From: a virus
Virus record (IMG/VR): IMGVR_UViG_3300045988_058617
Span: 30,063 to 94,062 of that record
Direction: 5' to 3' (one strand)
DNA: 64,000 bases
Numbering within the stretch: the first letter of the stretch is position 1; every line of letters begins with the position of its first letter. The notes beneath the pieces are model-generated. The model was given only the letters and a program-made list of their open reading frames with translations. It did no database searches and had not been told where the DNA came from. A program made the position numbers and the translations under genes. Below, piece after piece: positions 1 through 64,000 of the stretch.

Positions 1-138
1 GTATACGGTAAGCCAGACTAACTACGACCCTTTATATATAGCTCCAATGTTCTTTTGTACTCTTTGCTAAACTTGTTCTACAAGTTCTAGAATATCTTTT
101 TGGACCTGTAATATTAACTTACCATTTCTATATATCAT
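1..138 (-). CDS. Partial hypothetical late protein, N-terminal part only; runs off the window edge. Contains in-frame TAG codons (amber-recoded).
   Basis: A minus-strand ATG at 138–136 overlaps the upstream stop (ATGA). The frame stays open to position 1 if TAG is read as sense. This is coding-like AT-rich sequence. Confidence 0.3.
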
Positions 139-488
139 AATTTAGCAAAATCTTCCTTGACTTTAGCTTTTATCTATTTTAATATGTTAAGATATTCCTT
201 ATATTCATTAATAACTTCAGAATCAGAAGTAAGATTTTCTGAATAGCTATTATATGAATTGATTAAATCAAATTCTTCATCAACTGTAAGGAATCTTCTA
301 ACTATAGCTTTTACACAATCTTTGTAATTAGGCTGCCCATTTAATAATACCTAGATAAAACTATAGTAAGTTTTTTCTTTTATGGTATTGTCTAAATCAA
401 GTACTTCAACACTAATTTCTTTTATATCATAGTTATAGTAATAAGTACCGTTCCCAAGTTTTTGGATTGTCTAAGGATAAACGTCCAT
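135..488 (-). CDS. Hypothetical protein immediately downstream of the DGR reverse transcriptase (about 117 aa). It has three in-frame TAGs and ends with TGA.
   Basis: Manual minus-strand translation from the ATG at 488–486 gives a continuous ORF to the TGA at 137–135, with TAG as the only internal stop. It has no resemblance to Avd that I can see. Confidence 0.35.
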
Positions 489-1725
489 TTGTATTCTATT
501 CGGCTCTAACATAAGGTGTTATTTTAAAATTTATAGGAAATTTGTATCTAAGCAAAGAATAGTGTAATCTCCTATTCTTACTTTTAAAATAGTAGGGTTT
601 ATTGTTATACATGAAATGTACTCGAAAATGATTGTCATAATCAACAACCTCTACAATGTGAATATATTTATTATAAAACTTAGATATGTTAACTTCTTTT
701 CCATTCCAGTTAGAGAATTTCAATCCAGTTAACTCCTCTACCTTTCTCAGCAAGTTCTTAGAGTTGCAAAATTTCATCCATCCAAAATAAGACCTCATTC
801 TTCTATTCAATTCATCTTTATCAATCTTATTCTATTTATATAGATTTATAAGCCTAAACATCCTCATTTTTATAGATTTTCTCAGTAGAACATGAGTATG
901 ATAGAATTTATAGCCTACGAAATCAATACCTCTGCTTTCTACAGGGAATATTCGATAATTAGGCTTCAACTCTAGGTTAAGAACCTGTTTCAAATATAGT
1001 TTTATAGATACTAATACATTTCTCAAATAATTCTTGTCATTACCAAGAATCACAATATCGTCAGCATATCGAAAGTAGTACTTACATTTTAACTCCTCTT
1101 TTACCCAGTGGTCAAAATATGTCAGATATAAATTTGCAAAGAATTGTAATAGATAATTTCCAATAGGAACTCCCTTCGCTGAATAAATTATTTCTTTCAA
1201 CAGTTTTAATAGTTTTTTATCCTTTATCTTTCTCTATAACATTTCGTATAAAATGTCGTGAGTTATAGAAGGATAGAATTTTTTTATATCCATTTTCAAG
1301 CAATACTTTGTTTCTTCTGGATGTTTCTATAACACCTTAAACAAATCATACTCTACTTTATGAATACCTCTATTTCGTATAGAGAAATATGTTTGGTCTA
1401 TAAATATACTAGTCCAAATAGGCTCCATAATATTCATTATAGCATGGTGAGTTATTCTATCTGGATAGTATGGAAGTCTAAAGATTAATCTTTCTTTAGG
1501 TTCGTATATTATAAAGGTACTATATTCAGAGGTTTGATAAATCAAATCCCTTAACTTATCGGATAATTCCTTATTTTCTTTTAATCTATTCTTATCATGC
1601 TGCTTGATTCCACATCTAATAGACTTATTTCTTCTAGCTTTATCGTCAGCTAGTTCGATGTTATCTTCAGCGTATACTTTCTCGTGCAAATATCCTACAC
1701 GTTTCAATTTTTTTATATATTTCAT
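433..1725 (-). CDS. Reverse transcriptase of a diversity-generating retroelement (Brt-like). It has 3 in-frame TAG codons and ends with TAA.
   Basis: Six-frame ORFs 1327–1725, 832–1200 and 496–810 are all in the same frame. They are separated only by TAG codons at 1327–1329, 832–834 and 496–498, and the frame ends at TAA 433–435. Motifs match Bordetella phage Brt: YEPKERLI, the FRYADDIVILG (YxDD) box and SRGIDFVGYKF…LLRKS. A TR/VR pair is adjacent. Confidence 0.85.
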
Positions 1726-1853
1726 CGGAAGCGTTCGAGAATTAACCTACTAACACCCTTCATTCAACACTACGTTATCTTTTGCCTAGAGGCAAGGATA
1801 TTACTTAGCAAACTAAAAAAAAATAATAAAATGTTTCTAAATATATAATAACT

Positions 1854-1948
1854 CGACATTGGAATTGGGCATTGCTGACGTCATTGTTAGAATTGAAATA
1901 GCTGAGACCTGCATTGCTGCCATTATTCGCGTTGCTGCCTACTAGCAG
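1854..1948 (-). repeat. DGR template repeat (TR).
   Basis: A 95-nt segment homologous to 2056–2149 and 29275–29368. TR is the AT-rich copy, and every substitution relative to both VRs falls at a TR adenine (minus-strand sense). It lies between the target gene stop and the RT start. Confidence 0.8.
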
Positions 1949-2026
1949 TACTTTTTTGCCAATCAACGGTTTTTAGAAGTAATATCCTACGATTTATCAT
2001 CTAAATCGATTTTTATATTGTATATC

Positions 2027-3400
2027 TTAAGATACTCTATTCAGAGTCCTGAACCCGACATTGGAACCGGCATTGCCGACGCCATTGCCAGAACCGAAAA
2101 AGCCGAGACCTGCATTGCTGCCATAATGCGCGCTGCCGCCCACCAGCAGCGTGCGAAGCGCTGTGCTGCTTGCGTTGCAGTAATGGTAATCGCAAATATA
2201 AGTAGTAGCACTTCCTCCAACAGCGGATGGAATTATTTCAGCGGTTTCACCTAAGTCAAATGCCTTAATATAACCATCAGATGCTACTTCGTATCCTGCA
2301 ACGGTTTTCTCTCCAACTACGTCGGTAAATTCCGATACGTTAGTAGTTGTATAGACATTGCTAATCTCATTAGCAGCTGCCCTCACTATAACTACTCCGT
2401 CCAGGTTAGTCCAAATGTCTCCAAACGGATTATCGAACCCTCTCCAGCGAGGTACCTTAAATGTATGAGTTGCTACTGTACTTGTGCCATCTTGAGCTGT
2501 ACATTCTGGAATAACTAAATCTTTTACTCCAGTGAAGTTACCAAATTCATTGCAGTAACCACAAGGCGTAAGTGGAGATGTTGCATTATATCCTGACCAA
2601 CTTGTAGCTGCGTTAGCCCAATCTGTAACTCCAGGTCCTAAACCTCCTTGATGATATCCATCCGCAGTTAACTCTGCATTATATGCAGCCTAAGAATTAA
2701 AATTAGCATATTCAATGACATAATTCCAGTAGAATATCCATTTGTAATATTCATAGCATAGCAATTCTGAACCAGCATTTGTTGCATATGTTCTCATAGT
2801 AGCTCTAGAAATATTAGTTCTAGGCTTTCCTAAATCACTTCTGAATATATCCTTAGTTTCTAATTCTGTAGTTAGATAATCATCGTAGTTAGCTCTATTT
2901 CCTCCACCTCTAAATGCAGTAGTAGTATTAACTACTGATACAGCTTTTGGAGTTGCGGAGACTGTGGTATCAACTGTACTTCTGTATGCATCTATTAATA
3001 GTTCAGGAATTTCTACCCATGAATCATCAATTTTGACAGTAGAAGTTCTAACCCATCTTTTGTTTCCATCGCTGCCAGATTTTCCATAAAATTTAGGAGT
3101 ATTAACTCTTACTGTTCCATCAGTTCCATCTAAGACAGATGGAGTTTCGCCGTCTTCTTTATAAGACCAGTTATCTGGAAACAGATAGTAATTTACTACA
3201 TCATTGTTTGCTACACAACCTCTATACGCTGACTGAATAGGAAGAGATTTATGCAACAAAGGATTACCTATTCTAGTAAGTTCCGGAGATGCTACTGTAA
3301 CATCCCATTCTACTCCATAGGAATATAAATCCATATTACTATTTAGCTCAGTAACCTACTTATCAAGCTTTTGTTGTGCCTTCTACAATTCTTCCCAAGC
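2027..3400 (-). CDS. DGR target protein 1, a putative receptor-binding or tail-fibre protein with a C-terminal C-type-lectin-like variable region. It is recoded (in-frame TAG at 2690, 3356, 3383…); the N-terminal boundary is not resolved.
   Basis: ORFs 2027–2386 and 2690–3334 share a frame across TAG 2690–2692. TAG-to-Gln readthrough gives coiled-coil text (…ELQKAQQKLDKQVTELNSN…). The gene stops at TAA 2027–2029 and VR1 is embedded at its C-terminus. Confidence 0.6.
2056..2149 (-). repeat. DGR variable repeat 1 (VR1), at the 3' end of target gene 1.
   Basis: It is GC-richer than TR, with adenine-specific mismatches relative to TR (AAT/AAC codons in TR become GGT/GGC/CAT/TAT and so on). It is followed by the hairpin ttcag-gact-ctgaa. 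It encodes the segment …GSAHYGSNAGLGFFGSGNGVGNAGSNVG…. Confidence 0.8.
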
Positions 3401-6400
3401 CTCATTTAGTGCTGTAAATTGCTCTTCTAGCTTAGAACTTGAATCTGCCCATTCAGCAGTACCATCTGCTGAGAAAACTAGCATCTATCCAGACTCTCCT
3501 CCAGATGGAATATGTTTATTTCCAGAAGTAGTTGGGTGTACATAATTATTAGCATTATTAGCTATAGTACTTAACTTTTCCTTCTCAGTTTCAGTATAAT
3601 TGGCTTCAGAAAGTCCCTTTCCTAACTCCTTATCTACTTTGCCTTCAAGCTCACCCTTAGTAGCTAATTCACTAATATCCTAATGCTCAGTCAAATATCC
3701 ACTATCATTCTGTAACTAAGAAGTTTTAGTTGGAATTGCATTAGCTTTGGCATATGTCGTATCTATAACATTTCCAGCACCATCGTAAGTAGCTTTTAAA
3801 TCGTATGTGGTTTCCCCAACCTTTATAGATTTGATTGCTGCCATATCATTGTATTATTAAAGTTTCACCAACTACATCGTGATCTATTCCCTCTATGGAA
3901 GCAGTTAGGTCCTCAACAGCCTTCTACAATTCTGCTTTAGTAGCATAGTTCTTGAGAACTTCCTAGTCTACTCCAGAGCCTCCTCCTATACTTCCTCCAA
4001 CAACTTTTACTGGTTTGGCAGAACTCTTAAACTGTCCTTCAATATAAATTGTTCCCATATTGTTTAAAATATTAATTGTTCATTTTCTCCATCTACCTCT
4101 ACACTAGAACCTGGCTATAAAGCGTCTATCTTTTTCTACAATTCGGCTACGGCCTAGCTAATTAGTTCTTCTACCTCAGCTTTGGTGTAGTATCTCTCTA
4201 TAAGATATTCGCTCCTAACATATCCAGTATCTTGTAAATCTTTTTCTCCATAGGTGCAATAATAAGTATCTTCTTCAGTCTTACTATTCTCAACTAGGTC
4301 ATCATAATCAGCTTGTGGTAAGCATACAAGTTTTGGTACTTCTTCAGTAATAGCAACTTGCTTGCCTCCAGCAAATAGCCTGTTATCTTCTGTGGTAAGT
4401 TTAACAGAACTCTCAATAACTTGCTCAGTTCCTGTTTCCTCAGAAGGTTCTCCAGTTGTTCCCTATTGTACTTCTTTTTCTCCAATTTTCTAAATAGTAA
4501 TATCAGAAGTTTCTACTGATGTAGATTTCAAAAGCTCAGTGCTAAATTCTTTAGCAGCAGCAGCCTAATCATCCTGATATTTTTTCTAGGTAACAAATAT
4601 GAAATCATCATCTCCGGTTTCAGGAGAGTCTCCCCTTAAACTTTCTTTTGTTACGTAATCTTCGGCTATCTAATCTGATAAATTAGATAATGACTATTGA
4701 GTAGCATAAGTAGACTGAGCATTTTCCTTAGTAAGAAATTTGTCATCAACCTGCTAAATAGTATAATAAGCCTTAATATCTTCTGTAGTAACGTAGTTTC
4801 CAAGTTTTTGCAAACCTTGAACTATTTCATCAATCTACTTCTTGGAGTAATAATTTGTAGCAACCCAGGACTGATATTGATTAGTAGTATGATAATTCTA
4901 ATCCAAATATTCCTTAGTAATATAAACCTTTGCATCATTTGTAACGTCATATACATAGTAATATGTATCAGGCTCTACCGTCCCTTCCTCTACTAACTTT
5001 AGATACTCTTCTTCAGTTAATGTTACTAAGTTCGGAATATCCGATTCAGTAGCAATCTAATCTTCACCTATAAATAATCCTTCAGACTTAACGTCTACTA
5101 CTAACTAGCCCTCTCCCTCCACTACAGGAGATTTTATCTACCCAACAGTGATGCTTTCTAAGGAGCCATCTCCATCTACCTTAAGAGTTTTATCTAACTC
5201 GTCTTGGATAGCCTACTAATCTTCCTCATATTCTTTCTTTGTAACGAAGACAAAATCATCTCCTTCCATTCCCTCTCCTCTAAGGCTTTCTTTAGTAACG
5301 AAAATATCGTTTGTTTCTTCCTTAGTATAATACTTAGTCAGTGATAGAGCTAAAGAATCGTTAGAGACATAATTAGTAGTTAATTCTTCCAGTGTAGCAT
5401 AATCTGATAGGCTAGCAATAGTGTTATCTAAGTCTGTTCTAATCTATACTACAGTAGTATTAAGAGCCTTCTATTTTAATTGCTCTTCTATCTTTTTCCC
5501 CCATTCCGCGGATAGGTAAAACTAGTTATCGTCTAAGCTATCCTCATATATATAATAATATGTCTCAGCATGAAGATATGGTTTACTTTCATCTATGGGC
5601 CTAAAATCGTCTGTAGTATTCTCAGACCATTCTTTATATTCAGCCTCTGTACAGGTGATTATCTAGATAGATTCATAGGATGCTTTCCATCCTTCCTTGT
5701 ATTTAATCTTAGACTTATCAATCAGCATATAAATATTTCCGTTATCTATGTTAGCAACGGTCATACCTTGATAAGCATACTTCTCTGGAATAGAATAAAG
5801 TTCGTCTAAGTTATTAATGACTGTTCTATTATCGAGAGGCTTCGGAGTTTCTACGGTTAAAGCGACACCTAAGGTAGCATCACCTGTATATTTAAATGCC
5901 ATTATTGTGATAAAGTAAAGTTAATTTGATGAGGCAATGCTGAGGAGTAAGTATCTTTCTTAGTCCATACCTTGTAAGTAAATCCATTTATCTACTCGGT
6001 AGACGTTTCCCAACCACTTAGGTCTACATTTAAATATCCAAGTCCTCCATCTACGGTAAATGAATTTAACTATGTGTTACTTCCTGGCAATTTTATAATA
6101 GCCTTACCACTTAGTGAAAATGTGATAGTTCCAGACGATTGTCCAAAAGGAACTAGCGCCTATTTAATCACACCATCAGTATTACCAGAATACCAAGGAT
6201 ATGTGGCTACTACCTAAGCGGTAGCGGAAATAGAACCAGCTTCTACTCTCTTATCTGTAACTTCTCCTTTATTATTTATCAAATATTCTCCAGCGGCATA
6301 ACTCACTGTACCAGAGTGAGTATAAGTACCAATAGAATTATATGTATCAGACTCTACAGGAGAACTGTTAGAAGTAATAGTTTCTCGTCTGTCAGTTTCT

Positions 6401-9400
6401 TCTCCAGCATCATTCTTTATAAATGTAAGTGTAGGAGTTAATAAAGCAGTTCCCACTTCTACTATTTGAGAAGTAAAACTATAATAAAGCTATGGGTATA
6501 CTAAATCTCTAACTACTGTTGGAAACAGTAAAGTATCAATAATTTCATTAAAGGGCTTGCCCTTAAGTTTCTCTACTGTAGTCCCTTCAATTACTGTTGA
6601 AGTAGTATCATCTGGGAGTTCCGTCTAATAAGTAGCTATAGTTTCTAAGTTAGTTTGTATATTAGTAATACTTTCAGTATTAGCTTCTACTTTAGTATTT
6701 GTCTCTTGTTGTGCTTCCTAAGTTTTCTATACTTCTTTCTTTGTTTCTTCTAGAGCAGGTTCAAGATTCTTAACATAGATACCTGGAAGGATAATAGAAG
6801 AGGTTTCCTCTCCAATCTCCTATTCTATTAAATGAATAGCATTATCTTCCTAAGTAGATAAAATCACCTCTAAGGAATTATTTTCCTTTAGTTCTATAGT
6901 TTTGGAATTTTGGAGACTATTCTTAATCCAATTAAGAATGTTTTTATCAACATCTATATTCTCAATAGCATTGTTCAACTCAACTATAGCTTCATTGATT
7001 TTTACTATTTCTTCAGATAGATTATTAATTCCTTTTCTATTAATATCAATTTCTCGCTGTAAATCCTCCTTCAATACAGATATAGAAGTTCTAATATTGC
7101 TTATATCGACTTTCAGTTCTTCTATTGCTTCTGTATTAGATTCATATTCGCTAATAAAGTATAGGGCATAGTCTAGGGCATCCTTCACAGTATTAATGCC
7201 TTCTGCAACGTCACTAGTATAGGTCCATTTTTGTTCTATATACTATACTAGGTCTTTTTGCAGTTCTATGGTTCCACTAATGTTTCCCCACAATAGACTC
7301 TACTCATCAGCAATACCTAAGTTCTTTCTTACTTTAGCTTTTTCTAGTTCTGTCCTATATTCTCCTAAATAGTTATTTCTTAAGAGAGGTATAGGCTCAC
7401 ATTTTATAGGCTTACCCTTTTTACCACAAGGCACTATATCTGCGTTACTTACCGAAGTGTAAATAGACTGTATCATTCTAGTTTAATAATTGCTATTTAA
7501 TAAATTCGTGATTATCTAGTCTTACAGGTAGGTTAATAAAACAAATTAGATTAAGAATATCTTGATAATCTGGTTTATATCCCTTTTTGAGTTTTCTTAG
7601 AAAATCCTCATACCTTTTAATAGCCTTTCTCTTAAGAGCATCCACAACCTATACGTTTATGTCCATGGTGGTGATTGTCACAGAATCCTCCACAGGTACG
7701 GAACATCGCTAGTAATCTTTCAGCCTCCATGAATTGTTTAAAGCATATTAAATAATCTATAATGTTAAGAGTCATCCATATGAAATCTCGAGCAAATATA
7801 AGTGCTTCCTAATCTCTAGTTAGACACTTATTTAGTAAAGCATCAAAGAGTTTCTTACAATAATTAATGTAACACTACTACAAGTTTCCTGTAAAGAAAA
7901 CATCTACCTTACATTTTTTTATAGTAGTTCCTTCTATGTTTCGTTCAAGAACTTCTTTAACTGTACACTCTTCTAGCTTACCTTCTACTTCTTTATATAA
8001 TTTTTCTCCATCAGTAACATAGATAGTCTCATAGTATTCCTTGTATTCGTCCGATGAATTTTCATACCATTTCATATTAGGAATAATGATATGGTCTACT
8101 ACGTAATAACCATCATCCTTGACCTTAAACATACACGAGTCTAAGTCTTCTGTATGGTCATTAAGTAGGACATCTATCAGAGTAGCATCGCTTATACTAA
8201 CTTTGATGATAGTATTCAAGGTAGCACTCTCACTATACTTATAGGAGTCGTAAGAAGTTACTACCTCTACATCTTCATCAATATACTAGCCATATTCTTT
8301 TGAGAAATCTTCTATCAGTATTTCCCCATTAATTTGGGTATGTATATCAATACTAAATTCCATATTGCAATAATATTAAGTGTTAGGCCATTGACCGTAT
8401 TGAGCTGGTGTAGAAAAAGGTCCCCACTTTCCAGATTGCTTTATACGTCTAGACATAAAAACAGAAGTAAAAGATAAACTAATATCTTGTGGATAGTCAG
8501 TCCAGGTATAAGACTATCCATCTGGAGTAGGAGGTAATTTATCAATCCCAGAGGAGGGCTGTCCATTCCAGTAGTAGTTATAGTCATAGGCTTTAATAGA
8601 GGTTACTTCTGTGGTTTCTCTCCCGTCAGAATCTATATAGAGAGGATCTCCTTTTTCATTCGTTTTTTGTTTATACTCTATAACTGGTGTTATTCCCTCG
8701 GTTCTAGTATATATAGTCTATATAATAGTAGAGACATCACTCGCTACTATTTCATAGATAGTAGTTCCCTATGATTCATCAGCTCCCTAAAAAGTAAATT
8801 TAGTTCTTTTCCATATATATGGATTCTCTTCTGTTGGAAGCTCAAAAGTATCAGACCACTACTTACTTGATAGTTTTATTTCAGATTCATTGGCAGTATT
8901 AGCAGGGAGATAATGTATTTTAATAATAATACTATTAACTGCTTCACTTGAACCGGATAAATCTGATACCTACTTAAATAATTTTTTTAAGTCGTCTTCT
9001 ACATTTGATTTAGAACCGGAAGCATTACTTATAATTACTGTCCCATCAGAGATAGGATAAATCTACTACTAATCTTTGTTGTATACAATTGTTCCAGTTG
9101 CCATATTAATGTATTTGTCTTATTTTGTCATTATATGGATTTCCATCATGAAGCTAAGCCAACTCTATTTCAGTTCTTTTTTCTTCAATATCCATTTGTC
9201 TATCTTTATAAGTAGAATCAGACTGAGCTTTAAGCCAGTTAACTTTATATTCTAACTGCATCTTCTACTATTCTAATCCCAGTCTCTATTCATCTAAGCT
9301 TTCAATCTTTTGCTGAGCTTTCTATAATTCTTGCTATAACTACTGAGCCTATTGAGAAGTTTCTTCTAATTTTTCTTGTAGTTGCTGAAGCTGATTATTT

Positions 9401-11218
9401 TCCTCTTTGCGAACTTGAACAGCTTTCTTAACCTTATATTTAAGGTCTGTCAGACTCTTAGATGTAAGAGCCTCAAAAATAATATCTGGATCCATCTGTT
9501 GACTTTTTACGAACTCTGGAATGATTGCTTTTATAGTCTATAAATCTTCCATCACTTCTGAACTAGCAGTAATATGAATATCGTAGTCAGTAACAGTAAA
9601 ATACTCAGGAAGTGCGGTGAATATCTGTTGATATTTATCCCCAAGTATAATAGTTCCAGTTAATCCTTTCTTATAAGTAACTTTAGCCTAATTAAGACTA
9701 TCTAGTAGTATCTCGCAGGTTATTAAATCCATCTGCTAAAAATAGTGCTTAGTTACTATATACGAGTTAGCTACTCCCTACTTAATATTAGTAACTGCAT
9801 CTCTAGTTTCTATACCGTTAAGTCGTTCCCTAAATACTCCAGTTATTGATGATGTAGTTTGTTCTACTGATTGAATAGCTAGTTCAATAGCCTATACAGC
9901 CTATGCTTTTAAGGTATCATCAAATCCGTTATATATCTAGTTTGGAGCTTGCTGTCCGTCATTCCTACCTTCTTGGCTTGAGTCTATCCACATGATACCA
10001 CCTTTTTTATAAGCTAACCATTTTTGTACTCGTTCTGGCCATTTAACTCCTAAGTTGGTAGGCAACAGAGACATATCCATAATAACTCCAGCAGTACCAC
10101 TATTAGCTATTAGATTATCTCTATAATAGTTTAATAAGTCGTATCTATCCTACAGATGTGCACATTTTAATATAAGAGAATAAGGCTACTAAGAGCGATT
10201 TAAGAAATATACTCCATTTACCGATAAAGAACAGAAGTTGGGATTATCTTTAGACCTCATAACAGTCTTGTCTAATCCTCTAAGAATATATATCTCTTCT
10301 CCTATTCTGATAGTATTGTATCTCTACATCACAAAATCATCATCTGTTTCAATCCATTCAACATCATAGACTGGGATTAACTAGAACCTATGAGCACTAT
10401 ATTCATTGTCTGGATAGCCGGGAATGGTTTCATGATTCTAATCTTCATTTACTACTGTACAAGTATCTCCATATACTCTTCTATAAACAGCAGCTGAATC
10501 ATCAGCTCGCCATTCATCTTTTAGTCTTCTTAAATCTTCTCTAGATATTTCTTTGCCATATTTAGCTAAAATCTAACTCTTACTCATCCACTTTCTTACT
10601 ACAACTCTATATGAGTTCCTTACATATGGAGATTCTGGATTTCTATCAACAAATGTATTAAGTGGGTTTAATACCTCTATTTCAATATTAGTTCCAGAAG
10701 CCGATGATTTCACTCTAAAGAATGTATAACCAGTAATTAATAAGTCTGTTAGTAACTAACGTAACTTAGTAATTAAATCGGTTTCTCTGGATTGCATAAT
10801 ATAATGTACTATATTCTAAGCTGCAATTTCATATTGAGAAATAAAGGATTGGTCAATATCCTATATAATTTTATCTAACTAAGTCTTTACAGCTTTATCA
10901 GTAATATCCTTGCCATCAATAAACTTAAGAATTGAATTACTTAAATGGTCTTTCAAAAACTTTACTATTCCCTTGGTTATTTCTAGCTATTTTTCTCTTG
11001 TTATATTACTGATAGTATCTGAATCTTTGCAAGAAATTTTCGGAAGTATAGGAGTTCCTAAATATTCTCCAACTAGAGCATCTACGTGTTTCTTTAATAA
11101 AGGCGTAAACTCTACCGAAGTGGGGCTACCTATTCCGAAGTTTTCTTCCAGATAACGGAACTATTCAGGATCTCTTTTACCATTATAATAATTATAAGCT
11201 TTCTGTAACTCATACTTA
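3400..11218 (-). other. Block of TAG-recoded late/structural genes on the minus strand (tail/fibre-like and coiled-coil-rich proteins). Individual gene boundaries are not resolved.
   Basis: Six-frame ORFs here are short (4294–4485, 5663–5902, 6214–6456, 6850–7188, 7878–8219). Each terminates at a TAG (cta on the + strand), never TAA or TGA. The sequence between them has coding-like codon periodicity. Confidence 0.5.
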
Positions 11219-11680
11219 TCATATACAAGTTCCGCAATAGCCTCGTTTGTCTTGTCTATTAATTCCTTCTCTTTCATAACATAAATTATGTTGTTCTGGA
11301 GGAAGTTTAGTAGCGTTATAATACTTAACTCTTTGCAACTTCCTACTTCTTAATTCTTCCTTAATAAATGGCAGAAATTCTTCGTCTGGTAAATCTGCTA
11401 TTATTACTAATGGCATTTCTGACCTATCAAAGTTAAAAGAGACTTTATACCCAACTGGGTCTAAACTCTCAATATCTAGTCCGCCTATATACTCCATTTT
11501 GTACAAGTCCCTCATATATTCTAGGATCACTTGTTTCAACTCTGTATGGGTCATCATATTCGTTTCTTTGCATATTAAGTTCAGGAGTTTTCTTAGTTGG
11601 AATAACTCCAAATCTTTTAATTCCTCTCTCGTCGTAATAGTAACCAAAATCTTGGAACTATTCAACTTCTTTCTCCACAA
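11219..11680 (-). CDS. Hypothetical protein ending in TGA; it overlaps the 3' end of terL in another frame. The real start is probably an internal ATG.
   Basis: ORF track, 153 aa. The terminal TGA at 11219–11221 was verified. Confidence 0.45.
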   Translation of the reverse strand: MWRKKLNSSKILVTITTREELKDLELFQLRKLLNLICKETNMMTHTELKQVILEYMRDLYKMEYIGGLDIESLDPVGYKVSFNFDRSEMPLVIIADLPDEEFLPFIKEELRSRKLQRVKYYNATKLPPEQHNLCYEREGINRQDKRGYCGTCI

Positions 11681-13832
11681 GTACGGGCTGTCTTCCTGAT
11701 AGCTCTTGGTCTGCTAACTCAGTCATACCTACAGCGGCTACAATATCATACTTACCCTTATTTTCATCATTATATGCAGTGAACTATTCTAGCATTTCTT
11801 CGAACCATATAGTATGGCAATAGTCTTCTATAAAGGCGGCTGTTAAATCAGTATGCTATTCGATTATAGTTTTTGTAGCAGGAGTTCCATACTATTTAGT
11901 AGTTCCATTTCTAACGTCAGTTAGAGTAGCTCTTGGGCGCTTCATAAAATAGTTAAGGCATCCTTTTTCTCTAGCCCAAGTAACCATACCCATACGAGTA
12001 GCTTCTATATTTATTTTACAATTATAATAGCGAGCTAAACACATAGCTATTTTATAGGCTTCTCTGATGTCTCCAGGTCTATCCTTGTACATAGCAACAT
12101 ACTGAGGGTCATTCATACCAAACGCACGTTTCTTAATCGTTATGCAGAAATCAGACGGGTCTCTGGTTTCCTTAGAAGTCTAATTCGCTCCAATATCAAT
12201 ACCGTCTATACCTGCTACATATAAGTCTCGCATCTCTTTATAAACTGGAACTTCAAAATCCTAGCCATTATCTTCTGCCTCCTATCTAAGCTTTTCCATT
12301 TGTTCTTTATATAAGTCAGACCATATTGGATGCTCTAGAATTTTTACTTTGCCATTCCTGTTAGGAATCCATTTAAAACCATCAATATTATCCTAAGTAT
12401 GTTTATTATTTTTGTAAAAATAATCAATATAACCACATTCGGGTCTTGGGCCAATTTGTTTAAGTCTTATATTAGCTATCTATTCGGCAACTAAAATTTT
12501 ATTAAACTTATTAACACCTTCTAGATTAAATGCTTCTTCTGCATTCCAACAACGTTCAGCGCATTTCTTTAGGTAGTCTTCTGGTACAGCTAACAGATTA
12601 TCTCGCTCCTCCTATAAGAATTTCTTATATTCCACAGTATTACATACTCCTCTGTGGTCCATAAATTCTGGATTCAAAGATTGTATAAAGTATGGAATAA
12701 AGAATCCACTCTCTATAGTAGTCCCATCCTAAGTCCAATTATGTCTAAATGGAAGAATCTTATATGCTCTTGGATTATAGTAAATCTTTTTTAAGCCCTC
12801 TAGAGGAGCACCCATATCACCGCCAGTACCTCCAAACAACATTGTTCCACGAGGCATACCTTGAACTTCACAAAGTTCTTGACCTTGTACCACAGCGGTA
12901 TCAAGTCCAGGCCAGGAACCAGCTTCATCATATATTAATAAATCTACACGGTCTCCACGAATGTTAGATGGTTTAGCTCCGTTAATTGCTACAACCTCAG
13001 ATTTAAATCCTACGTCTTCAAACTAACCATTTATTTTGATTTGTTTACCTGATTTCTTTCTCAAATCCTGGTCAATAAGTCGCAATTTAAAAAATCCTCC
13101 TCCAGTACAGGTATTTAAGAATGTAAGAGCATTGTCAAACTTACTAAAGGTACCCTTAAGGAAGGTATCATTAAAGCAAGTAATCATAACCCTACTTCTT
13201 CTAATAATAGAGTACATACGAGCAGAAAGAGAGGCGTTTATTTCAGAGAATCCAATAGAACGAGCTTTCATTAAAGCTGCGTGCTTGTGTAGCACCCTAG
13301 CCATCTATAGATAATGAAAGAACGTATAATGTGATGCAAAGAATATTGGGAAGTCATTATCAGTACCCTCACCAGAGGCTTTCTACTAGTCAATAGTAGG
13401 TAACTAATAGAAATTTAAGAAGAAGTAATTATCTCCAGTAATGGTGTATCCATTAACTGTCATTCCATACTTACATCTTCTATATTGCTCTTTCCAAAAT
13501 TCGTTGTACCGCTTACTATCTCTAAGGTAGGGACAGTATTGACCAGTTCGTTTATATACTTCCCTAGTCTCGGTAAACCAATCTGGATTAAAGTCCAATC
13601 CATGAGTTTCGTCAATAGGTCTGTATCCAGTTATTTCATAAGATAAGGTAGGGTCAAATACTTCTATTTTATCTCCTATTTTAACATCCCAATAGTCAGA
13701 ATTTCTGACCCTTTCCTCTCTTATTTTCTATACTAATTCTCTAGCTTCTTTAGCATCCTCTTTCTATTCTTTTTCTCTTACCTAATCTACAATATTCTAT
13801 ATTTCTTCAGGTAATATCTTTTTTCTTGGCAT
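11616..13832 (-). CDS. terL: Terminase large subunit, about 738 aa, with many in-frame TAG codons (amber-recoded).
   Basis: Frame-0 ORFs 11892–12116, 13023–13304 and 13404–13598 are joined only by TAGs. Manual translation gives MPRKKILPEEI(Q)NIVD… from ATG 13832–13830, and a Walker-B/catalytic motif …RVDLLIYDEAGSWPGLD… near 12930. The frame terminates at TAA 11616–11618. Confidence 0.8.
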
Positions 13833-14432
13833 AATTAAAAGTCTCCTGGGTCAAAACCATCCACAGCTCCAGCTCTAACAGTAGATTGTTCAGTAAGTTC
13901 TTTCTTAACCTAGTCTTCTAGTGTTATGAGTTCTTCATGAACTTTGTGAAGGGTAGCCATTTCCTTCATTACTTTTTCAGCCTGGAATACTGGCTTGCCG
14001 TTATTATCACGCTCATTTAAATCTACAATAGTTTCGAAATAATCAATAAACTAGTCTGCAGCTCTTTTAGCTGCTTCCAGTAATTTTATTGACTTGTTTG
14101 AATCTTGTAACGCTCTGTACTTCCTACAGGCTTCTCTAAATATAGGGTCGTTAAATTCCGACTCTGTCAATCCAGAATCACTAATAGCTTCGTCATGTCG
14201 TTCATGTTCCGAATACTAACTGTACGGACTTTTCCAGTCTATAGCTAAATAAATGTAAGATAGTTCTCTAGTAGCTCTATCCTTTTCTGCAGATTTATCC
14301 CTCTAGATTAAAGCCTTAAATTCCTTAACTAGCAATATCTCTGGTTCATTTATTTCTAGCTATTTAGTTAAAGTGTTATAGTTAAATACATTCATAATCA
14401 TTAATCATTATCATACACATTAGATAATCTTA

Positions 14433-14567
14433 TTATTTCTTTTTCATTTTGGAACCGCACTTATTGACTTTCATTTTTGAGCCACAAGCGTCTTTCTTAG
14501 CATATTGTTTTCTGTCAGGAACCCATTTTCCTCCCTGGAAATTACCCTTATGTCCTTTATTGGCCAT
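14433..14567 (-). CDS. Small, very basic protein (about 44 aa, MANKGHKGNFQGGKWVPDRKQYAKKDACGSKMKVNKCGSKMKKK).
   Basis: Manual translation, below the ORF-track size cut-off. Its function is unknown. Confidence 0.3.
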   Translation of the reverse strand: MANKGHKGNFQGGKWVPDRKQYAKKDACGSKMKVNKCGSKMKKK

Positions 14568-14648
14568 AGTTTCCTAATCATTGTATTTATTGATTGATAT
14601 AGAATCTCTTGAGGCTTCGTCTCTAGCAGATTTCATATCTTTCTTATA

Positions 14649-15914
14649 CTAAGCTCTTCCTGCCTTAAATTTATCAACTTCATTAGCTTTCTTAGTAACT
14701 TTAGTTCCTTTTTGTGCTTTCTGGCAAGCTTTACAGATTCTACCGCCTTGCTTAAAATATACAAGCTCTTCTCCTTCTGGACATACTCCTTTTAGCTTCT
14801 TATAATACTCAAGCTTAGCTCCAAGCCTAGCCATTACTCCTCCTTGCATTTTCTGCATAAATTCCTGATACTTAGCTTTAATGCCGTCTTCACCTAATTG
14901 TTCAGCATAAGCTTGTAAATCCTGTTCAGACTATATCTGAACTCCCTATGACTGCGCATCCTATATTAAATATGCCACAAACGCTTTTTGTAATTCTTGT
15001 TGATTATTCATTGTTCCTCCTTGTTGAAATTTAGTTGTAGGTCCCGGAGATAATGTTAATGGTTCAGCTTCTGATTTTCTAGAATTCCATACATCTCCAA
15101 GATAATTAAATAATCTCAACCTCCTATGTATCCCAAAATCTCCTCCTTGTACTGTATTTCCCATAGTATATCTACTAGTGGCCTGTACAGGATTTACTTT
15201 AGGCTTACTTGAAGGCTACTCGGCTCTTGTCTATTCACTAGCTGGCTAACGGCCTCCTGTAATAGTTGGTATTCCTCTACCCCAAGTAGTTCCTTTTGTT
15301 GTAGCAATTAGGTCTGGAGATTCTATACTAATCTAAGTACCTAACTAAGGAATCTGAATGGCAGAAGGTTGTTTAGGCTTACTTGAAGGCTACTCGGCTC
15401 TTGTCTATTCACTAGCTGGCTAACGGCCTCCTGTAATAGTTGGTATTCCTCTACCCCAAGTAGTTCCTTTTGTTGTAGCAATTAGGTCTGGAGATTCTAT
15501 ACTAATCTAAGTACCTAACTAAGGAATCTGAATGGCAGAAGGTTGTTTAGGCTTACTTGAAGGCTGTCCTAAGTCTGTAGTATATACAGAATTTCCCCAC
15601 ATAAACTGTTTTAGTCCTCTCTCTCTAGCAGCCCTAAAAGCTGTCTTAAAATCTTTAACACCTCTTAAATCATCCTAAGCTATTTCAGCAGTAGGAAGAG
15701 GTTCTAATCTTGTGGGTAATGAAGGCATTTCTGGAGCATCAAAATATGTCTCTTGTAACTTAGGCATTTTCTATTGTGCGGTTCTTCTAATAATGTCTGG
15801 ATTAGTTGCCCAAGTCTAATGCAACTACCTCAAGGTTCTCTCATCTAAGTCCGCATCTCCGTAAATAATTTTGATATTACGCATCAATTCAGGGTCAAAC
15901 TACACTTTAGCCAT
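14649..15914 (-). CDS. Late protein (recoded) containing a tandemly duplicated 58-aa P/T/Q/S-rich segment. The 3' boundary is uncertain.
   Basis: ATG at 15914–15912 (MAKV(Q)FDPELMRNIK…). The frame-0 ORFs 14961–15164 and 14649–14858 continue the same frame across TAGs. The gene carries the 174-bp repeat. Confidence 0.45.
15201..15566. repeat. Perfect 174-bp tandem direct repeat: 2 full copies plus an 18-bp third copy, in-frame within a late gene.
   Basis: Units 15201–15374 and 15375–15548 are identical. 15549–15566 restarts the unit and then diverges. 174 nt is 58 codons. Confidence 0.85.
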
Positions 15915-15916
15915 TA

Positions 15917-16069
15917 CTCTTCTACTTTAATTAAATCCTTAGTATTAAACACTGCTTCCTACATAAGTCCGGAATCAGTAAACCATCTACATCTTAATCC
16001 TCGTAATCCTTGGTTATCTTTAAATAAAGCTGCTTCTCTTCTTAGAACAAGCATAACTGGAGAGTGCAT
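15917..16069 (-). CDS. Small hypothetical protein (about 50 aa) with one in-frame TAG.
   Basis: Manual translation: MHSPVMLVLRREAALFKDNQGLRG…. Confidence 0.25.
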
Positions 16070-16124
16070 TACTTTACACTACCGTAAAGTAACACAATCC
16101 CCAGGCTTAAAATAAACTTTTTCA

Positions 16125-16742
16125 TCAATTGTTTCCATGCTTCAATTCGTCTCTTCTTTCAGTTAGTTTCTCATTAACTACAGCCATGATTCTATTCTCA
16201 TTAACTACTACAAATCCTAGTTTATAGAATGGAACCATACATTCGCTAGCTATTGTATAAAATACAATATCTCCAGGCTTCAAGAACTCACACTTGTGTC
16301 CTACTTCTATCACAGTTCCTACTTTAATAAATTGTTGTTCTTCTTCAATTTCTCCAGTCTCATTAGATTTATAAGTAGGAGTAAATCCACCTAAATCAGT
16401 AATAAGACCACTTTTAGTAGTTTTTATTTTTTGGAATGGGTTTCGTTCAAAAGGTTTAATTAATGCATACCCATACATCGGCATAATTTCAAGTCCATTC
16501 ATATCGTTAGATAATGACTTAGCGTAATCCTCTAGTGCCTGATTATGTTTGGAGAATTTATCCTCTAACTCATCTACTGCGGTATTAAACTTCTCTTGTT
16601 TTTCTCTTAATAATGTTTGGTCTGCAGCTTCTCCATTTAAAATAAAATGTTCTCCCGTACCTTCCATTCCAGTTAATGATAGTGCTAGTTTTTCGTTACT
16701 GTTTAATTCTGTTCTTAAAGTTTCCATAATCCATTTTACCAT
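16125..16742 (-). CDS. Hypothetical protein (205 aa). The C-terminal part has a GroES-like pattern (…LKPGDIVFY…). Standard coding, ends TGA.
   Basis: ORF track. No in-frame TAG. The stop tca→TGA at 16125 was verified. Confidence 0.55.
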   Translation of the reverse strand: MVKWIMETLRTELNSNEKLALSLTGMEGTGEHFILNGEAADQTLLREKQEKFNTAVDELEDKFSKHNQALEDYAKSLSNDMNGLEIMPMYGYALIKPFERNPFQKIKTTKSGLITDLGGFTPTYKSNETGEIEEEQQFIKVGTVIEVGHKCEFLKPGDIVFYTIASECMVPFYKLGFVVVNENRIMAVVNEKLTERRDELKHGNN

Positions 16743-16930
16743 TTACATAAATCACAATGTTCATCTTCAATTCTTGTTTTATTCTCTAATATACAACCAC
16801 ATTCATCGCACACTTCCCCAACAGATGTTTGTAATTTATGGGAACAAGCGTCACAAATTTTTAATCTTTTGGTTGCCAAATCTTGATTTATTCCGAATAT
16901 ATTGAAATATATACTTTTCAATATTGTCAA
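16736..16930 (-). CDS. Small Cys-rich zinc-ribbon protein; a paralogue of 17059–17274.
   Basis: ORF track. It has CxxC…CxxC and ends …HCDLCKW, which parallels …HCPAGKW in the neighbour. Confidence 0.5.
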   Translation of the reverse strand: MTILKSIYFNIFGINQDLATKRLKICDACSHKLQTSVGEVCDECGCILENKTRIEDEHCDLCKW

Positions 16931-17058
16931 AGGTTTAGTAAATATTGCTTTAATCCACTTCCATATTATATCTTTTTCCTACTTTGTTTCCCTATTTATA
17001 TTTTGGACAGTAAGTATATAATGCTTATCTAGTTTATATAATATAGGAGTTCCATAAA

Positions 17059-17274
17059 TTACCATTTCCCTGCTGGACAATGTTTCTTTTCGTTTGGAAT
17101 CTTCTTCTCTAGTAAACATCCACATCCCTTTATATACCCTTCTTTAGGGCTTATACTTATATCATTATTCTTTGGATTTAGATACAAATGCCCATTACAT
17201 AATCCATTATCTTGGTCACATATTGGACAGCGTCTACATATCTCAAATCTTTCTTCTATTTCCTCTAGTGTCAT
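17059..17274 (-). CDS. Small Cys-rich zinc-ribbon protein (paralogue).
   Basis: ORF track, with CRRCPICD…CGC…HCPAGKW. Confidence 0.5.
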   Translation of the reverse strand: MTLEEIEERFEICRRCPICDQDNGLCNGHLYLNPKNNDISISPKEGYIKGCGCLLEKKIPNEKKHCPAGKW

Positions 17275-17276
17275 AA

Positions 17277-18191
17277 TTAATATTCAATACGTTGACGTTT
17301 TCTTTTATTTTCTGCCAATATAGATTCCTTCTTATAGAAGGCTAGCATTTTTATAACCTCATCTTTTAGATATGGCAAATGATATACTGTCATATTATCA
17401 TTATGGTCGAAATGTACCAAAACCAAATCCTCTATTTCAAACTCTGGATTTTTCTTTTGAATCATCCAAGCATAAGTACTTAATTGTAAAGTATAGTGCC
17501 AGTAATTAACATCATCTAAATTATTTAGAGGATATTTCATCTTAACAGAAGTTTTAGTTTTAGAATTGAAGAAACTCTTAGTTTCTATTTTCTTATTGGT
17601 CTTCCAGTCTCCTATAATTATCTTATTTCCTCTTTTAACTAATAAGTCAATCTGTCCTGCTATTCTTAGCTTTCCATCATCCGATACTCTAGATATTAAA
17701 TACTCAGGATATACACCATTCTCTAAGTCTAATTCATTGTGGTCTTTTATACACTCGAACTTGCCACCTATTTGATATTTACTAAGGTCTATGTTCTGTT
17801 TCTTTTTATAGAAAGAGTTTTCCAAATCTGCATGGATTTTAGTTCCCCTCTCGCATGAGTTTCTATTCTCTAAATCCCAAGCATCTAAGATAGCTTGTTG
17901 CTCTTTATTAAACTCGTCTTCTGTAATGTTATGAAGTTCAAGTAGAACTTTATCAAATTTCTTAGTGTTTAACAAAGACTTTTTTTCTATAGCCCAATCT
18001 TCTTTAGGTAAGAGTTTCTCTAGTGCTTTATATGCTGACCAGAACTCCTTATCAAATGGTTGGGTGAAAGAATGAATTAAAGTCGTTACAGATATAAACT
18101 TCTGTTCTGGCTTTGTAACATCATAATAAATATGAGCTTCTTCCTCAAAAGCTATGTTCCCATTTTGTTTTGTAATTTTACTTTTGTCCAT
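17277..18191 (-). CDS. PD-(D/E)xK family nuclease (YqaJ/lambda-exonuclease/Cas4-like).
   Basis: ORF track, 304 aa. It has the motif …IAGQIDLLVKRGNKIIIGDWKTNKK…, which is typical of the D…(D/E)xK catalytic core. Confidence 0.5.
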   Translation of the reverse strand: MDKSKITKQNGNIAFEEEAHIYYDVTKPEQKFISVTTLIHSFTQPFDKEFWSAYKALEKLLPKEDWAIEKKSLLNTKKFDKVLLELHNITEDEFNKEQQAILDAWDLENRNSCERGTKIHADLENSFYKKKQNIDLSKYQIGGKFECIKDHNELDLENGVYPEYLISRVSDDGKLRIAGQIDLLVKRGNKIIIGDWKTNKKIETKSFFNSKTKTSVKMKYPLNNLDDVNYWHYTLQLSTYAWMIQKKNPEFEIEDLVLVHFDHNDNMTVYHLPYLKDEVIKMLAFYKKESILAENKRKRQRIEY

Positions 18192-18305
18192 TAGTCATAA
18201 TTCATTTAATCATTTATCACATTTATCTATATTTATTTGATACTTTTCAAGTATATTAATATTCTTTGTAAGATACAAATCAATAAATAAGACATTATAT
18301 TAAAA

Positions 18306-18647
18306 ATGTCTAATATGACAAAAATGGTAACATTTGGATGTCCAATTTTTAAAAACGGGTCAGGTATTCATATTAAAGAGAAAAACAAAGGTAAATTTAC
18401 TGCCTCTGCTAAGGCTGCAGGATAGTCTGTACAGGAACATGCTAAATCTGTACTAAACAATCCTAATGCTACTCCGCTTCAGAAGAAGCGTGCTAACTTT
18501 GCTAGAAACGCGGCTAAATGGAAACACGAAGATGGAGCTAAGATACATAAACCAAGTGGACATAGATCTATTCTAGATAATGGATGGATTCCTACTACTA
18601 GATTAAAGAAAGGAAATTATGGATTAATTAAAACAAGAAAGCAATGA
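18306..18647 (+). CDS. Hypothetical protein (113 aa) on the plus strand inside the late block, with one in-frame TAG (amber-recoded).
   Basis: Manual translation MSNMTKMVTFGCPIFK…AAG(TAG)SVQEHAKSV…KTRKQ*. The TAG is at 18423–18425 in frame. Confidence 0.45.
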
Positions 18648-18722
18648 GCGCTGTAGTTAAATTAATTAAAGAATTTATACTTAAGATATATCTTTATTTA
18701 CTATTTATATTTAATAAGTAAT

Positions 18723-18914
18723 ATGGACTATAATAGAGCAACTCTTTATGCGGCTACTGGTCGTACTTTATTACTCCCTGGCTGGAAAGGGGATTTTTAT
18801 TGGGACTATACTAAGAATGAATTAAATTTTAGAAATGGAGACTATCATTTAGATAACAAATAGCTCAAGGAGAAAGGAGTTATGGAACGTAATGATTGGT
18901 ATTATATAATATGA
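18723..18914 (+). CDS. Small hypothetical protein with one in-frame TAG.
   Basis: Manual translation MDYNRATLYAATGRTLLLPGWKGDFYWDY…. Confidence 0.35.
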
Positions 18915-19303
18915 TAATTAAAAATAATATTATACCGTTTGGAGGTTATAAAGTAATTAATCTGTTTGGATTAATATTTACTAAGTCGGATTTGACTGAT
19001 GAGGATAAGAATCACGAGAATATCCATTCAGTATAGATTTTAGAATGTGCAATAGCGTTTGCAATACTTATATCTATATTATTTGGATTAGAATGGGTAT
19101 GGTTAGCTATTCCATCTTTCTATATCTGGTATGGATTAGAGTATTTAATTATACGACTATTAAGACTTAAAGATTCTCAAAATGATTGCTACAGAGATGT
19201 AAGCTTTGAAGAAGAAGCTTATATGAATGAAGACAATTTACAGTATCTAGAAGGATAGAGAAAGATGTTTTCATGGATAAAATATCTAAAAGTTAATGCA
19301 TAA
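18911..19303 (+). CDS. Small membrane protein (two predicted TM helices) with 2 in-frame TAGs.
   Basis: Manual translation MIIKNNIIPFGGYKVINLFGLIF…. The start overlaps the previous stop (ATGA). Confidence 0.35.
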
Positions 19304-19304
19304 C

Positions 19305-19345
19305 AAAATAGGCGAACTTAGACAATTAAGTCTAGGCTCGCCTAT
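19305..19345. terminator. Putative bidirectional terminator hairpin between the convergent genes 18911–19303 (+) and 19348–19560 (−).
   Basis: An imperfect inverted repeat (ggcgaac…gctcgcc) followed by a T-run on the plus strand. Confidence 0.3.
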
Positions 19346-19347
19346 TT

Positions 19348-19560
19348 TTATTTACTATTATACGTACAAGTGATTCTGTTTGGCTCTTCCCACCAAGGTT
19401 TATCTGAAAGTGGAGTTCTGATGCTATTGGGCCAATTTATAATTGGAGTAGTTTCCTCTACTATAGCCTCCATTATTTTAAATAATGTATCCAAGTCTAG
19501 CTCTGGAAGCAGCTCATGAATATTAGTTATTGTTTTCTTATAATTTATCATACCCTTCAA
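19348..19560 (-). CDS. Hypothetical protein.
   Basis: ORF track, 70 aa. Confidence 0.4.
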   Translation of the reverse strand: MKGMINYKKTITNIHELLPELDLDTLFKIMEAIVEETTPIINWPNSIRTPLSDKPWWEEPNRITCTYNSK

Positions 19561-19906
19561 AAGTGTCGTTAATAATTGCTTTCTCTATTGTAGTATCTTT
19601 ATATAAACCATGTTGTAGTATATTTCTTACTTGATGGTCTACTTGATTCCATATATCTAATAATATAGAAGAATCATCTGAAAGACTATATTGTGGATAG
19701 CTAGCCCTTAAACTGCTAAGTACTTTGCCATTAATGTAAATGTCAAATACGAAATTTTTTATATCATCTGTAGTTTCTCCAGAAATTCCTTCAGCTCTTT
19801 GTAAAAGTTTAAGAGCCTTTTCATATACTTCCCTTTCTTCACGCTTAATTCTTGAAGAATTGAGCATCATCATATTTGCGGCTACTGACATATTAGTACG
19901 ATACAC
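19538..19906 (-). CDS. Hypothetical protein.
   Basis: ORF track, 122 aa. Confidence 0.45.
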   Translation of the reverse strand: MYRTNMSVAANMMMLNSSRIKREEREVYEKALKLLQRAEGISGETTDDIKNFVFDIYINGKVLSSLRASYPQYSLSDDSSILLDIWNQVDHQVRNILQHGLYKDTTIEKAIINDTFEGYDKL

Positions 19907-20055
19907 TTAGCTTATTTAAGTTGTCTAGATAATCTAAGAACCATTGTTCGTTTTGTTTTCCTTCTTCTACAATAGTATTAATTAAAGATTCTGTAGCTAA
20001 TAGTGTTATTTCTGCTAGCTCCTCTAATTCCGATTTAGTAAGTTCGTTATATTTT

Positions 20056-20370
20056 TCAATCAAGTTTAACATAATCCATCCAGTCTTTTATATATGATTT
20101 ACATTCTTCCAAATCTGGATAGATACTTGTTATAGAGCATCCAGTTTTCGGATTTTTAAAGTGATGCATCTTAGTCTCTTCTTTTTTCTCCTCTTCTGTA
20201 TTTCTATTTAATGTTCTATTCCAATAGTTGTACTTTTCATCTAACATTTCCATATCACATTCCTCTAATATTTTCATATTAGGGTTATTCATTATCTTGT
20301 CGTATTTTCTCTTTAAATTAGAGACTTTGACAACATCATTTCCATTTAATACAACTGCACACTGTTTCAT
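20056..20370 (-). CDS. Hypothetical protein.
   Basis: ORF track, 104 aa. Confidence 0.45.
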   Translation of the reverse strand: MKQCAVVLNGNDVVKVSNLKRKYDKIMNNPNMKILEECDMEMLDEKYNYWNRTLNRNTEEEKKEETKMHHFKNPKTGCSITSIYPDLEECKSYIKDWMDYVKLD

Positions 20371-20594
20371 TTCAATACCTTATAAGTACATATCTTGCCT
20401 ATCTGTTTTCCTTGAATTGTTATTTGCGGAAGAAAATAGCAGGCTTGATTCTCAAATTCTTGAGGTACAAAGATATAATCAAACTTACTTCCAACTACCT
20501 TCTCACAAACTTTATTCCAATCGTCTCCCTCTTCTATAATAAGAGTTTTAGCTCCTGTTGGAGTTACTACATAATTCTCATTTAATTTTATCAT
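20367..20594 (-). CDS. Hypothetical protein. The true start is probably MIKLNENYVV at about 20594; the ORF-track N-terminal extension overlaps the tRNA.
   Basis: ORF track 20367–20669, trimmed at the internal ATG. Confidence 0.45.
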   Translation of the reverse strand: MIKLNENYVVTPTGAKTLIIEEGDDWNKVCEKVVGSKFDYIFVPQEFENQACYFLPQITIQGKQIGKICTYKVLK

Positions 20595-20611
20595 AACTAT
20601 TAATTTTGGCG

Positions 20612-20683
20612 TTGCCCTACTAGGATTCGAACCCAGACTAAATGATTTAGAGTCATCTGTGCTGACCATTACACCATAGGGCA
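20612..20683 (-). tRNA. Amber-suppressor tRNA, anticodon CUA (reads UAG), with a Gln-tRNA-like scaffold.
   Basis: Manual fold: acceptor TGCCCTA/TAGGGCA, D arm GTGT-AATGGTCA-GCAC, anticodon stem GATGA/TCATT, loop CTCTAAA (U33, CUA, A37), T arm CTGGG-TTCGAAT-CCTAG. Its overall architecture is almost identical to tRNA-Gln(UUG) at 33540. Confidence 0.8.
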
Positions 20684-20821
20684 GTAACTTATTTCTCTTT
20701 TAGAGATTTATTTTCTGCTGCCAATTTCTCTAGTTCTTTTCTTAATTGTTCATTTTCGTGAAATAAAGCCTGCATAGTAGCGTTGATATTAGCTAATAGT
20801 ATTCTCATTTGAGCAACCTAT

Positions 20822-21223
20822 TCATACATAAGCTTTCAGTTGTTCAATTCTCTTTTTAGCTATATCTGACAATGCCATTTTGAATTTAGCAATACCAGCT
20901 CTTACTGTTTCTAACTTGCCGCTTTCTAAGCATTCTTGTATTTTATGAACTTCAAGCTCTCCTAGATATTCGCATACATCTATAAATAAATCATCATCTA
21001 GAGATTCTAAATATTTCTGGAATTGGTCTGCCTCTTCATTAGCTAGACAGCTTTCTTCCTTCTATCTTTCATAAGATATTAATAAGAACAAAGAATCGTC
21101 GGTAGATTCGGACTTAATAGTTAGCCCATTACCAGACATATAATATTCTTGATTCGTATTAATTGCCTCAACTAGCTATTTAAACTAGTCCTAATTTAAC
21201 AATGTTTCTAAGTCTGTAATCAT
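20822..21223 (-). CDS. Hypothetical protein (133 aa) with 4 in-frame TAGs, ending in TGA.
   Basis: Manual translation from ATG 21223–21221: MITDLETLLN(Q)D(Q)FK(Q)LVEAINTNQEYY…KAYV*. Confidence 0.45.
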
Positions 21224-21548
21224 AATTGTTTTCTTTTTAGTTATATACAACAATAACCTCCGAAAAGTTAAACGCAAAGTTAAAAAATTCTAATTCAAAT
21301 ATTATACATATTTTATATATTAAGGGGAAAGCCGGTACAGGTACTTTATATAAATAGCCCCCTGGGGTTATTATAAATTCCGACTTTTATATTTGGAGGG
21401 CAATTACCTAGATTCCAAAAATTCATAGAGTGAGTGTAGTGGCGGTCCACCACTACGTTAGACCCCCCCTGGGGTTCGTAGTGGAAAATAAATATCCATA
21501 TATATAATCCCTAACCATATAAGAGTAATAATTATAAATTTTATAACA
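21224..21548. promoter_or_regulatory. Divergent intergenic control region between the minus-strand recoded genes and the plus-strand early genes. It contains two copies of CCCCCTGGGG (21357–21366, 21465–21474) and an inverted repeat gtagtgg-cggtc-caccactac (21436–21456).
   Basis: About 320 nt with no ORF, flanked by divergently oriented genes. The repeats were seen directly. Promoter function is inferred. Confidence 0.35.
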
Positions 21549-38908: not shown

Positions 38909-39519
38909 ATGGCATATATTTATTGCATTACAAATTTAATTAATAGCAAGCGATACGTAGGAAAAACTACTACTTCTATAGAAGAGCGCTGGAAGGAACA
39001 TTGTTATGACTTTTAGAAAGAAAGATGCAACAAAAGACCTTTATATGATGCCATGAATAGGTGTTGAGAACTTTATGATAGAGGAATTGGAATATGTAGA
39101 TAGTAACTCTGAATTATCTGAAAGAGCTAGGAACTTATGGTTCTAATGGGTACAATGCCTCTAAAGGAGGAGATGGCACTATTCTATACAATCATAGTGA
39201 AATTGTAGAATTAGCTAGATTGGGATATACTAGTTCTTAGATACAAGAAAAAATAGGGTGCTGTAAAGACACTATTTACAAAGTTTTGAAGGCAAATAAT
39301 ATAAAAATTAGAAAAAGTAACGCAAAGTTAATTGCTTAGTATGACTTAGCAGGTAATTTTATACAGGTATTCTTTGGTTCCAGAGAAGCTTAGGAATGGT
39401 TAATTAATAACGGAATTACTGACAATAAATCTGCATAGAGTCATATTATAGGATGCTGTAAGAATAAAACCAAATCATAGTATGGCTACATTTGGAAATA
39501 TCTTCCAGAGCCTATTTAA
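38909..39519 (+). pseudogene. GIY-YIG homing endonuclease gene (I-TevI/Seg-like) inside the tRNA array, interrupted by two frameshifts. It also contains 6 in-frame TAGs (one N-terminal, five C-terminal) and ends in TAA.
   Basis: Manual three-frame translation: frame A MAYIYCITNLINSKRYVGKTTTSIEERWKEHCYDF… (the GIY-YIG motif). It shifts near 39053–39062 to GVENFMIEELEYVDSNSELSERARNLWF, then near 39140–39150 to …GSNGYNASKGGDGTILYNHSEIVELARLGYTSS(Q)IQEKIG…. All premature stops in the last frame are TAG. Confidence 0.6.
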
Positions 39520-39665
39520 TCTTTAAATCACTGTTTCGACATTTTCAGTCTAAATGCCGTGTCTGGAGACGTTACCAACCAGTCGTGCTATACGGTTAGA
39601 ATAGTCCGTGCCTCACTGGTGATAGAGGCATCCCTGGGTAGCGGATGTAAAGTGGCTACCAATAT

Positions 39666-39743
39666 CGTGGAGTAGAGAAGTGGTCATCTCGCTAGGCTCA
39701 TAACCTAGAAATCGTCATAAACGGTTCGAATCCTACCTCCGCA
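39666..39743 (+). pseudogene. Degenerate tRNA-Met-like sequence (CAT anticodon arm CTAGG-CTCATAA-CCTAG, D arm, and a TTCGAAT T-loop) with an unpaired T-stem and a poorly paired acceptor; probably a tRNA pseudogene.
   Basis: Manual fold attempts. It resembles the intact tRNA-Met at 40851 but has about 16 nt between the anticodon stem and the T-loop. Confidence 0.3.
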
Positions 39744-39937
39744 ACGAAACTCCTTTTGTGGCCCTGAATTAGATTAATTATTAACAATTTTAAACTTTGA
39801 TGTTATGAAGAAAGTAATTAATGTTGTGAAGAAAGCTGCTAAGTGGTATTTTGAACAGAGTTCTAAGAGCTATACATGGTTAGTTTCTGGAACTATTCCG
39901 CCTCCTTATAGAGGTCTAGAGTAAAGATACTACTAAA

Positions 39938-39962
39938 AGGTAAGTACCAAAGGGGTACTTAT
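39938..39962 (+). terminator. Hairpin (taagtacc-aaag-ggtactta) upstream of tRNA-Asn.
   Basis: A perfect 8-bp inverted repeat; there is no clear T-run. Confidence 0.3.
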
Positions 39963-39988
39963 CTACACCCGTGGAGAAAATTAACTAT

Positions 39989-40060
39989 TGGGGTATAGTT
40001 CAAAGGTCAGAACTTTTGACTGTTAATCAAAGAATCATGGTTCGAGTCCATGTGCCCCAG
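39989..40060 (+). tRNA. tRNA-Asn (anticodon GTT).
   Basis: Manual fold: TGGGGTA/TGCCCCA, GTTC/GAAC, TTTGA-CTGTTAA-TCAAA, CATGG-TTCGAGT-CCATG. Confidence 0.75.
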
Positions 40061-40574
40061 CTATTGACCTTATATTAGATTATGCATCAGTGTGATTATT
40101 GTTGTTGGTACTACAGTGGAAATTGTGATTGTCCATATGTAATGAAGAAACAAGCGTGTGAAAATGCTTTGAAAACTAAAGAGAGACCTATTAGAAAAGT
40201 ACAAAATGTTTCAAACTCCAAAACTAGCTAATGAGATTTCATGGAAAGACATGAAGGAATTTAACTCTTATATGAAAGAAGTAGTTCGTGATTATAAGAT
40301 TAAACAGGCTAAATCAATTCAGAGTGCTAGAAACGTAATAATATCCTGACCTGGCAAGGTAAAAATCCATTCGGGGTTGAAGCCAGTCCCTGCGAAATCA
40401 TAGAGACCTTTTCTGACACGATAGTCGATGAACTGAGAGAGTAGCATGGTTGCGAACTTATGCTACTAGAACATGATTCAAACAAAAAAAACTTATCTGG
40501 TGTTGTTAAGTTATGGAATCTTAACAGTGGAAATTTATGGGTATGTCACCAATTAAAAAGAAAATCCCAAAAAT

Positions 40575-40647
40575 GGGCCGTTAGCTCAAATGGCTAGAGC
40601 GCTGGTTTTGCACACCGGAAGATAGGGTTCGAGTCCCTGCGTGTCCA
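40575..40647 (+). tRNA. tRNA-Ala-like (anticodon TGC) with a G3·U70 pair and A73, but a poorly paired acceptor stem (only 4 of 7 positions pair); it may be a pseudogene.
   Basis: D arm GCTC-AAATGGCTA-GAGC, anticodon stem CTGGT/ACCGG with loop TTTGCAC, T arm TAGGG-TTCGAGT-CCCTG. The acceptor GGGCCGT pairs weakly with CGTGTCC. Confidence 0.45.
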
Positions 40648-40850
40648 CAAACTTTATTTAAAAAATTATGAAAGTATATGTAGTAAATTATCACCCAGCT
40701 AATGCTCCTCAAAATTATGAAACTGATTGCCAAATCTTCTTAGACAAGAAACAGGCAGAGAAGTATAAAGAGGCTAAGGAAAAAGAGTTTCCTATTAGCT
40801 GGGGAGGAGAGTATAATCATTGTAAACTAATTAAAAAGCATTTGTAATAT

Positions 40851-40923
40851 CGCGGGATGATAGCAGAGGTAGCTAGTCAGGCTCATAACCTGAAGGTCGT
40901 CGGTTCGAATCCGACTCCCGTTA
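40851..40923 (+). tRNA. tRNA-Met (anticodon CAT) with an unpaired C1·U72.
   Basis: Manual fold: CGCGGGA/TCCCGTT, TAGC/GCTA D stem, TCAGG-CTCATAA-CCTGA, GTCGG-TTCGAAT-CCGAC. Confidence 0.65.
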
Positions 40924-40946
40924 TTTTTAACAATTAAAATTAGATT

Positions 40947-41372
40947 ATGGATTTCAAGAATCTTACAAAGGAATCTCTTCCGAAAGAATTTCAGGAGAGA
41001 ATCGAACGTTTCAATCGTTTGTTCGTTGAAGCTGGTGATGGTACATTTGAAGAAAATGACCTATTTGGTTATGAAATGGCTTGTATAAAGCAAGCCCTAT
41101 CATTCTCTGAGTTTTTCAAAGAAATGAGTCTAGAGGAATGTAAAGCCTTCTATGAGAAATATCCTAGCTTATTTGAGCTGATTGAGGCTATCAAAGACAA
41201 ACTTCCGTACTTTGATAATGGTCATAGTGGAAACTCTATGAGCATGAGTTGGATGCTATACAGGTGTTATAAGGAGAAACCCGAACTTGTTCCTTATATG
41301 CACGGTTGTTTAGCCCAACTTGTTGGGGACGAGGGCTATCATGATAACCGTTCTGATGTTCCAAAACTATGA
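40947..41372 (+). CDS. Hypothetical protein.
   Basis: ORF track, 141 aa. Confidence 0.5.
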   Translation: MDFKNLTKESLPKEFQERIERFNRLFVEAGDGTFEENDLFGYEMACIKQALSFSEFFKEMSLEECKAFYEKYPSLFELIEAIKDKLPYFDNGHSGNSMSMSWMLYRCYKEKPELVPYMHGCLAQLVGDEGYHDNRSDVPKL

Positions 41373-41559
41373 GTGTAATCCCACTAGATTAGAGAGAAAA
41401 GAACGCTATCATATTGATGGCAGTATGCTTGTAACTGACAATTACCACATTCCTATGGACTTTATAATTAATTTTCTACAGGCCAATGGTTGTATAGAAC
41501 AGAAGGATGGTAAGATGTATGTTGTATTAAAGGAAGTAGAATTTAAACCTAATTACTAA
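41355..41559 (+). CDS. Hypothetical protein (start trimmed to the internal ATG; it overlaps the previous gene by 18 nt).
   Basis: ORF track 41320–41559. Confidence 0.4.
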
Positions 41560-41945
41560 TGTTATCTATATTATTCTCAGAATTTAAGGAATGGGGTTGT
41601 CCTAATTGTGGATGTGATTCTGTGACCAGTGGTTGTTTCTCTTGCGGAGGAGTTACCTCTGGAACTTGCAGACATTGTAAACTAACATTCGAAATAAGAA
41701 GTGATAACGGAAAAGGCATAGTGCAATATGGCTCTCATCCAGAGAATCCTTCTGATCCAAATTCGGAATCCGTAATGGAGTATGCTCATCCTAGGTCCGG
41801 TGTTTCTGCCTGGCATTGGGAACCAAAAGACATTCGTCCAGAGGAAGGAGAATACTGGAGTTCTAGAGGTGTTGGATATGATTTATCTGGATTCGTAAAA
41901 ACTAAAGCTGCTGGTGAACGTATATTAGCTATGTTTGGGAACTGA
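41559..41945 (+). CDS. Cys-rich hypothetical protein (multiple CxxC).
   Basis: ORF track, 128 aa. Confidence 0.5.
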   Translation: MLSILFSEFKEWGCPNCGCDSVTSGCFSCGGVTSGTCRHCKLTFEIRSDNGKGIVQYGSHPENPSDPNSESVMEYAHPRSGVSAWHWEPKDIRPEEGEYWSSRGVGYDLSGFVKTKAAGERILAMFGN

Positions 41946-42097
41946 TAAGTGTGAGACTTATTTAGACTATAGACCTAGTGAACCAACTTGGATTCAATTT
42001 AAGTTCCAGTCTAGCGAGTTTGACTTAGAAAAGTTGGATAAGCTATCTAGAGAAGCTGATAGAGTAGTTACTAAGGAAATATTAAAACAGTGTTTAC

Positions 42098-42349
42098 ATG
42101 GCAAAAGTAATTAATAAGACAATCACAACACATCTTACAAATATGAAAGATGTAGCTGAGATTGTAAATTGGTTCTGTGACGAGGAAATGGAGCCTGGAA
42201 CTATAGTTCAGAGGTACGGAGATGCTTTAATTATCATTGGTGGGCGTAGCGGTCTATGCTATCCTAAGCTGTTTACTGTTGAGGATACGCGTCGTTTGCT
42301 TACTTGTAAGGTCACAATTTTGCCTCCTGGCTCAACTATAATGCTATAA
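42098..42349 (+). CDS. Hypothetical protein.
   Basis: ORF track, 83 aa. Confidence 0.45.
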   Translation: MAKVINKTITTHLTNMKDVAEIVNWFCDEEMEPGTIVQRYGDALIIIGGRSGLCYPKLFTVEDTRRLLTCKVTILPPGSTIML

Positions 42350-42391
42350 TTTCTTTTCTCCAGTTTTCTAATCAGAGATAAACTGGAACAT

Positions 42392-42952
42392 GGGCCTACT
42401 TGGATTTGACAGGCGATTACGAATTATAAGGACGTGTAGAGCGCAATCTCTTTAAACGAAGAAAACAAATAACTGCAGAAATTGCACCTGTAAGAATGGC
42501 AGCCTAAGCTGCTGACTTATTAATAGACAATATTAATCAAGTCGGGTTAATGGGGAGACCTAGAAACAGAAGAGGTTTGTATCTAAGTGTTATAACGAGA
42601 CCTTCAGGGAAGAATCATAGTACCTACAGGTTACAGTGAAGCTTAGATGCATTAACTTGAAAGCCAAAGGTTAGTAGAGCTGAAATCTCCACTGCCTATC
42701 TATGGGCTACAAATAGACGTTCTCCAACGTAAATGGAGTGGTGGAAGAATGACTTCTAGTCAGCCCCCAGTTTGGTAGTTTGTAAATTAGTTAGTAGGAG
42801 GACTGCTGGTTCACCTCTACTGTAAAGAATCCAGCTCTTCTAATAAAACTATCTAAATGCTAGAACTCACTAGCTGATGTAATAAAAATGAGACGCACGT
42901 TATCCTTGTAATAAGGGTTGTTTGGACACGGGTTCGACTCCCGTTAGGTCCA
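42392..42952 (+). ncRNA. ssrA: tmRNA-like gene (ssrA-like). Candidate tag reading frame GCA GAA ATT GCA CCT GTA AGA ATG GCA GCC TAA (…AEIAPVRMAA*) starts about 82 nt in.
   Basis: The 5' end GGGCCUACUUGGAUUUGACAGGCGAUUACGAA matches E. coli ssrA GGGGCUGAUUCUGGAUUCGACGGGAUUUGCGAA. The 3' end GGACACGGGTTCGACTCCCGTTAGGTCCA matches GGACGCGGGUUCAACUCCCGCCAGCUCCA. The 5' GGGCCTA pairs with the 3' TAGGTCC, with a G3·U70 pair. The 561-nt span has no ORF. Confidence 0.65.
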
Positions 42953-42978
42953 CATGACAGGGCTATAGTTCAACCGAT

Positions 42979-43050
42979 TGGGATGTAGTTTAACGGTTAG
43001 AACAAGAAACTGATAATTTCTAGACGGCAGTTCAACTCTGCCCAACTAAC
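42979..43050 (+). pseudogene. tRNA-Ile-like (anticodon GAT) with good D, anticodon and T arms but a poorly paired acceptor stem; a probable pseudo-tRNA.
   Basis: GTTT-AACGGTTA-GAAC, AGAAA-CTGATAA-TTTCT, GGCAG-TTCAACT-CTGCC. The acceptor TGGGATG against CAACTAA gives only 4 Watson-Crick pairs and 1 G·U. Confidence 0.35.
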
Positions 43051-43136
43051 ACTGTAAATAATATGTAGAAAATTTCTGAACAAATCAAACAACAAGTAAA
43101 AATCCTCAGAGAAATATGGTACTGGGATTAAATATC

Positions 43137-43180
43137 GAGGCTGTGGTGTAATGGCTTGCATATCACACTGTCATTAAAAT
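43137..43180 (+). pseudogene. tRNA 5'-half fragment (acceptor plus a GTGTAATGGC D arm resembling the Gln/Sup tRNAs) with no T arm.
   Basis: Sequence similarity to the 5' halves of the tRNAs at 33540 and 20683. No TTCGA follows. Confidence 0.3.
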
Positions 43181-43195
43181 TAATTAAACTTATCT

Positions 43196-43737
43196 GTGAA
43201 TCGAGAACAATCTCTTAAATTGTATTATGAGAATCCTAACCACTGTAAGGAATGTGGTAAGGTAATCGAAGTACTAGATAATCAGAGGGTCGCAGATGTG
43301 AGGAAGAAACAGTTTTGTAGTCATTCGTGTGCTGCTTCTTACAATAATAGAGGTAGGATAAAGCACGATGAAAACAAGATATGTCCTAGATGTGGTAAAC
43401 CTAAGCATAAAGATTCAGAAATGTGTCGTAGTTGCTGGGAAGAACTTAATGGAATTGGTAACAAAACATTAGGTTATTATACATCTACTTATCATCTAAA
43501 TGTCAAGAAATAAGGACTAATGCTCGTAGAGTATTAGAAAGTTCCGAACGTGAGAAAGTATGTCAATATTGTCATAATCATGAATTTGATGCAATACTTG
43601 AAGTACATCATCTTAAAGGAATATTAGAATTTGACGAAGACACTCTTATTAAGGAGATTAACAACGAGAATAATTTAGTATGGTTATGTCCGAATCACCA
43701 TATTATGTTAGAGAAGGGTTTAATTAGTCTGGAGTAA
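43196..43737 (+). pseudogene. Zinc-ribbon plus HNH homing-endonuclease gene split by a −1 frameshift: ORF 43196–43513 (Cys4 zinc-binding N-terminus) and an HNH domain in the −1 frame ending at 43737.
   Basis: ORF track for the first part. The downstream frame translates to …EREKVCQYCHNHEFDAILEVHHLKG…NLVWLCPNHHIMLEKG… (HNH motif) but has no ATG and overlaps the end of the first ORF. Confidence 0.5.
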
Positions 43738-43748
43738 TCCAGTTACAC

Positions 43749-43820
43749 CGAGGGTTAGTTCAGTGGTAGAATAGTGCACTGTCTATGCGAAGGTCGCCAG
43801 TTCGAGTCTGGTACTCTCGG
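43749..43820 (+). tRNA. tRNA-Asp (anticodon GTC), with the G10·U25 feature.
   Basis: Manual fold: CGAGGGT/ACTCTCG, GTTC-AGTGGTA-GAAT, GTGCA-CTGTCTA-TGCGA, GCCAG-TTCGAGT-CTGGT. The D arm matches E. coli tRNA-Asp. Confidence 0.65.
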
Positions 43821-43860
43821 CACTGTGAAGGTTGGGGTTCGAATCCCCCAGCCTCGGCAT
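43821..43860 (+). pseudogene. tRNA 3'-fragment (T arm TGGGG-TTCGAAT-CCCCA plus acceptor 3' strand GCCTCGG) immediately after tRNA-Asp, with no matching 5' half.
   Basis: Seen directly. The 3' strand is complementary to the CCGAGGG just upstream of tRNA-Asp. Confidence 0.3.
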
Positions 43861-43864
43861 TTAT

Positions 43865-43937
43865 TCCCCTGTAGTTTAGTTGGTTAGAACACGTGATTTG
43901 TAATCTCGAGACCTCGGTTCGAATCCGAGTGGGGGAT
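43865..43937 (+). tRNA. tRNA-Thr (anticodon TGT).
   Basis: Manual fold: TCCCCTG/TGGGGGA, GTTT/GAAC, CGTGA-TTTGTAA-TCTCG, CTCGG-TTCGAAT-CCGAG. Confidence 0.7.
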
Positions 43938-43964
43938 CTTAACCATTAAATTAGATTAATTTTT

Positions 43965-44639
43965 ATGACTAGATTAGAAAAGTATTTAGTAGCAACTGCT
44001 ACTGAGATTATCGAAGCGGAAACAACTGTTTCTCGCTACTTTGTCATTGGAAACGTCAAAGTTAGAGTATCAGACCATTTAAGTAAAATGAGTGATGCAG
44101 ACTTACAAGTGATTATTCCATTGAACGGAGGGACTAAGTATATAGTTACTGTTAAGGATAGTCCTGGAAAATTTCTTGTATGGAATGCAACTCAAATAAA
44201 AGACTTTATTCCTTCATTGCAGATTATTAAGGGCTTGAAGGAAGGAGTGCAACTTAAGCCAAAACCTAAAGACTCTACAGTTCAGAAGATTCAGCTAGCA
44301 TTAAATAATAGTAATACCGATGGAGGTTCGTTAACGTTTGATGGTACTATTATTGAGTCTAGATTGAAAGAAAAGCAACTTACTTCCAAACAGCGGGAAG
44401 TTTTCAGGAGAACTAAATCTACTTGGGATATTTCTCAGATTGGGACATTACCCAGTATGATTAAAGTAGATTTAGGATTGTCAAATGGTTCTGTAAACGA
44501 AGATGTGCAGATATTTCTAACTTGTACATCTTTAACCTACAAAGAAATTCTGAACATTTATAAAATAATAGTTGTTGATAACCGTATGGTTCCAACTATT
44601 AAACTGTTGCAAGAAGCTTATAGCTTGATTGTGCAGTAG
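43965..44639 (+). CDS. Hypothetical protein.
   Basis: ORF track, 224 aa. Confidence 0.55.
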   Translation: MTRLEKYLVATATEIIEAETTVSRYFVIGNVKVRVSDHLSKMSDADLQVIIPLNGGTKYIVTVKDSPGKFLVWNATQIKDFIPSLQIIKGLKEGVQLKPKPKDSTVQKIQLALNNSNTDGGSLTFDGTIIESRLKEKQLTSKQREVFRRTKSTWDISQIGTLPSMIKVDLGLSNGSVNEDVQIFLTCTSLTYKEILNIYKIIVVDNRMVPTIKLLQEAYSLIVQ

Positions 44640-44642
44640 GAT

Positions 44643-44714
44643 AGCGCCATCATCTAATGGTTAGGATTCAGGCTTTTCACGCCTGCCATACGGGTTCGAA
44701 TCCCGTTGGCGTTA
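44643..44714 (+). tRNA. tRNA-Glu (anticodon TTC).
   Basis: Manual fold: AGCGCCA/TGGCGTT, ATCT/GGAT, CAGGC-TTTTCAC-GCCTG, ACGGG-TTCGAAT-CCCGT. Confidence 0.75.
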
Positions 44715-44765
44715 CTATGTACCCCAGCAGCGAAAGTTGTTGGGGTATTTTTTGTTTAATTTAAT

Positions 44766-45092
44766 TTGTGTTTAATGCGAAAAACATTTGAATTTGTAAA
44801 AGTGGGAGGAGTCTGGTTTTATTGGTGGCCAGATTTCGATGGAGACCCAGGAGAGTTAGCTATGGTTGGCGGGGCTGACGATCTTCTTGATTCTCTTGAT
44901 GATAGATTTGTTAGGTTACAGATGGTTGACCCTTCTGTAGCTAAGATTGTTCTATCTAAGATTGAAGAAGATGAGAATGGAGCTACTTACTTGTGTAAGA
45001 GTAAGAATTATAACGATAGAGTTTGGATTTGTCCAGTAACTCTACTAGTATTTAATGAATGTCCTCAAAACATTTATTTGTCTGAATTATAA
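44766..45092 (+). CDS. Hypothetical protein.
   Basis: ORF track, 108 aa. Confidence 0.5.
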   Translation: MCLMRKTFEFVKVGGVWFYWWPDFDGDPGELAMVGGADDLLDSLDDRFVRLQMVDPSVAKIVLSKIEEDENGATYLCKSKNYNDRVWICPVTLLVFNECPQNIYLSEL

Positions 45093-45565
45093 TGAAAACA
45101 TTAGATGAAATCGTAAATAATTACGAAGAATGGTCTGTATTTCCTGACGATAGATTTGGAGTTAGATTGGCCCAATTTCTGACACAAGAACAGTTAGAGA
45201 AAATAGGTTTTAAGTGGAATAGCGATGAACCTTATCCCGAACCCAAAGAATGGACTAGAGAAAACATCATGATTACTGAGATTTCATACGATAAGGACTT
45301 ATTAGGAAATGAAGTTAGGGGTACAAATACCTCCTACTGGGGTATATCAGCTCTACAGGCAGACCACGATGACATCCGCCAAGATATTTCAAAGTATTTA
45401 TTTAAAGACTGTGTGGTAGATAGTGGACATAAAGGGATAATTATAGGGTTCGAAGATAATAACCAATTCTTTGATTACTATTATATAGTCTATGTCCCAG
45501 AACTTGATAAAGTTGTTTATCAACTATGTAATGATGCAAGATTTATTAATTCTATTGAGATATGA
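45092..45565 (+). CDS. Hypothetical protein.
   Basis: ORF track, 157 aa. Confidence 0.5.
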   Translation: MKTLDEIVNNYEEWSVFPDDRFGVRLAQFLTQEQLEKIGFKWNSDEPYPEPKEWTRENIMITEISYDKDLLGNEVRGTNTSYWGISALQADHDDIRQDISKYLFKDCVVDSGHKGIIIGFEDNNQFFDYYYIVYVPELDKVVYQLCNDARFINSIEI

Positions 45566-46059
45566 AAAAGAGAGTTTTGATTATTTTAATGATTAGTATT
45601 GTATTCGGATTTGCAACTGGTTATTCCTTGCACCACTGGATACATTCTGCGAGGTTTTCAGAGGAGAAAATTATGCTGATGCCGGAACATCCATTCTATT
45701 TGATGGAGGAGGTGAATGAGGAAGTATTGTATAATACTCTTAAACACTATGATTTCCCAAGTCCTGCTATTATAACAGCTCAGGCTGTTCTAGAATCTGG
45801 TAACTTCAAGTCTAAACTTTGTAAGGACAACAATAATTTGTTCGGACTGTATAATTCAAGAACGATGTCCTATTTCAAGTTTGATAGTTGGATAAGCTGT
45901 GTATTTGCTTATAAGCAATTTATTCTAAGTAGGTACGATCCAGAAGAGGACTATTATAGATTCCTAGATAGGATTGGATATGCCGAAGATTCTCTATATG
46001 AGAGTAAGGTTAAAGAATTAGAGTTAGATATTATCAACAAGTATGGAAGCCCAGATTGA
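45562..46059 (+). CDS. Peptidoglycan hydrolase with a FlgJ-type N-acetylglucosaminidase domain and an N-terminal signal anchor; a candidate lysin.
   Basis: ORF track, 165 aa. The motif …AIITAQAVLESGNFKSKL…NNLFGLY… matches the glucosaminidase (mannosyl-glycoprotein endo-β-N-acetylglucosaminidase) family signature. Confidence 0.5.
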   Translation: MKKRVLIILMISIVFGFATGYSLHHWIHSARFSEEKIMLMPEHPFYLMEEVNEEVLYNTLKHYDFPSPAIITAQAVLESGNFKSKLCKDNNNLFGLYNSRTMSYFKFDSWISCVFAYKQFILSRYDPEEDYYRFLDRIGYAEDSLYESKVKELELDIINKYGSPD

Positions 46060-46264
46060 AAAGGCTATTGAGCTTAGAAAACAAGCTAACTTTAAGATTT
46101 TAACTAGACTAGCTCAAATCATAGAATGTAGTCCACATTTGCGATTCCAGCAAATATTATCTAATTACAAAGTCTGTGAATTAGGTAAGGATAAGTTCTA
46201 TGAGGAGAGTATAGAAACTCTTAGGAATTTAGAAGGAGAAATGAACAAAAAGTTGAACACTTAA
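46043..46264 (+). CDS. Small hypothetical protein.
   Basis: ORF track, 73 aa. Confidence 0.4.
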   Translation: MEAQIEKAIELRKQANFKILTRLAQIIECSPHLRFQQILSNYKVCELGKDKFYEESIETLRNLEGEMNKKLNT

Positions 46265-46274
46265 TAGATTTAAA

Positions 46275-48290
46275 ATGGAATTTAAGAATTTTAAGAAAGA
46301 TGTAGAAGCTGCTTTCAATAATATGATTGCAGAAAACCTGTTTGTTGCTAATGTTGATAAAGACCTCCTTTGGATGGGCTATCTTCTGTCGTTTGAAGAT
46401 GAAACCGTTAGACAAGACCATAACTGCAATGCCTGTAAATCTTTTATCCGGCATTATGGTAAAGTTGTAGCGATTGACCCTCAAACATATAAGACTAAAA
46501 CATTCTGGGATGATGTGCACACTCCTGGATACGAGAAAACAGCACAGGCTCTAGCTAAATTAGTTAAGGAAGCTGGAATAGGAGATGTCTTCATTCAAGG
46601 TGTGAACGAATTTCATGGTTGTGACCATAATGTTCAACTACTCCCTGATGGAACAACTAGAACTTGGACACATCTGTACGTAACTATTCCGAATAACTTC
46701 AAGTTCAACAGGCGAGTTCATGGTTTTGACTCTGCTGCCGGTTACAGGGGAGATGTCAGAGCAAGAGCTGGGGTATTTGAACGCTCTATCAGCGAGCTTA
46801 AGCTGGAGGCAGTTGAAACTGTTATTGAGCTTATAGAAGGAAATAATCTCTATAGAGGTGCAGAGTTCTTGAAGAGTTTGGAGGAATTTAGAAGAACACT
46901 AGTTACTGCTCAAACTCTGAGTCCAGAAGTAAGAACTAACTATTGCTGGTTAAACTTTAAGTCTCCTATAGCTAAGATTAGAAATACGGCTATGGGAACT
47001 TTACTTATTGACCTAAGTAATGGTGTAGATTTGGAGAGAGCAGTAAAAGCATACGAGAACATCATGGCTCCTGCCAACTATAAGAGACCTACTGCTATCA
47101 TTACTAAGAAGCAAATTGAATCTGCTCAGAAGAAAGTAGAAGAGCTAGGTCTTACTGATGCACTTCCCCGTCGTCACGCTCACGTAGAAGATATTTCTGT
47201 GAATGATGTTCTATTCGTAAATAGAGACACTAGAGCAAAGATGAAAGGAGGAATGTTTGATATGCTCTCTGAAACTTCTACGGTAAATCCGAAAGAGTTT
47301 ACCAAAGCCCAAGAGGTTTCTGCTGACGCCTTTGTCAAGAACATACTTCCAGGGGCTAAGGAGGTTTCTATCTTGGTAGAGAACAGACATATTCCCAACT
47401 TTGTTACTCTGACTGCTCCTGAAAATCCGGATGCTGGGCAGTTGTTTAAGTGGGATAACAACTTTGCTTGGGTTTATAATGGTTCTGTAGCCGATTCCTT
47501 CAAGGAGAAGGTAAAGGCTGCTGGTGGAAATGTAGACGGTTTCATGAGATGCTCTCTTCACTGGTTTAACTATGATGACCTTGACCTTCATGTAACCGAA
47601 CCTGGTGGAAGAGAAATCTATTATGGAATCAAAACTGGTTATACTGGAGGAACTCTTGATGTTGACATGAATGCAGGTTCCGGAAAAACTAGAGATGCTG
47701 TTGAGAACATCATATGGACAGACCCTAGCAGACTAAGACCGGGAGATTATGTGGTAAGAGTGCATAACTTCTATAAGAGGGAAAGTATTGATTTTGGTTT
47801 CGAAATGGAAATCGAGATTAATGGAGAACTTCACAAATTCCAGTATGGAAAAGTAGTTCTGAGCAAGGAATACATTGAAGTTGCTCGTATCCATGTTGAT
47901 GGACAAAGAAACATTTCCATGACTCCTACTATTAAAGAGGGTTCTACATCGTTCAAATCTACTAACGAGTGGGGAATTGATACAATGAAATTCCAGAAGG
48001 TTTCTTGTATTATGTTCTCTCCTAATCATTGGGAAGGCAACGCTATAGGAAACAAGCATCTGTTCTTTATGATAGATGGATGCAAGAATCCAGACCCTGT
48101 TAGAGGTTTCTTTAATGAATATCTGAGAGCTGACCTTGAAAAGGAGCATAGAAGAGTGTTTGAAGCTCTTGGTTCTAGAGCAAAAGCTGAGTACAGTGAT
48201 GACCAGTTGAGTGGATTGGGATTTTCTAGCACATCACACAATGATGTTGTTGTAAAAGTTGATAATAAATCATTTAAAATCATTTTCTAA
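46275..48290 (+). CDS. Large hypothetical protein (671 aa) with an N-terminal HNCNACK zinc-finger-like motif.
   Basis: ORF track. An uninterrupted long ORF with no recognisable catalytic motif. Confidence 0.6.
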   Translation: MEFKNFKKDVEAAFNNMIAENLFVANVDKDLLWMGYLLSFEDETVRQDHNCNACKSFIRHYGKVVAIDPQTYKTKTFWDDVHTPGYEKTAQALAKLVKEAGIGDVFIQGVNEFHGCDHNVQLLPDGTTRTWTHLYVTIPNNFKFNRRVHGFDSAAGYRGDVRARAGVFERSISELKLEAVETVIELIEGNNLYRGAEFLKSLEEFRRTLVTAQTLSPEVRTNYCWLNFKSPIAKIRNTAMGTLLIDLSNGVDLERAVKAYENIMAPANYKRPTAIITKKQIESAQKKVEELGLTDALPRRHAHVEDISVNDVLFVNRDTRAKMKGGMFDMLSETSTVNPKEFTKAQEVSADAFVKNILPGAKEVSILVENRHIPNFVTLTAPENPDAGQLFKWDNNFAWVYNGSVADSFKEKVKAAGGNVDGFMRCSLHWFNYDDLDLHVTEPGGREIYYGIKTGYTGGTLDVDMNAGSGKTRDAVENIIWTDPSRLRPGDYVVRVHNFYKRESIDFGFEMEIEINGELHKFQYGKVVLSKEYIEVARIHVDGQRNISMTPTIKEGSTSFKSTNEWGIDTMKFQKVSCIMFSPNHWEGNAIGNKHLFFMIDGCKNPDPVRGFFNEYLRADLEKEHRRVFEALGSRAKAEYSDDQLSGLGFSSTSHNDVVVKVDNKSFKIIF

Positions 48291-48292
48291 TT

Positions 48293-48667
48293 ATGTTTAA
48301 ACAAGCGTCAAAAATGAAGTTGCGTTTCGCAACTAGTAAAGGTAATCTGAGTGTAGAAGATTTGTGGGACTTGAGCCTGCCAGTATTGGATAAATTAGCC
48401 GTTTCTTACGATGAGGAACTAGCTAAAAGTCCAAGAAAGTCTTTCATAACTAATGATACTCCCAGCAATACCGAACTTGAATTGAAGTTCAATATTGTGA
48501 AGGAGATTATAACGGATAAGCTAAAAGAGAAGGCTGATAGAGAGACAGCTAAGAATAAGGCTGCTGAAAAGGCTCGCCTGACGGAACTGTTAGCTAAGAA
48601 ACAATCTGAGAAGTTAGAAAGCTTGTCCGAAGATGAAATCAAACGGAGACTCGCCGAACTCGGGTGA
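48293..48667 (+). CDS. Hypothetical protein with a charged coiled-coil C-terminus.
   Basis: ORF track, 124 aa. Confidence 0.5.
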   Translation: MFKQASKMKLRFATSKGNLSVEDLWDLSLPVLDKLAVSYDEELAKSPRKSFITNDTPSNTELELKFNIVKEIITDKLKEKADRETAKNKAAEKARLTELLAKKQSEKLESLSEDEIKRRLAELG

Positions 48668-48944
48668 GTGTGTAGTATTAAAGACTGTCAGTCCACAAAT
48701 CTTAGACAGACTAAGAGAAAGTGGGTTGACAGTTTGTATTTGTTGCGAATTTGAAGGAGTAGCCTGGTTGACATTCAGTCCTGGACTACCCTTTGATATT
48801 CATGGAGAGGGTTACGATTTTGAAGAGCTTGGGTTAATAGGCACAGAAGCTAATCTAAGATACTTTGAAAAAGTTACCCCTAACTATATTGATTGTGGAA
48901 CTGATGTTGATAAGTTTATTAACACCTGTCTACAGTTTAAGTAA
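48633..48944 (+). CDS. Hypothetical protein.
   Basis: ORF track, 103 aa. Confidence 0.45.
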   Translation: MKSNGDSPNSGECVVLKTVSPQILDRLRESGLTVCICCEFEGVAWLTFSPGLPFDIHGEGYDFEELGLIGTEANLRYFEKVTPNYIDCGTDVDKFINTCLQFK

Positions 48945-49054
48945 GTTAACAGTTTTTAACTTTGAATTTAACAATTCGGAGACTAATCTAGTAAGAAGAT
49001 TAGAAAAATGATACTTTAGGATTATCTCTCGGTTCGTGAGAATAGCTACCATAT

Positions 49055-49129
49055 GCCCGGATGGTGGAATTGGTAGACACGTCAGATTTAAGCTCTGATG
49101 CCCATTGAGGGCGTGTCCCACTTCGGGTA
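49055..49129 (+). pseudogene. tRNA-Leu-like (anticodon TAA) with an intact 5' half and variable-arm hairpin but no canonical T arm (75 nt); a probable pseudogene.
   Basis: Acceptor GCCCGGA/TTCGGGT, GTG/CAC D stem, TCAGA-TTTAAGC-TCTGA, variable hairpin GCCC-ATTGA-GGGC. There is no TTCGANT loop. Confidence 0.35.
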
Positions 49130-49305
49130 CTATAAAATGTTTTGATATGGAAAGATACATAAAAGAACTAGTAGAGATTTATACTAGCAATACTCTTAAG
49201 TCAAAAGAGGAGCTAGAAAGTTTGAAGAAACTTATTATGAATGCTCATAGAGCTGGTTTCATAGCTGGAGAAGAATCTATAGTAATTGATAAGTTAACAA
49301 AATGA
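49105..49305 (+). CDS. Small hypothetical protein.
   Basis: ORF track, 66 aa. Confidence 0.35.
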   Translation: MRACPTSGTIKCFDMERYIKELVEIYTSNTLKSKEELESLKKLIMNAHRAGFIAGEESIVIDKLTK

Positions 49306-50216
49306 AAGAAAGTGTATTTTTTGGAAACGAAGGATTGACTTCTACATCTGCTAACTATTATGCTAATGTTGCGCAGGAAATGATTCAGGCTGCTACTGAG
49401 CGTCTGAATAGTGTGAGGTTCTATCAAGTGTTTGTAGCCTCTATAGGAGGTGGGGAGAAGCAATTAATGACAGTAGGTCAAACTTCCCTAGACTTTATTA
49501 AGGACGACTTAGAAAAGTCAGCGGAAATGAATAGCTTCTGTGCTTGGGTGCGGGAGGCTATTAAGAAAAAGGAGGAATTGATTTCCTATACTACTGCTTG
49601 CTCTATCGAAAAATGGGCTAGAGAAAACAATGTTGAGATTCCAGAACAACCTCAATATCCAGATTCACCTATTAAGGCGGATGAAAAAGAGGTAATGGAT
49701 TCATGGGATGCCAATAAGAGAAACAAGTACCTAAGACTTGAAGCATTTGCTTCTACTTATGGGAAATATATTCACCCAAAAGGAGCTTTTAGTAAAGCTA
49801 GAAAAGATGTTCATGCTGCTGAAAACTGCCCAATCTACAAGGAAGGAACTGGTAGAGACTTAATTCTCTATTACCAAGACCCAACTATTAAGATAGAGGA
49901 CGTCGATGCGATGTTTATGTCTCTTCAAGATACGTATCGTTCTTATGAAAAAGAACTAAACGCTATGAAGGCAGAACTTAAAGAGACTGTAAATAAACTT
50001 GATATGACTAGAGAAAGGGAATATCAAGATAGAGTAGCAGAATTTAAGGCTGACTATGAGAGATATAATTCTAAAATGCAAGAATTTAGAAGTCAGTTTA
50101 ATAACTGGAGAACGTCTGAACAGGAGAGAATCTCTCAACTAAAGATTACCTTGCCAACGAATCTTCTAGGAATTTTCGAAGAAATTAGGAAACAAGGCGA
50201 TCCCTCCTCTAAGTAA
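49302..50216 (+). CDS. Hypothetical protein.
   Basis: ORF track, 304 aa. Confidence 0.6.
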   Translation: MKESVFFGNEGLTSTSANYYANVAQEMIQAATERLNSVRFYQVFVASIGGGEKQLMTVGQTSLDFIKDDLEKSAEMNSFCAWVREAIKKKEELISYTTACSIEKWARENNVEIPEQPQYPDSPIKADEKEVMDSWDANKRNKYLRLEAFASTYGKYIHPKGAFSKARKDVHAAENCPIYKEGTGRDLILYYQDPTIKIEDVDAMFMSLQDTYRSYEKELNAMKAELKETVNKLDMTREREYQDRVAEFKADYERYNSKMQEFRSQFNNWRTSEQERISQLKITLPTNLLGIFEEIRKQGDPSSK

Positions 50217-50219
50217 TTA

Positions 50220-50651
50220 GAGGAATTTTCTGTAGGAAGCTAACAATTTATATATACGTTAGGAATAATATATGAATCTTTATTTGGAAATCTAAGGATT
50301 TCTGACTTACACATTCGCTGGTCTCACAAAAATCTTGAAATTACTCTCTTATTGAGAGTCTTAGTCTTCGCTAGTGTGACCAGGTCTTCGACTTTGATTT
50401 CATCTTTGCCTGCGTGTTAGCTTCCTACTATAGCTCACCAGCCAAGTTGTTGGAGGAGTTACGAAGCCCTGTTAAGGGTTTCAGCATTTGCTTCAGTTAC
50501 AAGTAATCTTTAAACTTGGTGACTATTATCCCAAATTCTCAACAAGATGAAGAGGGAGGTTGGCCGACCTAATAACGGTACAAGCTCTTCGGAGTGATAG
50601 GAGTGGGGAAAGTATCTGAGAAGCACAGATACTGGAACCACTCTTTTTTTT
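50220..50651 (+). ncRNA. Candidate structured non-coding RNA region (about 430 nt with no ORF). It has a 14-bp long-range inverted repeat (50232–50245 against 50416–50429), further internal inverted repeats, and a strong intrinsic terminator (50601–50651).
   Basis: The perfect inverted repeat is gtaggaagctaaca/tgttagcttcctac. Others are ctggtctcaca/tgtgaccag and actctc-ttatt-gagagt. The terminator is gagtgg…gtatctg-agaagca-cagatac…ccactc followed by T8. Confidence 0.35.
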
Positions 50652-50688
50652 GATAGATAAAATGTTTAACTAATTAAAATTATTGAAA

Positions 50689-50856
50689 ATGAAGAAGTTA
50701 CTATTGCTTTTTGTGTTAGTTGCTGCTATGTCAGCTTGCACACACAAGACTCAACCGGCAACTGTAGTTGCAGAAGACTCTGTTGTAGTCGTTGAGAATG
50801 TTGCAGACACAACTGCTGTCGATTCTATAGTATCTAACGATAGTATTCAGTAAGTA
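50689..50856 (+). CDS. Small lipoprotein (55 aa; signal peptide with an AAMSAC lipobox).
   Basis: Manual translation MKKLLLLFVLVAAMSACTHKTQPATVV…. Confidence 0.4.
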
Positions 50857-51173
50857 TGGATTTCATCGCAACTAGAGTTAGTGAACTCCTAGAAAAGGTT
50901 TCACCCATTAGACGATGGCTTATTTCCGATGTTGCGAATGAATACTACCGTGAAGGTTATCAAGATGGTCAGAAGCTAGTCTATAGAAATGTATTGAAAG
51001 GTAACGCATTGAAAGAATTTATTGAAATTCTTAATCATTGCGGAATCAAATTGAGTTACAATCTGCGGAAAGGAGGTTTAATTGTCAGTGTGAGATCTGA
51101 CAAACTTCCCAATCTGCAACGTCTCGTTGAATGTTATAAAAATGAAAGTAAAGAAGACAAGAAATTTCAGTGA
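50856..51173 (+). CDS. Hypothetical protein.
   Basis: ORF track, 105 aa. Confidence 0.5.
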   Translation: MDFIATRVSELLEKVSPIRRWLISDVANEYYREGYQDGQKLVYRNVLKGNALKEFIEILNHCGIKLSYNLRKGGLIVSVRSDKLPNLQRLVECYKNESKEDKKFQ

Positions 51174-51516
51174 TGCCCCACCTCTTGATGTTCAGTATAA
51201 CTACATCATGGAGAACTTTGACTTTGACAAGGTTCTAGAATATATGAGTTGGGACAAGAGTCATAGAACATATGACGATGATGGGAAATGTGTAGGAAAG
51301 TCTCCTTGGAGGATGTATATAAGTCCTGGAGAGTATAGAGTTCCATCTATTTCTGACCTAAGAGCACTAGCTAGAGACTTACTTACGCAAGTAATAAGAA
51401 ATTATAGAAACAGTAAATCAACATTTGTTTCTATATCTACTGGGCCATTTAAGGCTATGTGTAGATATGGTATGCTAGAGTTGGTTGGTGTTATAGAATC
51501 TTGGAGCGATGATTGA
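51127..51516 (+). CDS. Hypothetical protein.
   Basis: ORF track, 129 aa. Confidence 0.5.
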   Translation: MNVIKMKVKKTRNFSDAPPLDVQYNYIMENFDFDKVLEYMSWDKSHRTYDDDGKCVGKSPWRMYISPGEYRVPSISDLRALARDLLTQVIRNYRNSKSTFVSISTGPFKAMCRYGMLELVGVIESWSDD

Positions 51517-51904
51517 GTTCAATGAAGTGTTCTGTTTAGATTTAAAAGATGATTTTGAGGAATTAGGAAGGCATGAGAGAAATTTCGAGCTAGATGAATT
51601 CATTCAGAAGGATTTGAGTAGAGCTTTTGCTTTTGGTTATTGTCACTTAGATTGGATAAAAGAAAAAATGTGGTTTCCAGTCTCTATTAGAAAAGCCTTG
51701 AGGCATCTTGGAGATAATTTGGAAGACTTTATTCCACAAATTAAGTGGCTTAATGGGAAGTATGGAGCTGTAGGAAAGAGAGTTAGAATAAGTGATTACG
51801 CAAACTATATTTTAGATAATATATTTTGTGATAACCAAGACGACCTGCTAAAGATAGCAATACTACTAGGAACTAATCTCAGGACTAATACTCAGAATGA
51901 GTAA
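51509..51904 (+). CDS. Hypothetical protein.
   Basis: ORF track, 131 aa. Confidence 0.5.
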   Translation: MIEFNEVFCLDLKDDFEELGRHERNFELDEFIQKDLSRAFAFGYCHLDWIKEKMWFPVSIRKALRHLGDNLEDFIPQIKWLNGKYGAVGKRVRISDYANYILDNIFCDNQDDLLKIAILLGTNLRTNTQNE

Positions 51905-52358
51905 TTTAGAGGTCTTTACTGACGGAGCTTTTAGTTCATCTAGAAATACAGGAGGAGTAGGAGTTGTATTCGTAATTGATGGGAAAAAATCCTATGAATT
52001 TAGCAAGATGATTCCAAATACTACTAACAACAAATGTGAGTTGTTAGCTGTAATATATGCTCTCAATGCAGTAAGCCGTAAGATAGAATCTCTTACTATC
52101 TATTCAGATTCTCAGTATGTCATAGGATGTGCTACAAAAGGATGGAAAAGAAAAAAGAATGTAGAGTTGTGGAACTTATATGACAAGGTTTTTGCTAAGG
52201 CAAGCCAGTTTTGCCCTGACATAAAATTTTGTTGGGTTAAGGGACATACTTCAAATTCTGATTTCTTTTCTGAGATGAATAATTTAGCAGATAAATTAGC
52301 AGTTGAAGCAAGTCAAGAATATGAAACTAAGAAAGAACAAAAACAAGAGACTCATTAA
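51897..52358 (+). CDS. rnhA: Ribonuclease H (RNase HI family).
   Basis: ORF track, 153 aa. It has TDGAF…GGVGVV…NNKCELLAVIYAL…YSDSQYV…WVKGH…NNLADKLA, the RNase H DEDD-fold signature. Confidence 0.65.
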   Translation: MSNLEVFTDGAFSSSRNTGGVGVVFVIDGKKSYEFSKMIPNTTNNKCELLAVIYALNAVSRKIESLTIYSDSQYVIGCATKGWKRKKNVELWNLYDKVFAKASQFCPDIKFCWVKGHTSNSDFFSEMNNLADKLAVEASQEYETKKEQKQETH

Positions 52359-52737
52359 AGAGGCTATGAAGTTCTATCCGTTTGATTATGGTTTTGTTCT
52401 CTCCCTAGAGAAACAAGCTTTAATTAGAATGTATGAATACTTCAAAGTATCTAGAATTGCTGAAGGTAACGAAGTTGTTGAAAAGAATCTAAAACTCGCA
52501 CTAGGACTTTTAGATATTGTTCTAGAGATAGATTCTGCCTATCATTGTGATTTCAGACCTGGGTCTGAAGGATTCGTAGATAGGCACATAAACATTAAGA
52601 ACTGGAAACGATTCTGGCCTAAAGCTGCTGATCTTGATTTGAGTAAACCTATTCTTCAAGACCATTTGAGAAGAGAAAAAGCCTGGTACTTGTACAATAA
52701 ACTTAGGTTTGAACGTATGAGAACTTGGTGGGATTAA
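52303..52737 (+). CDS. Hypothetical protein.
   Basis: ORF track, 144 aa. Confidence 0.45.
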   Translation: MKQVKNMKLRKNKNKRLIKEAMKFYPFDYGFVLSLEKQALIRMYEYFKVSRIAEGNEVVEKNLKLALGLLDIVLEIDSAYHCDFRPGSEGFVDRHINIKNWKRFWPKAADLDLSKPILQDHLRREKAWYLYNKLRFERMRTWWD

Positions 52738-52753
52738 TTTAACTAATTTAATT

Positions 52754-53770
52754 ATGAAGAGAATTTTTAGTATTATTTGTTTGTGTTTGATGTGTGCATT
52801 TGCTAGCGCACAAGTTGTTGAGACTGGAAGTATGAAGGATAACTGGTATATTTCTGGTAATGTTGGAACTACTATTTGGGATAACCATAGAAGTTGGGCA
52901 GAACCAAATGATGTACTAGTAAACATTGCTATTGGTAAGGAGGTTACTCCTATCTTTGGCTTGGAGTTAGACATGATGGCTGGAATGAACCAAGGAAATA
53001 AAACATTCTTTGATTCACATAATTTGACAGCTAACGTTACTACCAATCTTACTAACCTGATATGTGAATATAACGGAGATAGGCGTCTGTTTGAGCCTAT
53101 ACTAATCGTTGGTGCTGGTTGGTATCATACTTATGGAGATGTCTATAATAATGTATCCGCCCGTGGAGCCGTTAGATGTAACTTTAATATCTCTAATAGA
53201 TGGGCATTAAATGTTACTCCTGAGTATATGTTACTTCCCAAGACTTCTCCTCTGAATCATGAGTTTAACGTCTATATTGGTGCTACCTATCGCTTTAAGT
53301 CTAGCAAGGGGGACTTTCCAATTATGAAGTTGTATAGTGATGCCGAGGTTGAAAGCCTAAACGCTTCTATTAATGAGTTGAGAGCCAAGAATGAGGAACT
53401 TATGGCTCGTAAACCAATAGAAATTGTTAAGACGGACACAATCGAAATTACTAAAGTAGAGCTTTTGACTCCAAAAATTCAATTCCTTCAAAATTCTTCA
53501 GAGATTTCTAAAACTTCCAATGTGGCTGTCTCAGAACTAGCTTCCTATATTTCTAATAGTGGAAAAACTTATGTGATTGAGGGATATGCTTCGGAAGAAG
53601 GTCCAGAAGAGTTTAATAATAACCTTGCTGTAGCTAGGGCAGAATCTATGAAGAAGGCTCTGATTAGCTATGGTGCTCCAGAGGATAAATTGGTTGTTAA
53701 GGGATGCGGAATTACCACTGAATTTGGAGATAATGAATTTAATCGTATCGTAATAATTTCCGAACAATGA
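52754..53770 (+). CDS. OmpA-family outer-membrane protein (signal peptide, β-barrel-like N-terminus, and a C-terminal OmpA-like peptidoglycan-binding domain).
   Basis: ORF track, 338 aa. The signal peptide is MKRIFSIICLCLMCAFASAQ, and the C-terminus has …YVIEGYASEEGPEEFNNNLAVARAESMKKALISYG…. Confidence 0.55.
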   Translation: MKRIFSIICLCLMCAFASAQVVETGSMKDNWYISGNVGTTIWDNHRSWAEPNDVLVNIAIGKEVTPIFGLELDMMAGMNQGNKTFFDSHNLTANVTTNLTNLICEYNGDRRLFEPILIVGAGWYHTYGDVYNNVSARGAVRCNFNISNRWALNVTPEYMLLPKTSPLNHEFNVYIGATYRFKSSKGDFPIMKLYSDAEVESLNASINELRAKNEELMARKPIEIVKTDTIEITKVELLTPKIQFLQNSSEISKTSNVAVSELASYISNSGKTYVIEGYASEEGPEEFNNNLAVARAESMKKALISYGAPEDKLVVKGCGITTEFGDNEFNRIVIISEQ

Positions 53771-54011
53771 AGTATAAGAAAAAAGTAGCTTGGTTAAAAG
53801 CAAAGCAAGCATGGTGGGATAAACAAGGAAAAGACTTTCAGGCTGCAACTACCAGACCTGGGTCTATTAAAACTCGATAAATCATGATTGCGTTTATAAT
53901 TATGTGCATAATATTTGCCGCGTATATTTATTATGACCCGTATGTAGATATTACAGAGGATAATGTACTACTATGGTATAATAAAAGCGGCAATAGAGAA
54001 TATATTATTCT

Positions 54012-54224
54012 ATGGTCGAGAAAAACTTAATTAAGGCATTTGTTGCCGTTCTATTAATCGTTGTAATTTACAACGTCAGCTTATGGTTATTATCCGAATC
54101 ATTGTATGCTGCAAATATCTTGGGGTTGTTACTATTACTAGTGGCAATCCCAAGTTTAGTTTATAGGATATTCAAATATATTAAGAAACATTATTTAAAT
54201 AAGGAAAATGAAGACAATTATTAA
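54012..54224 (+). CDS. Small membrane protein.
   Basis: ORF track, 70 aa. Confidence 0.4.
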   Translation: MVEKNLIKAFVAVLLIVVIYNVSLWLLSESLYAANILGLLLLLVAIPSLVYRIFKYIKKHYLNKENEDNY

Positions 54225-55035
54225 GCTTTTGTGTGTATTAACTTTGGTGTTTGGCTTGTCTAGTTGTGGCTACGAGAGAATTGATGCTGGTTACGAAGGC
54301 ATTAAGGTGAAGCTATACGGAGACGGTAAGGGAGTAGACGATGTGTCTCTTGTTACTGGCGCGGTGTGGTATAATCCTGTTACTACGGCTGTATATGAAT
54401 ATCCTACATTCGTACAGACTGTGGACTATCCTCCTTTCAGTATTAATGCTAAAGATGGATCATCATTTACTGTAGACCCTACAATTTCTTTGAAGATTGT
54501 TGACGGGAAATCACCAGAAGTATTTAAGAAGTATAGAAAGGAAGATATTGTAGAGGTAATTAACACTACTTTGTATAATTACGTAAAGAATGCTTTTCGC
54601 ATTCAGCTGAATAACTATACTACTGATGAACTAGTAAGTAAACGTGAGGAGTTTGAGAAGTCTATAGAAGATAGACTGTCAAAGGAACTCTTGGCTGAGA
54701 ATTTTCAGCTTGAACAAATGACTTCTGGTCTTCAATATCCACAGACGCTAGTCAATTCTATTGATGCTAAGAATGCTGCAATTCAACAGGCTTTGAAGGC
54801 AGAGAATGAAGTTAAGACTATTGAGGCAGAAGCTAAAAAGAAAGTAGCAGCTGCACAAGGAGAGGCAGAAGCTCTTAAGATTAAGGGTGATGCAGAAGCT
54901 GAATATAATAGAAAGATTTCAGCATCTTTATCAGTTCTCATAGTTCAGCAGGATATGATTAAGAAGTGGGATGGAAAACTTCCTACTTATGGTCAGGTTC
55001 CCACCTTATTTAAAGACGTAGCTAATAACAAATGA
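54208..55035 (+). CDS. SPFH/band-7 (prohibitin/HflC-like) lipoprotein.
   Basis: ORF track, 275 aa. It has an LSSC lipobox, an SPFH-like core and a C-terminal AEAEAKKKVAAAQGEAEALKIKGDAEAEYNRK segment typical of band-7 proteins. Confidence 0.5.
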   Translation: MKTIIKLLCVLTLVFGLSSCGYERIDAGYEGIKVKLYGDGKGVDDVSLVTGAVWYNPVTTAVYEYPTFVQTVDYPPFSINAKDGSSFTVDPTISLKIVDGKSPEVFKKYRKEDIVEVINTTLYNYVKNAFRIQLNNYTTDELVSKREEFEKSIEDRLSKELLAENFQLEQMTSGLQYPQTLVNSIDAKNAAIQQALKAENEVKTIEAEAKKKVAAAQGEAEALKIKGDAEAEYNRKISASLSVLIVQQDMIKKWDGKLPTYGQVPTLFKDVANNK

Positions 55036-55379
55036 TGTATCTAGTAATATGCACTGTGATGGTAATCATCACGGTGCTTATCTTGAAAGATACCCATGTA
55101 ACCGTTTATTACAATGGGTATAGCAGAAGTGTGGCACTTATAGAAGAAGACTATGACCTTAAAGTTCCAGTGTGGCTAGTTTTAGTAATACTAATCCTAG
55201 GATTTATCCCAGTACTGAACATTATGCTATACACAGTAGGATATTTATTCTATATAGTTCATGCTGTGTGGAATCCAGACAAGTTGTCTGGATATACACA
55301 TAAGTTCAATCTAAGAGGAAATAATTTTCTAACTAGAATAGTGAAGAAGATATGGAAATTCTTAAATGTATGTGTATAA
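55032..55379 (+). CDS. Small membrane protein.
   Basis: ORF track, 115 aa. Confidence 0.45.
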   Translation: MMYLVICTVMVIITVLILKDTHVTVYYNGYSRSVALIEEDYDLKVPVWLVLVILILGFIPVLNIMLYTVGYLFYIVHAVWNPDKLSGYTHKFNLRGNNFLTRIVKKIWKFLNVCV

Positions 55380-55876
55380 CACTGAGACATCTTAGGCGAA
55401 TACTTAGACATAAGTTTTGGGTAGCTTATTACTGTTTTCAGTTAGGTTTATACAAACAGGGCATCTTGCACGACTTATCTAAATTCGGATGGTATGAGTT
55501 CTCTCGTTCTGTAAAATTTTACGATGATGACACATCTCCCTTAAACAAGGAAAAAGAAATTCTAGGATATTCTAGGTCTTATTTACATCACAGAGGAAGA
55601 AATCCACACCATTATGAATACTGGGTAACTAAGCTAGACATTGGCGGTGTTCCAGTGAAGATGCCTAAAGAGTATGCTCTAGAATTGGTATGCGATTATC
55701 TGGCTGCTGGTAAAGTATACAACGGTAATAGTTTTCAAGGAGAATATAACTGGTGGATTAAGTATATAAATTCTCCTAGGGCTATCCATCCAGAAACGAA
55801 GGAATTTATCACTCAGTGTTTTAAGAATTTAGCTAGTGGTAAAGGCATGAAAAGTTTATTAACAATTAGTTATTAA
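55352..55876 (+). CDS. Hypothetical protein.
   Basis: ORF track, 174 aa. Confidence 0.5.
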   Translation: MEILKCMCITLRHLRRILRHKFWVAYYCFQLGLYKQGILHDLSKFGWYEFSRSVKFYDDDTSPLNKEKEILGYSRSYLHHRGRNPHHYEYWVTKLDIGGVPVKMPKEYALELVCDYLAAGKVYNGNSFQGEYNWWIKYINSPRAIHPETKEFITQCFKNLASGKGMKSLLTISY

Positions 55877-56090
55877 AATAATTTTTAGAATGGAAATAAT
55901 TAATGCAACAGATGGCTATAAATTGGGCCACCATAGAATGTATCCAGAAGGTACTGAACAAGTTTACAGTAATTAGACTCCTAGAAGTAACAAATACTTT
56001 CCAGAAGCCACTGAAGGTTCTGTAGTATTCGGAATCCAATATTTAATTAAGAAGTATCTGATTGATGAATTTAATCAGAATTTCTTTGGA

Positions 56091-57164
56091 TTGCCCAAAG
56101 AGAAAGCTGTAGAAATGTTTTATCGAAGAGTTCATAACTTCGTGGGAATTGAGTCCGTAGGATATAAACATATTGAAGCCTTGTATGATTTAGGTTATCT
56201 TCCCATTCGCATTAAAGCGTTGCCAGAAGGTTCTGTATGTCCTATCAGAGTTCCCATGATGACTATTACTAATACAAAGTCAGAGTTCTTCTGGTTAACT
56301 AATTATCTAGAGACTTTGATTAGTTGTACTCTGTGGATGCCTTGCACTTCTGCTACTAGAGCAAGACTCTATAAGAAGGAACTTAAAAGACACGCAGTAC
56401 ATACTGGATTTCCAGAAGATGTAAATCTGGATTTCTTGTGTCATGACTTCTCTATGAGAGGAATGGCTGGTTTAGAGGCTGCTATCATTTCTGGTATGGC
56501 ACATATGACTTCGTTTGTTGGAAGTGAGACCATTCCAGCTATTGCTGCTCTAGAAGAATATTATGGTGCAAATTCTGACAATGAATTAATTGCTGCTACT
56601 GTTCCAGCTACAGAACATTCTGTAATGTGTGCTGGTGGAGAAGAGGATGAACTTCAAACCTTTAAGCGATTAATTAACGAATTGTATCCATCTGGGTTCG
56701 TTTCTATAGTTTCTGATACTTGGGACTTCTGGAATGTTATTGAAAACTTCCTTCCCAAATTAAAGAAGGATATTATGGCTCGTGATGGACGTGTAGTTAT
56801 TCGTCCAGATAGCGGAGACCCCGTTGATATTATTTGTGGACTGAGAACTAATCCTCACTTCCATACTAGGATGAAAGAGGGTAAGTATTATTGTTGCTAT
56901 GCTCCATTTAACGATGATGCTGAGTATGTAGAAGTGTCAGAGGGTCAATATTACGGAGCATATTATATGCTTGGTAAGATATTCGGCTGGAATATTACTT
57001 CTAATACTTTATCTGCTCCAAACATTAGTAGTTCTATATTCTCTAAATCTAAGAAACCTTATTACAATATCCTCCTAGATGATAGGGCAGGTCTAGAAGA
57101 AAGTTATGAAATCTTAAAATATGTAGTAGATGAAATTAAACTTAATCAACAAGGAAATCAGTGA
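56091..57164 (+). CDS. nadV: Nicotinamide phosphoribosyltransferase (NadV/NAMPT-like).
   Basis: ORF track, 357 aa. It has …GSETIPAIAA…ATVPATEHSVM…VVIRPDSGDP…, characteristic of the NAMPT/NAPRTase family. Confidence 0.55.
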   Translation: MPKEKAVEMFYRRVHNFVGIESVGYKHIEALYDLGYLPIRIKALPEGSVCPIRVPMMTITNTKSEFFWLTNYLETLISCTLWMPCTSATRARLYKKELKRHAVHTGFPEDVNLDFLCHDFSMRGMAGLEAAIISGMAHMTSFVGSETIPAIAALEEYYGANSDNELIAATVPATEHSVMCAGGEEDELQTFKRLINELYPSGFVSIVSDTWDFWNVIENFLPKLKKDIMARDGRVVIRPDSGDPVDIICGLRTNPHFHTRMKEGKYYCCYAPFNDDAEYVEVSEGQYYGAYYMLGKIFGWNITSNTLSAPNISSSIFSKSKKPYYNILLDDRAGLEESYEILKYVVDEIKLNQQGNQ

Positions 57165-57931
57165 AATTAAGTACGATGTTACTAGATTTCCTGATGGAGA
57201 GCCTCAGTTTTTCCTTACTGAGGAATTAAACAGAAAGGAATCTATTGATGTCATTTGTAGAATATCTAATACTGAGGATTTATTCCTCTTAATGCAAGTA
57301 GGAGATATTTTAGATAGACAAGAAGTAGAATGGGATTACTTATTTAATGTCTATGCGTATGGATAGAGTAATGAGTTTTAATCGTCCATTCTCCTTGAAA
57401 GTAGTATGTAATATGTTAAATAGCTTAGGCTATAGAAACATATATGTTCTTGAGGCACATTCTAGTAGAACTTTTCATCTTCTTGGTGACAGATGTTTAC
57501 CTTGGGAATTTGGACACTACTCTTGGATTCCAGCCCAAAGTAATATCGTGTTCCCAGACCATGGGGCGAAGGACAGATATGGAAGTAACTATTCTCACTA
57601 TGGTTATTTAGTCTTCAAAAAGGAAAGAAATCTAGAGACTGGAAGAATTGAGTCCTTTGAAATAGAGGAGTCTAAGAATTGCTACTATTCTACATTTGTG
57701 TTCATTGATGACTTGTGTGATGCTGGAGGAACTTTCCTAGGAGAGCTTAAGGTTCTCAAAGAGAGATATCCAAATAGCAAGTTTATCATAATCGTATGTC
57801 ATGTAGTTAATGATAAAGGCCTGGTTAATATGTGTAATAATTTTGACCAGGTTATTGTATCTAATTCTCATAGGGATATTAATTATCGTCCCAGCAACGA
57901 GAACTTAACTGTAATAGACGTTTGTAAATAA
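57130..57931 (+). pseudogene. prs: Ribose-phosphate pyrophosphokinase (PRPP synthetase, Prs) gene split into two ORFs (57130–57366 ending at TAG, and 57347–57931) by a +1/−2 frameshift at the TAG.
   Basis: ORF1 …RFPDGEPQFF…DYLFNVYAYG* matches the Prs N-terminal domain. ORF2 MSMRMDRVMSFNRPFSLKVVCNMLNSLGYRNIYVLEAHS… and …VFIDDLCDAGGTF… match the Prs middle and PRPP-binding regions. The ORFs are in frames 1 and 2 and overlap at ggaTAGagta. Confidence 0.55.
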
Positions 57932-57940
57932 CAAAATAAA

Positions 57941-58243
57941 ATGGTAATTGAAGGTCCTTTTTACAGACTTACTCCCATTAGTGAATCTTCTCCGAGGTTT
58001 GACTTGGAATTGTTGTATGATATTGGTGGGAAAAATCCGAGAAAAGAATTTAAAGTGGAGGGCTACGGCTATCCCCTAGAAGCTGCTATAGAGCGATGTC
58101 GCCATTATGCAGTAAGAAAAAAGTTCGGAAAAGATGAAGTTATAACTTTAGGTAGGTACTTAGATGAGTTTAAAAAGGCAAAGGAGGAAATTAAACTCGA
58201 AGTCTCAGGAGATTCAGGAGATTCTAGCGGAGAGGCTGAATAA
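57941..58243 (+). CDS. Hypothetical protein.
   Basis: ORF track, 100 aa. Confidence 0.45.
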   Translation: MVIEGPFYRLTPISESSPRFDLELLYDIGGKNPRKEFKVEGYGYPLEAAIERCRHYAVRKKFGKDEVITLGRYLDEFKKAKEEIKLEVSGDSGDSSGEAE

Positions 58244-58637
58244 GCTTTGTAGATTCTTAGATGAGGAATATGACGTTAATTGTGGAGGGTGTTGCTATAT
58301 AGCATACTGTCTAGCCAGGCTACTAAGTAGAGATAAATTCAAGTTCAAAGTCATTATTTACGAGGATTATGAACTAGAAGAAAAGTTTAGCGAAGTAGAG
58401 AGAAGTCATTATCATTATGCGATTTCTATTGGAAAGTACACCATAAACGCAGCAGATTGTGATGATGACGATAGCTTTTGCAGAAATGTGTATACTGGTG
58501 TAAAAGCTTCCGAACTACTATCTCACTATCAGAAATGTAGCTGGAATGACTGTTATAATACTCAAAAGAATCAATTCATTTTTAAGACTATAAAGGTATT
58601 TTATGACGACCTCACGGAGGACTTACGAGAAGGATAA
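58164..58637 (+). CDS. Hypothetical Cys-rich protein.
   Basis: ORF track, 157 aa. Confidence 0.45.
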   Translation: MSLKRQRRKLNSKSQEIQEILAERLNKLCRFLDEEYDVNCGGCCYIAYCLARLLSRDKFKFKVIIYEDYELEEKFSEVERSHYHYAISIGKYTINAADCDDDDSFCRNVYTGVKASELLSHYQKCSWNDCYNTQKNQFIFKTIKVFYDDLTEDLREG

Positions 58638-58867
58638 ACAGATTGTGCATACGCATGATAAGTTTATCTACTGTAGTTCAGTATATCAAATATGGAGCTG
58701 GGGAGCTGCTCTAATGGAAGAAAAATACTACTCTTCTAATAAACCCATTGTATTGAAAAAGAATCAACTATGCTGTAAGAGGAAGAAATACTCTCTGCAT
58801 AGGTTCTTTGAATTACAATTTGCTCCCGAAGAATATTTAATTAATAACGGTTTTAAAATTGTAGAAA

Positions 58868-59452
58868 ATGAAACAGGATGTGATTGAGTACATGGTAGAC
58901 TCATTTGTAGACTTTAAGGGTGAAGAACGTAAAATTGTAGCTTGTGCTTTAAGTCAGGCTGCTGAAGTAAGTGAGGATGATTGTGTCTTAGCAGTAGGTT
59001 GGGTGGCTCCCGATGAATATATATGCACAAATGATCCGGACTATGCTAGAATCTGTAGAGTAGTAACCGTTGGTATTGCAGTATGTAATCCTAGTGATAC
59101 CTTCGATTTGGCTAAGGGACAGAAGAAGGCTTACGATAAGGCTCTTCATGATCCAAAGTGTCCAGCTATTTATACTACATCTAGAGGTGTAGCAGGTAAA
59201 GTGCTGGTAAAAGCATTCTTGGAACAGGAGCTTACTTTCTTGAAAGAAAATCCAGAGCGTATCATTAAGGGATATAACCAAATGAAAGCTCGGTTTGAAA
59301 GAAAAGAAGCCCTCAAAAATGAAATCAAAAATCTCTCTGATAAAGAGAAGCAAGCTTTGAATCTAGCTAAAGAAGGTATAGATGTAGTTAAATGCGCTGA
59401 ACTGGTAACTAAAGCCAAGGCAATAGGCGTTGATCTGAATGAACAGGACTAA
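58868..59452 (+). CDS. Hypothetical protein.
   Basis: ORF track, 194 aa. Confidence 0.5.
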   Translation: MKQDVIEYMVDSFVDFKGEERKIVACALSQAAEVSEDDCVLAVGWVAPDEYICTNDPDYARICRVVTVGIAVCNPSDTFDLAKGQKKAYDKALHDPKCPAIYTTSRGVAGKVLVKAFLEQELTFLKENPERIIKGYNQMKARFERKEALKNEIKNLSDKEKQALNLAKEGIDVVKCAELVTKAKAIGVDLNEQD

Positions 59453-59744
59453 GTTTTGCTATATCTTAATAGCCTTGATGGGATTGTTAATTATTTATTT
59501 GCTAATACCTAAGAAGGAAACCACAGTTTCTCCACCTAATGTGCAGGAAATAGTAAGGATTTCTATAATTAGAGATAGCATCTATATAGTTAACGATTCC
59601 ATCGTGGAGAAAATTAAGTATATAGACAAAGAGTATGATGAGAAAGTATCTACTATTATGTCTAGTTCTGATAGCATCAATTTGTGCTTTTTCTCAGAAT
59701 ACATCGACCGTTACAATAACCAGCGAGCAACTAAAAACAACTAA
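59439..59744 (+). CDS. Small membrane-anchored protein.
   Basis: ORF track, 101 aa. Confidence 0.4.
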   Translation: MNRTKFCYILIALMGLLIIYLLIPKKETTVSPPNVQEIVRISIIRDSIYIVNDSIVEKIKYIDKEYDEKVSTIMSSSDSINLCFFSEYIDRYNNQRATKNN

Positions 59745-60009
59745 TCTGATATTTGCTGAGCATCAGAAGTTGTCTGAAACTGTTCCGTTATTGAATAAGC
59801 GAATAACTAATCTAGAACTAATAAATAAGAGTTGGGAAAAAACGGATTCTCTTCGTAGAGTTCAGTTACTGTATTATGGAAACATAATTGAAGATAAAAA
59901 TAGATCTATTGAAGGTCTTAATAAGTCTTTAAAAAAGAAGCAGAATGTCATTAAATATGGCACTGCTGGTTCATGTGTATTAATATTATTATGCCTATTA
60001 CTGAAGTAA
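59635..60009 (+). CDS. Secreted/membrane protein with a signal peptide.
   Basis: ORF track, 124 aa; it overlaps the previous ORF in another frame. Confidence 0.4.
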   Translation: MMRKYLLLCLVLIASICAFSQNTSTVTITSEQLKTTNLIFAEHQKLSETVPLLNKRITNLELINKSWEKTDSLRRVQLLYYGNIIEDKNRSIEGLNKSLKKKQNVIKYGTAGSCVLILLCLLLK

Positions 60010-60163
60010 TGTTTAAGGACAAAGATGGTTTTCACTACAAACATCCTGAACGTAGCTGCACTAGGTGTAAGAATTACCCTTGCTTGCCTAACATGGATGA
60101 GCTGCAAGGAGACTTCGCTTCTTATGGTTGTAGGAAGTTCGAGGATATTAATACATTTGAAGT

Positions 60164-60487
60164 GTGGAAACCAAAGAAGTAACTTACCATGTCAAATTTG
60201 TTGCTGAATGTGAGGACGGGATGGGATACGCTAATTATGTCTTTGAAAGGCTAGAATATGATAATCTAGATTACAAGGATATAATGTGTGTTCGATTCCC
60301 GAATTGGAACCAGTGTTCTATGAAATTAGGAGATGTCGGCTATGTTTCACTAAGATACGTAGAAGAAGGCATCGATAAATGGTACGATGGTAAAGATTTT
60401 GTTCCATACAAGGATAGTAATATAATTTTCTTGAAATTTATTCATGAAAAGCCTATCATTGAAGATGGACAAATATTATTAGATTAA
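60164..60487 (+). CDS. Hypothetical protein.
   Basis: ORF track, 107 aa. Confidence 0.45.
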   Translation: METKEVTYHVKFVAECEDGMGYANYVFERLEYDNLDYKDIMCVRFPNWNQCSMKLGDVGYVSLRYVEEGIDKWYDGKDFVPYKDSNIIFLKFIHEKPIIEDGQILLD

Positions 60488-60532
60488 CATTAAAAAGGAG
60501 ATAAACTATGAAGTATTTTTAAAGAATAATTT

Positions 60533-61396
60533 ATGACTGTATTAGGAGATAAGCTGAGAGAGGCTTTGAGCGATAAAGCAAACGACGTTAATAGCTATGT
60601 ATGGAAAGGACCTAAGGTAAATGGGGTCCAGGAGGAAATTAAATTGGTAGACGCAGGTTATGACCAGCTAAGACGATTCTACAATCATTGTGAACAAATG
60701 TTGTACAACTCTGATACCAAGAATCCGGGTCGTGTAACATTACTCGGAATTGTGTCCGACCAAATACAAAGATGTCGTGCAGAGCTTCTTATTAGATGGC
60801 TTAGAGCTGAAAAGCAATACACAAACACACGTTGTTTGGAAGACTTGAAAGCTGTTATCAAAAACAATAAGGAAGTGTTAACTAATGAGGCTATTAAGGT
60901 CTATCCAATTGGAGAGATTCTTAATGGAATCCCTGTAGAGTTTAGAGAAGTACCAGTAAGTTTAGTTATGGATGCTTGTTTAGATTCCTTGGGATTGTTT
61001 GACAACTCTCATTTGACGCTTAACTTCATTGTAAAAATGGGACTGTGGTTTACACAGCAAGAAATGCAGAAAGACTTGTATCGTAAAGACCCAGTGACAG
61101 GTAAAGCTGTTAACAGACTGTTAGTAGTAAGTAAGGAACTTCGTTTGAATCCTTCTATAGCTCTGAAAATCTGTGATACTGGATTAAGTTATGCTGAGTT
61201 TAGATCTATGTGTAGATTGAAACGAGATAAATATGCTAACTTAACTAGTGATCAGCTCAGACTGCTATCAAACAAAGTTCTTTATCGCTTCCAAAATCAA
61301 TGCGAGAACCAGGCTAAACAATGGAAGATTAAGATGGAAGAAATCAAGAAAGTTGCAGAACTTAAAGGATGGGACATCACTAGGAATATAGATTGA
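60533..61396 (+). CDS. Hypothetical protein.
   Basis: ORF track, 287 aa. Confidence 0.55.
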   Translation: MTVLGDKLREALSDKANDVNSYVWKGPKVNGVQEEIKLVDAGYDQLRRFYNHCEQMLYNSDTKNPGRVTLLGIVSDQIQRCRAELLIRWLRAEKQYTNTRCLEDLKAVIKNNKEVLTNEAIKVYPIGEILNGIPVEFREVPVSLVMDACLDSLGLFDNSHLTLNFIVKMGLWFTQQEMQKDLYRKDPVTGKAVNRLLVVSKELRLNPSIALKICDTGLSYAEFRSMCRLKRDKYANLTSDQLRLLSNKVLYRFQNQCENQAKQWKIKMEEIKKVAELKGWDITRNID

Positions 61397-62667
61397 TGAA
61401 AGACCTCTTTACTCCTGTTACTCGTGACGAGCGGCAGGAGCAATGTAAGAGAGCCTGGTTATTACATAAAGGAAGAGGCACCATAGAAGCCTGTACAGGC
61501 TTTGGTAAAACACGATGTGCTATTAATTGTTTAAAGGCTGTTCTATCTAAATATCCTACTATTAGAGCATTGGTAGTAGTCCCCACGGAACTTTTAAAGA
61601 ATCAGTGGGTAGATATATTAGATAAGGAAGGTCTAGGGTTAAATACAGAGGTGCAAGTTGTAAATACTACAGCAAAGAATGGATACGAATGTGACTTTTT
61701 AATCATTGATGAAATCCATAGAACTGCTGCTGAGACTTTACAATTTGTATTTAGTAAGGTTAAATACAAGTTAATTCTTGGACTAACTGCTACTCTGGAA
61801 AGACTTGACGGTAGACATACTATAGTCGAGAAATATTGCCCTGTAGTTGATAGTGTAACTATTGAAGTAGCCAAAGCCAATGGTTGGGTATCTGATTTTA
61901 CTGAATATCAAGTAATTATCACAGCAGAAGACATCGAAAGCTATCGAGAGCAAAATAGGGAATTTATAAGACATTTTGAATTCTTTAACTTTGATTTTGG
62001 ACTCGCAATGAGTATGGTTGGTAAAGACGGCCTCAGAAATAGGCTTAATTACAGAAATCAGATTTGTAGTTCGGATAAAGCTGAGCTGTCTAATGCTTTG
62101 AAGCAGATTACCTTTCATTCTACGGCTTTTATGAGAGCTTTACAAGCTAGAAAAAAGTTTATCCATAATCATCCGGCTAAATTAGAAGTGGCTAGGGAGA
62201 TTATTGCTCACAGAGCAGACAAGAAAATTATTACATTCTCTGCCAACACTGCAATGGCAGAGAAGATAGGAGTAGGATATGTTTACACTGGCAAAGAAAG
62301 TAAAAAACAAAACAGAATTACACTTGAGGAGTTCGCCCTACTAGACAAGGGCGTAATTAATAGCTGTAAATTGGCTATTGAAGGTTTTGATTGTCCCGGT
62401 CTATCGGTCGGGATAATGCTTGGAGTTGACTCTAGTAGCACAAAAAGCACTCAAGCCGCTGGTAGGGTCATTAGAAAAGAAGGTTCTAAATACTCTGAAA
62501 TATTCACATTAGTGCTAGAAGATACCGTTGAACAAGAATGGTTTAAGAAGTCTCATCAAAAGAGCGAGTATGTTACTATTGATGTAGATAACTTACGAAA
62601 GTTACTTAATGGAGAGCCTTGGGAACCTTACAAGAAAAAATTGCAGAATTTTACCTATCGTTTTTAA
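61393..62667 (+). CDS. Superfamily-2 (DEAD/DEAH-box type) helicase.
   Basis: ORF track, 424 aa. Walker A is CTGFGKT, Walker B is IIDEIHR, motif III is LTAT, and motif VI is QAAGRVIR. Confidence 0.65.
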   Translation: MMKDLFTPVTRDERQEQCKRAWLLHKGRGTIEACTGFGKTRCAINCLKAVLSKYPTIRALVVVPTELLKNQWVDILDKEGLGLNTEVQVVNTTAKNGYECDFLIIDEIHRTAAETLQFVFSKVKYKLILGLTATLERLDGRHTIVEKYCPVVDSVTIEVAKANGWVSDFTEYQVIITAEDIESYREQNREFIRHFEFFNFDFGLAMSMVGKDGLRNRLNYRNQICSSDKAELSNALKQITFHSTAFMRALQARKKFIHNHPAKLEVAREIIAHRADKKIITFSANTAMAEKIGVGYVYTGKESKKQNRITLEEFALLDKGVINSCKLAIEGFDCPGLSVGIMLGVDSSSTKSTQAAGRVIRKEGSKYSEIFTLVLEDTVEQEWFKKSHQKSEYVTIDVDNLRKLLNGEPWEPYKKKLQNFTYRF

Positions 62668-62837
62668 TTATGGAAACTTATTACACTAAAAAAGAGTTTA
62701 ATGAGATGAAGTCTGCTTTGACTAAGAAGTGCAAAGCATTGGAAACTAAAGTTAGTAAGCTTACTGCTGAATTGAAGGAATTAAAGAAGGACTATGCAGT
62801 ACTTCTTGAAACTGCCAGCGAAAAAGTTGAGGACTAA
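62619..62837 (+). CDS. Small coiled-coil protein.
   Basis: ORF track, 72 aa. Confidence 0.35.
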   Translation: MGTLQEKIAEFYLSFLIMETYYTKKEFNEMKSALTKKCKALETKVSKLTAELKELKKDYAVLLETASEKVED

Positions 62838-62924
62838 AGTTTATCACGTAACCAAGTTTTAACGCTTTAACAAGTAAACTAGACTTGGTGTATAGATTAG
62901 TAGAAAATCTATTAATTTGTACAC

Positions 62925-63530
62925 GTGAAAAATCTTGAACTGAAACAGCAACTTTTGTTTTGTGAAAAATATAGCATAAACCCAAGTGAGCTGTTGTTGT
63001 TAGAAATTCTTCTTATCGCCCAAGAGGGTGATGAACCCGAAATTGTCCACGAGTATTTCTCTTCTAGAGTATGCGCTCGTGGTTTTACAATAGAACTATT
63101 AACTGGACTTCGCGATGCTGGAGTTATTCATAAATCCTATAAGATTCCTGAGAAAGGGTCTGTATTTAACCCACTAGATGTTCCTCTAAATAAGTTAGTT
63201 GTGAAAGACTTTTATAAGTGTTCATTCGACTTAGGTAAGGAATTGTGGGATACTTATCCATTATTTGGAATAGTTAATAATACACAAGTGGGTCTGAAAA
63301 GCGTATCTAAGAAATTTGATACAATTGAAGACTTCTATAGGTTTTATGGTAAAACTATCAGATGGAAGCCAGAAACTCATAACCATATTATAGAGTTAGT
63401 TAAGTGGGCTAATGAACACAATATATTGTGTACCACAATAGCTAATTTTGTAATAGACCATAAGTGGGAAGAACTAGAGGCATTAAAGAATGAAGGCGGA
63501 GTTAATTATGATTCTATGAGATTACTATGA
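62925..63530 (+). CDS. Hypothetical protein.
   Basis: ORF track, 201 aa. Confidence 0.5.
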   Translation: MKNLELKQQLLFCEKYSINPSELLLLEILLIAQEGDEPEIVHEYFSSRVCARGFTIELLTGLRDAGVIHKSYKIPEKGSVFNPLDVPLNKLVVKDFYKCSFDLGKELWDTYPLFGIVNNTQVGLKSVSKKFDTIEDFYRFYGKTIRWKPETHNHIIELVKWANEHNILCTTIANFVIDHKWEELEALKNEGGVNYDSMRLL

Positions 63531-64000
63531 TTTCTGATAAACTTCTCAATGAAATTGATAGAGGTAGACAGGGACTAAATCATGGTATTTCTATGAAACT
63601 TCCTAAGCTAGAGAGTATTATTGATGGAGTTACTAGGGAAACCTATACTTTAATTCTATCAAACTCTGGTGCAGGTAAGACTTCGTTTGCCTTATATGCT
63701 TATGTATATCGACCACTAATGGAACATCTTGATGATGATGATTTTAAGGTATTGTATTTCAGTCTTGAAATGGGAGAAGTAGCTTTGTATATTAAGCTGT
63801 TATCCATATATATATTTGAGACCTATGGAATCCAACTATCTTTTAAGAAGATATTGTCAAGAGAAAAAGAATATATTTTATCTGATGAGCATTATGACTT
63901 AGTTAAGCAATGTATGCCTTGGATAGATAAGATTAGTAAGAAGTTAGAAATCTATGACAAGAAGGTAACTCCGAAGAAGGTATATGCCATCTTGAAAACT
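63527..64000 (+). CDS. DnaB-like replicative helicase, N-terminal part; it continues beyond the window.
   Basis: Manual translation from ATG 63527: MISDKLLNEIDRGRQGLNHGISMKLPKLESIIDGVTRETYTLILSNSGAGKTSFALYAYVY… It carries a Walker A (GAGKTS) in a DnaB/RecA-fold context. Confidence 0.5.
   Translation, partial: MISDKLLNEIDRGRQGLNHGISMKLPKLESIIDGVTRETYTLILSNSGAGKTSFALYAYVYRPLMEHLDDDDFKVLYFSLEMGEVALYIKLLSIYIFETYGIQLSFKKILSREKEYILSDEHYDLVKQCMPWIDKISKKLEIYDKKVTPKKVYAILKT

What the first reader, a model, noticed from the sequence alone, without database searches (positions are those of the whole stretch)
400..21230. Stop-codon reassignment: amber (TAG) is read as sense in late genes, on both strands
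Across roughly the first 21 kb, minus-strand reading frames are chopped into short ORFs. Every break I checked (more than 15 sites) was a TAG, never TAA or TGA. Consecutive fragments stay in the same frame, and readthrough restores long proteins.
- The DGR reverse transcriptase spans 3 TAGs.
- TerL spans more than 10 TAGs, with its motifs intact.
- Readthrough of one TAG gives coiled-coil text (ELQKAQQKLDKQVTELNSN), which suggests Gln.
- Genes at 16125–20600, and the plus-strand early genes, use ordinary TAA/TGA stops and contain no in-frame TAG.
- Plus-strand genes embedded in the late block (18306–19303) and some endonuclease genes in the tRNA array also carry in-frame TAGs.
This pattern matches the early-standard/late-recoded switching described for crAss-like and other gut phages.
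Basis: partly seen in the sequence, partly recalled or inferred. Interest (0 to 1): 0.8.

Follow-up and report, generated by a model that had tools for sequence, protein, structure and literature searches.

The report
Amber stop codon read as glutamine

Summary
On the minus strand, 433-16138 holds 13 abutting genes (5,064 codons) with 136 in-frame TAG and no in-frame TAA or TGA (chance about 1e-74). They include a reverse transcriptase, tail proteins, the portal and TerL.

TAG means Gln. In a 93.5%-identical relative, window TAGs that are not TAG there are CAA/CAG in 29 of 36 cases, and 34 of 39 in the reverse direction. In a standard-code relative, Gln is the commonest partner (14 of 58).

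An amber-suppressor tRNA (anticodon CUA, 20611-20683, minus strand) heads the leftward arm, just left of the GC-skew minimum (about 21.3 kb). It keeps CTA in all 34 IMG/VR contigs whose tRNA body matched.

The plus-strand arm is standard code:
- 35 genes (7,661 codons) contain no genuine sense TAG.
- Two of them end in TAG, which relatives replace with TGA or TAA.
- One TAG, in NAMPT, is a TGG-to-TAG mutation.

Recoded exceptions on the plus strand are 18306-19303 and two homing-endonuclease ORFs in the tRNA array.

This matches published work on large crAss-like phages (Yutin 2021, Borges 2021, Peters 2022). Public gene calls already put Q at these sites. Verdict: a correct reading, already known, of low interest. 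A second stop-anticodon tRNA (UUA) is unexplained.

The parts
433..16138 (-). Densely recoded structural ('late') block. It holds 13 abutting genes (5,064 codons) with 136 in-frame TAG and 0 in-frame TAA or TGA. Terminal stops are TAA x11 and TGA x2.
433..1725 (-). Reverse transcriptase (DGR-type) with 4 in-frame TAG.
   Evidence: phrog_1423 at 3.8e-107 and Pfam RVT_1 at 1.7e-16
2027..3844 (-). Tail protein (DGR target) with 6 in-frame TAG.
   Evidence: phrog_5302 at 4.2e-85; VR copy at 2069-2149
9106..11277 (-). Portal protein with 28 in-frame TAG.
   Evidence: phrog_6547 at 1.5e-47 and Pfam P22_portal. Public homologues of 723 aa have Q at all 28 sites.
11469..13832 (-). Terminase large subunit with 20 in-frame TAG.
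   Evidence: phrog_6681 at 5.6e-63. tblastn to Crassvirales TerL gives 25-28% identity, and 43% to the standard-code relative MT835470.1.
16125..20370 (-). Minus-strand genes between the tRNA and the structural block that are almost free of TAG. 16125-16742, 17277-18191 (PD-(D/E)XK nuclease), 19538-19891, 19893-20072 and 20056-20370 have 0 TAG. 16736-17125 has 1.
18306..19303 (+). Three plus-strand genes embedded in the leftward arm, with 1, 1 and 2 conserved in-frame TAGs. 18911-19303 is a protease-like protein (phrog_15610).
20611..20683 (-). Amber-suppressor tRNA with anticodon CUA and a canonical cloverleaf. It starts 5 nt after the stop codon of ORF 20689-20829. The matched 45-base stretch (D arm to variable loop) keeps anticodon CTA in all 34 IMG/VR contigs of the lineage that were found. 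The full tRNA is identical in 7 of the 8 relatives inspected.
   Evidence: ARAGORN; Rfam tRNA 66.3 bits
20689..21223 (-). Two small recoded ORFs at the head of the leftward arm, 20822-21223 with 4 TAG and 20689-20829 with 1 TAG. They lie directly upstream of the suppressor tRNA.
21224..21548 (.). Divergent intergenic region where the two gene arms part. The cumulative G-C skew minimum falls at about 21,300.
21993..21995 (+). TAG acting as a true stop of plus-strand gene 21549-21995. The same position is TGA in relative L094, and the paralogue 22391-22849 ends at the equivalent place with TAA.
44637..44639 (+). TAG acting as a true stop of plus-strand gene 43965-44639. Orthologues at 76-84% identity end one codon earlier in TAA ('...SLIA*'); in L124 that terminator is itself TAG. 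A backup TAA lies 6 codons downstream.
23597..23666 (+). Second stop-anticodon tRNA (UUA). It was found in 12 related contigs. The same scaffold carries CUA in two relatives and UAA in one. Its role is unexplained.
33540..33612 (+). Phage tRNA-Gln (UUG), the window tRNA closest to the amber suppressor at 71% identity. Both share U1-A72, G2-C71, A73 and the same D arm.
26333..26737 (+). PD-(D/E)XK homing-type endonuclease ORF inside the tRNA array, with 3 in-frame TAG.
   Evidence: Pfam PDDEXK_5 at 1.7e-14 over residues 9-116; TAGs conserved in L090
39094..39519 (+). Homing-endonuclease-related ORF inside the tRNA array, with 6 in-frame TAG. Its C-terminal half is 46% identical to the intron-encoded HNH endonuclease of Staphylococcus phage Sb-1/K, with Q opposite one TAG.
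55974..55976 (+). A TAG that is not part of the recoding. Codon 29 of the NAMPT gene is TGG (Trp) in 69 of 69 relatives, so this is a G-to-A nonsense change or a sequencing error.

Best explanation
The window comes from a large (about 187 kb) crAss-like phage that uses two meanings of TAG within one genome.

**What is shown.**
- In the leftward arm (structural and packaging genes, 433-16138, plus a few genes up to 21223), TAG is a sense codon for glutamine. It makes up about half of all Gln codons there.
- The decoder is a phage-encoded amber-suppressor tRNA (anticodon CUA, 20611-20683). It lies at the head of that arm, next to the point where the two arms and the GC skew diverge.
- The rightward arm holds the tRNA array, a helicase, RNase H, NAMPT, SPFH proteins and other genes. 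It is written in the standard code: it avoids sense TAG entirely and even uses TAG as a terminator twice.

**What is inferred, following the published model.**
[quoted passage not shown] Structural genes abort at their first TAG, which lies at codon 5 to 133 in these 13 genes.
- Once the suppressor tRNA accumulates, presumably charged with Gln by the host GlnRS, it outcompetes release factor 1 at UAG and the late proteins are made.
- Homing-endonuclease ORFs in the early arm are held back in the same way.
- TAG-terminated early genes would then merely gain 6-7 residues before a backup TAA or TGA.

The amino-acid identity, the tRNA and the block structure are shown. The timing, the charging enzyme and the competition with RF1 are inferred.
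For: - **Only TAG interrupts the genes.** Counts are 136 TAG, 0 TAA and 0 TGA in frame, with P about 1e-74. ORFs are restored only under a TAG-as-sense reading.
- **Homology spans the TAGs.** This holds for RT, tail, portal and TerL.
- **TAG exchanges with Gln codons in relatives.**
  - L007 (93.5% identical): 82 TAG, 29 CAA/CAG, 7 other; in reverse, 34 of 39 are Gln.
  - L006 (86.6% identical): 31 of 45 non-TAG partners are Gln.
  - L001, a standard-code relative: Gln at 14 of 58 positions, the top residue, followed by Glu and Lys, against a Gln background of 4.4%.
- **Independent standard-code evidence.** 'IAxYDL' in the window aligns to 'IAQYDL' in a Staphylococcus phage endonuclease.
- **Codon usage.** TAG is 136 of 266 Gln-type codons in late genes and 7 of 234 in early genes, none of the 7 being a genuine sense codon (Fisher p = 2e-37).
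- **The suppressor tRNA.** The tRNA(CUA) is canonical and conserved.
- **TAG as a terminator.** TAG exchanges with TGA or TAA at two early-gene termini.
- **Genome architecture.** The GC-skew minimum at 21.3 kb separates the two arms.
- **Published precedent.** Yutin 2021, Borges 2021, and the metaproteomic proof of TAG = Q in two crAss-like phages by Peters 2022, one of which the Crassvirales review assigns to the Zeta group.
Against: - No expression data exist, so 'early' and 'late' rest on gene content and orientation.
- No GlnRS or release-factor gene was found among the window ORFs screened against Pfam or PHROGs.
- The tRNA's Gln identity cannot be proven from sequence. It is 71% identical to the phage tRNA-Gln but 69% to tRNA-Thr. 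Its D arm also matches tRNA-His of Patescibacteria.
- The suppressor sits in the same arm as the recoded genes and downstream of two recoded ORFs, so it is not obviously an 'early' product.
- An endolysin-like gene (45562-46059) lies in the TAG-free arm. This differs from the reported preference for recoding lysis genes.
- A second tRNA with an ochre-type anticodon (UUA) does not fit the simple model.
Confidence: 0.9

Rival explanations
1. TAG is read as Gln at all times during infection, so the phage uses constitutive code 15 with no temporal switch. On this view the rightward arm simply lacks TAG for compositional or historical reasons.
For: - The suppressor tRNA lies beside the arm divergence point and could be transcribed immediately.
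- Both TAG-terminated early genes have an in-frame backup stop 6-7 codons later, so read-through would be harmless.
- Public gene callers apply code 15 to whole contigs of this lineage.
Against: - There are 0 genuine sense TAGs in 7,661 early codons against 136 in 5,064 late codons, although Gln codons are common in both. That contrast implies selection against TAG in one arm.
- TAG is interchangeable with TGA or TAA exactly at two early-gene termini. It therefore functions as a terminator there.
- A fresh TGG-to-TAG change in NAMPT is unique among 70 genomes.
Confidence: 0.08
2. TAG encodes an amino acid other than Gln, such as pyrrolysine (as ARAGORN labels the tRNA), Glu, Lys, Tyr or Trp. 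Alternatively it is decoded ambiguously by two different suppressor tRNAs.
For: - ARAGORN names any CUA tRNA 'Pyl'.
- Glu and Lys are the next most frequent partners of TAG in distant relatives.
- A second suppressor-type tRNA of unknown identity exists.
- The amber tRNA's Gln identity is not provable from sequence.
Against: - In the closest relative, 63 of 75 TAG-to-non-TAG exchanges are to CAA or CAG, and no other residue exceeds 3.
- The tRNA has a normal D loop (GG) and T loop (TTCGA), unlike tRNA-Pyl.
- Glu and Lys are the usual substitutes for Gln.
- Mass spectrometry in related crAss-like phages found Q.
Confidence: 0.03
3. The TAGs are damage rather than code. On this view they mark pseudogenes, a defective phage, or sequencing and assembly errors.
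For: One TAG in the window really is of this kind, namely NAMPT codon 29, which is TGG in all 69 relatives.
Against: - All 136 in-frame stops are of one type, with none of the other two types and no frameshifts.
- 82 of 118 TAG positions are conserved as TAG in a 93.5%-identical independent assembly.
- Dozens of independent contigs of 175-193 kb share the pattern.
Confidence: 0.005

Closest known systems
TAG-to-Gln (code 15) recoding of late genes in crAss-like phages, especially the large 'Zeta' group (Yutin et al. 2021, PMC7886860)
   Same: - TerL and portal homology to crAss-like phages.
- Relatives' contigs of 175-193 kb, within the published 145-192 kb range.
- Conserved TerL, portal and other genes interrupted by TAG only.
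- Gln as the inferred residue.
- Recoding confined to the structural and late part of the genome.
- A phage-encoded suppressor tRNA within a large tRNA complement (28 here).
- Homing endonucleases, with split genes in relatives.
- A close relative that uses the standard code (MT835470.1).
   Different: There is no difference in kind. Placement inside the Zeta group was not tested phylogenetically, because the reference genomes are not in the searchable collections. This lineage carries two stop-anticodon tRNAs (CUA and UUA).
Model of stop-codon recoding as a timer for late and lysis genes (Borges et al., bioRxiv 10.1101/2021.08.26.457843; Nat Microbiol 2022)
   Same: - A standard-code arm carrying replication-type genes and a recoded structural arm.
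- A suppressor tRNA.
- Replichore-like GC skew, with the arms diverging at the skew minimum.
- Recoded homing-endonuclease ORFs sitting among standard-code genes. That paper reports the same for a TGA-recoded intron endonuclease.
   Different: - No release factor or aminoacyl-tRNA synthetase 'code-change module' was found in this window.
- The only endolysin-like gene seen (45562-46059, a weak match) is TAG-free and lies in the standard-code arm.
- The suppressor sits in the recoded arm, downstream of two recoded ORFs.
Metaproteomic validation of code 15 in two human-gut crAss-like phages (Peters et al. 2022, PMC9523058)
   Same: The same predicted reassignment (TAG = Q) in structural proteins. 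According to the Crassvirales review, one of the two validated phages belongs to the Zeta group. Early-region peptides in that study showed no recoding.
   Different: That work has peptide evidence and this window has none. Whether the validated phage is the same lineage was not determined.
Classical amber suppression by tRNA-Gln(CUA), E. coli supE (general knowledge, not tested here)
   Same: A CUA-anticodon tRNA with a U1-A72 first pair inserts Gln at UAG in competition with RF1.
   Different: Here the suppressor is phage-encoded and its use is built into about 2.7% of all codons of the structural genes. It is not a rescue of rare nonsense mutations.

Membership tests
Phage with TAG-to-Gln recoding (genetic code 15) of late genes | Conserved genes are interrupted in frame by TAG only, and read-through restores full-length homologues. 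| tested here: met
   136 TAG, 0 TAA and 0 TGA in 13 genes. HMM matches to RT, tail, portal and TerL span the TAGs.
Phage with TAG-to-Gln recoding (genetic code 15) of late genes | TAG positions correspond to Gln in homologues. | tested here: met
   TAG exchanges with CAA or CAG in 29 of 36 and 34 of 39 cases (L007) and 31 of 45 (L006). Gln is the top residue in standard-code relative L001. Q lies opposite a TAG in a Staphylococcus phage endonuclease.
Phage with TAG-to-Gln recoding (genetic code 15) of late genes | A phage-encoded suppressor tRNA with anticodon CUA. This is frequent in the family but not universal. | tested here: met
   tRNA at 20611-20683(-), Rfam 66.3 bits, conserved with CTA in 34 contigs.
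Phage with TAG-to-Gln recoding (genetic code 15) of late genes | Recoding is limited to the structural or late module, with the other module in standard code. | tested here: met
   Late genes have 2.7 TAG per 100 codons. The 35 genes of the other arm have no genuine sense TAG, and two of them terminate in TAG.
Phage with TAG-to-Gln recoding (genetic code 15) of late genes | A temporal switch, with late genes translated only after suppressor expression. | not testable with these tools
   Needs time-resolved transcriptomics, ribosome profiling or proteomics.
Phage with TAG-to-Gln recoding (genetic code 15) of late genes | The host uses the standard code. | not tested
   The host was not identified. 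Contigs of this phage are mis-binned into MAGs labelled Bacteroides, Clostridium and Acholeplasmataceae, which does not establish a host.
Crassvirales, large-genome 'Zeta'-like group | TerL and portal homologous to those of crAss-like phages. | tested here: met
   TerL tblastn hits are dominated by Crassvirales and crAss-like Flavobacterium and Azobacteroides phages, at 25-28% identity over about 80% of the protein, with E down to 3e-44. One hit is classified as Crassvirales; Suoliviridae.
Crassvirales, large-genome 'Zeta'-like group | Genome of 145-192 kb with many tRNAs, introns and homing endonucleases. | tested here: met
   Near-identical relatives sit on contigs of 175-193 kb. The window has 28 tRNA hits and homing-endonuclease ORFs. 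TerL is split in relatives L002 and L003.
Crassvirales, large-genome 'Zeta'-like group | Phylogenetic placement with Zeta reference genomes, and presence of crAss signature genes (MCP, IHF, giant RNAP). | not tested
   Reference cMAGs are not in the searchable collections, and these genes were not identified inside the window.
Pyrrolysine decoding system (ARAGORN's label for the tRNA) | An atypical tRNA-Pyl structure and Pyl-type usage of UAG. | tested here: not met
   The cloverleaf is canonical, with a GG D loop and a TTCGA T loop. The substitution spectrum points to Gln.

The most novel reading that the evidence does not exclude
The lineage runs a two-tRNA suppression system. Besides the invariant tRNA(CUA), a second tRNA scaffold next to the arm divergence point carries UUA here and in 11 related contigs, CUA in two relatives and UAA in one. 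If this tRNA is charged and active, it could be a second UAG decoder (by U:G wobble) that also partly reads UAA. That would be a snapshot of a code evolving from amber-only towards amber-plus-ochre reassignment, or a tunable read-through device. No in-frame TAA is yet seen in any gene of the window.
Probability: 0.12. Interest if true: 0.55.

Novelty: already known. Interest (0 to 1): 0.22.

Why it matters
For annotation, this matters in a practical way. Translating this region with the standard table shreds TerL, the portal, the tail genes and the RT into fragments with a median of 23 codons. Applying code 15 to the whole contig would instead wrongly extend at least two genes that really stop at TAG.

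Biologically, it is a clean and well-controlled example of a known phenomenon. The same codon is both a stop and a Gln codon within one genome. The suppressor tRNA sits at the boundary of the two arms, and a standard-code sister phage is available for comparison. It adds no new principle.

The only loose end with some potential is the second tRNA, whose anticodon switches between CUA, UUA and UAA among close relatives.

Tried and rejected
- **TAA-as-sense and TGA-as-sense translations.** These gave only short, incoherent extensions typical of an AT-rich sequence. There is no evidence for ochre or opal recoding despite the UUA tRNA.
- **Megablast of 400-16000 against 50,697 phage records.** No match. 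The lineage is absent from that collection at the DNA level, so relatives were reached through proteins instead.
- **Inferring the tRNA's amino-acid identity from its scaffold.**
  - The best window match is tRNA-Gln (71%), but tRNA-Thr follows closely at 69%.
  - A genome-wide scan for the D-arm and T-arm pattern returned 106 tRNA-His(GUG) genes of Patescibacteria.
  - The only Gln or CUA hits in that scan were mis-binned contigs of this phage lineage.
  - The scaffold test is therefore uninformative, and Gln rests on codon exchange.
- **Selected backup stops after TAA terminators, as might be expected if the UUA tRNA were an active ochre suppressor.** Distances to the next in-frame stop looked unremarkable.
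- **A special nucleotide context after sense TAGs.** No striking bias was seen.
- **Apparent in-frame TAGs in plus-strand genes 51467-51904 and 61369-62667.** These lie at codons 4-10, upstream of a better internal ATG, and were rejected as start-call artefacts.
- **ORF 37667-38278 (5 TAG) and ORF 25235-25630 (4 TAG).** Neither had family support. They were not counted as recoded genes.

Full report
**1. The observation**

The window is 35.5% G+C. Under the standard bacterial code, minus-strand ORFs of 150 aa or more cover only 6.1 kb. If TAG is allowed as sense they cover 21.2 kb, and ten long ORFs tile 433-15926 end to end. Allowing TAA or TGA instead restores nothing coherent.

After choosing start codons, the block 433-16138 contains 13 abutting minus-strand genes (5,064 codons). 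They hold 136 in-frame TAG and no in-frame TAA or TGA. In the two other frames of the same genes TAG is 28.6% of stop triplets. The chance that all 136 in-frame stops are TAG is therefore about 1e-74. Standard-code fragments have a median length of 23 codons.

The read-through products are recognisable proteins, and their HMM matches span the TAGs:
- reverse transcriptase (phrog_1423, 3.8e-107; RVT_1)
- tail protein (phrog_5302, 4.2e-85)
- portal (phrog_6547, 1.5e-47; P22_portal)
- TerL (phrog_6681, 5.6e-63)

- TerL has 20 TAGs.
- The RT has 4 TAGs, not 3.
- The quoted coiled-coil text contains two TAGs.

**2. Which amino acid**

TerL places the phage among crAss-like phages, at 25-28% identity to Crassvirales TerL. 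Two closer unannotated human-gut contigs match at 43-44%. One of them, MT835470.1 (L001), has no in-frame TAG and so uses the standard code. Opposite the window's TAGs it has Gln at 14 of 58 aligned positions, followed by Glu and Lys, against a Gln background of 4.4%.

Much closer relatives exist in public assemblies. Portal proteins of 723 aa are identical to the window's apart from the TAG sites, and they sit on contigs of 175-191 kb. I fetched DNA for four relatives and compared codons across 11 recoded minus-strand genes (10 of the 13 late genes plus 20822-21223).

| Relative | Amino-acid identity | Window TAG aligned to | Relative's TAG aligned to (window codon) |
|---|---|---|---|
| L007 | 93.5% | 82 TAG, 29 CAA/CAG, 7 other | Gln in 34 of 39 non-TAG cases |
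| L006 | 86.6% | Gln in 31 of 45 non-TAG cases | Gln in 33 of 49 non-TAG cases |

TAG therefore behaves as a synonym of CAA and CAG.

Counting TAG as Gln gives the late proteins 5.25% Gln. Their CAA and CAG codons alone give 2.57%. A further independent point comes from a homing-endonuclease ORF, where the window's 'IAxYDL' aligns to 'IAQYDL' in Staphylococcus phage Sb-1.

**3. The decoder**

ARAGORN and Rfam find a 73-nt tRNA with anticodon CUA at 20611-20683 on the minus strand. ARAGORN's 'Pyl' label is only its default name for CUA. The cloverleaf is canonical.

Among the window's tRNAs it is closest to the phage tRNA-Gln(UUG), at 71% identity. The two share U1-A72, G2-C71, A73 and the D arm. 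However, tRNA-Thr is at 69%. A scaffold scan of bacterial genomes mainly returned tRNA-His of Patescibacteria. The tRNA sequence alone therefore does not prove Gln identity.

A 45-base stretch of the tRNA (D arm to variable loop), searched with the anticodon left free, occurs with anticodon CTA in all 34 matching IMG/VR contigs. The full tRNA sequence was read in eight relatives: it is identical in L007 and L089-L094 and differs at two bases in L006.

It starts 5 nt after the stop of ORF 20689-20829. It lies about 0.6 kb left of the cumulative G-C skew minimum at about 21,300, where the two gene arms diverge.

**4. The block structure**

Leftward arm:
- Between the tRNA and the structural block lie minus-strand genes with no TAG: 16125-16742, 17277-18191 (a PD-(D/E)XK nuclease), 19538-19891, 19893-20072 and 20056-20370.
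- One further gene, 16736-17125, has a single TAG.
- Three plus-strand genes embedded there (18306-19303) carry conserved TAGs that exchange with CAA, CAG or GAA in relatives.

Rightward arm:
- It holds 35 genes of 100 aa or more (7,661 codons) and 227 CAA or CAG codons.
- Only 7 apparent in-frame TAGs occur, and none is a genuine sense codon (Fisher p = 2e-37 against the late genes).
- Three of the seven are terminators or lie beyond one. 21993-21995 is TGA at the same position in L094, and a second TAG five codons beyond it, in the read-through tail, was also counted. 44637-44639 ends a gene whose 76-84% orthologues stop one codon earlier with TAA; in L124 that terminator is itself TAG.
- Three more lie at codons 4-10, upstream of a better start.
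- The last, NAMPT codon 29, is TGG in 69 of 69 relatives. It is a point mutation or an error at an invariant Trp.

The exceptions in this arm are two homing-endonuclease-type ORFs inside the tRNA array:
- 26333-26737, which matches PDDEXK_5 at 1.7e-14 and has 3 TAGs
- 39094-39519, which has 6 TAGs

So the same genome uses TAG both as Gln and as stop, partitioned by arm.

**5. Mechanism**

Shown:
- The reassignment to Gln.
- The conserved cognate tRNA.
- The partition between the arms.
- The terminator use of TAG in the other arm.

Inferred, following the published model:
- In a standard-code host, structural genes abort at their first TAG (codon 5-133).
- This lasts until the phage tRNA(CUA), presumably charged by the host GlnRS, competes effectively with RF1.
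- The recoding thereby delays structural proteins and homing endonucleases.

No release factor or aminoacyl-tRNA synthetase turned up among the window ORFs screened. An endolysin-like gene (45562-46059, a weak match) is TAG-free.

**6. Rival explanations**

- Constitutive code 15 is disfavoured by the total avoidance of sense TAG in one arm and by the exchange of TAG with TAA or TGA at two gene termini.
- Another amino acid, or pyrrolysine, is excluded by the exchange spectrum and the tRNA structure.
- Pseudogenes or sequencing errors are excluded by conservation of the TAGs across independent assemblies.

**7. Comparison with what is known**

- Yutin et al. 2021 described crAss-like phages, notably the Zeta group (145-192 kb, rich in introns and inteins, many tRNAs). 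These reassign TAG to Gln mostly in late genes, encode suppressor tRNAs, and switch code at short phylogenetic distances.
- Borges et al. proposed the timing model and reported recoded intron endonucleases.
- Peters et al. showed Q at TAG by mass spectrometry in two crAss-like phages; the Crassvirales review identifies one as a Zeta-group phage.
- Public gene calls for this very lineage already carry Q at all 28 portal TAG sites.

The finding is therefore correct but already known. Formal placement within the Zeta group was not tested.

**8. Residual oddity**

A second tRNA, at 23597-23666 on the plus strand, has the ochre-type anticodon UUA. Among relatives, its scaffold carries different anticodons:
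- UUA in 12 related contigs
- CUA in two (L158, L159)
- UAA in one (L094)

No TAA recoding is visible, and TAA is the main terminator of the late genes (11 of 13). Its function is unexplained. It may assist UAG decoding by wobble.

Noticed in passing
window 23597-23666 (+); L094 5241-5311; L158, L159: A second stop-anticodon tRNA (UUA). The same scaffold carries CUA in two relatives and UAA (nominally Leu, but a short class-I tRNA) in one. No TAA recoding is seen in the window.
   Followed up: partly
window 42392-42955 (+): A phage-encoded tmRNA (Rfam RF00023, 68.8 bits against a gathering score of 47) with a roughly 156-nt insertion. ARAGORN missed it. By my reading, the tag frame is AEIAPVRMAA followed by TAA. 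It sits inside the tRNA array.
   Followed up: partly
window 1868-1948 and 2069-2149: A DGR template/variable repeat pair of 81 nt at 83% identity. All 14 mismatches are at T of the plus strand, which is A of the coding strand, in the copy next to the RT. The variable copy lies in the 3' end of tail gene 2027-3844.
   Followed up: partly
window 55974-55976 and 57005-57677: The NAMPT gene carries TAG where 69 of 69 relatives have TGG (Trp). Its 3' part also diverges from relative L008 after about 57004 and instead matches L026, suggesting a recombinant or truncated gene. A PRPP-synthetase-like gene follows at 57347-57931.
   Followed up: partly
window 25235-26009 (+): Radical-SAM-like coding sequence spread over at least two frames (25235-25630, 25360-25716, 25713-26009). 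This could be a frameshift, an intron or a decayed gene.
   Followed up: no
window 14433-15914 (-): The protein contains an exact tandem duplication of about 57 residues (PSSKPKQPSAIQIPxLGTx...TRAEx), including its TAG codons. Orthologues differ greatly in length: 190 aa in L007 and 434 aa in L006.
   Followed up: no
L232 and L214 (DXLM01000001.1, 186 kb, 'Bacteroides sp.' MAG); L236 ('Clostridium sp.' MAG, 153 kb); L006 and L248 ('Acholeplasmataceae' MAG): Contigs of this phage lineage are deposited inside bacterial MAGs under three unrelated taxon labels. This looks like mis-binning and makes the labels unreliable as host evidence.
   Followed up: no
L002 20001-24434; L003 6280-9780: In relatives, TerL is split into 2-3 pieces separated by 1-2 kb, with a LAGLIDADG ORF in L003. 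In the window it is intact. This indicates presence/absence polymorphism of an intron or intein.
   Followed up: no
window 28834-28899, 34452-34519, 38787-38888, 40575-40647 (+): Four extra tRNA hits found by Rfam only and missed by ARAGORN. One spans 102 nt and may contain an intron or be degenerate.
   Followed up: no
window 45562-46059 (+): A weak endolysin-like gene (PHROG E of about 3e-6) with a signal or transmembrane start lies in the TAG-free arm. This is unlike the reported preferential recoding of lysis genes.
   Followed up: no

What the first reader, a model, noticed from the sequence alone, without database searches (positions are those of the whole stretch)
433..2170. Diversity-generating retroelement: Brt-like RT, template repeat, and adjacent variable repeat in a putative receptor-binding protein
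Two roughly 95-nt repeats (1854–1948 and 2056–2149) differ at more than 15 positions. Every difference is at an adenine of the AT-rich copy (coding/minus sense), which changes to G, T or C in the GC-rich copy. This is the signature of DGR mutagenic retrohoming.
- The GC-rich copy (VR1) is the C-terminal region of a long late protein: …GSAHYGSNAGLGFFGSGNGVGNAGSNVG…, AAY-codon rich, consistent with a C-type-lectin VR.
- VR1 is followed by a small hairpin.
- The AT-rich copy (TR) lies between that gene's TAA stop and a Brt-like RT. The RT has YxDD = FRYADDIVIL, YEPKERLI and SRGIDFVGYKF…LLRKS.
- No Avd-like gene is evident between target and TR. An uncharacterised ORF (135–488) follows the RT.
- The RT itself carries TAG codons, so it is a late-expressed, recoded gene.
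Basis: partly seen in the sequence, partly recalled or inferred. Interest (0 to 1): 0.85.

Follow-up and report, generated by a model that had tools for sequence, protein, structure and literature searches.

The report
Two-target phage diversity-generating retroelement
This is a genuine diversity-generating retroelement in a large, stop-codon-recoded crAss-like gut phage; it rewrites the tips of two phage proteins, and it belongs to a group of such elements described in 2025, so it is a well-supported but largely expected find.

Summary
TR (1850-1948, minus) and VR1 (2052-2149) differ by 17 substitutions, all at TR adenines (p about 2e-11).

The RT is closest to Bordetella bRT (E 2e-43). In 32 related phage contigs the TR is nearly invariant, while VR1 varies only at TR-adenine positions, in 11 hypervariable codons.

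- A second target. VR2 (29280-29370, plus strand) lies in a 186-aa protein about 27 kb away and is equally hypervariable in 38 relatives.
- A structured RNA between TR and RT (1711-1799). It is a divergent Rfam RT-17 member with covariation support.

Other results:
- TAG encodes Gln, and the RT has four TAG codons.
- No Avd was found.
- This copy looks damaged. The TR's extra C would frameshift both targets, and the RT carries S193L (in the GxxxSQ motif) and Q258R at sites invariant in 120 homologues.

DGRs with amber-recoded, Avd-less RTs were described in Zeta crAss-like phages in 2025. Verdict: a new member of a known kind, with a non-adjacent second target that paper does not mention.

The parts
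2027..3844 (-). Target gene 1: 605-aa tail-fibre-type protein (6 in-frame TAG = Gln) carrying VR1 at its C-terminus
   Evidence: ORF with TAG read through. phrog_5302 'tail protein', E 4e-85. Among 120 homologues at >=90% identity, variation is concentrated in 11 codons between 571 and 595.
2052..2149 (-). VR1, variable repeat; hypervariable core 2061-2137
   Evidence: 17 of 17 substitutions against the TR lie at TR adenines. Across 30 genomes all four bases occur at the TR-A columns, and the other columns are nearly fixed.
2034..2053 (-). Two overlapping small hairpins just after the VR1 homology: TTCAG-GACT-CTGAA (2053-2040) and ACTCT-GAAT-AGAGT (2047-2034)
   Evidence: The first has a compensatory TTTAG/CTAAA form in 5 loci but is broken in about 10. 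The second has an invariant stem. VR2 has no equivalent hairpin, so their significance is doubtful.
1850..1948 (-). TR, template repeat (non-coding, 30 adenines). This copy has one extra C (plus-strand GGG at 1867-1869)
   Evidence: All 32 related TRs lack the extra base, and most of them are otherwise identical or differ by 1-2 bases.
1711..1799 (-). Structured RNA in the TR-RT spacer (divergent Rfam RT-17 member); P1 hairpin CCUUGCC-UCUA-GGCAAAA at 1797-1780
   Evidence: Rfam RF03020 scores 28.7 bits, E about 1e-3, over the full model length. Relatives L073, L068 and L067 pass the gathering score at the same position. 8 of 12 pairs covary; 0 of 500 shuffles reach the observed values.
433..1725 (-). 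DGR reverse transcriptase. Likely start is TTG at 1707 (424 aa); the ATG at 1725 is in frame only in this copy and L001. Four TAG = Gln codons. Residues 336-430 form a C-terminal extension absent from bRT
   Evidence: PF00078, E 5.6e-17. phrog_1423, E 6.6e-108. bRT 8ub7, E 2.2e-43. Start codon and TAG positions. The extension is conserved in about 116 of 120 homologues.
135..512 (-). Conserved 125-aa acidic ORF (pI 4.8) overlapping the RT's 3' end; role uncertain (accessory protein or fibre-associated neighbour gene)
   Evidence: phrog_11557. It lies directly after the RT in 66 of 80 loci. It is also present in IAS virus after a truncated target-like ORF, with no TR or RT. pI.
28930..29490 (+). 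Target gene 2: 186-aa protein without TAG codons, set among the tRNA genes, carrying VR2
   Evidence: phrog_11581. Homologous to the small cassette-adjacent DGR targets of a related RT clade (31% identity, E 3e-9).
29280..29370 (+). VR2, second variable repeat, on the opposite strand about 27 kb from the TR; hypervariable core 29290-29363
   Evidence: A pattern with the TR's non-A positions fixed matches only TR, VR1 and VR2 in the window, with 0 matches expected. 23 of 23 core mismatches lie at TR adenines. It is hypervariable at the TR-A columns in 38 relatives and in 11 codons of 120 proteins.
20611..20683 (-). Phage suppressor tRNA (anticodon CTA), needed to translate the RT and target 1
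   Evidence: ARAGORN. Its D-arm and T-arm resemble the phage's tRNA-Gln. TAG alternates with CAA at invariant Gln positions of the RT among relatives.

Best explanation
The locus is a diversity-generating retroelement of an approximately 185-190 kb, TAG-recoded crAss-like gut phage. Its layout is target 1 - TR - structured spacer RNA - RT, with no Avd gene and a second, non-adjacent target.

Proposed mechanism:
1. An RNA containing the TR and the RT-17-like spacer is made from the minus strand.
2. The RT can only be made in full once the phage's own suppressor tRNA reads its four UAG codons as glutamine.
3. The RT recognises the spacer RNA and copies the TR into cDNA, misincorporating opposite adenines.
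4. The cDNA replaces the homologous stretch in two genes: the C-terminus of a tail-fibre-type protein (VR1) and a 186-aa protein about 27 kb away on the other strand (VR2).
5. Eleven codons in each protein are randomised. Ten are AAY codons in the TR. The TR allows about 1e16 protein variants.

Shown: the anatomy, adenine specificity, the RT's kinship to bRT, the invariant TR and hypervariable VR1 and VR2 across a natural population, TAG = Gln, and covariation in the spacer RNA.

Inferred: the priming role of the spacer, restriction of RT production to late infection by TAG, independence from Avd, and receptor binding by the targets.

The copy in this window may be crippled. Its TR has a +1 insertion that would frameshift both targets, and its RT has S193L and Q258R at positions invariant in 120 homologues.
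For: - Adenine-only mismatches: 17 of 17 for VR1 (p 2e-11) and 23 of 23 in the VR2 core.
- RT kinship: the best solved relative is bRT 8ub7, E 2.2e-43, against about 1e-13 for group II RTs.
- TR conservation: the TR is identical or nearly so in 32 related contigs. VR1 shows all four bases at the TR-A columns and is otherwise conserved.
- Local concentration of change: against the nearest relative L002, 19 of 22 substitutions in 2.2 kb fall within the 100-nt VR1.
- Protein entropy peaks at 11 codons in target 1 and at 11 codons in target 2.
- VR2 was found by a pattern that fixes the TR's non-A bases: 3 hits, 0 expected. It is variable in 38 relatives.
- Related contigs on which both loci were found carry three pattern matches: VR1 and TR side by side, and VR2 elsewhere.
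- Spacer RNA: sub-threshold RT-17 hit in the window, above threshold in relatives, with covariation.
- TAG = Gln, and a CTA suppressor tRNA is present.
- The TAG-rich minus-strand block includes the portal and terminase genes.
- Literature: DGRs with amber codons in the RT and without Avd are reported in Zeta crAss-like phages (PMC12386605). The RT-10 RNA lies between TR and RT in BPP-1 (PMC5737381).
Against: - No experiment or read-level data were available, so activity is inferred from differences between genomes.
- In this copy the TR's extra C and RT S193L and Q258R argue against current function.
- The [I/V/L]GxxxSQ signature reads IGNYLLQ here.
- No GC-rich IMH comparable to BPP-1's exists. 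Only GTCGGG (both VRs) against GTCGAG (TR) separates recipient from donor.
- The C-type lectin fold of the targets was not confirmed.
- The hairpin after VR1 is weak and VR2 has none.
- The spacer RNA scores below Rfam's gathering score in the window itself.
Confidence: 0.93

Rival explanations
1. The cassette in this particular genome is a recently inactivated relic. The family's DGR is active, but this copy can no longer diversify productively, because any cDNA copied from its TR carries a +1 insertion and its RT is damaged at two invariant residues.
For: - The extra C in the TR is unique among 33 TRs and lies inside the transferred, hypervariable range.
- Neither VR1 nor VR2 carries it.
- All three nucleotide differences from L001 in the RT are non-synonymous. 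Two hit positions conserved in 120 of 120 homologues: S193 of the SQ motif and Q258.
- RT decay occurs elsewhere in the clade: L037 and L039 are frameshifted and L028 has a stop. The contig with a broken RT also has a VR2 with non-A changes.
Against: - The RT ORF is intact.
- In BPP-1, Q187P in the same motif did not abolish adenine mutagenesis (PMC7826257), so S193L may be tolerated.
- S193L and S114F are each shared with one other contig.
- A single-base homopolymer difference could be an assembly or sequencing error.
- Both VRs are unique and in frame, so the damage, if real, is very recent.
Confidence: 0.3
2. The two repeats are an ordinary duplication, or a recombination product, that diverged under biased mutation or selection, with the RT gene lying nearby by coincidence.
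For: 14 of the 17 changes in VR1 are A>G, which taken alone could suggest a transition bias.
Against: - Across relatives the same columns show all four bases.
- Non-A columns are conserved.
- The TR stays fixed while both VRs change.
- The same TR-VR-RT arrangement, with A-only mismatches, recurs in about 60 loci with RT identity down to about 50%.
Confidence: 0.01
3. The RT belongs to another retroelement (group II intron, retron or defence-associated RT), and the structured RNA is its msr/msd-like or intron RNA.
For: Rfam's RT-1 to RT-19 motifs were first proposed as possible retron RNAs (PMC5737381). Retron and group II RTs do give weak hits, E 1e-13 to 1e-15.
Against: - The bRT hit is 30 orders of magnitude better.
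- No intron RNA domains or maturase/endonuclease domains were found.
- The RNA lies exactly between a TR and the RT, as RT-10 does in BPP-1.
Confidence: 0.01

Closest known systems
[quoted passage not shown]
   Same: - Genome size of relatives is about 183-193 kb.
- More than 20 tRNA genes and a CTA suppressor tRNA.
- Amber codons inside the RT gene.
- A long RT (414 aa reported there) with a variable C-terminus.
- Order tail-fibre target - VR - TR - RT, with no Avd.
   Different: - That paper describes one target per cassette for this group. It does not mention a non-adjacent second target or a spacer RNA.
- Membership in the Zeta group was not tested here by marker-gene phylogeny.
- No nucleotide match was found in the phage collection searched.
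- This copy has LQ instead of SQ in the RT motif.
Bordetella phage BPP-1 DGR (mtd-avd-TR-brt)
   Same: - Adenine-specific TR-to-VR information transfer.
- An RT homologous to bRT (E 2e-43, residues 49-335).
- The VR lies at the C-terminus of a tail-fibre receptor-binding protein.
- A structured RNA lies between TR and RT (RT-10 in BPP-1, RT-17-like here).
   Different: - There is no avd gene.
- The RT carries about 95 extra C-terminal residues (pI 9.9).
- There is no 14-bp GC-rich IMH and no strong hairpin after the VR.
- There are two targets, one of them 27 kb away on the other strand.
- The RT is translated through four recoded stop codons.
Avd-less DGRs: Architecture A and Lineage 3 of Wu et al. 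2018 (PMC5758913)
   Same: - A TR-RT core without avd, HRDC or MSL genes.
- Lineage 3A is reported only in Bacteroides and relatives.
- Some of these DGRs have a small acidic flanking protein (CH1, pI 4.7). This is reminiscent of ORF 135-512 (pI 4.8).
   Different: - CH1 proteins are 160-169 aa, whereas this ORF is 125 aa. No CH1 sequence was available for comparison.
- The ORF also occurs in IAS virus without an RT, which points to a fibre-associated neighbour gene instead.
Phage DGRs with two or non-adjacent targets (Wu et al. 2018; nd4/nd12 phages, PMC10743442)
   Same: One TR serves two VRs in different proteins. In phage-associated DGRs, non-adjacent targets lie within about 50 kb of the RT.
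   Different: The second target here is a small (186-aa) single-domain protein of phrog_11581, not a tentaclin (C-lectin plus Ig domains). It lies in the TAG-free tRNA region rather than in the structural module.
Rfam RT-17 RNA (RF03020; Weinberg et al. 2017)
   Same: - The match covers the full model length.
- The layout is the same: P1 hairpin, then a stem enclosing UAGUAG and CGAA.
- The position is the same, immediately upstream of an RT gene.
- Relatives pass the curated threshold.
   Different: - The window scores 28.7 bits against a threshold of 40.4.
- The Weinberg paper assigned no function to the family. Here it is placed between a TR and a DGR RT.

Membership tests
Diversity-generating retroelement | Reverse transcriptase of the DGR clade (closer to bRT than to retron or group II RTs) | tested here: met
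   PDB search: bRT 8ub7 at E 2.2e-43 over residues 49-335. The next best hits are a retron-type RT at 9e-15 and a group II RT at 9e-14. Also PF00078 and phrog_1423.
Diversity-generating retroelement | Signature RT motif [I/V/L]GxxxSQ | tested here: inconclusive
   The window reads IGNYLLQ: I, G and Q are present but S is replaced by L (nt 1148). All 120 homologues, and every close relative but one, read IGNYLSQ. In many of them the Q is encoded by TAG. Motif definition from PMC7826257.
Diversity-generating retroelement | TR/VR pair whose differences are confined to TR adenines | tested here: met
   VR1: 17 of 17. VR2 core: 23 of 23. p about 2e-11 and about 1e-16. One extra base in the TR is the only exception.
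Diversity-generating retroelement | TR conserved while the VR varies among related genomes, at TR-A positions only | tested here: met
   33 TRs and 30 VR1s. 39 VR2s. Protein entropy profiles.
Diversity-generating retroelement | The VR encodes the ligand-binding part of a C-type-lectin-fold (or Ig-fold) variable protein | tested here: inconclusive
   - No Pfam or PDB sequence match.
- AF2 of the full-length target failed (pLDDT 32).
- The C-terminal 219 aa gave pLDDT 61.
- Foldseek found nothing.
- The literature reports C-lectin models for targets of this phage group (PMC12386605).
Diversity-generating retroelement | IMH at the 3' end of the VR, with a diverged IMH* in the TR | tested here: inconclusive
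   Both VRs end in TGTCGGG and the TR in TGTCGAG. That G is fixed in 30 of 30 VR1s and 39 of 39 VR2s, and the sequences diverge after 2-3 more bases. There is no long GC-rich element as in BPP-1.
Diversity-generating retroelement | Avd accessory protein | tested here: not met
   - There is no ORF between VR1 and TR or between TR and RT.
- Neither the neighbouring ORF nor 10 of the 12 basic 90-170-aa ORFs in the window match Avd/PF05635.
- Avd is not obligatory: 29% of curated DGRs have no accessory gene (PMC5758913), and most Zeta crAss-like DGRs lack Avd (PMC12386605).
Diversity-generating retroelement | Mutagenic retrohoming actually occurring (cDNA, within-sample VR heterogeneity) | not testable with these tools
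   No reads or experiments were available; only differences between assembled genomes.
Rfam RT-17 RNA (RF03020) | Score at or above the curated gathering score | tested here: not met
   The window scores 28.7 bits against 40.4. L073 (57.7), L068 (44.4) and L067 (43.7) pass at the homologous position.
Rfam RT-17 RNA (RF03020) | Conserved secondary structure supported by covariation, located next to an RT gene | tested here: met
   In 22 distinct spacers, 95% of cells are paired, 8 of 12 pairs change on both sides, 0 of 500 shuffles reach the observed values, and the slid-partner controls pair in 36-57% of cells.
Zeta crAss-like phages | Genome of about 155-190 kb, many tRNAs, suppressor tRNA and stop-codon recoding, crAss-like marker genes | tested here: inconclusive
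   - Related contigs are 183-193 kb.
- The window holds 23 tRNAs, including a CTA suppressor.
- About half of the Gln codons in the late block are TAG.
- Portal and terminase PHROG hits.
- The best RT matches among named phages are Crassvirales at 55-57% identity.
- No marker-gene phylogeny was done, and there was no nucleotide match in the phage collection.
CH1 accessory protein of Avd-less DGRs (Wu et al. 2018) | Small acidic protein conserved beside the RT in DGRs that lack avd, HRDC and MSL | not testable with these tools
   ORF 135-512 is 125 aa with pI 4.78 and follows the RT in 66 of 80 loci. No CH1 sequence was available to compare. Its presence in IAS virus without an RT argues against a role tied to the RT.

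The most novel reading that the evidence does not exclude
This clade may run an Avd-independent form of mutagenic retrohoming. In that reading the RT's conserved basic C-terminal extension (residues 336-430, pI 9.9) together with the RT-17 spacer RNA takes over Avd's role. RT production would be gated to late infection by four UAG codons that only the phage's suppressor tRNA can read. One TR would then co-diversify a virion fibre and a small, TAG-free protein encoded in the tRNA region, which might act outside the tail, for example as a second adhesin or an intracellular binder.
Probability: 0.2. Interest if true: 0.6.

Novelty: new member of a known kind. Interest (0 to 1): 0.35.

Why it matters
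The finding confirms that raw-sequence reading can spot a DGR whose RT standard gene callers would split into fragments at its TAG codons.

For DGR biology the value is modest but real.
- It gives a very large natural sample of one TR driving two different proteins: thousands of target-1 variants and hundreds of target-2 variants in public metagenomes.
- It links an orphan Rfam motif (RT-17) to the TR-RT spacer of an Avd-less DGR clade.
- It offers a defined system for asking how retrohoming works without Avd, and whether stop-codon recoding times the mutagenesis.
- The damaged TR in this copy is a natural example of how a DGR can poison its own targets and be lost.

Tried and rejected
- Megablast of window 1-12000 against 50,697 phage records found nothing, so no annotated close relative could be used.
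- AF2 of the full-length target with 37 near-identical sequences failed (pLDDT 32).
- Sequence and profile searches of the target C-terminus against PDB and Pfam found nothing.
- A profile search of the RT C-terminal extension against PDB found nothing.
- I tested whether the RT extension is a fused copy of the small ORF that follows the short RTs of L069 and L073. hhalign probability was 2.6%, so this was rejected.
- I first took the roughly 590-nt VR-TR spacing in L067, L069 and L073 as room for an avd gene. It holds a second small target instead.
- I considered ORF 135-512 as an Avd substitute. It is acidic, has no Avd signal, and occurs in IAS virus without an RT. It is not rejected as an accessory protein, but it is not supported.
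- The hairpin after VR1 was considered as a BPP-1-like target-recognition element. Conservation is too weak and VR2 has none.
Full report
**Observation**

All genes in the region lie on the minus strand. A local alignment of the two copies gives TR 1948..1850 and VR1 2149..2052. There are 17 substitutions, every one at a TR adenine: 14 A>G, 2 A>T and 1 A>C. With 30 adenines in 99 TR positions the hypergeometric probability is 2e-11. The repeat finder reports the same pair, and VR1 is the GC-rich copy (0.61 against 0.45).

**Genes and genetic code**

Standard ORF calling fragments every gene here. Reading TAG as sense gives:
- a 605-aa target, 2027-3844, with 6 TAG;
- a 430-aa RT, 433-1725, with TAG at codons 133, 164, 298 and 410;
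- a 125-aa ORF, 135-512.

TAG means glutamine. In relatives, the invariant Gln of the RT motif GNYLSQ and of NYQIFPV is encoded by TAG in some genomes and by CAA in others. The window encodes a tRNA with anticodon CTA (20611-20683) whose D-arm and T-arm resemble the phage's tRNA-Gln.

In the minus-strand block 135-15914, about half of all Gln codons are TAG. That block contains the portal and large terminase genes. The long plus-strand ORFs have no TAG. The RT therefore sits in the recoded morphogenesis module. That it is expressed late is an inference.

Most relatives lack the upstream in-frame ATG, so the real RT start is probably TTG at 1707. The window and L001 have one extra A in a poly-A run.

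**The RT**

- PF00078, E 5.6e-17, and phrog_1423, E 6.6e-108.
- The best solved relative is the Bordetella DGR enzyme bRT (8ub7), E 2.2e-43 over residues 49-335. A retron-type RT scores about 9e-15 and group II intron RTs about 1e-13.
- Beyond the end of bRT the protein continues for about 95 residues (pI 9.9). This extension is conserved in about 116 of 120 homologues and has no PDB match.

**Evidence from relatives**

A scan of IMG/VR returned 80 loci with this RT, many on 183-193 kb contigs.
- In 32 close relatives the TR is identical or nearly so.
- VR1 differs in every genome. Variation lies at the TR-adenine columns between 2137 and 2061, where all four bases occur.
- Against the nearest relative (L002), 19 of 22 substitutions in 2.2 kb fall in VR1.
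- Among 120 target proteins at >=90% identity, entropy is concentrated in 11 codons: 571, 573, 574, 577, 582, 584, 586, 587, 591, 593 and 595.
- A TR-VR pair with mismatches almost entirely at TR adenines (a few loci have several non-A changes) lies upstream of the RT in about 60 loci, with RT identity down to about 50%.

The TR contains ten AAY codons and allows about 1e16 protein variants.

**A second target**

A pattern that fixes the TR's non-adenine bases matches three places in the 64-kb window, with none expected by chance: TR, VR1 and 29301-29355 on the plus strand.
- The full VR2 homology is 29280-29370, inside a 186-aa ORF (28930-29490) that lies among the tRNA genes and has no TAG.
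- In the core, 23 of 23 mismatches are at TR adenines.
- In 38 related contigs VR2 is hypervariable at the same columns.
- In 120 proteins the same 11 codon positions vary.
- Related contigs on which both loci were recovered carry three pattern matches: two adjacent and one remote.
- The protein belongs to phrog_11581. It is homologous to the small cassette-adjacent targets of a related short-RT clade. It shares only the VR stretch with target 1.

With only three Gln codons, the absence of TAG is weak evidence on its own (p about 0.12). Early expression is suggested mainly by where the gene lies.

**A structured RNA between TR and RT**

- Rfam gives a full-length but sub-threshold match to RT-17 (RF03020) at 1711-1799: 28.7 bits, E about 1e-3.
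- Three relatives pass the curated threshold at the same position.
- An alignment of 22 distinct spacers supports a P1 hairpin (CCUUGCC-UCUA-GGCAAAA, 1797-1780) and a second stem enclosing the conserved UAGUAG and CGAA.
- 8 of 12 pairs change on both sides, 95% of cells are paired, no shuffle out of 500 reaches the observed values, and the slid-partner controls are low.

Weinberg et al. 2017 found RT-10 between TR and RT in BPP-1 and guessed that other RT motifs serve other DGRs (PMC5737381). This locus fits that guess. A priming role is an inference.

**Accessory genes**

- No ORF lies between VR1 and TR or between TR and RT.
- No Avd signal appears in the neighbouring ORF or in the 10 basic small ORFs scanned (of 12 in the window).
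- This agrees with the literature. 29% of curated DGRs have no accessory gene and Lineage 3 lacks avd (PMC5758913). Only two Zeta crAss-like phages have Avd (PMC12386605).
- ORF 135-512 (pI 4.8) follows the RT in 66 of 80 loci, which recalls the acidic CH1 proteins of Avd-less DGRs.
- It also occurs in IAS virus after a truncated target-like ORF with no TR or RT. It may simply be a fibre-associated gene.

**Peculiarities of this copy**

- The TR's extra C is unique among 33 TRs and lies inside the transferred range. Any cDNA made from it would frameshift the last 13 codons of target 1 and the last 45 or so of target 2.
- The RT differs from L001 at three nucleotides, all non-synonymous: S114F, S193L (the S of the [I/V/L]GxxxSQ signature) and Q258R. 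S193 and Q258 are invariant in 120 homologues.
- Either this cassette has just begun to decay, as some relatives clearly have, or these are assembly errors. Reads would decide.

**Target-site signals**

- Both VRs end in TGTCGGG and the TR in TGTCGAG. The G is fixed in all VRs.
- There is no long GC-rich IMH.
- The small hairpins after VR1 are weakly conserved and VR2 has none.

**Fold of the targets**

**Comparison and novelty**

DGRs in crAss-like phages have been known since 2020 (PMC7290462). The 2025 paper on Zeta crAss-like phages describes 176-189 kb genomes with a CTA suppressor, amber codons in seven RT genes, RTs up to 414 aa, tail-fibre targets and, mostly, no Avd (PMC12386605). Non-adjacent targets within 50 kb are known for phage DGRs (PMC5758913).

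The locus is therefore a new member of a known kind. The additions made here are the second small target, the RT-17 link and the damaged TR.

Noticed in passing
window 23597-23666 (+): ARAGORN calls a 70-nt tRNA with anticodon TTA, which would read the ochre stop codon TAA. The anticodon sits at the unusual position 32. The genes examined here (both targets, the RT and ORF 135-512) end in TAA or TGA, so it may be a false call or an unused suppressor.
   Followed up: no
window 20600-44720: 23 tRNA genes lie in this stretch, nearly all on the plus strand, interspersed with small TAG-free ORFs. Target gene 2 sits inside this tRNA region.
   Followed up: partly
L004:5750-5870 and L038:5748-5867: Two relatives have chimeric TRs. 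The 5' part of L004's TR and the 3' part of L038's TR carry VR-type bases at adenine positions. This could be VR-to-TR gene conversion or an assembly chimera between the two repeats.
   Followed up: no
window 2145 (VR1, codon CTG/CGG): A T/G polymorphism (18 against 12 genomes; Leu or Arg) at a position where the TR has T. It recurs in three subclades and lies at the 5' edge of the repeat. Adenine mutagenesis does not explain it.
   Followed up: partly
window 496-498 (RT codon 410) and 433-512: The RT's last TAG is followed by 20 more codons that overlap the start of ORF 135-512 in another frame. One relative has AAG at that codon, and the tail ending in LLL is conserved in about 50 homologues. 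Two RT lengths (409 aa and 430 aa from the ATG) may therefore be made, depending on suppression.
   Followed up: partly
L037, L039, L028 (RT genes); L117, L120 (VR2): Some relatives have frameshifted or truncated RT genes. The contig with a broken RT (L039 and L117 are the same contig) also has a VR2 with non-adenine changes, consistent with decay after loss of the RT.
   Followed up: partly
L081 (IAS virus NC_049978) 4500-5380: IAS virus has an unannotated short ORF, in an N-rich stretch, that resembles the start and the VR region of target 1. A homologue of ORF 135-512 follows it, with no TR or RT between them. This may be the ancestral or a post-DGR arrangement.
   Followed up: partly
L069:6920-7300, L073:2678-2992: In the related short-RT clade (RT about 330 aa) a conserved 104-aa ORF directly follows and overlaps the RT. 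It is not detectably related to the window RT's C-terminal extension. It is a candidate accessory gene of that clade.
   Followed up: partly
window 4064-5902 (-): The 612-aa protein upstream of target 1 has 21 TAG codons and internal repeats (for example the motifs ESLRG..DDF.FVT.KEY..DQ and TYYY.Y). It is probably another fibre component. The repeat finder family D2 reflects these repeats.
   Followed up: no

What the first reader, a model, noticed from the sequence alone, without database searches (positions are those of the whole stretch)
20612..20683. Phage-encoded amber suppressor tRNA (CUA) derived from a Gln tRNA, placed at the boundary of the recoded gene block
A well-formed 72-nt cloverleaf on the minus strand has the anticodon loop CUCUAAA (anticodon CUA). 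Its scaffold (acceptor, GTGTAATGGT D arm and overall layout) is nearly superimposable on the tRNA-Gln(UUG) gene at 33540–33611. This supplies the decoding mechanism for the TAG-to-Gln recoding. It lies between standard-coded genes and a recoded gene, on the same strand as the late genes.
Basis: seen in the sequence. Interest (0 to 1): 0.75.

Follow-up and report, generated by a model that had tools for sequence, protein, structure and literature searches.

The report
Phage amber-suppressor glutamine tRNA
This is a real, conserved phage tRNA gene built on a glutamine-tRNA scaffold. It reads the stop codon TAG so that the phage's late genes, which are full of in-frame TAGs, can be translated. 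The device is already well described for this group of gut phages.

Summary
ARAGORN and Rfam both call a canonical 72-nt tRNA at 20612-20683 (-), scoring 66.3 bits against a threshold of 29. The anticodon loop is CUCUAAA, so the anticodon is CUA.

**Functional gene.** The same gene sits upstream of the terminase gene, on the same strand, in 48 of 57 related phage loci. Across its variants 11 of 21 stem pairs show compensatory changes.

**Glutamine scaffold.** A profile built from cellular Bacteroidota/PVC-type tRNA-Gln genes scores it 47.6 bits. The phage's own tRNA-Gln(UUG) scores 59.7 bits and the next best tRNA 13.5.

**Recoding.** TAG makes up 129 of 254 Gln-type codons in the minus-strand late genes. 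It is absent from 6,750 plus-strand codons. At conserved terminase columns TAG exchanges with CAA/CAG in relatives.

- Identity to the Gln(UUG) gene is 70%, not "nearly superimposable".
- The heavily recoded block starts 4.7 kb downstream of the tRNA, not next to it.

The phenomenon is already published for large Zeta-type crAss-like phages, so novelty is low.

The most interesting side result is a second, unrelated suppressor tRNA at 23597-23666 (+). Its anticodon is UUA here but CUA, or once CUG, in near-identical phages. The phage also encodes a tmRNA.

The parts
20612..20683 (-). tRNA-A: amber-suppressor tRNA, anticodon CUA, on a Bacteroidota-type tRNA-Gln scaffold; no encoded CCA
   Evidence: ARAGORN. 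Rfam RF00005 at 66.3 bits with the loop CUCUAAA. Family covariation: 98.9% of cells paired and 11 of 21 pairs with changes on both sides. Gln-profile score 47.6 bits against 13.5 or less for non-Gln tRNAs. Present on the TerL strand in 48 of 57 related loci, and always CUA.
20822..21223 (-). Conserved 133-aa gene of unknown function immediately 5' of the tRNA, with 4 in-frame TAG codons
   Evidence: Translation. Homologous 131-132-aa genes sit directly upstream of the tRNA in L001 and L004, and TAG and Q exchange between them. No PHROG match.
20689..20835 (-). Short coiled-coil-like ORF whose stop codon ends 5 nt before the 5' end of the tRNA
   Evidence: Read from the sequence and translation. 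Whether it is a real gene was not tested.
16125..20585 (-). Mostly TAG-free genes between the tRNA and the recoded block (small ORFs, a PD-(D/E)XK-type exonuclease, a GroES-like protein). The first ORF starts about 25 nt after the 3' end of the tRNA.
   Evidence: 0 TAG in 807 codons of five confident ORFs. PHROG matches to exonuclease and GroES families. ORF map.
433..15926 (-). Heavily TAG-recoded late block: TerL (terminase large subunit), portal, tail and structural proteins, and the DGR reverse transcriptase
   Evidence: 1-28 in-frame TAGs per ORF. TAG is 129 of 254 Gln-type codons. PHROG matches for TerL, portal, tail protein and reverse transcriptase.
33540..33611 (+). Phage tRNA-Gln(UUG), the closest relative of tRNA-A within the window
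   Evidence: ARAGORN and Rfam. 70% identity to tRNA-A. Gln profile score 59.7 bits.
23597..23666 (+). tRNA-B: a second, unrelated suppressor-type tRNA with anticodon UUA, which reads UAA and by wobble UAG. It is the first tRNA of the plus-strand tRNA array.
   Evidence: ARAGORN 'tRNA-Stop (tta)'. Rfam 57.3 bits. Family covariation: 96.3% paired and 11 of 21 pairs with changes on both sides. The orthologous gene in relatives carries CUA in 20 loci, UUA in 8 and CUG in 1. No hit to the Gln profile.
21302..21548 (.). Strand-switch region between the leftward (late) and rightward gene arms; the cumulative GC-skew minimum lies here
   Evidence: ORF maps. GC skew changes sign at about 20-22 kb.

Best explanation
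The gene at 20612-20683 (-) encodes a functional amber-suppressor tRNA. It is a Bacteroidota-type tRNA-Gln scaffold whose anticodon is CUA instead of UUG or CUG.

It belongs to a roughly 185-192 kb Zeta-type crAss-like gut phage that uses two codes. The plus-strand arm (tRNA array, auxiliary and replication-type genes) and a few minus-strand genes are written in the standard code. The minus-strand structural and packaging block uses TAG as its most frequent glutamine codon.

Proposed mechanism, with the status of each step:
1. (Inferred) The tRNA is transcribed as part of the leftward polycistronic arm. It is packed 5 nt after one ORF and about 25 nt before the next, just inside the strand-switch point.
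2. (Inferred) Host RNase P and a 3' processing enzyme cut it out, and host CCA-adding enzyme completes it, because no CCA is encoded.
3. (Inferred) Host GlnRS charges it with glutamine. It keeps the features conserved in Bacteroidota tRNA-Gln, and C34 and U35 remain.
4. (Inferred) It then competes with release factor 1 at UAG. This allows full-length TerL (20 TAGs), portal (28 TAGs) and tail proteins to be made.

Shown directly: the structure, the anticodon, the conservation and covariation, the Gln-type scaffold, the block-wise distribution of TAG, and the equivalence of TAG with CAA/CAG.

A second suppressor (tRNA-B, UUA here) on the opposite arm probably shares the decoding load.
For: Structure and anticodon frame.

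Purifying selection on the fold:
- 98.9% of cells form pairs, and 11 of 21 pairs change on both sides. Registers slid by 1-3 columns give 40-53% pairing.
- The CUA anticodon is invariant in the suppressor orthologs at 67-99% TerL identity.
- Synteny of [131-133-aa gene]-[tRNA] is conserved.

Gln scaffold:
- Profile score 47.6 bits, against 13.5 or less for all non-Gln tRNAs in the window.
- 72-78% identity to the most similar of the cellular tRNA-Gln genes compared (Bacteroidales, Cytophagales, PVC), sharing U1:A72, G2:C71, the D arm, A73 and no CCA.

Demand for a UAG decoder:
- 129 in-frame TAGs in 4,855 late codons, which is 51% of Gln-type codons. There are 0 in 6,750 plus-strand codons.
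- TAG shows no special +4 or -1 nucleotide context, so it behaves as an ordinary sense codon.

TAG equals Gln: codon-level TAG-to-CAA/CAG exchanges, and Q enrichment in relatives whose TerL has no TAG.

Precedent: suppressor tRNAs and late-gene recoding in crAss-like and Zeta phages (PMC7886860, PMC12386605, bioRxiv 10.1101/2021.08.26.457843), and proteomic proof of TAG-to-Gln (PMC9523058).
Against: - Expression, processing and charging have not been observed. They are inferred from sequence.
- Position 36 (A instead of G) and position 38 (A) differ from normal tRNA-Gln. Charging efficiency by the host GlnRS is therefore unknown.
- No phage GlnRS, release factor or RF1 inhibitor was found near the tRNA or among the larger window ORFs. 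It is unexplained how 20-28 consecutive UAGs per gene are read efficiently against RF1.
- A second tRNA able to read UAG (tRNA-B) exists, so tRNA-A may not be solely responsible.
- About two thirds of the genome lies outside the window and was not examined.
- Three recoded relatives (L026, L032, L040) show no CUA tRNA within the roughly 9-10 kb upstream that was held.
Confidence: 0.85

Rival explanations
1. tRNA-A is real but redundant. The main UAG decoder is tRNA-B (UUA here, CUA in most relatives) or a host factor, and tRNA-A contributes little.
For: tRNA-B is a well-folded, covarying tRNA. It lies in the standard-coded plus arm, so it could be made before the late genes. U34 can wobble-read UAG (established knowledge of ochre suppressors). 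Three recoded relatives lack a detectable tRNA-A in the sequence held.
Against: tRNA-A is the more conserved of the two. It is present, and always CUA, in 48 of 57 loci, including lineages at 67-72% TerL identity in which no tRNA-B was found. tRNA-B alleles include CUG, a 1-nt loop deletion and an aberrant loop, so in some genomes B cannot read UAG even though their TerL genes still carry 15-16 or more in-frame TAGs.
Confidence: 0.1
2. The suppressor is mainly an anti-host weapon. It causes read-through of host TAG-terminated genes and weakens defence, rather than serving as the decoder of phage genes.
For: PMC12386605 reports many Zeta crAss-like phages that carry a CTA suppressor without any in-frame TAG, and proposes this role. 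In this window, plus-strand ORFs ending in TAG have a backup TAA or TGA 3-6 codons later in 4 of 5 cases. That pattern suggests the phage protects its own genes from read-through.
Against: This genome has 129 in-frame TAGs in essential late genes, which cannot be expressed without a UAG decoder. Decoding is therefore at least a necessary function. An anti-host effect could exist alongside it.
Confidence: 0.04
3. The tRNA inserts an amino acid other than glutamine, for example pyrrolysine as the ARAGORN label suggests, or Glu, Lys or Tyr.
For: ARAGORN prints 'tRNA-Pyl'. At TAG columns distant relatives also show E, K and D.
Against: The ARAGORN label only reflects the anticodon. The gene has a canonical cloverleaf with GG in the D loop, a UUCGAAU T loop, a 5-bp anticodon stem and two bases between the acceptor and D stems. 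By established knowledge tRNA-Pyl has none of these. The scaffold scores as Gln. Q is the most enriched residue at TAG columns, and TAG swaps with CAA as well as CAG. E, K and D are ordinary substitutes for Q.
Confidence: 0.01

Closest known systems
Suppressor tRNA(CUA) of TAG-recoded (code 15) crAss-like phages, especially the Zeta group (Yutin et al. 2021, PMC7886860; Borges et al., bioRxiv 10.1101/2021.08.26.457843; Peters et al. 2022, PMC9523058; PMC12386605 Table 1 entries 13-16)
   Same: - Large genome of about 180-190 kb and about 35% GC, with 23-28 tRNAs and a DGR.
- Amber recoding confined to late structural genes.
- A phage-encoded CTA suppressor, with TAG read as Gln.
- TerL distantly related to Crassvirales TerL, at 25-28% identity.
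   Different: Nothing essential differs. The cited papers do not describe the suppressor's Gln scaffold, its fixed position next to the strand switch, or a second suppressor gene with variable anticodon. The string 'TTA' does not occur in PMC12386605.
CUA tRNA annotated 'tRNA-Gln' directly upstream of TerL in crAss-like phage cr52_1 (NC_055888.1, Suoliviridae)
   Same: A phage-encoded CUA tRNA on the TerL strand, upstream of TerL, in a phage whose TerL also contains in-frame TAGs.
   Different: The scaffold is different: UAGUAUAAUGG D arm, and poor alignment at the 3' half. It lies 15 nt from TerL rather than 6.8 kb away. The phage family is different and the genome is about 100 kb.
E. coli supE (glnV44) amber suppressor, a tRNA-Gln with CUG mutated to CUA (established knowledge)
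   Same: A glutamine tRNA whose anticodon has become CUA. It is charged by GlnRS, which tolerates A36, and inserts Gln at UAG.
   Different: supE is a spontaneous chromosomal mutant and a moderate suppressor. Here the gene is a conserved, selected phage gene serving hundreds of sense-like TAG codons. The discriminator is A73 as in Bacteroidota, not G73.
tRNA-Gln(TTG) to TTA point mutation in an alpha-group crAss-like phage (Yutin et al. 2021, PMC7886860)
   Same: A phage tRNA that becomes an ochre-type suppressor (UUA) through one anticodon change, with no sign of TAA reassignment. This parallels tRNA-B in this window.
   Different: Here the UUA allele appears to derive from a CUA suppressor (C34 to U) in a phage that is already TAG-recoded. 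It occurs in two sequence variants across 9 genomes.

Membership tests
Canonical tRNA (Rfam RF00005) | Full cloverleaf scoring above the curated gathering score, with a 7-nt anticodon loop, U33, GG in the D loop and a T loop of the form UUCRANY | tested here: met
   66.3 bits against a gathering score of 29, model positions 1-71 of 71, no non-canonical pairs. ARAGORN agrees.
Canonical tRNA (Rfam RF00005) | Stems maintained by compensatory substitutions among homologues | tested here: met
   98.9% of cells paired. 11 of 21 pairs change on both sides. 0 of 500 shuffles reach the observed values. Slid registers give 40-53% pairing.
Amber suppressor tRNA | Anticodon CUA at positions 34-36 in the canonical loop frame | tested here: met
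   Loop C32 U33 C34 U35 A36 A37 A38. CUA is invariant in the suppressor orthologs.
Amber suppressor tRNA | UAG codons are actually decoded as sense in the same genome | tested here: met
   129 in-frame TAGs in ten contiguous late ORFs with TerL, portal and tail homology. Translation itself was not observed.
tRNA-Gln isotype (Bacteroidota type) | Sequence profile of cellular tRNA-Gln genes scores it far above other isotypes | tested here: met
   47.6 bits, against 59.7 for the phage Gln(UUG) and 13.5 or less for all other tRNAs in the window. The profile sequences were collected with a pattern containing the D-arm motif, so this test is not fully independent of that motif.
tRNA-Gln isotype (Bacteroidota type) | Conserved features U1:A72, G2:C71, G10, the D arm UGGUGUAAYGGU..CAC, discriminator A73 and U35 | tested here: met
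   All are present. Pair 3:70 varies among the cellular genes, so C3:G70 is not a mismatch. The D-arm motif occurs in 126 of 126 Gln tRNAs and 0 of 21 non-Gln tRNAs in the cellular loci.
tRNA-Gln isotype (Bacteroidota type) | Aminoacylation with glutamine by GlnRS | not testable with these tools
   Inferred from the scaffold, from the TAG-to-Gln codon equivalence, and from proteomics in other crAss-like phages (PMC9523058).
Code-15 (TAG to Gln) partially recoded crAss-like phage, Zeta type | In-frame TAG restricted to late structural genes, with other genes in the standard code | tested here: met
   TAG counts per ORF. 51% of Gln-type codons in the late block against 0% elsewhere.
Code-15 (TAG to Gln) partially recoded crAss-like phage, Zeta type | Phylogenetic placement within the Zeta clade of Crassvirales-like phages | tested here: inconclusive
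   TerL is 25-28% identical to Crassvirales TerL. Relatives sit on contigs of 180-195 kb. GC content, tRNA number, the DGR and amber use match PMC12386605 Table 1 entries 13-16. No tree was built and no named Zeta genome was compared directly.
tRNA-Pyl (ARAGORN's label) | Atypical fold: 6-bp anticodon stem, 3-nt variable loop, small D loop without GG, one base between the acceptor and D stems (established knowledge). Also accompanying pylS and pylBCD genes. | tested here: not met
   Canonical fold with a 5-bp anticodon stem, 4-nt variable region, 8-nt D loop containing GG, and U8-G9. No such genes were found among the ORFs scanned.

The most novel reading that the evidence does not exclude
This phage lineage may carry a coordinated 'termination-management' kit rather than a single suppressor. 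The kit would have three parts:
- the conserved Gln-type CUA tRNA on the late arm;
- a second, unrelated suppressor on the opposite arm, the two flanking the strand switch and GC-skew minimum;
- a phage tmRNA.

The anticodon of the second tRNA toggles between CUA, UUA and CUG among phages with 87-99% identical terminases. The UUA allele, present here, would extend read-through to TAA, the phage's and host's main stop codon. That could be a step towards wider recoding, or a way of damaging host translation. The tmRNA would then clear the resulting non-stop ribosomes.
Probability: 0.2. Interest if true: 0.55.

Novelty: already known. Interest (0 to 1): 0.2.

Why it matters
The finding confirms that this window must be annotated with TAG read as Gln for its late genes, and it identifies the decoder. 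That matters for correct gene calling, but it adds no new principle. Suppressor tRNAs in TAG-recoded crAss-like and Zeta phages are published, and TAG-to-Gln has proteomic support.

Three modest additions come from this work:
- Explicit evidence that the suppressor is a host-phylum-type tRNA-Gln scaffold. This explains why host GlnRS could charge it.
- Its conserved position beside the strand switch.
- A second suppressor gene with a polymorphic anticodon, plus a conserved tmRNA. Together these offer a natural experiment on how far stop-codon read-through can be pushed.

Tried and rejected
- **Megablast of 15-27 kb against INPHARED phages.** It returned only a 38-bp match to two crAss-like phages, so no close annotated relative exists there.
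- **Sigma-70 promoter scan around the tRNA.** It found 37 sites against 38.3 expected by chance, which is uninformative. Bacteroidota and phage promoters are not covered by the tool.
- **Nucleotide context of in-frame TAG (+4 and -1).** No bias relative to CAA, CAG or all codons.
- **In-frame TAA as a sign of reassignment.**
  - TerL has the same length as in relatives.
  - One pair of same-frame ORFs is separated by a single TAA (8376-8378). That junction is identical in genomes with UUA and with CUA tRNA-B alleles, so there is no link.
- **A 'code-change module' (aaRS or release factor) next to the tRNA.** The neighbours have no PHROG or Pfam function of that kind.
- **Pyrrolysine reading.** Rejected on structure.
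- **Residues at TAG columns in database homologues.** These were first found to be 61% Q. This was discounted as circular, because the homologues are themselves TAG-recoded and had been translated with code 15. It was replaced by codon-level tests.
- **Raw pairwise identity as evidence of Gln ancestry.** Too weak, at 70% for Gln against 68% for Thr. It was replaced by the profile test.

Full report
**1. The observation**

ARAGORN finds 23 tRNA genes in the window. The only one on the minus strand is at 20611-20683, with anticodon CTA at position 34. ARAGORN labels it 'tRNA-Pyl' purely because of the anticodon.

The Rfam tRNA covariance model matches 20612-20683 (-) over its full length, at 66.3 bits against a gathering score of 29. 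The printed alignment has no non-canonical pair and posterior probability 1.00 throughout. It places C-U-C-U-A-A-A in the anticodon loop. The gene reads UGCCCUA-UG-GUGU-AAUGGUCA-GCAC-A-GAUGA-CUCUAAA-UCAUU-UAGU-CUGGG-UUCGAAU-CCUAG-UAGGGCA-A and is followed by CGCC, so no CCA is encoded.

**2. The genome**

The window has 35.5% GC. Its minus-strand ORFs from 433 to 15926 become long and contiguous only if TAG is read through, with 1-28 TAGs per ORF. PHROG matches in this block include:
- terminase large subunit (TerL), 11469-13850
- portal, 9106-11349
- a tail protein, 2027-3853
- a reverse transcriptase, 433-1800

TerL has thousands of homologues. Many lie on contigs of 180-195 kb. The best annotated relatives are Crassvirales terminases at 25-28% identity.

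They also match the Zeta group of Yutin et al. (PMC7886860). I did not build a tree, so the assignment is probable rather than proven.

**3. Code usage**

| Gene set | Codons | TAG | CAA | CAG |
|---|---|---|---|---|
| Ten late minus-strand ORFs | 4,855 | 129 | 87 | 38 |
| 29 plus-strand ORFs | 6,750 | 0 | 119 | 82 |
| Five minus-strand ORFs, 16.1-20.6 kb | 807 | 0 | 22 | 6 |

TAG is therefore 51% of Gln-type codons in the late block and absent elsewhere. In-frame TAGs show no special +4 or -1 context.

Database homologues show Q at 61% of the window's TerL TAG columns. This is circular, because those homologues are themselves TAG-recoded and were translated with code 15. Their genes do not translate to the stored protein under table 11. 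I therefore compared codons directly.
- At conserved TerL columns, TAG in one genome faces CAA or CAG in another, in both directions.
- Two distant relatives whose TerL has no TAG (L052 and L058) have Q at 7 of 38 aligned positions, against a 3-4% background.
- The small gene upstream of the tRNA shows the same TAG/Q exchange.

TAG-to-Gln in crAss-like phages has direct proteomic support (PMC9523058).

**4. Is the tRNA functional?**

The same gene, here called tRNA-A, is present on the TerL strand 6-9 kb upstream of TerL in 48 of the 57 related loci held. These span 67-99% TerL identity, and the anticodon is always CUA. In 30 loci the sequence is identical to the window.

The divergent variants change the acceptor, anticodon and T stems compensatorily. 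For example, UGCCCUA/UAGGGCA becomes UCUCUUA/UGAGAGA. In a nine-sequence alignment, eight suppressor variants plus the window's tRNA-Gln(UUG), 98.9% of cells pair and 11 of 21 pairs change on both sides. No shuffle reaches these values, and slid registers give 40-53% pairing. This is a gene under selection for a tRNA fold.

**5. Is it a Gln tRNA?**

Raw identity to the window's tRNA-Gln(UUG) is 52 of 74 positions (70%), barely above tRNA-Thr at 68%. 'Nearly superimposable' is therefore too strong. The anticodon stem is entirely different, and acceptor positions 3-5 differ, with compensatory changes on the 3' side.

A stronger test came from cellular genomes. A scan for the D-arm motif plus a UUG anticodon returned tRNA-Gln genes from Prevotella, Bacteroides, other Bacteroidales, Flavobacterium, and PVC bacteria among others.
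- These genes share U1:A72, G2:C71, a variable 3:70 pair, the UGGUGUAAYGGUAGCAC D arm and discriminator A73. In the Bacteroidota genes no CCA is encoded. tRNA-A has all of these features, and the most similar of these genes are 72-78% identical to it.
- In those loci the motif occurs in all 126 Gln tRNAs. Four of these are CUG isoacceptors that the search pattern did not select. It occurs in none of 21 other tRNAs.
- A profile HMM built from these genes scores the window's Gln(UUG) 59.7 bits and tRNA-A 47.6 bits. The next best tRNA scores 13.5 bits.

The Gln ancestry claim is supported. A73 rather than G73 is simply the Bacteroidota norm.

**6. Position**

Minus-strand genes run from 21301 down to 1. 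Plus-strand genes run from about 21500 to 64000. GC skew changes sign there, and its cumulative minimum lies at about 20-22 kb. tRNA-A is therefore the second or third gene of the leftward arm.

Its 5' neighbour is a conserved 133-aa gene with 4 TAGs. A short ORF ends 5 nt before the tRNA. The next ORF starts about 25 nt after it. About 4.4 kb of almost TAG-free genes follow before the heavily recoded block begins at 15926.

'Boundary of the recoded block' is loose. The tight packing argues for co-transcription and endonucleolytic release, which is inference. The promoter scan was uninformative.

**7. A second suppressor**

At 23597-23666 (+), the first tRNA of the plus-strand array has anticodon UUA (Rfam 57.3 bits). 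Its orthologues in relatives occupy the same position, opposite in strand to TerL and 2.4-3.4 kb beyond tRNA-A. Their anticodons are:
- CUA in 20 loci
- UUA in 8 loci, in two sequence variants
- CUG (Gln) in one locus
- a loop with a 1-nt deletion in two loci
- an aberrant loop in one locus

The family covaries well, with 96.3% of cells paired and 11 of 21 pairs changing on both sides. It does not match the Gln profile, so it is a different scaffold.

UUA and CUA alleles occur in phages with 97-99% identical TerL. They are probably interchangeable as UAG readers through U34 wobble, which is inference from classical ochre suppressors. I found no sign that TAA is reassigned. ORF ends agree with relatives, and one in-frame TAA junction is the same in UUA and CUA genomes. 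Yutin et al. described an analogous TTG-to-TTA change in an alpha-group phage.

**8. Comparison with the literature**

Phage-encoded CUA suppressors, late-gene-restricted TAG-to-Gln recoding, and their frequency in Zeta crAss-like phages are all published. RefSeq even annotates a CUA tRNA next to TerL in crAss-like phage cr52_1 as tRNA-Gln. The finding is therefore correct but already known in kind.

What remains open here, as in the field, is how 20-28 UAGs per gene are read efficiently against RF1. No aaRS, release factor or inhibitor was seen near the tRNA or among the larger window ORFs.

**9. Verdict**

Novelty is low and interest is 0.2. The side observations are the parts most worth a further look: the polymorphic second suppressor, and a tmRNA conserved in this phage lineage.

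Noticed in passing
window 23597-23666 (+): A second suppressor-type tRNA with anticodon UUA, on a scaffold unrelated to tRNA-Gln. The orthologous gene in near-identical phages carries CUA (most), UUA, CUG, or a damaged loop. The anticodon is therefore polymorphic within the lineage.
   Followed up: partly
window 42392-42955 (+): A phage-encoded tmRNA. Rfam RF00023 scores 68.8 bits with E = 1e-24, though ARAGORN misses it. It has G3:U70 in the acceptor stem, large insertions, and a tag reading frame AEIAPVRMAA followed by a stop. The exact 30-nt 3' end recurs in 29 IMG/VR contigs, about 21 of which also carry the related TerL. It may deal with non-stop ribosomes created by stop-codon read-through. 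The crAss-like papers consulted do not mention it.
   Followed up: partly
window 433-3853 (-), repeats at 1868-1948 and 2069-2149: A diversity-generating retroelement (DGR). A reverse transcriptase gene (phrog_1423) sits next to a tail-protein gene. An 81-nt template repeat is 83% identical to a variable repeat in the 3' end of the tail gene. Every difference falls at an adenine of the coding strand.
   Followed up: partly
window 28834-28899, 34452-34519, 38787-38888, 40575-40647 (+): Four further Rfam tRNA hits (36-41.5 bits) that ARAGORN does not call. One is 102 nt long with an internal insertion, possibly an intron. This brings the tRNA count to about 27.
   Followed up: no
window about 20000-22000: GC skew changes sign and its cumulative minimum lies here, coinciding with the switch from minus-strand to plus-strand genes. 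This may be the replication origin. The two suppressor tRNAs flank it.
   Followed up: partly
window 21993, 25702, 34371, 44637, 57364 (+): The few plus-strand ORFs that end in TAG have a backup TAA or TGA 3-6 codons later in 4 of 5 cases. This fits protection against the phage's own suppressor.
   Followed up: partly
window 18195-19350: A stretch of about 1.1 kb inside the minus-strand arm has no convincing minus-strand ORF. It has locally positive GC skew and two terminator-like hairpins on the plus strand. It could be an inserted or non-coding element.
   Followed up: no
window 7632-9119 (-): Two 247-aa ORFs lie in the same frame, separated by a single TAA at 8376-8378. Ochre read-through by the UUA tRNA would fuse them. 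The junction is identical in genomes with the CUA allele, so no link was found.
   Followed up: yes
L059:381-456 (NC_055888.1 93287-93362): The 'tRNA-Gln' annotated just upstream of TerL in crAss-like phage cr52_1 has anticodon CUA, so it is an amber suppressor. The TerL ORF of that phage also contains 11 TAGs.
   Followed up: partly
window 24220-24257: A 38-bp stretch is 97% identical to sequence in crAss-like phages cr131_1 and cr272_1. Nothing is annotated there in those records, and its nature was not examined.
   Followed up: no

What the first reader, a model, noticed from the sequence alone, without database searches (positions are those of the whole stretch)
38909..39519. GIY-YIG homing endonuclease in the tRNA cluster, carrying amber codons and two frameshifts
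A clear I-TevI/Seg-like N-terminus (MAYIYCITNLINSKRYVGKT…SIEERWKEH) continues in two other frames: GVENFMIEELEYVD…, then …KELGTYGSNGYNASKGGDG…, with a helix-turn-helix-like C-terminus. The premature stops in the final frame are all TAG (five), and there is one TAG in the first frame. This suggests the gene is or was translated under amber suppression. It nevertheless needs a +1 and a −1/+2 frame correction. It may be a decaying homing endonuclease gene, a case of programmed frameshifting, or assembly indels. Its location beside tRNA genes parallels T4 segB.
Basis: partly seen in the sequence, partly recalled or inferred. Interest (0 to 1): 0.55.

Follow-up and report, generated by a model that had tools for sequence, protein, structure and literature searches.

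The report
Decayed homing endonuclease in amber-recoded phage
This is a recently broken copy of a selfish DNA-cutting gene (a GIY-YIG homing endonuclease) lying among the tRNA genes of a human-gut crAss-like phage that reads the TAG stop codon as glutamine; it is an ordinary pseudogene of a known kind, not programmed frameshifting.

Summary
Window 38909-39519 (+) encodes a GIY-YIG homing endonuclease (HE) spread over three frames, with one TAG in the first frame and five in the last. The same gene occurs in 22 other contigs as a single 211-codon frame that is 99.4-100% identical and has six in-frame TAGs. The window copy differs only by two deletions. A 5-bp deletion after 39059 removes K51/Y52. 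A 20-bp deletion at 39120-39126, flanked by an AAAGAG repeat, removes R74-I79, including the catalytic Glu75. An ENA contig identical to the window over 6.2 kb carries the same two deletions. The same HE is independently damaged in other lineages (three frameshifts; an in-frame loss of G89-Y90-N91; N91K). The TAGs are sense codons. The phage's minus-strand virion-gene block is readable only if TAG is sense, and the phage encodes a tRNA(CUA) most similar to its own tRNA-Gln. At an invariant Gln position, a paralogous HE has CAG where this gene has TAG. Programmed frameshifting is rejected and assembly error is unlikely. The SegB parallel is sound. The idea that recoded stops delay HE production is already published. 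Low novelty.

The parts
38909..39059 (+). HE pseudogene, segment 1: codons 1-50 plus one base. It holds the GIY/YIG tyrosines, R27 and H31, and a sense TAG at 39014.
   Evidence: Identical to the intact allele in L001 and 21 other loci.
39059..39060 (+). Junction of the 5-bp deletion (AGTAT missing). It removes K51/Y52 of the conserved KYG motif and shifts the frame by +1.
   Evidence: Conservation of these residues.
39060..39120 (+). HE pseudogene, segment 2: G53 to about E73, in the second frame.
39120..39126 (+). Junction of the 20-bp deletion (AAAGAGAAATCTATTGGATA missing), which lies between two AAAGAG direct repeats. It removes R74-I79, including the catalytic Glu75, and shifts the frame by +1.
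   Evidence: 6-bp microhomology; alignment to I-TevI E75.
39121..39519 (+). HE pseudogene, segment 3: K80 to the end. It holds the GYN motif, a helix-turn-helix module and a NUMOD1-like C-terminal domain. It has five sense TAGs and the TAA stop at 39517-39519.
38787..38888 (+). Dead remnant of the cassette's 86-nt tRNA(GCA) with a long variable arm. An 8-bp deletion removes the anticodon loop, and a 25-bp insertion sits in the variable arm.
38483..38785 (+). 100-aa Cys-rich (zinc-ribbon-like) ORF. It is the first gene of the three-part cassette that is present or absent together with the HE.
   Evidence: It is frameshifted in other lineages.
20611..20683 (-). Phage tRNA with anticodon CUA (amber suppressor). 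It is most similar to the phage's own tRNA-Gln(UUG) and is the presumed decoder of the HE's TAG codons.
433..15926 (-). Virion and packaging gene block. Its ORFs are readable only with TAG as a sense codon (4-28 TAG per ORF). This shows that the genome is TAG-recoded.

Best explanation
The locus is a recently inactivated copy of a free-standing GIY-YIG homing endonuclease gene. It lies in the tRNA-gene array of a ~185-190 kb crAss-like human-gut phage that reads TAG as glutamine. The intact gene is 211 codons and has three parts: an I-TevI-type catalytic domain, a three-helix HTH module and a NUMOD1-like C-terminal DNA-binding domain. It carries six TAG codons at the density typical of the phage's late genes. 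It can therefore be translated in full only when the phage's tRNA-Gln-like suppressor tRNA(CUA) is available. It travels as a cassette of a 100-aa ORF, a long-arm tRNA(GCA) and the HE. The cassette is nearly identical across phages whose flanks have diverged, it is absent from some relatives, and the HE recombines with a paralogous HE. All of this fits spread by homing. In the window's lineage two microdeletions (5 bp and 20 bp) broke the frame twice and removed the catalytic Glu75, so no active nuclease can be made. This is the degeneration stage of the homing-endonuclease life cycle. Shown here: the identity of the gene, the deletions, the recoding, the presence/absence polymorphism and independent decays elsewhere. 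Inferred: homing itself, TAG-dependent late expression, and that the deletions are real mutations rather than artefacts.
For: Identity of the gene: Pfam GIY-YIG scores 49.3 bits for the intact allele and 35.7 bits for the frame-corrected window copy. The protein aligns with the I-TevI catalytic domain (1MK0/1LN0, E=1.4e-9), matching Y5, Y16, R27, H31, E75 and N91. An AF2 model matches 1MK0 with TM 0.83 and rmsd 1.9 A.
Deletions: alignment with MT837398.1 shows that the window differs only by -5 and -20 bp. Among the loci examined, 22 are full-length with no indel and 0-4 mismatches. The 20-bp deletion is flanked by a 6-bp repeat. Across 16 deletions of this lineage, mean microhomology is 3.1 bp against 0.76 bp expected at random (0 of 5000 simulations reached the observed mean). 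They spare the large ORFs, and the deletions inside ORFs that remain open are multiples of three.
Independent support: ENA contig L042 is identical to the window over 6180 bp apart from a 25-bp insertion, and it has the same del5, del20 and del8. The same HE has decayed independently in L043/L045 (-1, -10, -14), in L049 (in-frame loss of G89-Y90-N91) and in L046 (N91K).
Recoding: ORF coverage rises from 56% to 82% when TAG is treated as sense. Minus-strand ORFs carry 4-28 TAG each. The tRNA(CUA) at 20611-20683 is closest to the phage's tRNA-Gln. At invariant Gln152 (120 of 120 homologues) this gene has TAG and the paralogous HE has CAG. The HE has 2.8 TAG per 100 codons, against 1.0-4.0 in late genes and none in 5491 codons of 20 plus-strand ORFs.
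Mobility: the cassette is 99.5-100% identical while the left flank is 81-99.9% identical. The cassette is absent from L006 with exact boundaries, and the region containing it is absent from L023. Chimeric A/B alleles and a second HE insertion after tRNA-Met also occur.
Against: No reads were available, so I cannot rule out that the window and L042 come from the same sample and share an artefact. In the ~1.06-kb cassette the window has 4 indels but only 2 substitutions against the consensus. That is more indel-rich than neutral decay predicts, given about 10 substitutions per indel across the surrounding 13 kb. Cleavage activity, the target site and late-only translation are untested. The Pfam SegE-type GIY-YIG model is below threshold (16.4 against 25 bits), so membership of the Seg family proper is not shown.
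Confidence: 0.85

Rival explanations
1. The two frame breaks are assembly or sequencing artefacts, and the gene is intact in the real phage.
For: The deletion junction is absent from IMG/VR, the JGI metagenomes and the GTDB genomes. The only other carrier, L042, is otherwise identical to the window and may derive from the same or a closely related sample. The window also has a 25-bp insertion that L042 lacks.
Against: Deletions of 5 and 20 bp that are not in homopolymers are not typical read or assembler errors. The 20-bp deletion lies exactly between 6-bp direct repeats. The lineage's deletions as a whole are enriched for microhomology and avoid the large ORFs, which is the signature of mutation filtered by selection. 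A separately deposited assembly has the same alleles. Other lineages show different inactivating lesions in the same gene.
Confidence: 0.07
2. Programmed ribosomal frameshifting (two +1 events) yields a full-length endonuclease from the three frames.
For: The three frames join up in order, and both shifts have the same sign.
Against: Twenty-two relatives encode the protein in one frame, and no relative other than L042, which is identical to the window, shares these shift sites. The bases missing from the window encode residues that are at least 97% conserved (K51, Y52, E75, W78, I79). A frameshifted product would therefore still lack the catalytic Glu, which is the residue mutated in the I-TevI E75A entry 1MK0. 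By eye, I saw no recognised slippery motif or stimulator at 39056-39067 or 39100-39144.
Confidence: 0.01
3. The catalytic domain has been knocked out under selection, and the remnant is retained as a nuclease-dead DNA-binding protein. It could be translated from the ATG at 39094 through 39519 (141 codons, TAG read as Gln), for example as a repressor or as protection of the target site.
For: The lesions cluster in the catalytic domain in four independent lineages: window/L042, L043/L045, L049 (an in-frame loss of GYN that leaves a full-length protein) and L046 (N91K). The gene caller behind the L042 record predicted a 141-aa product over the third segment. The C-terminal domain of the window copy has no lesion.
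Against: L043/L045 also carry a frameshifting 14-bp deletion in the C-terminal domain. The neighbouring tRNA and the 100-aa ORF decay as well, which fits general loss of the cassette. There is no evidence of expression.
Confidence: 0.07

Closest known systems
T4/T6 SegB, a free-standing GIY-YIG homing endonuclease in the phage tRNA gene cluster (PMC2330249; PMC13096335)
   Same: Both have a GIY-YIG catalytic domain and are free-standing rather than intron-encoded. Both sit between tRNA genes, and flanking tRNA genes appear to travel with the endonuclease. The association of SegB homologues with tRNA genes is reported as widespread, including in phages of Bacteroidota.
   Different: Sequence membership of the Seg family is not shown: Pfam SegE_GIY-YIG scores 16.4 bits against a cut-off of 25. 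The host phage is crAss-like and TAG-recoded. The gene carries six sense TAGs. The window copy is dead.
I-TevI, the T4 td intron endonuclease (PDB 1MK0, 1LN0)
   Same: The catalytic domain aligns at E=1.4e-9 with all six catalytic or motif residues at equivalent positions. The model superposes with TM 0.83 and rmsd 1.9 A. Both have a modular layout of nuclease plus C-terminal DNA-binding modules.
   Different: This gene is not inside an intron; Rfam finds no group I intron in 20-46 kb. The C-terminal half is an HTH plus a NUMOD1-like domain. No match to the I-TevI DNA-binding region was detected.
Recoded-stop intron endonuclease in TGA-recoded 'Agate' phages (Borges et al., bioRxiv 10.1101/2021.08.26.457843)
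   Same: In both cases a homing endonuclease lies in an early, standard-code region yet is rich in the recoded stop codon. That paper already proposes that in-frame stops prevent endonuclease production until late in infection.
   Different: Here the recoded codon is TAG read as Gln rather than TGA read as Trp. The gene is free-standing rather than intron-borne. A second nuclease gene (PD-(D/E)XK, 26333-26737) shows the same pattern.
Zeta crAss-like phages, e.g. Lera (PMC12386605)
   Same: Both have a forward block with replication genes, most tRNA genes and several homing endonucleases that differ between close relatives. Both have a reverse block with virion genes and a DGR whose reverse transcriptase carries amber codons. 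Both encode suppressor tRNAs.
   Different: Assignment of this window to that family was not tested by phylogeny. TerL is only 26-29% identical to classified Crassvirales.

Membership tests
GIY-YIG nuclease superfamily (Pfam PF01541) | Profile match above the curated gathering score | tested here: met
   The frame-corrected window translation scores 35.7 bits and the intact allele 49.3 bits, against a cut-off of 22.6.
GIY-YIG nuclease superfamily (Pfam PF01541) | Complete catalytic set (I-TevI Y6, Y17, R27, H31, E75, N90 equivalents) in the copy in this window | tested here: not met
   The 20-bp deletion removes R74-I79, including E75, and the 5-bp deletion removes K51/Y52. The intact relatives have all six residues.
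GIY-YIG nuclease superfamily (Pfam PF01541) | GIY-YIG alpha/beta fold | tested here: met
   The AF2 model of the intact relative P0001 matches I-TevI 1MK0 in Foldseek with TM(target) 0.83, rmsd 1.9 A and 34% identity. This was tested on the relative, not on the broken window copy.
Free-standing (Seg-type) homing endonuclease | Not embedded in an intron or intein; intergenic position | tested here: met
   The gene lies between a tRNA remnant (38787-38888) and tRNA-Met (39666-39745). Rfam gives no group I or II intron hit in 20-46 kb.
Free-standing (Seg-type) homing endonuclease | Presence/absence polymorphism at a fixed site among close relatives, with the element more conserved than its flanks | tested here: met
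   The cassette is absent from L006 with exact boundaries at 38469 and 39526, and the region containing it is absent from L023. The cassette is 99.5-100% identical while the left flank is 81-99.9% identical.
Free-standing (Seg-type) homing endonuclease | Site-specific cleavage of the endonuclease-free allele and co-conversion of flanking markers | not testable with these tools
   This needs purified protein from the intact allele and mixed-infection crosses.
Free-standing (Seg-type) homing endonuclease | Match to the Seg-specific profile (Pfam SegE_GIY-YIG, PF19835) | tested here: not met
   16.4-16.8 bits against a cut-off of 25.
TAG-to-Gln recoded phage (genetic code 15) | Conserved ORFs readable only with TAG as a sense codon | tested here: met
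   Ten minus-strand ORFs of 189-793 codons carry 4-28 TAG each. ORF coverage rises from 56% to 82%. The HE's six TAGs are conserved in 22 copies.
TAG-to-Gln recoded phage (genetic code 15) | Phage-encoded suppressor tRNA with anticodon CUA | tested here: met
   The tRNA at 20611-20683 (-) is called by ARAGORN and scores 66.3 bits in Rfam. Its best pairwise match is the phage's tRNA-Gln(UUG).
TAG-to-Gln recoded phage (genetic code 15) | TAG aligns with Gln in homologues | tested here: met
   At aa152 the homologues have Q in 120 of 120 cases, and at aa119 in 104 of 120. At aa152 the paralogous HE has CAG. Caveat: some database Qs may themselves be TAG-encoded.
TAG-to-Gln recoded phage (genetic code 15) | Peptide evidence for Gln at TAG | not testable with these tools
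   Metaproteomic evidence exists for other crAss-like phages (PMC9523058, title and abstract seen), but not for this phage.
Programmed ribosomal frameshift site | Frameshift conserved in homologues, with the same protein made only through the shift | tested here: not met
   All 22 full-length relatives read in a single frame. The window's shifts coincide with deletions shared only with L042, which is identical to the window.

The most novel reading that the evidence does not exclude
The clustering of microhomology-flanked microdeletions on the endonuclease genes and on at least five tRNA genes of this array may not be passive decay. It could be the scar of breaks made by the array's own nucleases (the GIY-YIG and PD-(D/E)XK enzymes) and repaired by error-prone end joining. 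On this reading the selfish nucleases actively drive turnover and erosion of the phage tRNA array. The TAG codons would act as a late-infection gate that limits this self-damage.
Probability: 0.1. Interest if true: 0.6.

Novelty: new member of a known kind. Interest (0 to 1): 0.27.

Why it matters
Practically, this locus shows how a gene can look 'frameshifted and full of stops' for two separate reasons: genuine decay, and a non-standard genetic code. Annotators of crAss-like phages need code 15 and comparative data to tell these apart. Biologically, it gives a well-sampled natural series of the homing-endonuclease life cycle in an abundant human-gut phage. The series includes intact, chimeric, catalytically dead, frameshifted and absent alleles. 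It also adds two further examples of selfish nuclease genes that carry recoded stop codons inside an otherwise standard-code block. Both fit the published idea that recoding delays their expression. None of this overturns current understanding.

Tried and rejected
1. Exact searches for the 5-bp and 20-bp deletion junctions in IMG/VR found nothing. Searches for the 5-bp junction in the JGI metagenomes and GTDB genomes also found nothing. The allele was found only later, through a neighbouring protein, in ENA contig L042.
2. Look-ups of window-specific ORFs (38837-39016, 36793-37392, 40082-40231) were not on record.
3. The origin of the 25-bp insertion was not found. There is no other copy in the window with up to 3 mismatches, nor in the loci fetched by then.
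4. I looked for a group I intron or another structured RNA that might host the endonuclease. Rfam gave only tRNAs and a tmRNA.
5. A megablast of the late-gene block against GenBank phages found no match. The phage is represented there only by unannotated fragments (MT837398.1, MT836666.1).
6. I considered whether the window's many small deletions were random noise. This was rejected because of the excess microhomology and the avoidance of large ORFs.
7. Foldseek gave no convincing structural match for the C-terminal DNA-binding half; the best was I-HmuI at E=0.06.

Full report
**Observation.**
- The first ORF starts at 38909: MAYIYCITNLINSKRYVGKTTTSIEERWKEHCYDF-TAG-KERCNKRPLYDAMNRC-TGA.
- The second frame reads GVENFMIEELEYVDSNSELSERARNLWF-TAA.
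- The third frame runs from ...KELGTYGSNGYNASKGGDG to ...YLPEPI-TAA (39517-39519). It is interrupted only by TAG, at 39238, 39337, 39391, 39436 and 39478.

The concatenated translation passes Pfam GIY-YIG (35.7 bits; cut-off 22.6) and matches PHROG 314 'homing endonuclease' at E=1e-20. Both frame changes are +1. The second break lies at 39120-39126, not at 39140-39150.

**What broke the frame.** GenBank fragment MT837398.1 (L001; human faeces) carries the same gene. Over about 700 bp it is identical to the window apart from two gaps.
- The window lacks AGTAT after 39059.
- The window lacks AAAGAGAAATCTATTGGATA at 39120-39126.

In L001 the gene is one 211-codon frame with six in-frame TAGs and a TAA stop. 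I collected 48 further related loci: from IMG/VR by exact DNA pattern, and from ENA, Logan and JGI through neighbouring proteins. The census is as follows.
- 22 full-length copies have no indel and 0-4 mismatches.
- 4 partial copies have no indel.
- 5 copies have indels: the window, L042, L043, L045 and L049.

The intact protein aligns with the I-TevI catalytic domain (PDB 1MK0/1LN0, E=1.4e-9). Y5, Y16, R27, H31, E75 and N91 sit at the equivalent positions. An AlphaFold model of the intact relative superposes on 1MK0 with TM 0.83 and rmsd 1.9 A. It then shows a three-helix HTH module and a confident C-terminal beta-beta-alpha-alpha-beta domain. The 20-bp deletion removes R74-I79, which includes Glu75. 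The 5-bp deletion removes K51/Y52. All of these residues are at least 97% conserved among 120 homologues. Even a perfectly frameshifting ribosome would therefore make a protein without the catalytic glutamate. Programmed frameshifting is rejected.

**Are the deletions real?** Reads are not available, but four lines of evidence argue for real mutations.
- The 20-bp deletion lies exactly between two AAAGAG repeats.
- Against its close relative L011, the window lineage has 16 deletions of 5 bp or more between 33.5 and 46.7 kb. Their mean flanking microhomology is 3.1 bp, against 0.76 bp for random placements (0 of 5000 simulations reached the observed mean).
- Those deletions avoid the large conserved ORFs, and the ones inside ORFs that remain open are multiples of three. 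Random assembly noise would not do this.
- ENA contig L042 (ERZ28623503, sample SAMN00715146, 178 kb) is identical to window 37643-43847, with 0 mismatches in 6180 bp. Its only difference is that it lacks the 25-bp insertion. It carries the same del5, del20 and tRNA del8.

The same endonuclease has also been damaged independently elsewhere.
- L043/L045 have -1, -10 (inside GSNGYN) and -14, giving three frameshifts.
- L049 has an in-frame 9-bp loss of G89-Y90-N91.
- L046 has N91K.

This is the pattern expected for the degeneration phase of a homing endonuclease.

**The TAG codons.** The window is a TAG-recoded phage.
- Treating TAG as sense raises coverage by ORFs of at least 100 codons from 56% to 82%.
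- It restores ten minus-strand ORFs of 189-793 codons between 433 and 15926. These include the portal, the large terminase, tail proteins and a DGR-type reverse transcriptase, and each carries 4-28 TAG.
- By contrast, 20 plus-strand ORFs (5491 codons) contain no TAG.
- A tRNA with anticodon CUA lies at 20611-20683 (-). Its closest relative among the window's tRNAs is tRNA-Gln(UUG).
- At position 152, which is Gln in 120 of 120 homologues, this gene has TAG and the paralogous endonuclease in L001 has CAG.

The HE has 2.8 TAG per 100 codons, and TAG makes up 75% of its Gln-type codons. This is like the late genes (1.0-4.0 per 100; 42-67%), although the gene lies in the standard-code block. A second nuclease gene in the tRNA array behaves the same way. 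It is a PD-(D/E)XK gene (Pfam PF11645, 64 bits) at 26333-26737, and its three TAGs are conserved in 12 of the 13 related contigs (L029 is frameshifted). These two are the only credible TAG-bearing ORFs I found on the plus strand. Borges et al. have already proposed that recoded stops keep a homing endonuclease from being made until late in infection. This locus is consistent with that idea but does not test it.

**Context and mobility.** TerL is 26-29% identical to Crassvirales terminases. Related contigs are 94-192 kb. The two-block layout matches published zeta crAss-like phages: a tRNA array, variable homing endonucleases, and a DGR with an amber-bearing reverse transcriptase. The HE is the last gene of a cassette: a 100-aa Cys-rich ORF (38483-38785), an 86-nt tRNA(GCA) with a long variable arm, and the HE.
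- The cassette is 99.5-100% identical in contigs whose left flank is only 81-99.9% identical to the window.
- In L006 it is replaced, with exact boundaries, by two ordinary tRNA genes. The region containing it is missing in L023.
- A paralogous endonuclease ('allele B', three TAGs) is inserted after tRNA-Met in L001 and L022. In L017, L018 and L020 the first site holds A/B chimeras with different crossover points.

These features fit homing and gene conversion, as described for T4 SegB in its tRNA cluster (PMC2330249). They also fit the reported widespread association of SegB homologues with tRNA genes (PMC13096335). The Seg-specific Pfam model is below threshold. I therefore call the gene Seg-like in function and position, but not a demonstrated family member.

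**Verdict.** This is a real, correctly identified and freshly decayed GIY-YIG homing endonuclease in an amber-recoded crAss-like phage. It is a new member of a known kind, and the mechanistic ideas it illustrates are already in the literature. Two things remain unexplained.
- The cassette is unusually indel-rich: 4 indels against 2 substitutions.
- The 25-bp insertion in the tRNA remnant is the only difference between the window and an otherwise identical ENA contig.

Noticed in passing
window 38787-38888 (intact form: L001 1898-1983): In relatives the tRNA next to the endonuclease is an 86-nt cloverleaf with anticodon GCA (Cys) and a long variable arm (AAAGA-GAAA-UCUUU). That is a class II shape, which is unusual for tRNA-Cys, and a normal 75-nt tRNA-Cys(GCA) also exists at 36930-37004. 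In the window this tRNA is dead: 8 bp of the anticodon loop are deleted.
   Followed up: partly
window 38837-38861: A 25-bp insertion (ATGAGTTCACTTTCTCTCCTTTGCC) is partly an inverted copy of the adjacent AAAGAGAAA and is flanked by an ATGAG repeat. It is the only difference between the window and ENA contig L042 over 6.2 kb. No source copy was found in the window or in the loci fetched by then.
   Followed up: partly
window 26333-26737 (+): A second putative homing nuclease (PD-(D/E)XK, Pfam PF11645, 64 bits) lies between tRNA-Lys and tRNA-Pro. Its three in-frame TAGs are conserved in 12 of the 13 related contigs; L029 is frameshifted by -7. The window copy has two in-frame deletions (-39 and -18 bp).
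   Followed up: partly
window 28834-28899, 34452-34519, 40850-40924, 42979-43050: Four more tRNA genes carry 5-8 bp deletions not seen in the relatives compared, and these destroy structure. They are His-GTG, Met-CAT, Met-CAT and Ile-GAT in the relatives. Two have 7-bp losses at the same variable-loop/T-stem position, and two lose the 3' acceptor strand. ARAGORN no longer calls the first two. L012 has its own private deletions inside tRNA genes, so the array seems generally prone to microdeletion.
   Followed up: partly
window about 24000-45100: About 30 indels of 5-39 bp, mostly deletions, separate this lineage from the relatives compared. They are enriched for flanking microhomology. They break several small ORFs that are intact in L011, for example at 33849, 34078, 37355, 41618-41933 and 43486.
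   Followed up: partly
window 23597-23666 (+): A well-scoring tRNA (Rfam 57 bits) has anticodon UUA (ochre suppressor type), yet TAA is the commonest stop codon of the window's genes on both strands.
   Followed up: no
window 42392-42955 (+): Rfam tmRNA matches over the full model (68.8 bits, E=4.5e-25), but the hit spans 564 nt against a 374-position model. ARAGORN does not call it. It may be a phage tmRNA with insertions.
   Followed up: no
window 433-1800 (-): A DGR-type reverse transcriptase (PHROG 1423, E=7e-108) carries seven in-frame TAGs at the end of the virion block.
   Followed up: no
L017, L018, L020 (about 2120-2755); L001 2948-3583; L022 2113-2748: Two endonuclease alleles (A and B, about 70% DNA identity) form chimeras with different crossover points at the first site. 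Allele B also occupies a second site directly after tRNA-Met(39666-39745).
   Followed up: partly
window 38483-38785, and equivalents in L024, L025, L026, L043-L047, L049: The 100-aa Cys-rich ORF of the cassette is frameshifted in several lineages. The cause is length changes in a G-run or deletions of 6-14 bp, so every part of the cassette appears dispensable.
   Followed up: partly
window 39666-39745 (+): The tRNA-Met downstream of the endonuclease is 80 nt long. It has a 12-nt extra stretch in the variable region and a poorly paired T-stem in the Rfam alignment (39 bits).
   Followed up: no

What the first reader, a model, noticed from the sequence alone, without database searches (positions are those of the whole stretch)
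42392..42952. Phage-encoded tmRNA-like gene, with E. coli ssrA-like ends
An ORF-free 561-nt stretch begins GGGCCUACUUGGAUUUGACAGGCGAUUACGAA and ends GGACACGGGUUCGACUCCCGUUAGGUCCA. Both ends are strikingly similar to the 5' and 3' tRNA-like-domain halves of E. coli ssrA. The 5' and 3' ends pair as an acceptor stem with a G3·U70 pair, the Ala identity element. A plausible tag ORF, GCA GAA ATT GCA CCT GTA AGA ATG GCA GCC TAA (…AEIAPVRMAA*), begins about 82 nt in. The span is longer than typical one-piece tmRNAs (about 350–400 nt), so the internal region may carry extra pseudoknot or insert sequence.
Basis: partly seen in the sequence, partly recalled or inferred. Interest (0 to 1): 0.75.

Follow-up and report, generated by a model that had tools for sequence, protein, structure and literature searches.

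The report
Oversized tmRNA gene in gut phage
This is a genuine transfer-messenger RNA (ribosome-rescue RNA) gene carried by a large human-gut phage that reads TAG as an amino acid; it belongs to a phage family of unusually long tmRNAs (513-601 nt) that ARAGORN, the usual detection program, mostly missed here, and that write a tag ending in RMAA.

Summary
The observation and its interpretation both hold. Window 42392-42952 (+) is ORF-free and matches Rfam tmRNA RF00023 over the whole model (68.8 bits, gathering 47, E 1e-24).

The 5' and 3' ends form a 7-bp acceptor stem with G3·U70 and discriminator A, beside a T arm. A 10-codon tag frame (GCA…GCC UAA, AEIAPVRMAA) starts at nt 84.

IMG/VR holds at least 71 distinct relatives (513-601 nt), mostly on 90-200 kb viral contigs.
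- Acceptor and T stems pair in 100% of cells with many compensatory changes. G3·U70, A73 and the GAC linker never change.
- 18 different tags keep frame and length (9-11 codons) and end [RK][ML][AV]A.

The gene lies in the standard-code tRNA-array region of a phage whose structural genes carry in-frame TAG. No SmpB gene lies nearby.

The RNA is about 150-200 nt longer than 114 sampled bacterial tmRNAs (335-415 nt). The extra length sits in variable hairpin modules between invariant anchors. ARAGORN misses the window gene and 3 of 4 family members tested.

Phage tmRNAs are already known, so this is a new variant of a known kind. Its role (general ribosome rescue, or rescue tied to the code switch) is inferred, not shown. 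Interest is moderate.

The parts
42392..42952 (+). Whole tmRNA (ssrA) gene, 561 nt, from G1 to discriminator A; CCA is not encoded (next bases are CAU)
   Evidence: Rfam RF00023, 68.8 bits, E 1e-24, model positions 1-374; ORF-free; CCA is absent in all 71 family members
42392..42398 (+). 5' strand of the acceptor stem, GGGCCUA, with G3 of the G3·U70 pair
   Evidence: Pairs with 42945-42951. In 71 distinct relatives, 497 of 497 cells pair; G1-C, G2-C and G3·U are invariant and positions 4-7 covary
42399..42409 (+). D-loop analogue, CUUGGAUUUGA, carrying the UUUGA(C) signature
   Evidence: Most of the phage family has UUUGAC/UUUGAU. Among 114 sampled bacterial tmRNAs, only the 6 with G-start tags (those whose source was displayed are Bacteroidales MAGs) have UUUGAC; 103 have UUCGAC
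42410..42437 (+). 5' strand of the long helix H2 (H2a 42410-42418, H2b 42424-42432, H2c 42433-42437)
   Evidence: Pairs with 42895-42924. H2a is 89-95% paired, H2b and H2c 99.5-100%, and 14 of 23 pairs show changes on both sides
42438..42461 (+). PK1 region: stem AGAG/CUCU plus downstream sequence; the second pseudoknot stem is weak
   Evidence: Rfam aligns it to PK1. The stem is kept in all members. A longer form, AGAGUU..AACUCU, has a 3-bp loop-downstream pairing GCA/UGC or GUA/UAC (sequences, read by eye)
42468..42474 (+). Pre-resume element AAUAACU, with U(-5) A(-4)
   Evidence: U(-5) A(-4) is kept in 68 of 71 distinct members, in the contexts TTTAAGT, AATAAAT, AATAACT, AATAGTT, AATAATT and TTTAGGT
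42475..42507 (+). Tag reading frame: resume codon GCA, 10 codons AEIAPVRMAA, stop UAA
   Evidence: The same frame and length hold in relatives. There are 18 tag variants, all ending [RK][ML][AV]A, with GCC/GCG/GCU synonymous changes and UAA or UGA stops
42498..42543 (+). Helix 5: hairpin GGCAGC-CUAA-GCUGCU with the stop codon in its loop (42498-42513), then hairpin 42514-42543
   Evidence: H5a is 100% paired with 2 double-sided changes; H5b is 86% paired with 3
42544..42576 (+). Conserved anchor GGGUUA…GACCUAGAAACAGAAGAGGU
   Evidence: A family-wide invariant 17-mer; it retrieved 108 IMG/VR loci
42577..42651 (+). Variable module V1: a 75-nt hairpin closed by UGUAUCUAAG/CUUAGAUGCA
   Evidence: 31 distinct V1 versions of 29-77 nt all have a terminal stem of 5-11 bp, with 16 different stem sequences; shuffled sequences give a mean of 2.6 bp. 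Rfam places it in the PK2 hairpin
42652..42768 (+). Middle body: anchors D and D2, variable module V2, hairpin CUCCA-ACGUAAA-UGGAG (42722-42738), hairpin V3
   Evidence: Conserved anchors alternate with indel-rich stretches. The 42722-42738 hairpin is 95% paired against at most 60% for slid partners
42769..42858 (+). Long helix F/G (GGUAGUUU 42774-42781 with AAACUAUC 42846-42853) carrying variable module V4 (42784-42844) at its tip
   Evidence: F/G is 98% paired with 2 double-sided changes. The V4 closing stem is 83% paired with 4 of 5 pairs changed on both sides; slid controls reach at most 59%
42859..42894 (+). PK4-like element: hairpin GCUAG-AACUCA-CUAGC, and loop CUC(A) possibly pairing with (U)GAG at 42889-42892
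   Evidence: The hairpin is 91% paired with UA/CG exchange. The candidate second stem is 88% paired against at most 50% for slid partners
42895..42927 (+). 3' strand of H2 and the invariant GAC linker (42925-42927)
   Evidence: GAC is present in 71 of 71 members
42928..42944 (+). T arm ACGGG-UUCGACU-CCCGU
   Evidence: 355 of 355 cells pair in 71 relatives, and 4 of 5 pairs show compensatory changes; the loop is UUCGANU
42945..42952 (+). 3' strand of the acceptor stem, UAGGUCC (with U70), and discriminator A
   Evidence: U70 and A73 are invariant
42979..43050 (+). tRNA-Ile(GAU), 27 nt downstream; probably co-transcribed
   Evidence: The same neighbour lies within 60 nt in 20 family loci. The next terminator-like hairpin is at 44719-44748
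20611..20683 (-). Amber-suppressor tRNA (anticodon CUA): context for the TAG recoding of this phage
   Evidence: In-frame TAG is concentrated in the structural genes at 433-16138

Best explanation
Window 42392-42952 is a functional, phage-encoded one-piece tmRNA (ssrA) gene of an expanded size class. Shown: it has every sequence and structure hallmark of tmRNA and is under purifying and compensatory selection in a large family of big gut-phage genomes. Inferred from established tmRNA biology: (1) it is transcribed with the phage tRNA array in the standard-code part of the genome; (2) it is cut at G1 by RNase P, trimmed at its 3' end, and given CCA by the host CCA-adding enzyme, because CCA is not encoded; (3) host AlaRS charges it with alanine through G3·U70 and A73; (4) it binds SmpB, most likely the host's since none is encoded nearby, and EF-Tu; (5) it enters ribosomes stalled with an empty A site, the nascent chain is transferred to Ala-tmRNA, and translation resumes at GCA (nt 84); (6) this adds (A)AEIAPVRMAA, terminates at UAA and frees the ribosome. 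The most likely benefit is keeping ribosomes available in an infected cell where non-stop complexes are expected to rise. Two expected sources are decay of host mRNA and read-through of stop codons to mRNA 3' ends once the phage's amber and ochre suppressor tRNAs are made. The conserved, non-host-like C-terminus [RK]MAA probably still acts as a C-terminal degron. The variable hairpin modules probably serve folding, stability or partner binding rather than decoding.
For: Identity: Rfam RF00023 full-length hit at 68.8 bits against a gathering score of 47, E 1e-24.
TLD selection: in 71 distinct relatives the acceptor pairs in 497 of 497 cells and the T stem in 355 of 355. G3·U70, A73 and GAC are invariant, with up to 3-4 pair types per position elsewhere.
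Tool control on 23 diverse members: 94.3% of cells pair, against 37-47% with slid partners. 25 of 49 pairs change on both sides (4-9 when slid). Covariation score is 0.333 against at most 0.084, and 0 of 500 shuffles reach it.
Tag: 18 variants, all 9-11 codons in the same frame, all ending [RK][ML][AV]A. There are synonymous third-base changes, UAA or UGA stops, and U(-5)A(-4) conserved before a GCN or GGN resume codon.
Phage context: a P22-like portal, a DGR reverse transcriptase and other phage genes. In-frame TAG occurs at 6-28 per gene in the structural genes on the minus strand, while the tmRNA lies in the + strand region where most ORFs have none, among 23-27 tRNAs.
Family: 108 IMG/VR loci, mostly on contigs of 90-200 kb.
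Not a recent bacterial copy: no bacterial tmRNA in a 114-genome sample resembles it beyond the 3' 35 nt.
Background: tmRNA mechanism and typical length of about 360 nt (PMC8012679); tmRNA acts at unassigned or read-through UAG (PMC6207430); phage tmRNAs are known (PMC7162821, PMC9004378).
Against: No expression, aminoacylation or tagging data exist, so function rests on conservation.
SmpB was not found, so activity depends on a host partner that was not examined; the host itself is not identified.
The Rfam score is modest for a tmRNA, and the middle 350 nt does not fit the canonical PK2-PK4 layout. The second stem of PK1 is weak.
An ochre-suppressor tRNA (UUA) in the same genome could read through the tag's UAA stop.
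The link to code switching is only circumstantial. The loci held for relatives lie in standard-code regions, so family-wide recoding could not be tested.
Confidence: 0.85

Rival explanations
1. The tmRNA is a dedicated part of the phage's code-switch toolkit. Once the suppressor tRNAs turn TAG (and perhaps TAA) into sense, ribosomes on host and early-phage mRNAs run through their stops to the 3' end. The phage tmRNA then rescues them and marks those read-through proteins with a phage-specific degron (…RMAA). This clears the standard-code proteome and frees ribosomes for recoded late genes.
For: The window phage is TAG-recoded and encodes CUA and UUA suppressor tRNAs 19-22 kb from the tmRNA. 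The tmRNA lies in the standard-code region, which could be expressed before the switch. The tag's terminating codon is UAA or UGA, never UAG, in the 68 distinct members where it could be read. The tag C-terminus differs consistently from the Bacteroidales YALAA. tmRNA is known to act on ribosomes at unassigned UAG and to degrade UAG-ending proteins in a recoded E. coli (PMC6207430).
Against: Bacterial tmRNAs also normally stop at UAA, so avoidance of UAG is not diagnostic. Recoding of the other family members could not be assessed. Phage tmRNAs also occur in standard-code phages (PMC9004378, PMC12484599). The recoding survey read here does not mention tmRNA. No protease or adaptor for RMAA is known.
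Confidence: 0.2
2. The RNA is a decoy or inhibitor: it binds host SmpB, AlaRS or ribosomes to shut down host trans-translation, or to sense stalled ribosomes, rather than to tag proteins productively.
For: No SmpB is encoded nearby, so the RNA must compete for the host protein. The body is oversized and variable.
Against: A decoy would not need a tag frame. Here the frame, length, resume context, C-terminal residues and stop codon are conserved through 18 variants with synonymous changes.
Confidence: 0.05
3. It is not a working phage gene. It could be a host ssrA at a prophage-host junction or a chimeric assembly, a decaying relic, or merely an attP-like copy of the ssrA 3' end used for integration.
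For: ssrA is a common integration site. The last ~35 nt are nearly identical to Bacteroidales tmRNA 3' ends.
Against: The full-length gene is flanked on both sides by phage genes and tRNAs. It recurs on about 100 viral contigs of up to 190-270 kb. No integrase domain was found in the ORFs of 90 aa or more scanned across the 64-kb window. The 5' half, H2 and the tag are conserved with compensatory changes. No bacterial tmRNA matches beyond the 3' end.
Confidence: 0.03
4. It is an ordinary-sized tmRNA interrupted by a self-splicing intron or a mobile insertion, which would explain the extra ~200 nt.
For: Length 561 nt against about 353 nt. Rfam's alignment shows one 156-nt and one 42-nt unaligned block.
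Against: No intron or other RNA family matches the region at E of 1 or less. There is no ORF. The extra length is spread over at least four modules separated by invariant anchors. Each module varies independently in length and keeps its own closing stem. Every one of the 71 distinct members is 513 nt or longer.
Confidence: 0.04

Closest known systems
Bacterial one-piece tmRNA (ssrA; Rfam RF00023), especially the Bacteroidales type
   Same: Same order of parts: acceptor stem with G3·U70 and A73, T arm, GAC linker, long helix H2, PK1 region, U(-5)A(-4) followed by a resume codon, a 9-11 codon tag ending in two small residues, the stop codon in the helix 5 loop, and a pseudoknot-rich body. It shares the UUUGAC D-loop signature and, in about 40% of family members, GGN resume codons with GNT…/GE… tags. 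In the bacterial sample these features occur only in the 6 tmRNAs with G-start tags; the ones whose source was displayed are Bacteroidales MAGs.
   Different: Length 513-601 nt (561 here) against 335-415 nt in 114 bacterial genes. The body between helix 5 and PK4 is rebuilt as invariant anchors plus variable hairpin modules and does not map cleanly onto PK2 and PK3. The tag ends [RK]MAA instead of YALAA. Acceptor pair 4 is C-G, not G-C. It is encoded by a phage without an adjacent smpB. There is no sequence similarity beyond the 3' ~35 nt.
Previously reported phage-encoded tmRNAs (huge phages, Al-Shayeb 2020, PMC7162821; 402 of 18,146 phage genomes and the two-piece tmRNA of Melnitz, PMC9004378; phage G, 308 nt, PMC12484599)
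   Same: A complete ssrA gene carried by a large phage, alongside tRNAs and other translation-related genes. Function is inferred only from homology.
   Different: Those were all found with ARAGORN and are of ordinary or small size. This family exceeds what ARAGORN handled here: it missed the window gene and 3 of 4 family members tested, and gave a wrong tag for the one 515-nt member it found. The family is absent or unannotated in the 50,697-record GenBank phage set, where only two unannotated fragments match. It comes from human-gut phages, and this one uses TAG as sense.
Code-change modules of stop-codon-recoded phages (suppressor tRNA, release factor, aaRS; Borges et al., bioRxiv 10.1101/2021.08.26.457843)
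   Same: Translation-machinery genes encoded in standard code in a phage whose late genes are recoded. Suppressor tRNAs are present in the same genome.
   Different: tmRNA is not mentioned in that survey. A functional tie between this tmRNA and the switch is a hypothesis, not a finding.

Membership tests
tmRNA (ssrA, RF00023) | Covariance-model score at or above Rfam's gathering threshold over the full model | tested here: met
   68.8 bits against 47, model positions 1-374, E 1.1e-24
tmRNA (ssrA, RF00023) | tRNA-like domain built from the 5' and 3' ends: a 7-bp acceptor stem and a 5-bp T stem with a T-loop consensus, and no anticodon arm | tested here: met
   The acceptor pairs in 497 of 497 cells and the T stem in 355 of 355 across 71 relatives, with compensatory changes. 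The loop is UUCGANU
tmRNA (ssrA, RF00023) | Alanine identity: G3·U70 wobble pair and discriminator A73 | tested here: met
   Invariant in 71 of 71 while positions 4-7 covary. Actual charging was not tested
tmRNA (ssrA, RF00023) | Long helix H2 joining the tRNA-like domain to the body | tested here: met
   H2a, H2b and H2c are 89-100% paired, and 14 of 23 pairs change on both sides. Slid controls reach 37-47% for the structure as a whole
tmRNA (ssrA, RF00023) | mRNA-like domain: a start-codon-less tag frame that begins at a resume codon after a conserved upstream element, encodes a short tag with a hydrophobic/Ala-Ala C-terminus, and ends at a stop codon in or near helix 5 | tested here: met
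   GCA at nt 84 follows U(-5)A(-4). There are 10 codons and a UAA in the loop of helix 5a. The frame is conserved through 18 variants
tmRNA (ssrA, RF00023) | Four pseudoknots (PK1 before the tag, PK2-PK4 after helix 5) | tested here: inconclusive
   The PK1 stem is present but its second stem is only 2-3 bp. A PK4-like hairpin with a candidate 3-4 bp second stem is supported. The PK2/PK3 region is replaced by anchors plus variable hairpins. Long-range helices could not be told apart from slid controls, and an H-type knot in V4 is significant only in some variants
tmRNA (ssrA, RF00023) | Works with SmpB | not testable with these tools
   No SmpB domain or homologue in the 64-kb window or in 85 family loci. 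The rest of the ~190-kb genome and the host were not available
tmRNA (ssrA, RF00023) | 3' CCA end for aminoacylation | tested here: not met
   CCA is not encoded in the gene (next bases CAU; none of the 71 relatives encodes it), as is true of most tRNAs in the window. It must be added after transcription, which is normal in many bacteria, so this does not argue against membership
Phage-encoded tmRNA (as opposed to host ssrA at a prophage border) | Full-length gene embedded among phage genes and recurring in related viral genomes | tested here: met
   Phage portal, RT/DGR, tRNA array and recoded structural genes lie in the same window. There are 108 IMG/VR loci, mostly on 90-200 kb contigs. No integrase domain was found
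Intron-containing or permuted (two-piece) tmRNA | A group I intron in the gene, or the acceptor 3' half encoded upstream of the 5' half | tested here: not met
   No intron family matches at E of 1 or less. tmRNA_permuted scores only 25.7 and 20.3 bits against a gathering score of 47, and the order of parts is the standard one-piece order

The most novel reading that the evidence does not exclude
The oversized tmRNA is a working component of the phage's genetic-code switch. When the phage's suppressor tRNAs abolish termination at TAG, ribosomes on host and early mRNAs run off the 3' ends. The phage tmRNA rescues them and stamps the read-through, standard-code proteins with a phage-specific degron (…[RK]MAA) that differs from the host's …YALAA. 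This would couple recoding to selective clearance of the pre-switch proteome. The variable expansion hairpins would recruit phage factors or protect the RNA from host nucleases.
Probability: 0.2. Interest if true: 0.75.

Novelty: new variant of a known kind. Interest (0 to 1): 0.5.

Why it matters
Phage tmRNAs have been catalogued almost only with ARAGORN. That program missed this gene and 3 of 4 family members tested here, and mis-read the tag of the one it found. A widespread human-gut phage lineage therefore carries a ribosome-rescue RNA that is not annotated in the GenBank phage records searched.

The family gives a natural data set for asking what the pseudoknot body of tmRNA tolerates. 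It has 71 or more variants, four independently varying modules and 18 tags.

It shows a conserved, non-canonical tag C-terminus ([RK]MAA) whose protease or adaptor is unknown.

In this window it also places a ribosome-rescue RNA in the same genome as suppressor tRNAs and TAG-recoded late genes. That makes one open question directly testable: how recoded phages cope with the read-through and stalling that their own code switch must cause.

Tried and rejected
1. ARAGORN on the window found no tmRNA. Run locally in tmRNA mode, it finds only the 515-nt family member, with a wrong tag.

2. I looked for the bacterial source. A scan of 185,579 species genomes for the T-arm/acceptor 29-mer gave at least 120 loci from Lachnospiraceae, Cyanobacteria, Akkermansia, Bacteroidales and others. 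An nhmmer search with the family profile matched only the last ~35 nt. Crude end-alignment scores did not separate phyla. Only the UUUGAC signature and the G-start tags point to Bacteroidales.

3. Host identification through the OmpA-like protein failed.

4. Testing whether relatives are TAG-recoded was uninformative. ORF-gain and long-ORF counts on the 85 family loci did not help, because the loci lie in standard-code regions and AT-rich DNA inflates the TAA control.

5. An intron or mobile insert is rejected.

6. An H-type pseudoknot in module V4 is strong in a few variants (z 3.2-3.8). For the window z is 1.5 and the family median is about 0, so I do not claim it.

7. RNAalifold's long-range helices 153-157/372-376, 160-164/296-300 and 379-382/500-503 are not distinguishable from slid controls, so I do not claim them. 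Rfam's placement of a 'PK3' stem (GGUUAGUAGAG/UCUUCUAAU) is not supported in other variants, where the two segments are direct rather than inverted repeats (read).

8. A sigma-70 promoter scan around the gene gave no more hits than in shuffles.

9. GenBank phage searches with the window and two divergent members found only two unannotated fragments.
Full report
**1. The observation**

No ORF of 30 aa or more on either strand lies inside it. Rfam's tmRNA model RF00023 matches 42392-42955 over its whole length (positions 1-374). The score is 68.8 bits against a gathering score of 47, with E = 1.1e-24 for the 64-kb window. A permissive scan of the region finds no other family apart from weak sub-threshold hits to the permuted-tmRNA model, and no intron.

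Nucleotides 1-7 (GGGCCUA) pair with 554-560 (UAGGUCC), including G3·U70. A561 is the discriminator. A 5-bp T stem with loop UUCGACU and a GAC linker precede the 3' acceptor strand. The single-sequence fold recovers these helices and the long H2 helix, with z = -3.05. ARAGORN did not call the gene.

**2. Surroundings**

The window is phage DNA.
- *In-frame TAG.* The minus-strand genes at 433-16138 are open only if TAG is read as sense, with 6-28 in-frame TAGs per gene. Most + strand ORFs from about 21 kb onward, where the tmRNA lies, have none.
- *Pfam domains.* Pfam finds a P22-like portal at 9106-11277, a reverse transcriptase at 433-1770, PD-(D/E)XK nucleases, an AAA ATPase, RNase H, NAMPT, a helicase, two Band-7 proteins, an OmpA-like outer-membrane protein and a glucosaminidase. 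It finds no SmpB and no integrase.
- *tRNAs.* The tmRNA sits inside an array of 23 (ARAGORN) to 27 (Rfam) tRNA genes and is followed after 27 nt by tRNA-Ile(GAU).
- *Suppressor tRNAs.* Suppressor tRNAs with anticodons CUA and UUA lie at about 20.6 and 23.6 kb.
- *GenBank.* Identical DNA exists in GenBank only as unannotated 'Bacteriophage sp.' fragments from human faeces.

**3. Relatives**

Three pattern scans of IMG/VR recovered the family. The third used the invariant interior 17-mer CCTAGAAACAGAAGAGG and gave 108 loci, mostly on contigs of 90-200 kb. Profile searches then extracted 85 near-complete genes, of which 71 are distinct, with lengths of 513-601 nt and a median of 551.

*The tRNA-like domain is under strong structural selection.*
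- The acceptor stem pairs in 497 of 497 cells. G1-C, G2-C and G3·U are invariant, and positions 4-7 covary (C-G/G-C; C-G/U-A/A-U; U-A/A-U; G-C/A-U/U-A).
- The T stem pairs in 355 of 355 cells with up to three pair types per position.
- Discriminator A and the GAC linker are invariant.

*Tool control on 23 diverse members.* Eight helices (H2a-c, PK1 stem, H5a-b, PK4 hairpin, T stem) were scored:

| Measure | Observed | Slid partners | Shuffles |
|---|---|---|---|
| Cells paired | 94.3% | 37-47% | 83.7% (mean) |
| Pairs changed on both sides (of 49) | 25 | 4-9 | 13.4 (mean) |
| Covariation score | 0.333 | 0.084 or less | 0 of 500 reach it |

**4. The tag**

- The resume codon (GCN, or GGN in about 40% of members) follows a conserved U(-5)A(-4).
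- The frame runs 9-11 codons.
- It ends in UAA (65 of the 68 members where the frame was parsed) or UGA (3), with the stop in the loop of a 6-bp hairpin.

There are 18 distinct tags: AEIAPVRMAA (window), ATYSEVRMAA, AERSDVRMAA, AERSDYRMAA, AEIDYNRMAA, GNTEVRMAA, GNTTYRMAA, GETEGFRMAA, GNTRVKMAA, ANNSVRLAA and others. They differ by in-frame block replacements and synonymous changes (GCC, GCG, GCU). All end [RK][ML][AV]A. This is what a translated tag with a selected C-terminal degron should look like.

**5. What is unusual**

*(a) Size.* 114 bacterial tmRNAs that share the same T-arm sequence are 335-415 nt long, median 353. A review gives about 360 nt as typical (PMC8012679). The phage family is 513-601 nt.

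*(b) Where the extra length sits.* It is not one insert. Invariant anchors alternate with modules that vary independently.
- V1 (29-77 nt) always forms a hairpin. It has 16 different closing stems of 5-11 bp, against a mean of 2.6 bp in shuffled sequences.
- The F/G helix and the closing stem of V4 (38-76 nt) are supported by compensatory changes.
- A PK4-like hairpin with a short second stem is plausible.
- The overall topology of nt 153-503 remains unresolved. The long-range helices proposed by RNAalifold, and an H-type knot in V4, did not beat their controls.

*(c) Detection.* ARAGORN, the tool used in the phage tmRNA surveys read here (PMC7162821, PMC9004378, PMC12484599, PMC12291355), missed the window gene and the three other members of 547-574 nt that were tested. 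It mis-read the tag of the single 515-nt member it did find.

*(d) Tag ending.* The tag ends RMAA rather than the YALAA of Bacteroidales tags.

**6. Origin and host**

No sampled bacterial tmRNA resembles the phage RNA beyond its last ~35 nt. Crude end alignments do not discriminate phyla. Two signatures do. The D-loop analogue reads UUUGAC/UUUGAU in most of the phage family. Among the 114 bacterial genes, UUUGAC occurs only in the six with G-start tags (GENNYALAA, GNTSYALAA and one other). Those whose source was displayed are Bacteroidales MAGs, and 103 others read UUCGAC. About 40% of phage members likewise use a GGN resume codon with GNT…/GE… tags.

Together with an OmpA-like outer-membrane protein whose signal peptide looks Bacteroidota-style (my reading, not tested), this points to an old acquisition from a Bacteroidales-type ssrA and a Bacteroidota host. 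This is an inference. A direct attempt to name the host failed.

**7. How it most likely works**

*Shown:* all sequence and structure determinants of a chargeable, translatable tmRNA are present and conserved.

*Inferred from established tmRNA biology (PMC8012679):*
- RNase P and 3' processing act on a transcript shared with the tRNA array.
- CCA is added by the host. None of the 71 genes, and few of the phage tRNAs, encode it.
- Alanylation occurs through G3·U70 and A73.
- SmpB binds. So it is probably the host's.
- The complex enters ribosomes with an empty A site.
- (A)AEIAPVRMAA is added, translation terminates at UAA and the ribosome is released.

The likely benefit is keeping ribosomes available while host mRNAs decay and while the phage's own suppressor tRNAs drive read-through to mRNA ends. 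The stronger idea, that the tmRNA is an integral part of the code switch, is compatible with the data and with the finding that tmRNA acts at unassigned UAG in recoded E. coli (PMC6207430). It is untested: relatives' recoding status could not be read from the loci held, and the recoding survey read here does not mention tmRNA.

**8. Rivals**

| Rival | Main evidence against |
|---|---|
| Host ssrA at a prophage border, an assembly chimera or an attP-like remnant | Phage genes on both sides, about 100 viral contigs, no integrase, conservation of the 5' half and the tag |
| Intron or mobile insert | No intron family hit, no ORF, distributed modular extra length |
| Pure decoy RNA | Hard to reconcile with the conserved tag frame |

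**9. Comparison and verdict**

It works like, and passes the testable membership criteria of, one-piece tmRNA. The only inconclusive criterion is the canonical four-pseudoknot layout. Phage-encoded tmRNAs are an established category. They are reported in huge phages (PMC7162821), and one survey found them in 402 of 18,146 phage genomes (2.3%; PMC9004378).

The new elements are the expanded, modular architecture, the family-specific [RK]MAA tag ending, the family's absence from annotation, and its occurrence in a TAG-recoded gut phage. I rate it a new variant of a known kind, with moderate interest (0.5). Confidence that it is a functional tmRNA gene is high. Confidence in any specific biological role is low.

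Noticed in passing
window 433-3844 (- strand); repeats 1868-1948 and 2069-2149: Diversity-generating retroelement. A reverse-transcriptase ORF (433-1770, Pfam RVT_1) lies next to a tail-fibre-like ORF (2027-3844). An 81-nt template-like repeat is 83% identical to a copy inside the 3' end of that ORF, with differences mostly at T on the + strand (A on the coding strand).
   Followed up: partly
window 23597-23666 (+) and 20611-20683 (-): The phage has a clean-cloverleaf tRNA with anticodon UUA (ochre suppressor) as well as the amber-suppressor tRNA (CUA). Yet the ORFs called in the window end in TAA (43) or TGA (18), and the tmRNA tag stops at UAA. How termination at UAA is kept is unexplained.
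   Followed up: partly
window 433-16138 (-) versus 21000-64000 (+): The use of TAG is sharply divided. There are 6-28 in-frame TAGs per gene in the structural module (portal and neighbouring large ORFs), and none in most + strand genes, including the whole tRNA/tmRNA region.
   Followed up: yes
window 26162-44715 (+): A tRNA array of 23 (ARAGORN) to 27 (Rfam) genes is interspersed with small ORFs. Almost none of the tRNAs, and not the tmRNA, encode the 3' CCA.
   Followed up: partly
window 42360-42386 (+): A hairpin CCAGTTT…AAACTGG ends 5 nt before the tmRNA 5' end and has no T-run after it. It could be a processing or insulating element between the upstream ORF (42098-42349) and the tmRNA.
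   Followed up: no
window 14433-15914 (-): The 493-aa TAG-rich ORF contains an exact tandem duplication of about 58 aa (QPSSKPKQPSAIQIPQLGTQISIESPDLIATTKGTTWGRGIPTITGGRQPASEQTRAE) (translation).
   Followed up: no
window 52754-53770 (+): An OmpA-family outer-membrane beta-barrel protein with a signal peptide, encoded by the phage. Close homologues occur only in the same phage family, and the nearest other hits are 28-30% identical.
   Followed up: partly
loci L003/L210 (5500-5894) and L158 (317-736): Other, ordinary-sized tmRNAs (about 395-420 nt) lie on viral contigs of 20 and 251 kb and are unrelated to this family. ARAGORN's tag calls for them were not checked. L003 shares the ACCUAGGAACAGAAG motif with the window family.
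   Followed up: no
loci L368 and L350 (family members): Two family members end the tag with a tandem UAA UAG. All others have a single UAA or UGA followed by GCU or GCA.
   Followed up: no
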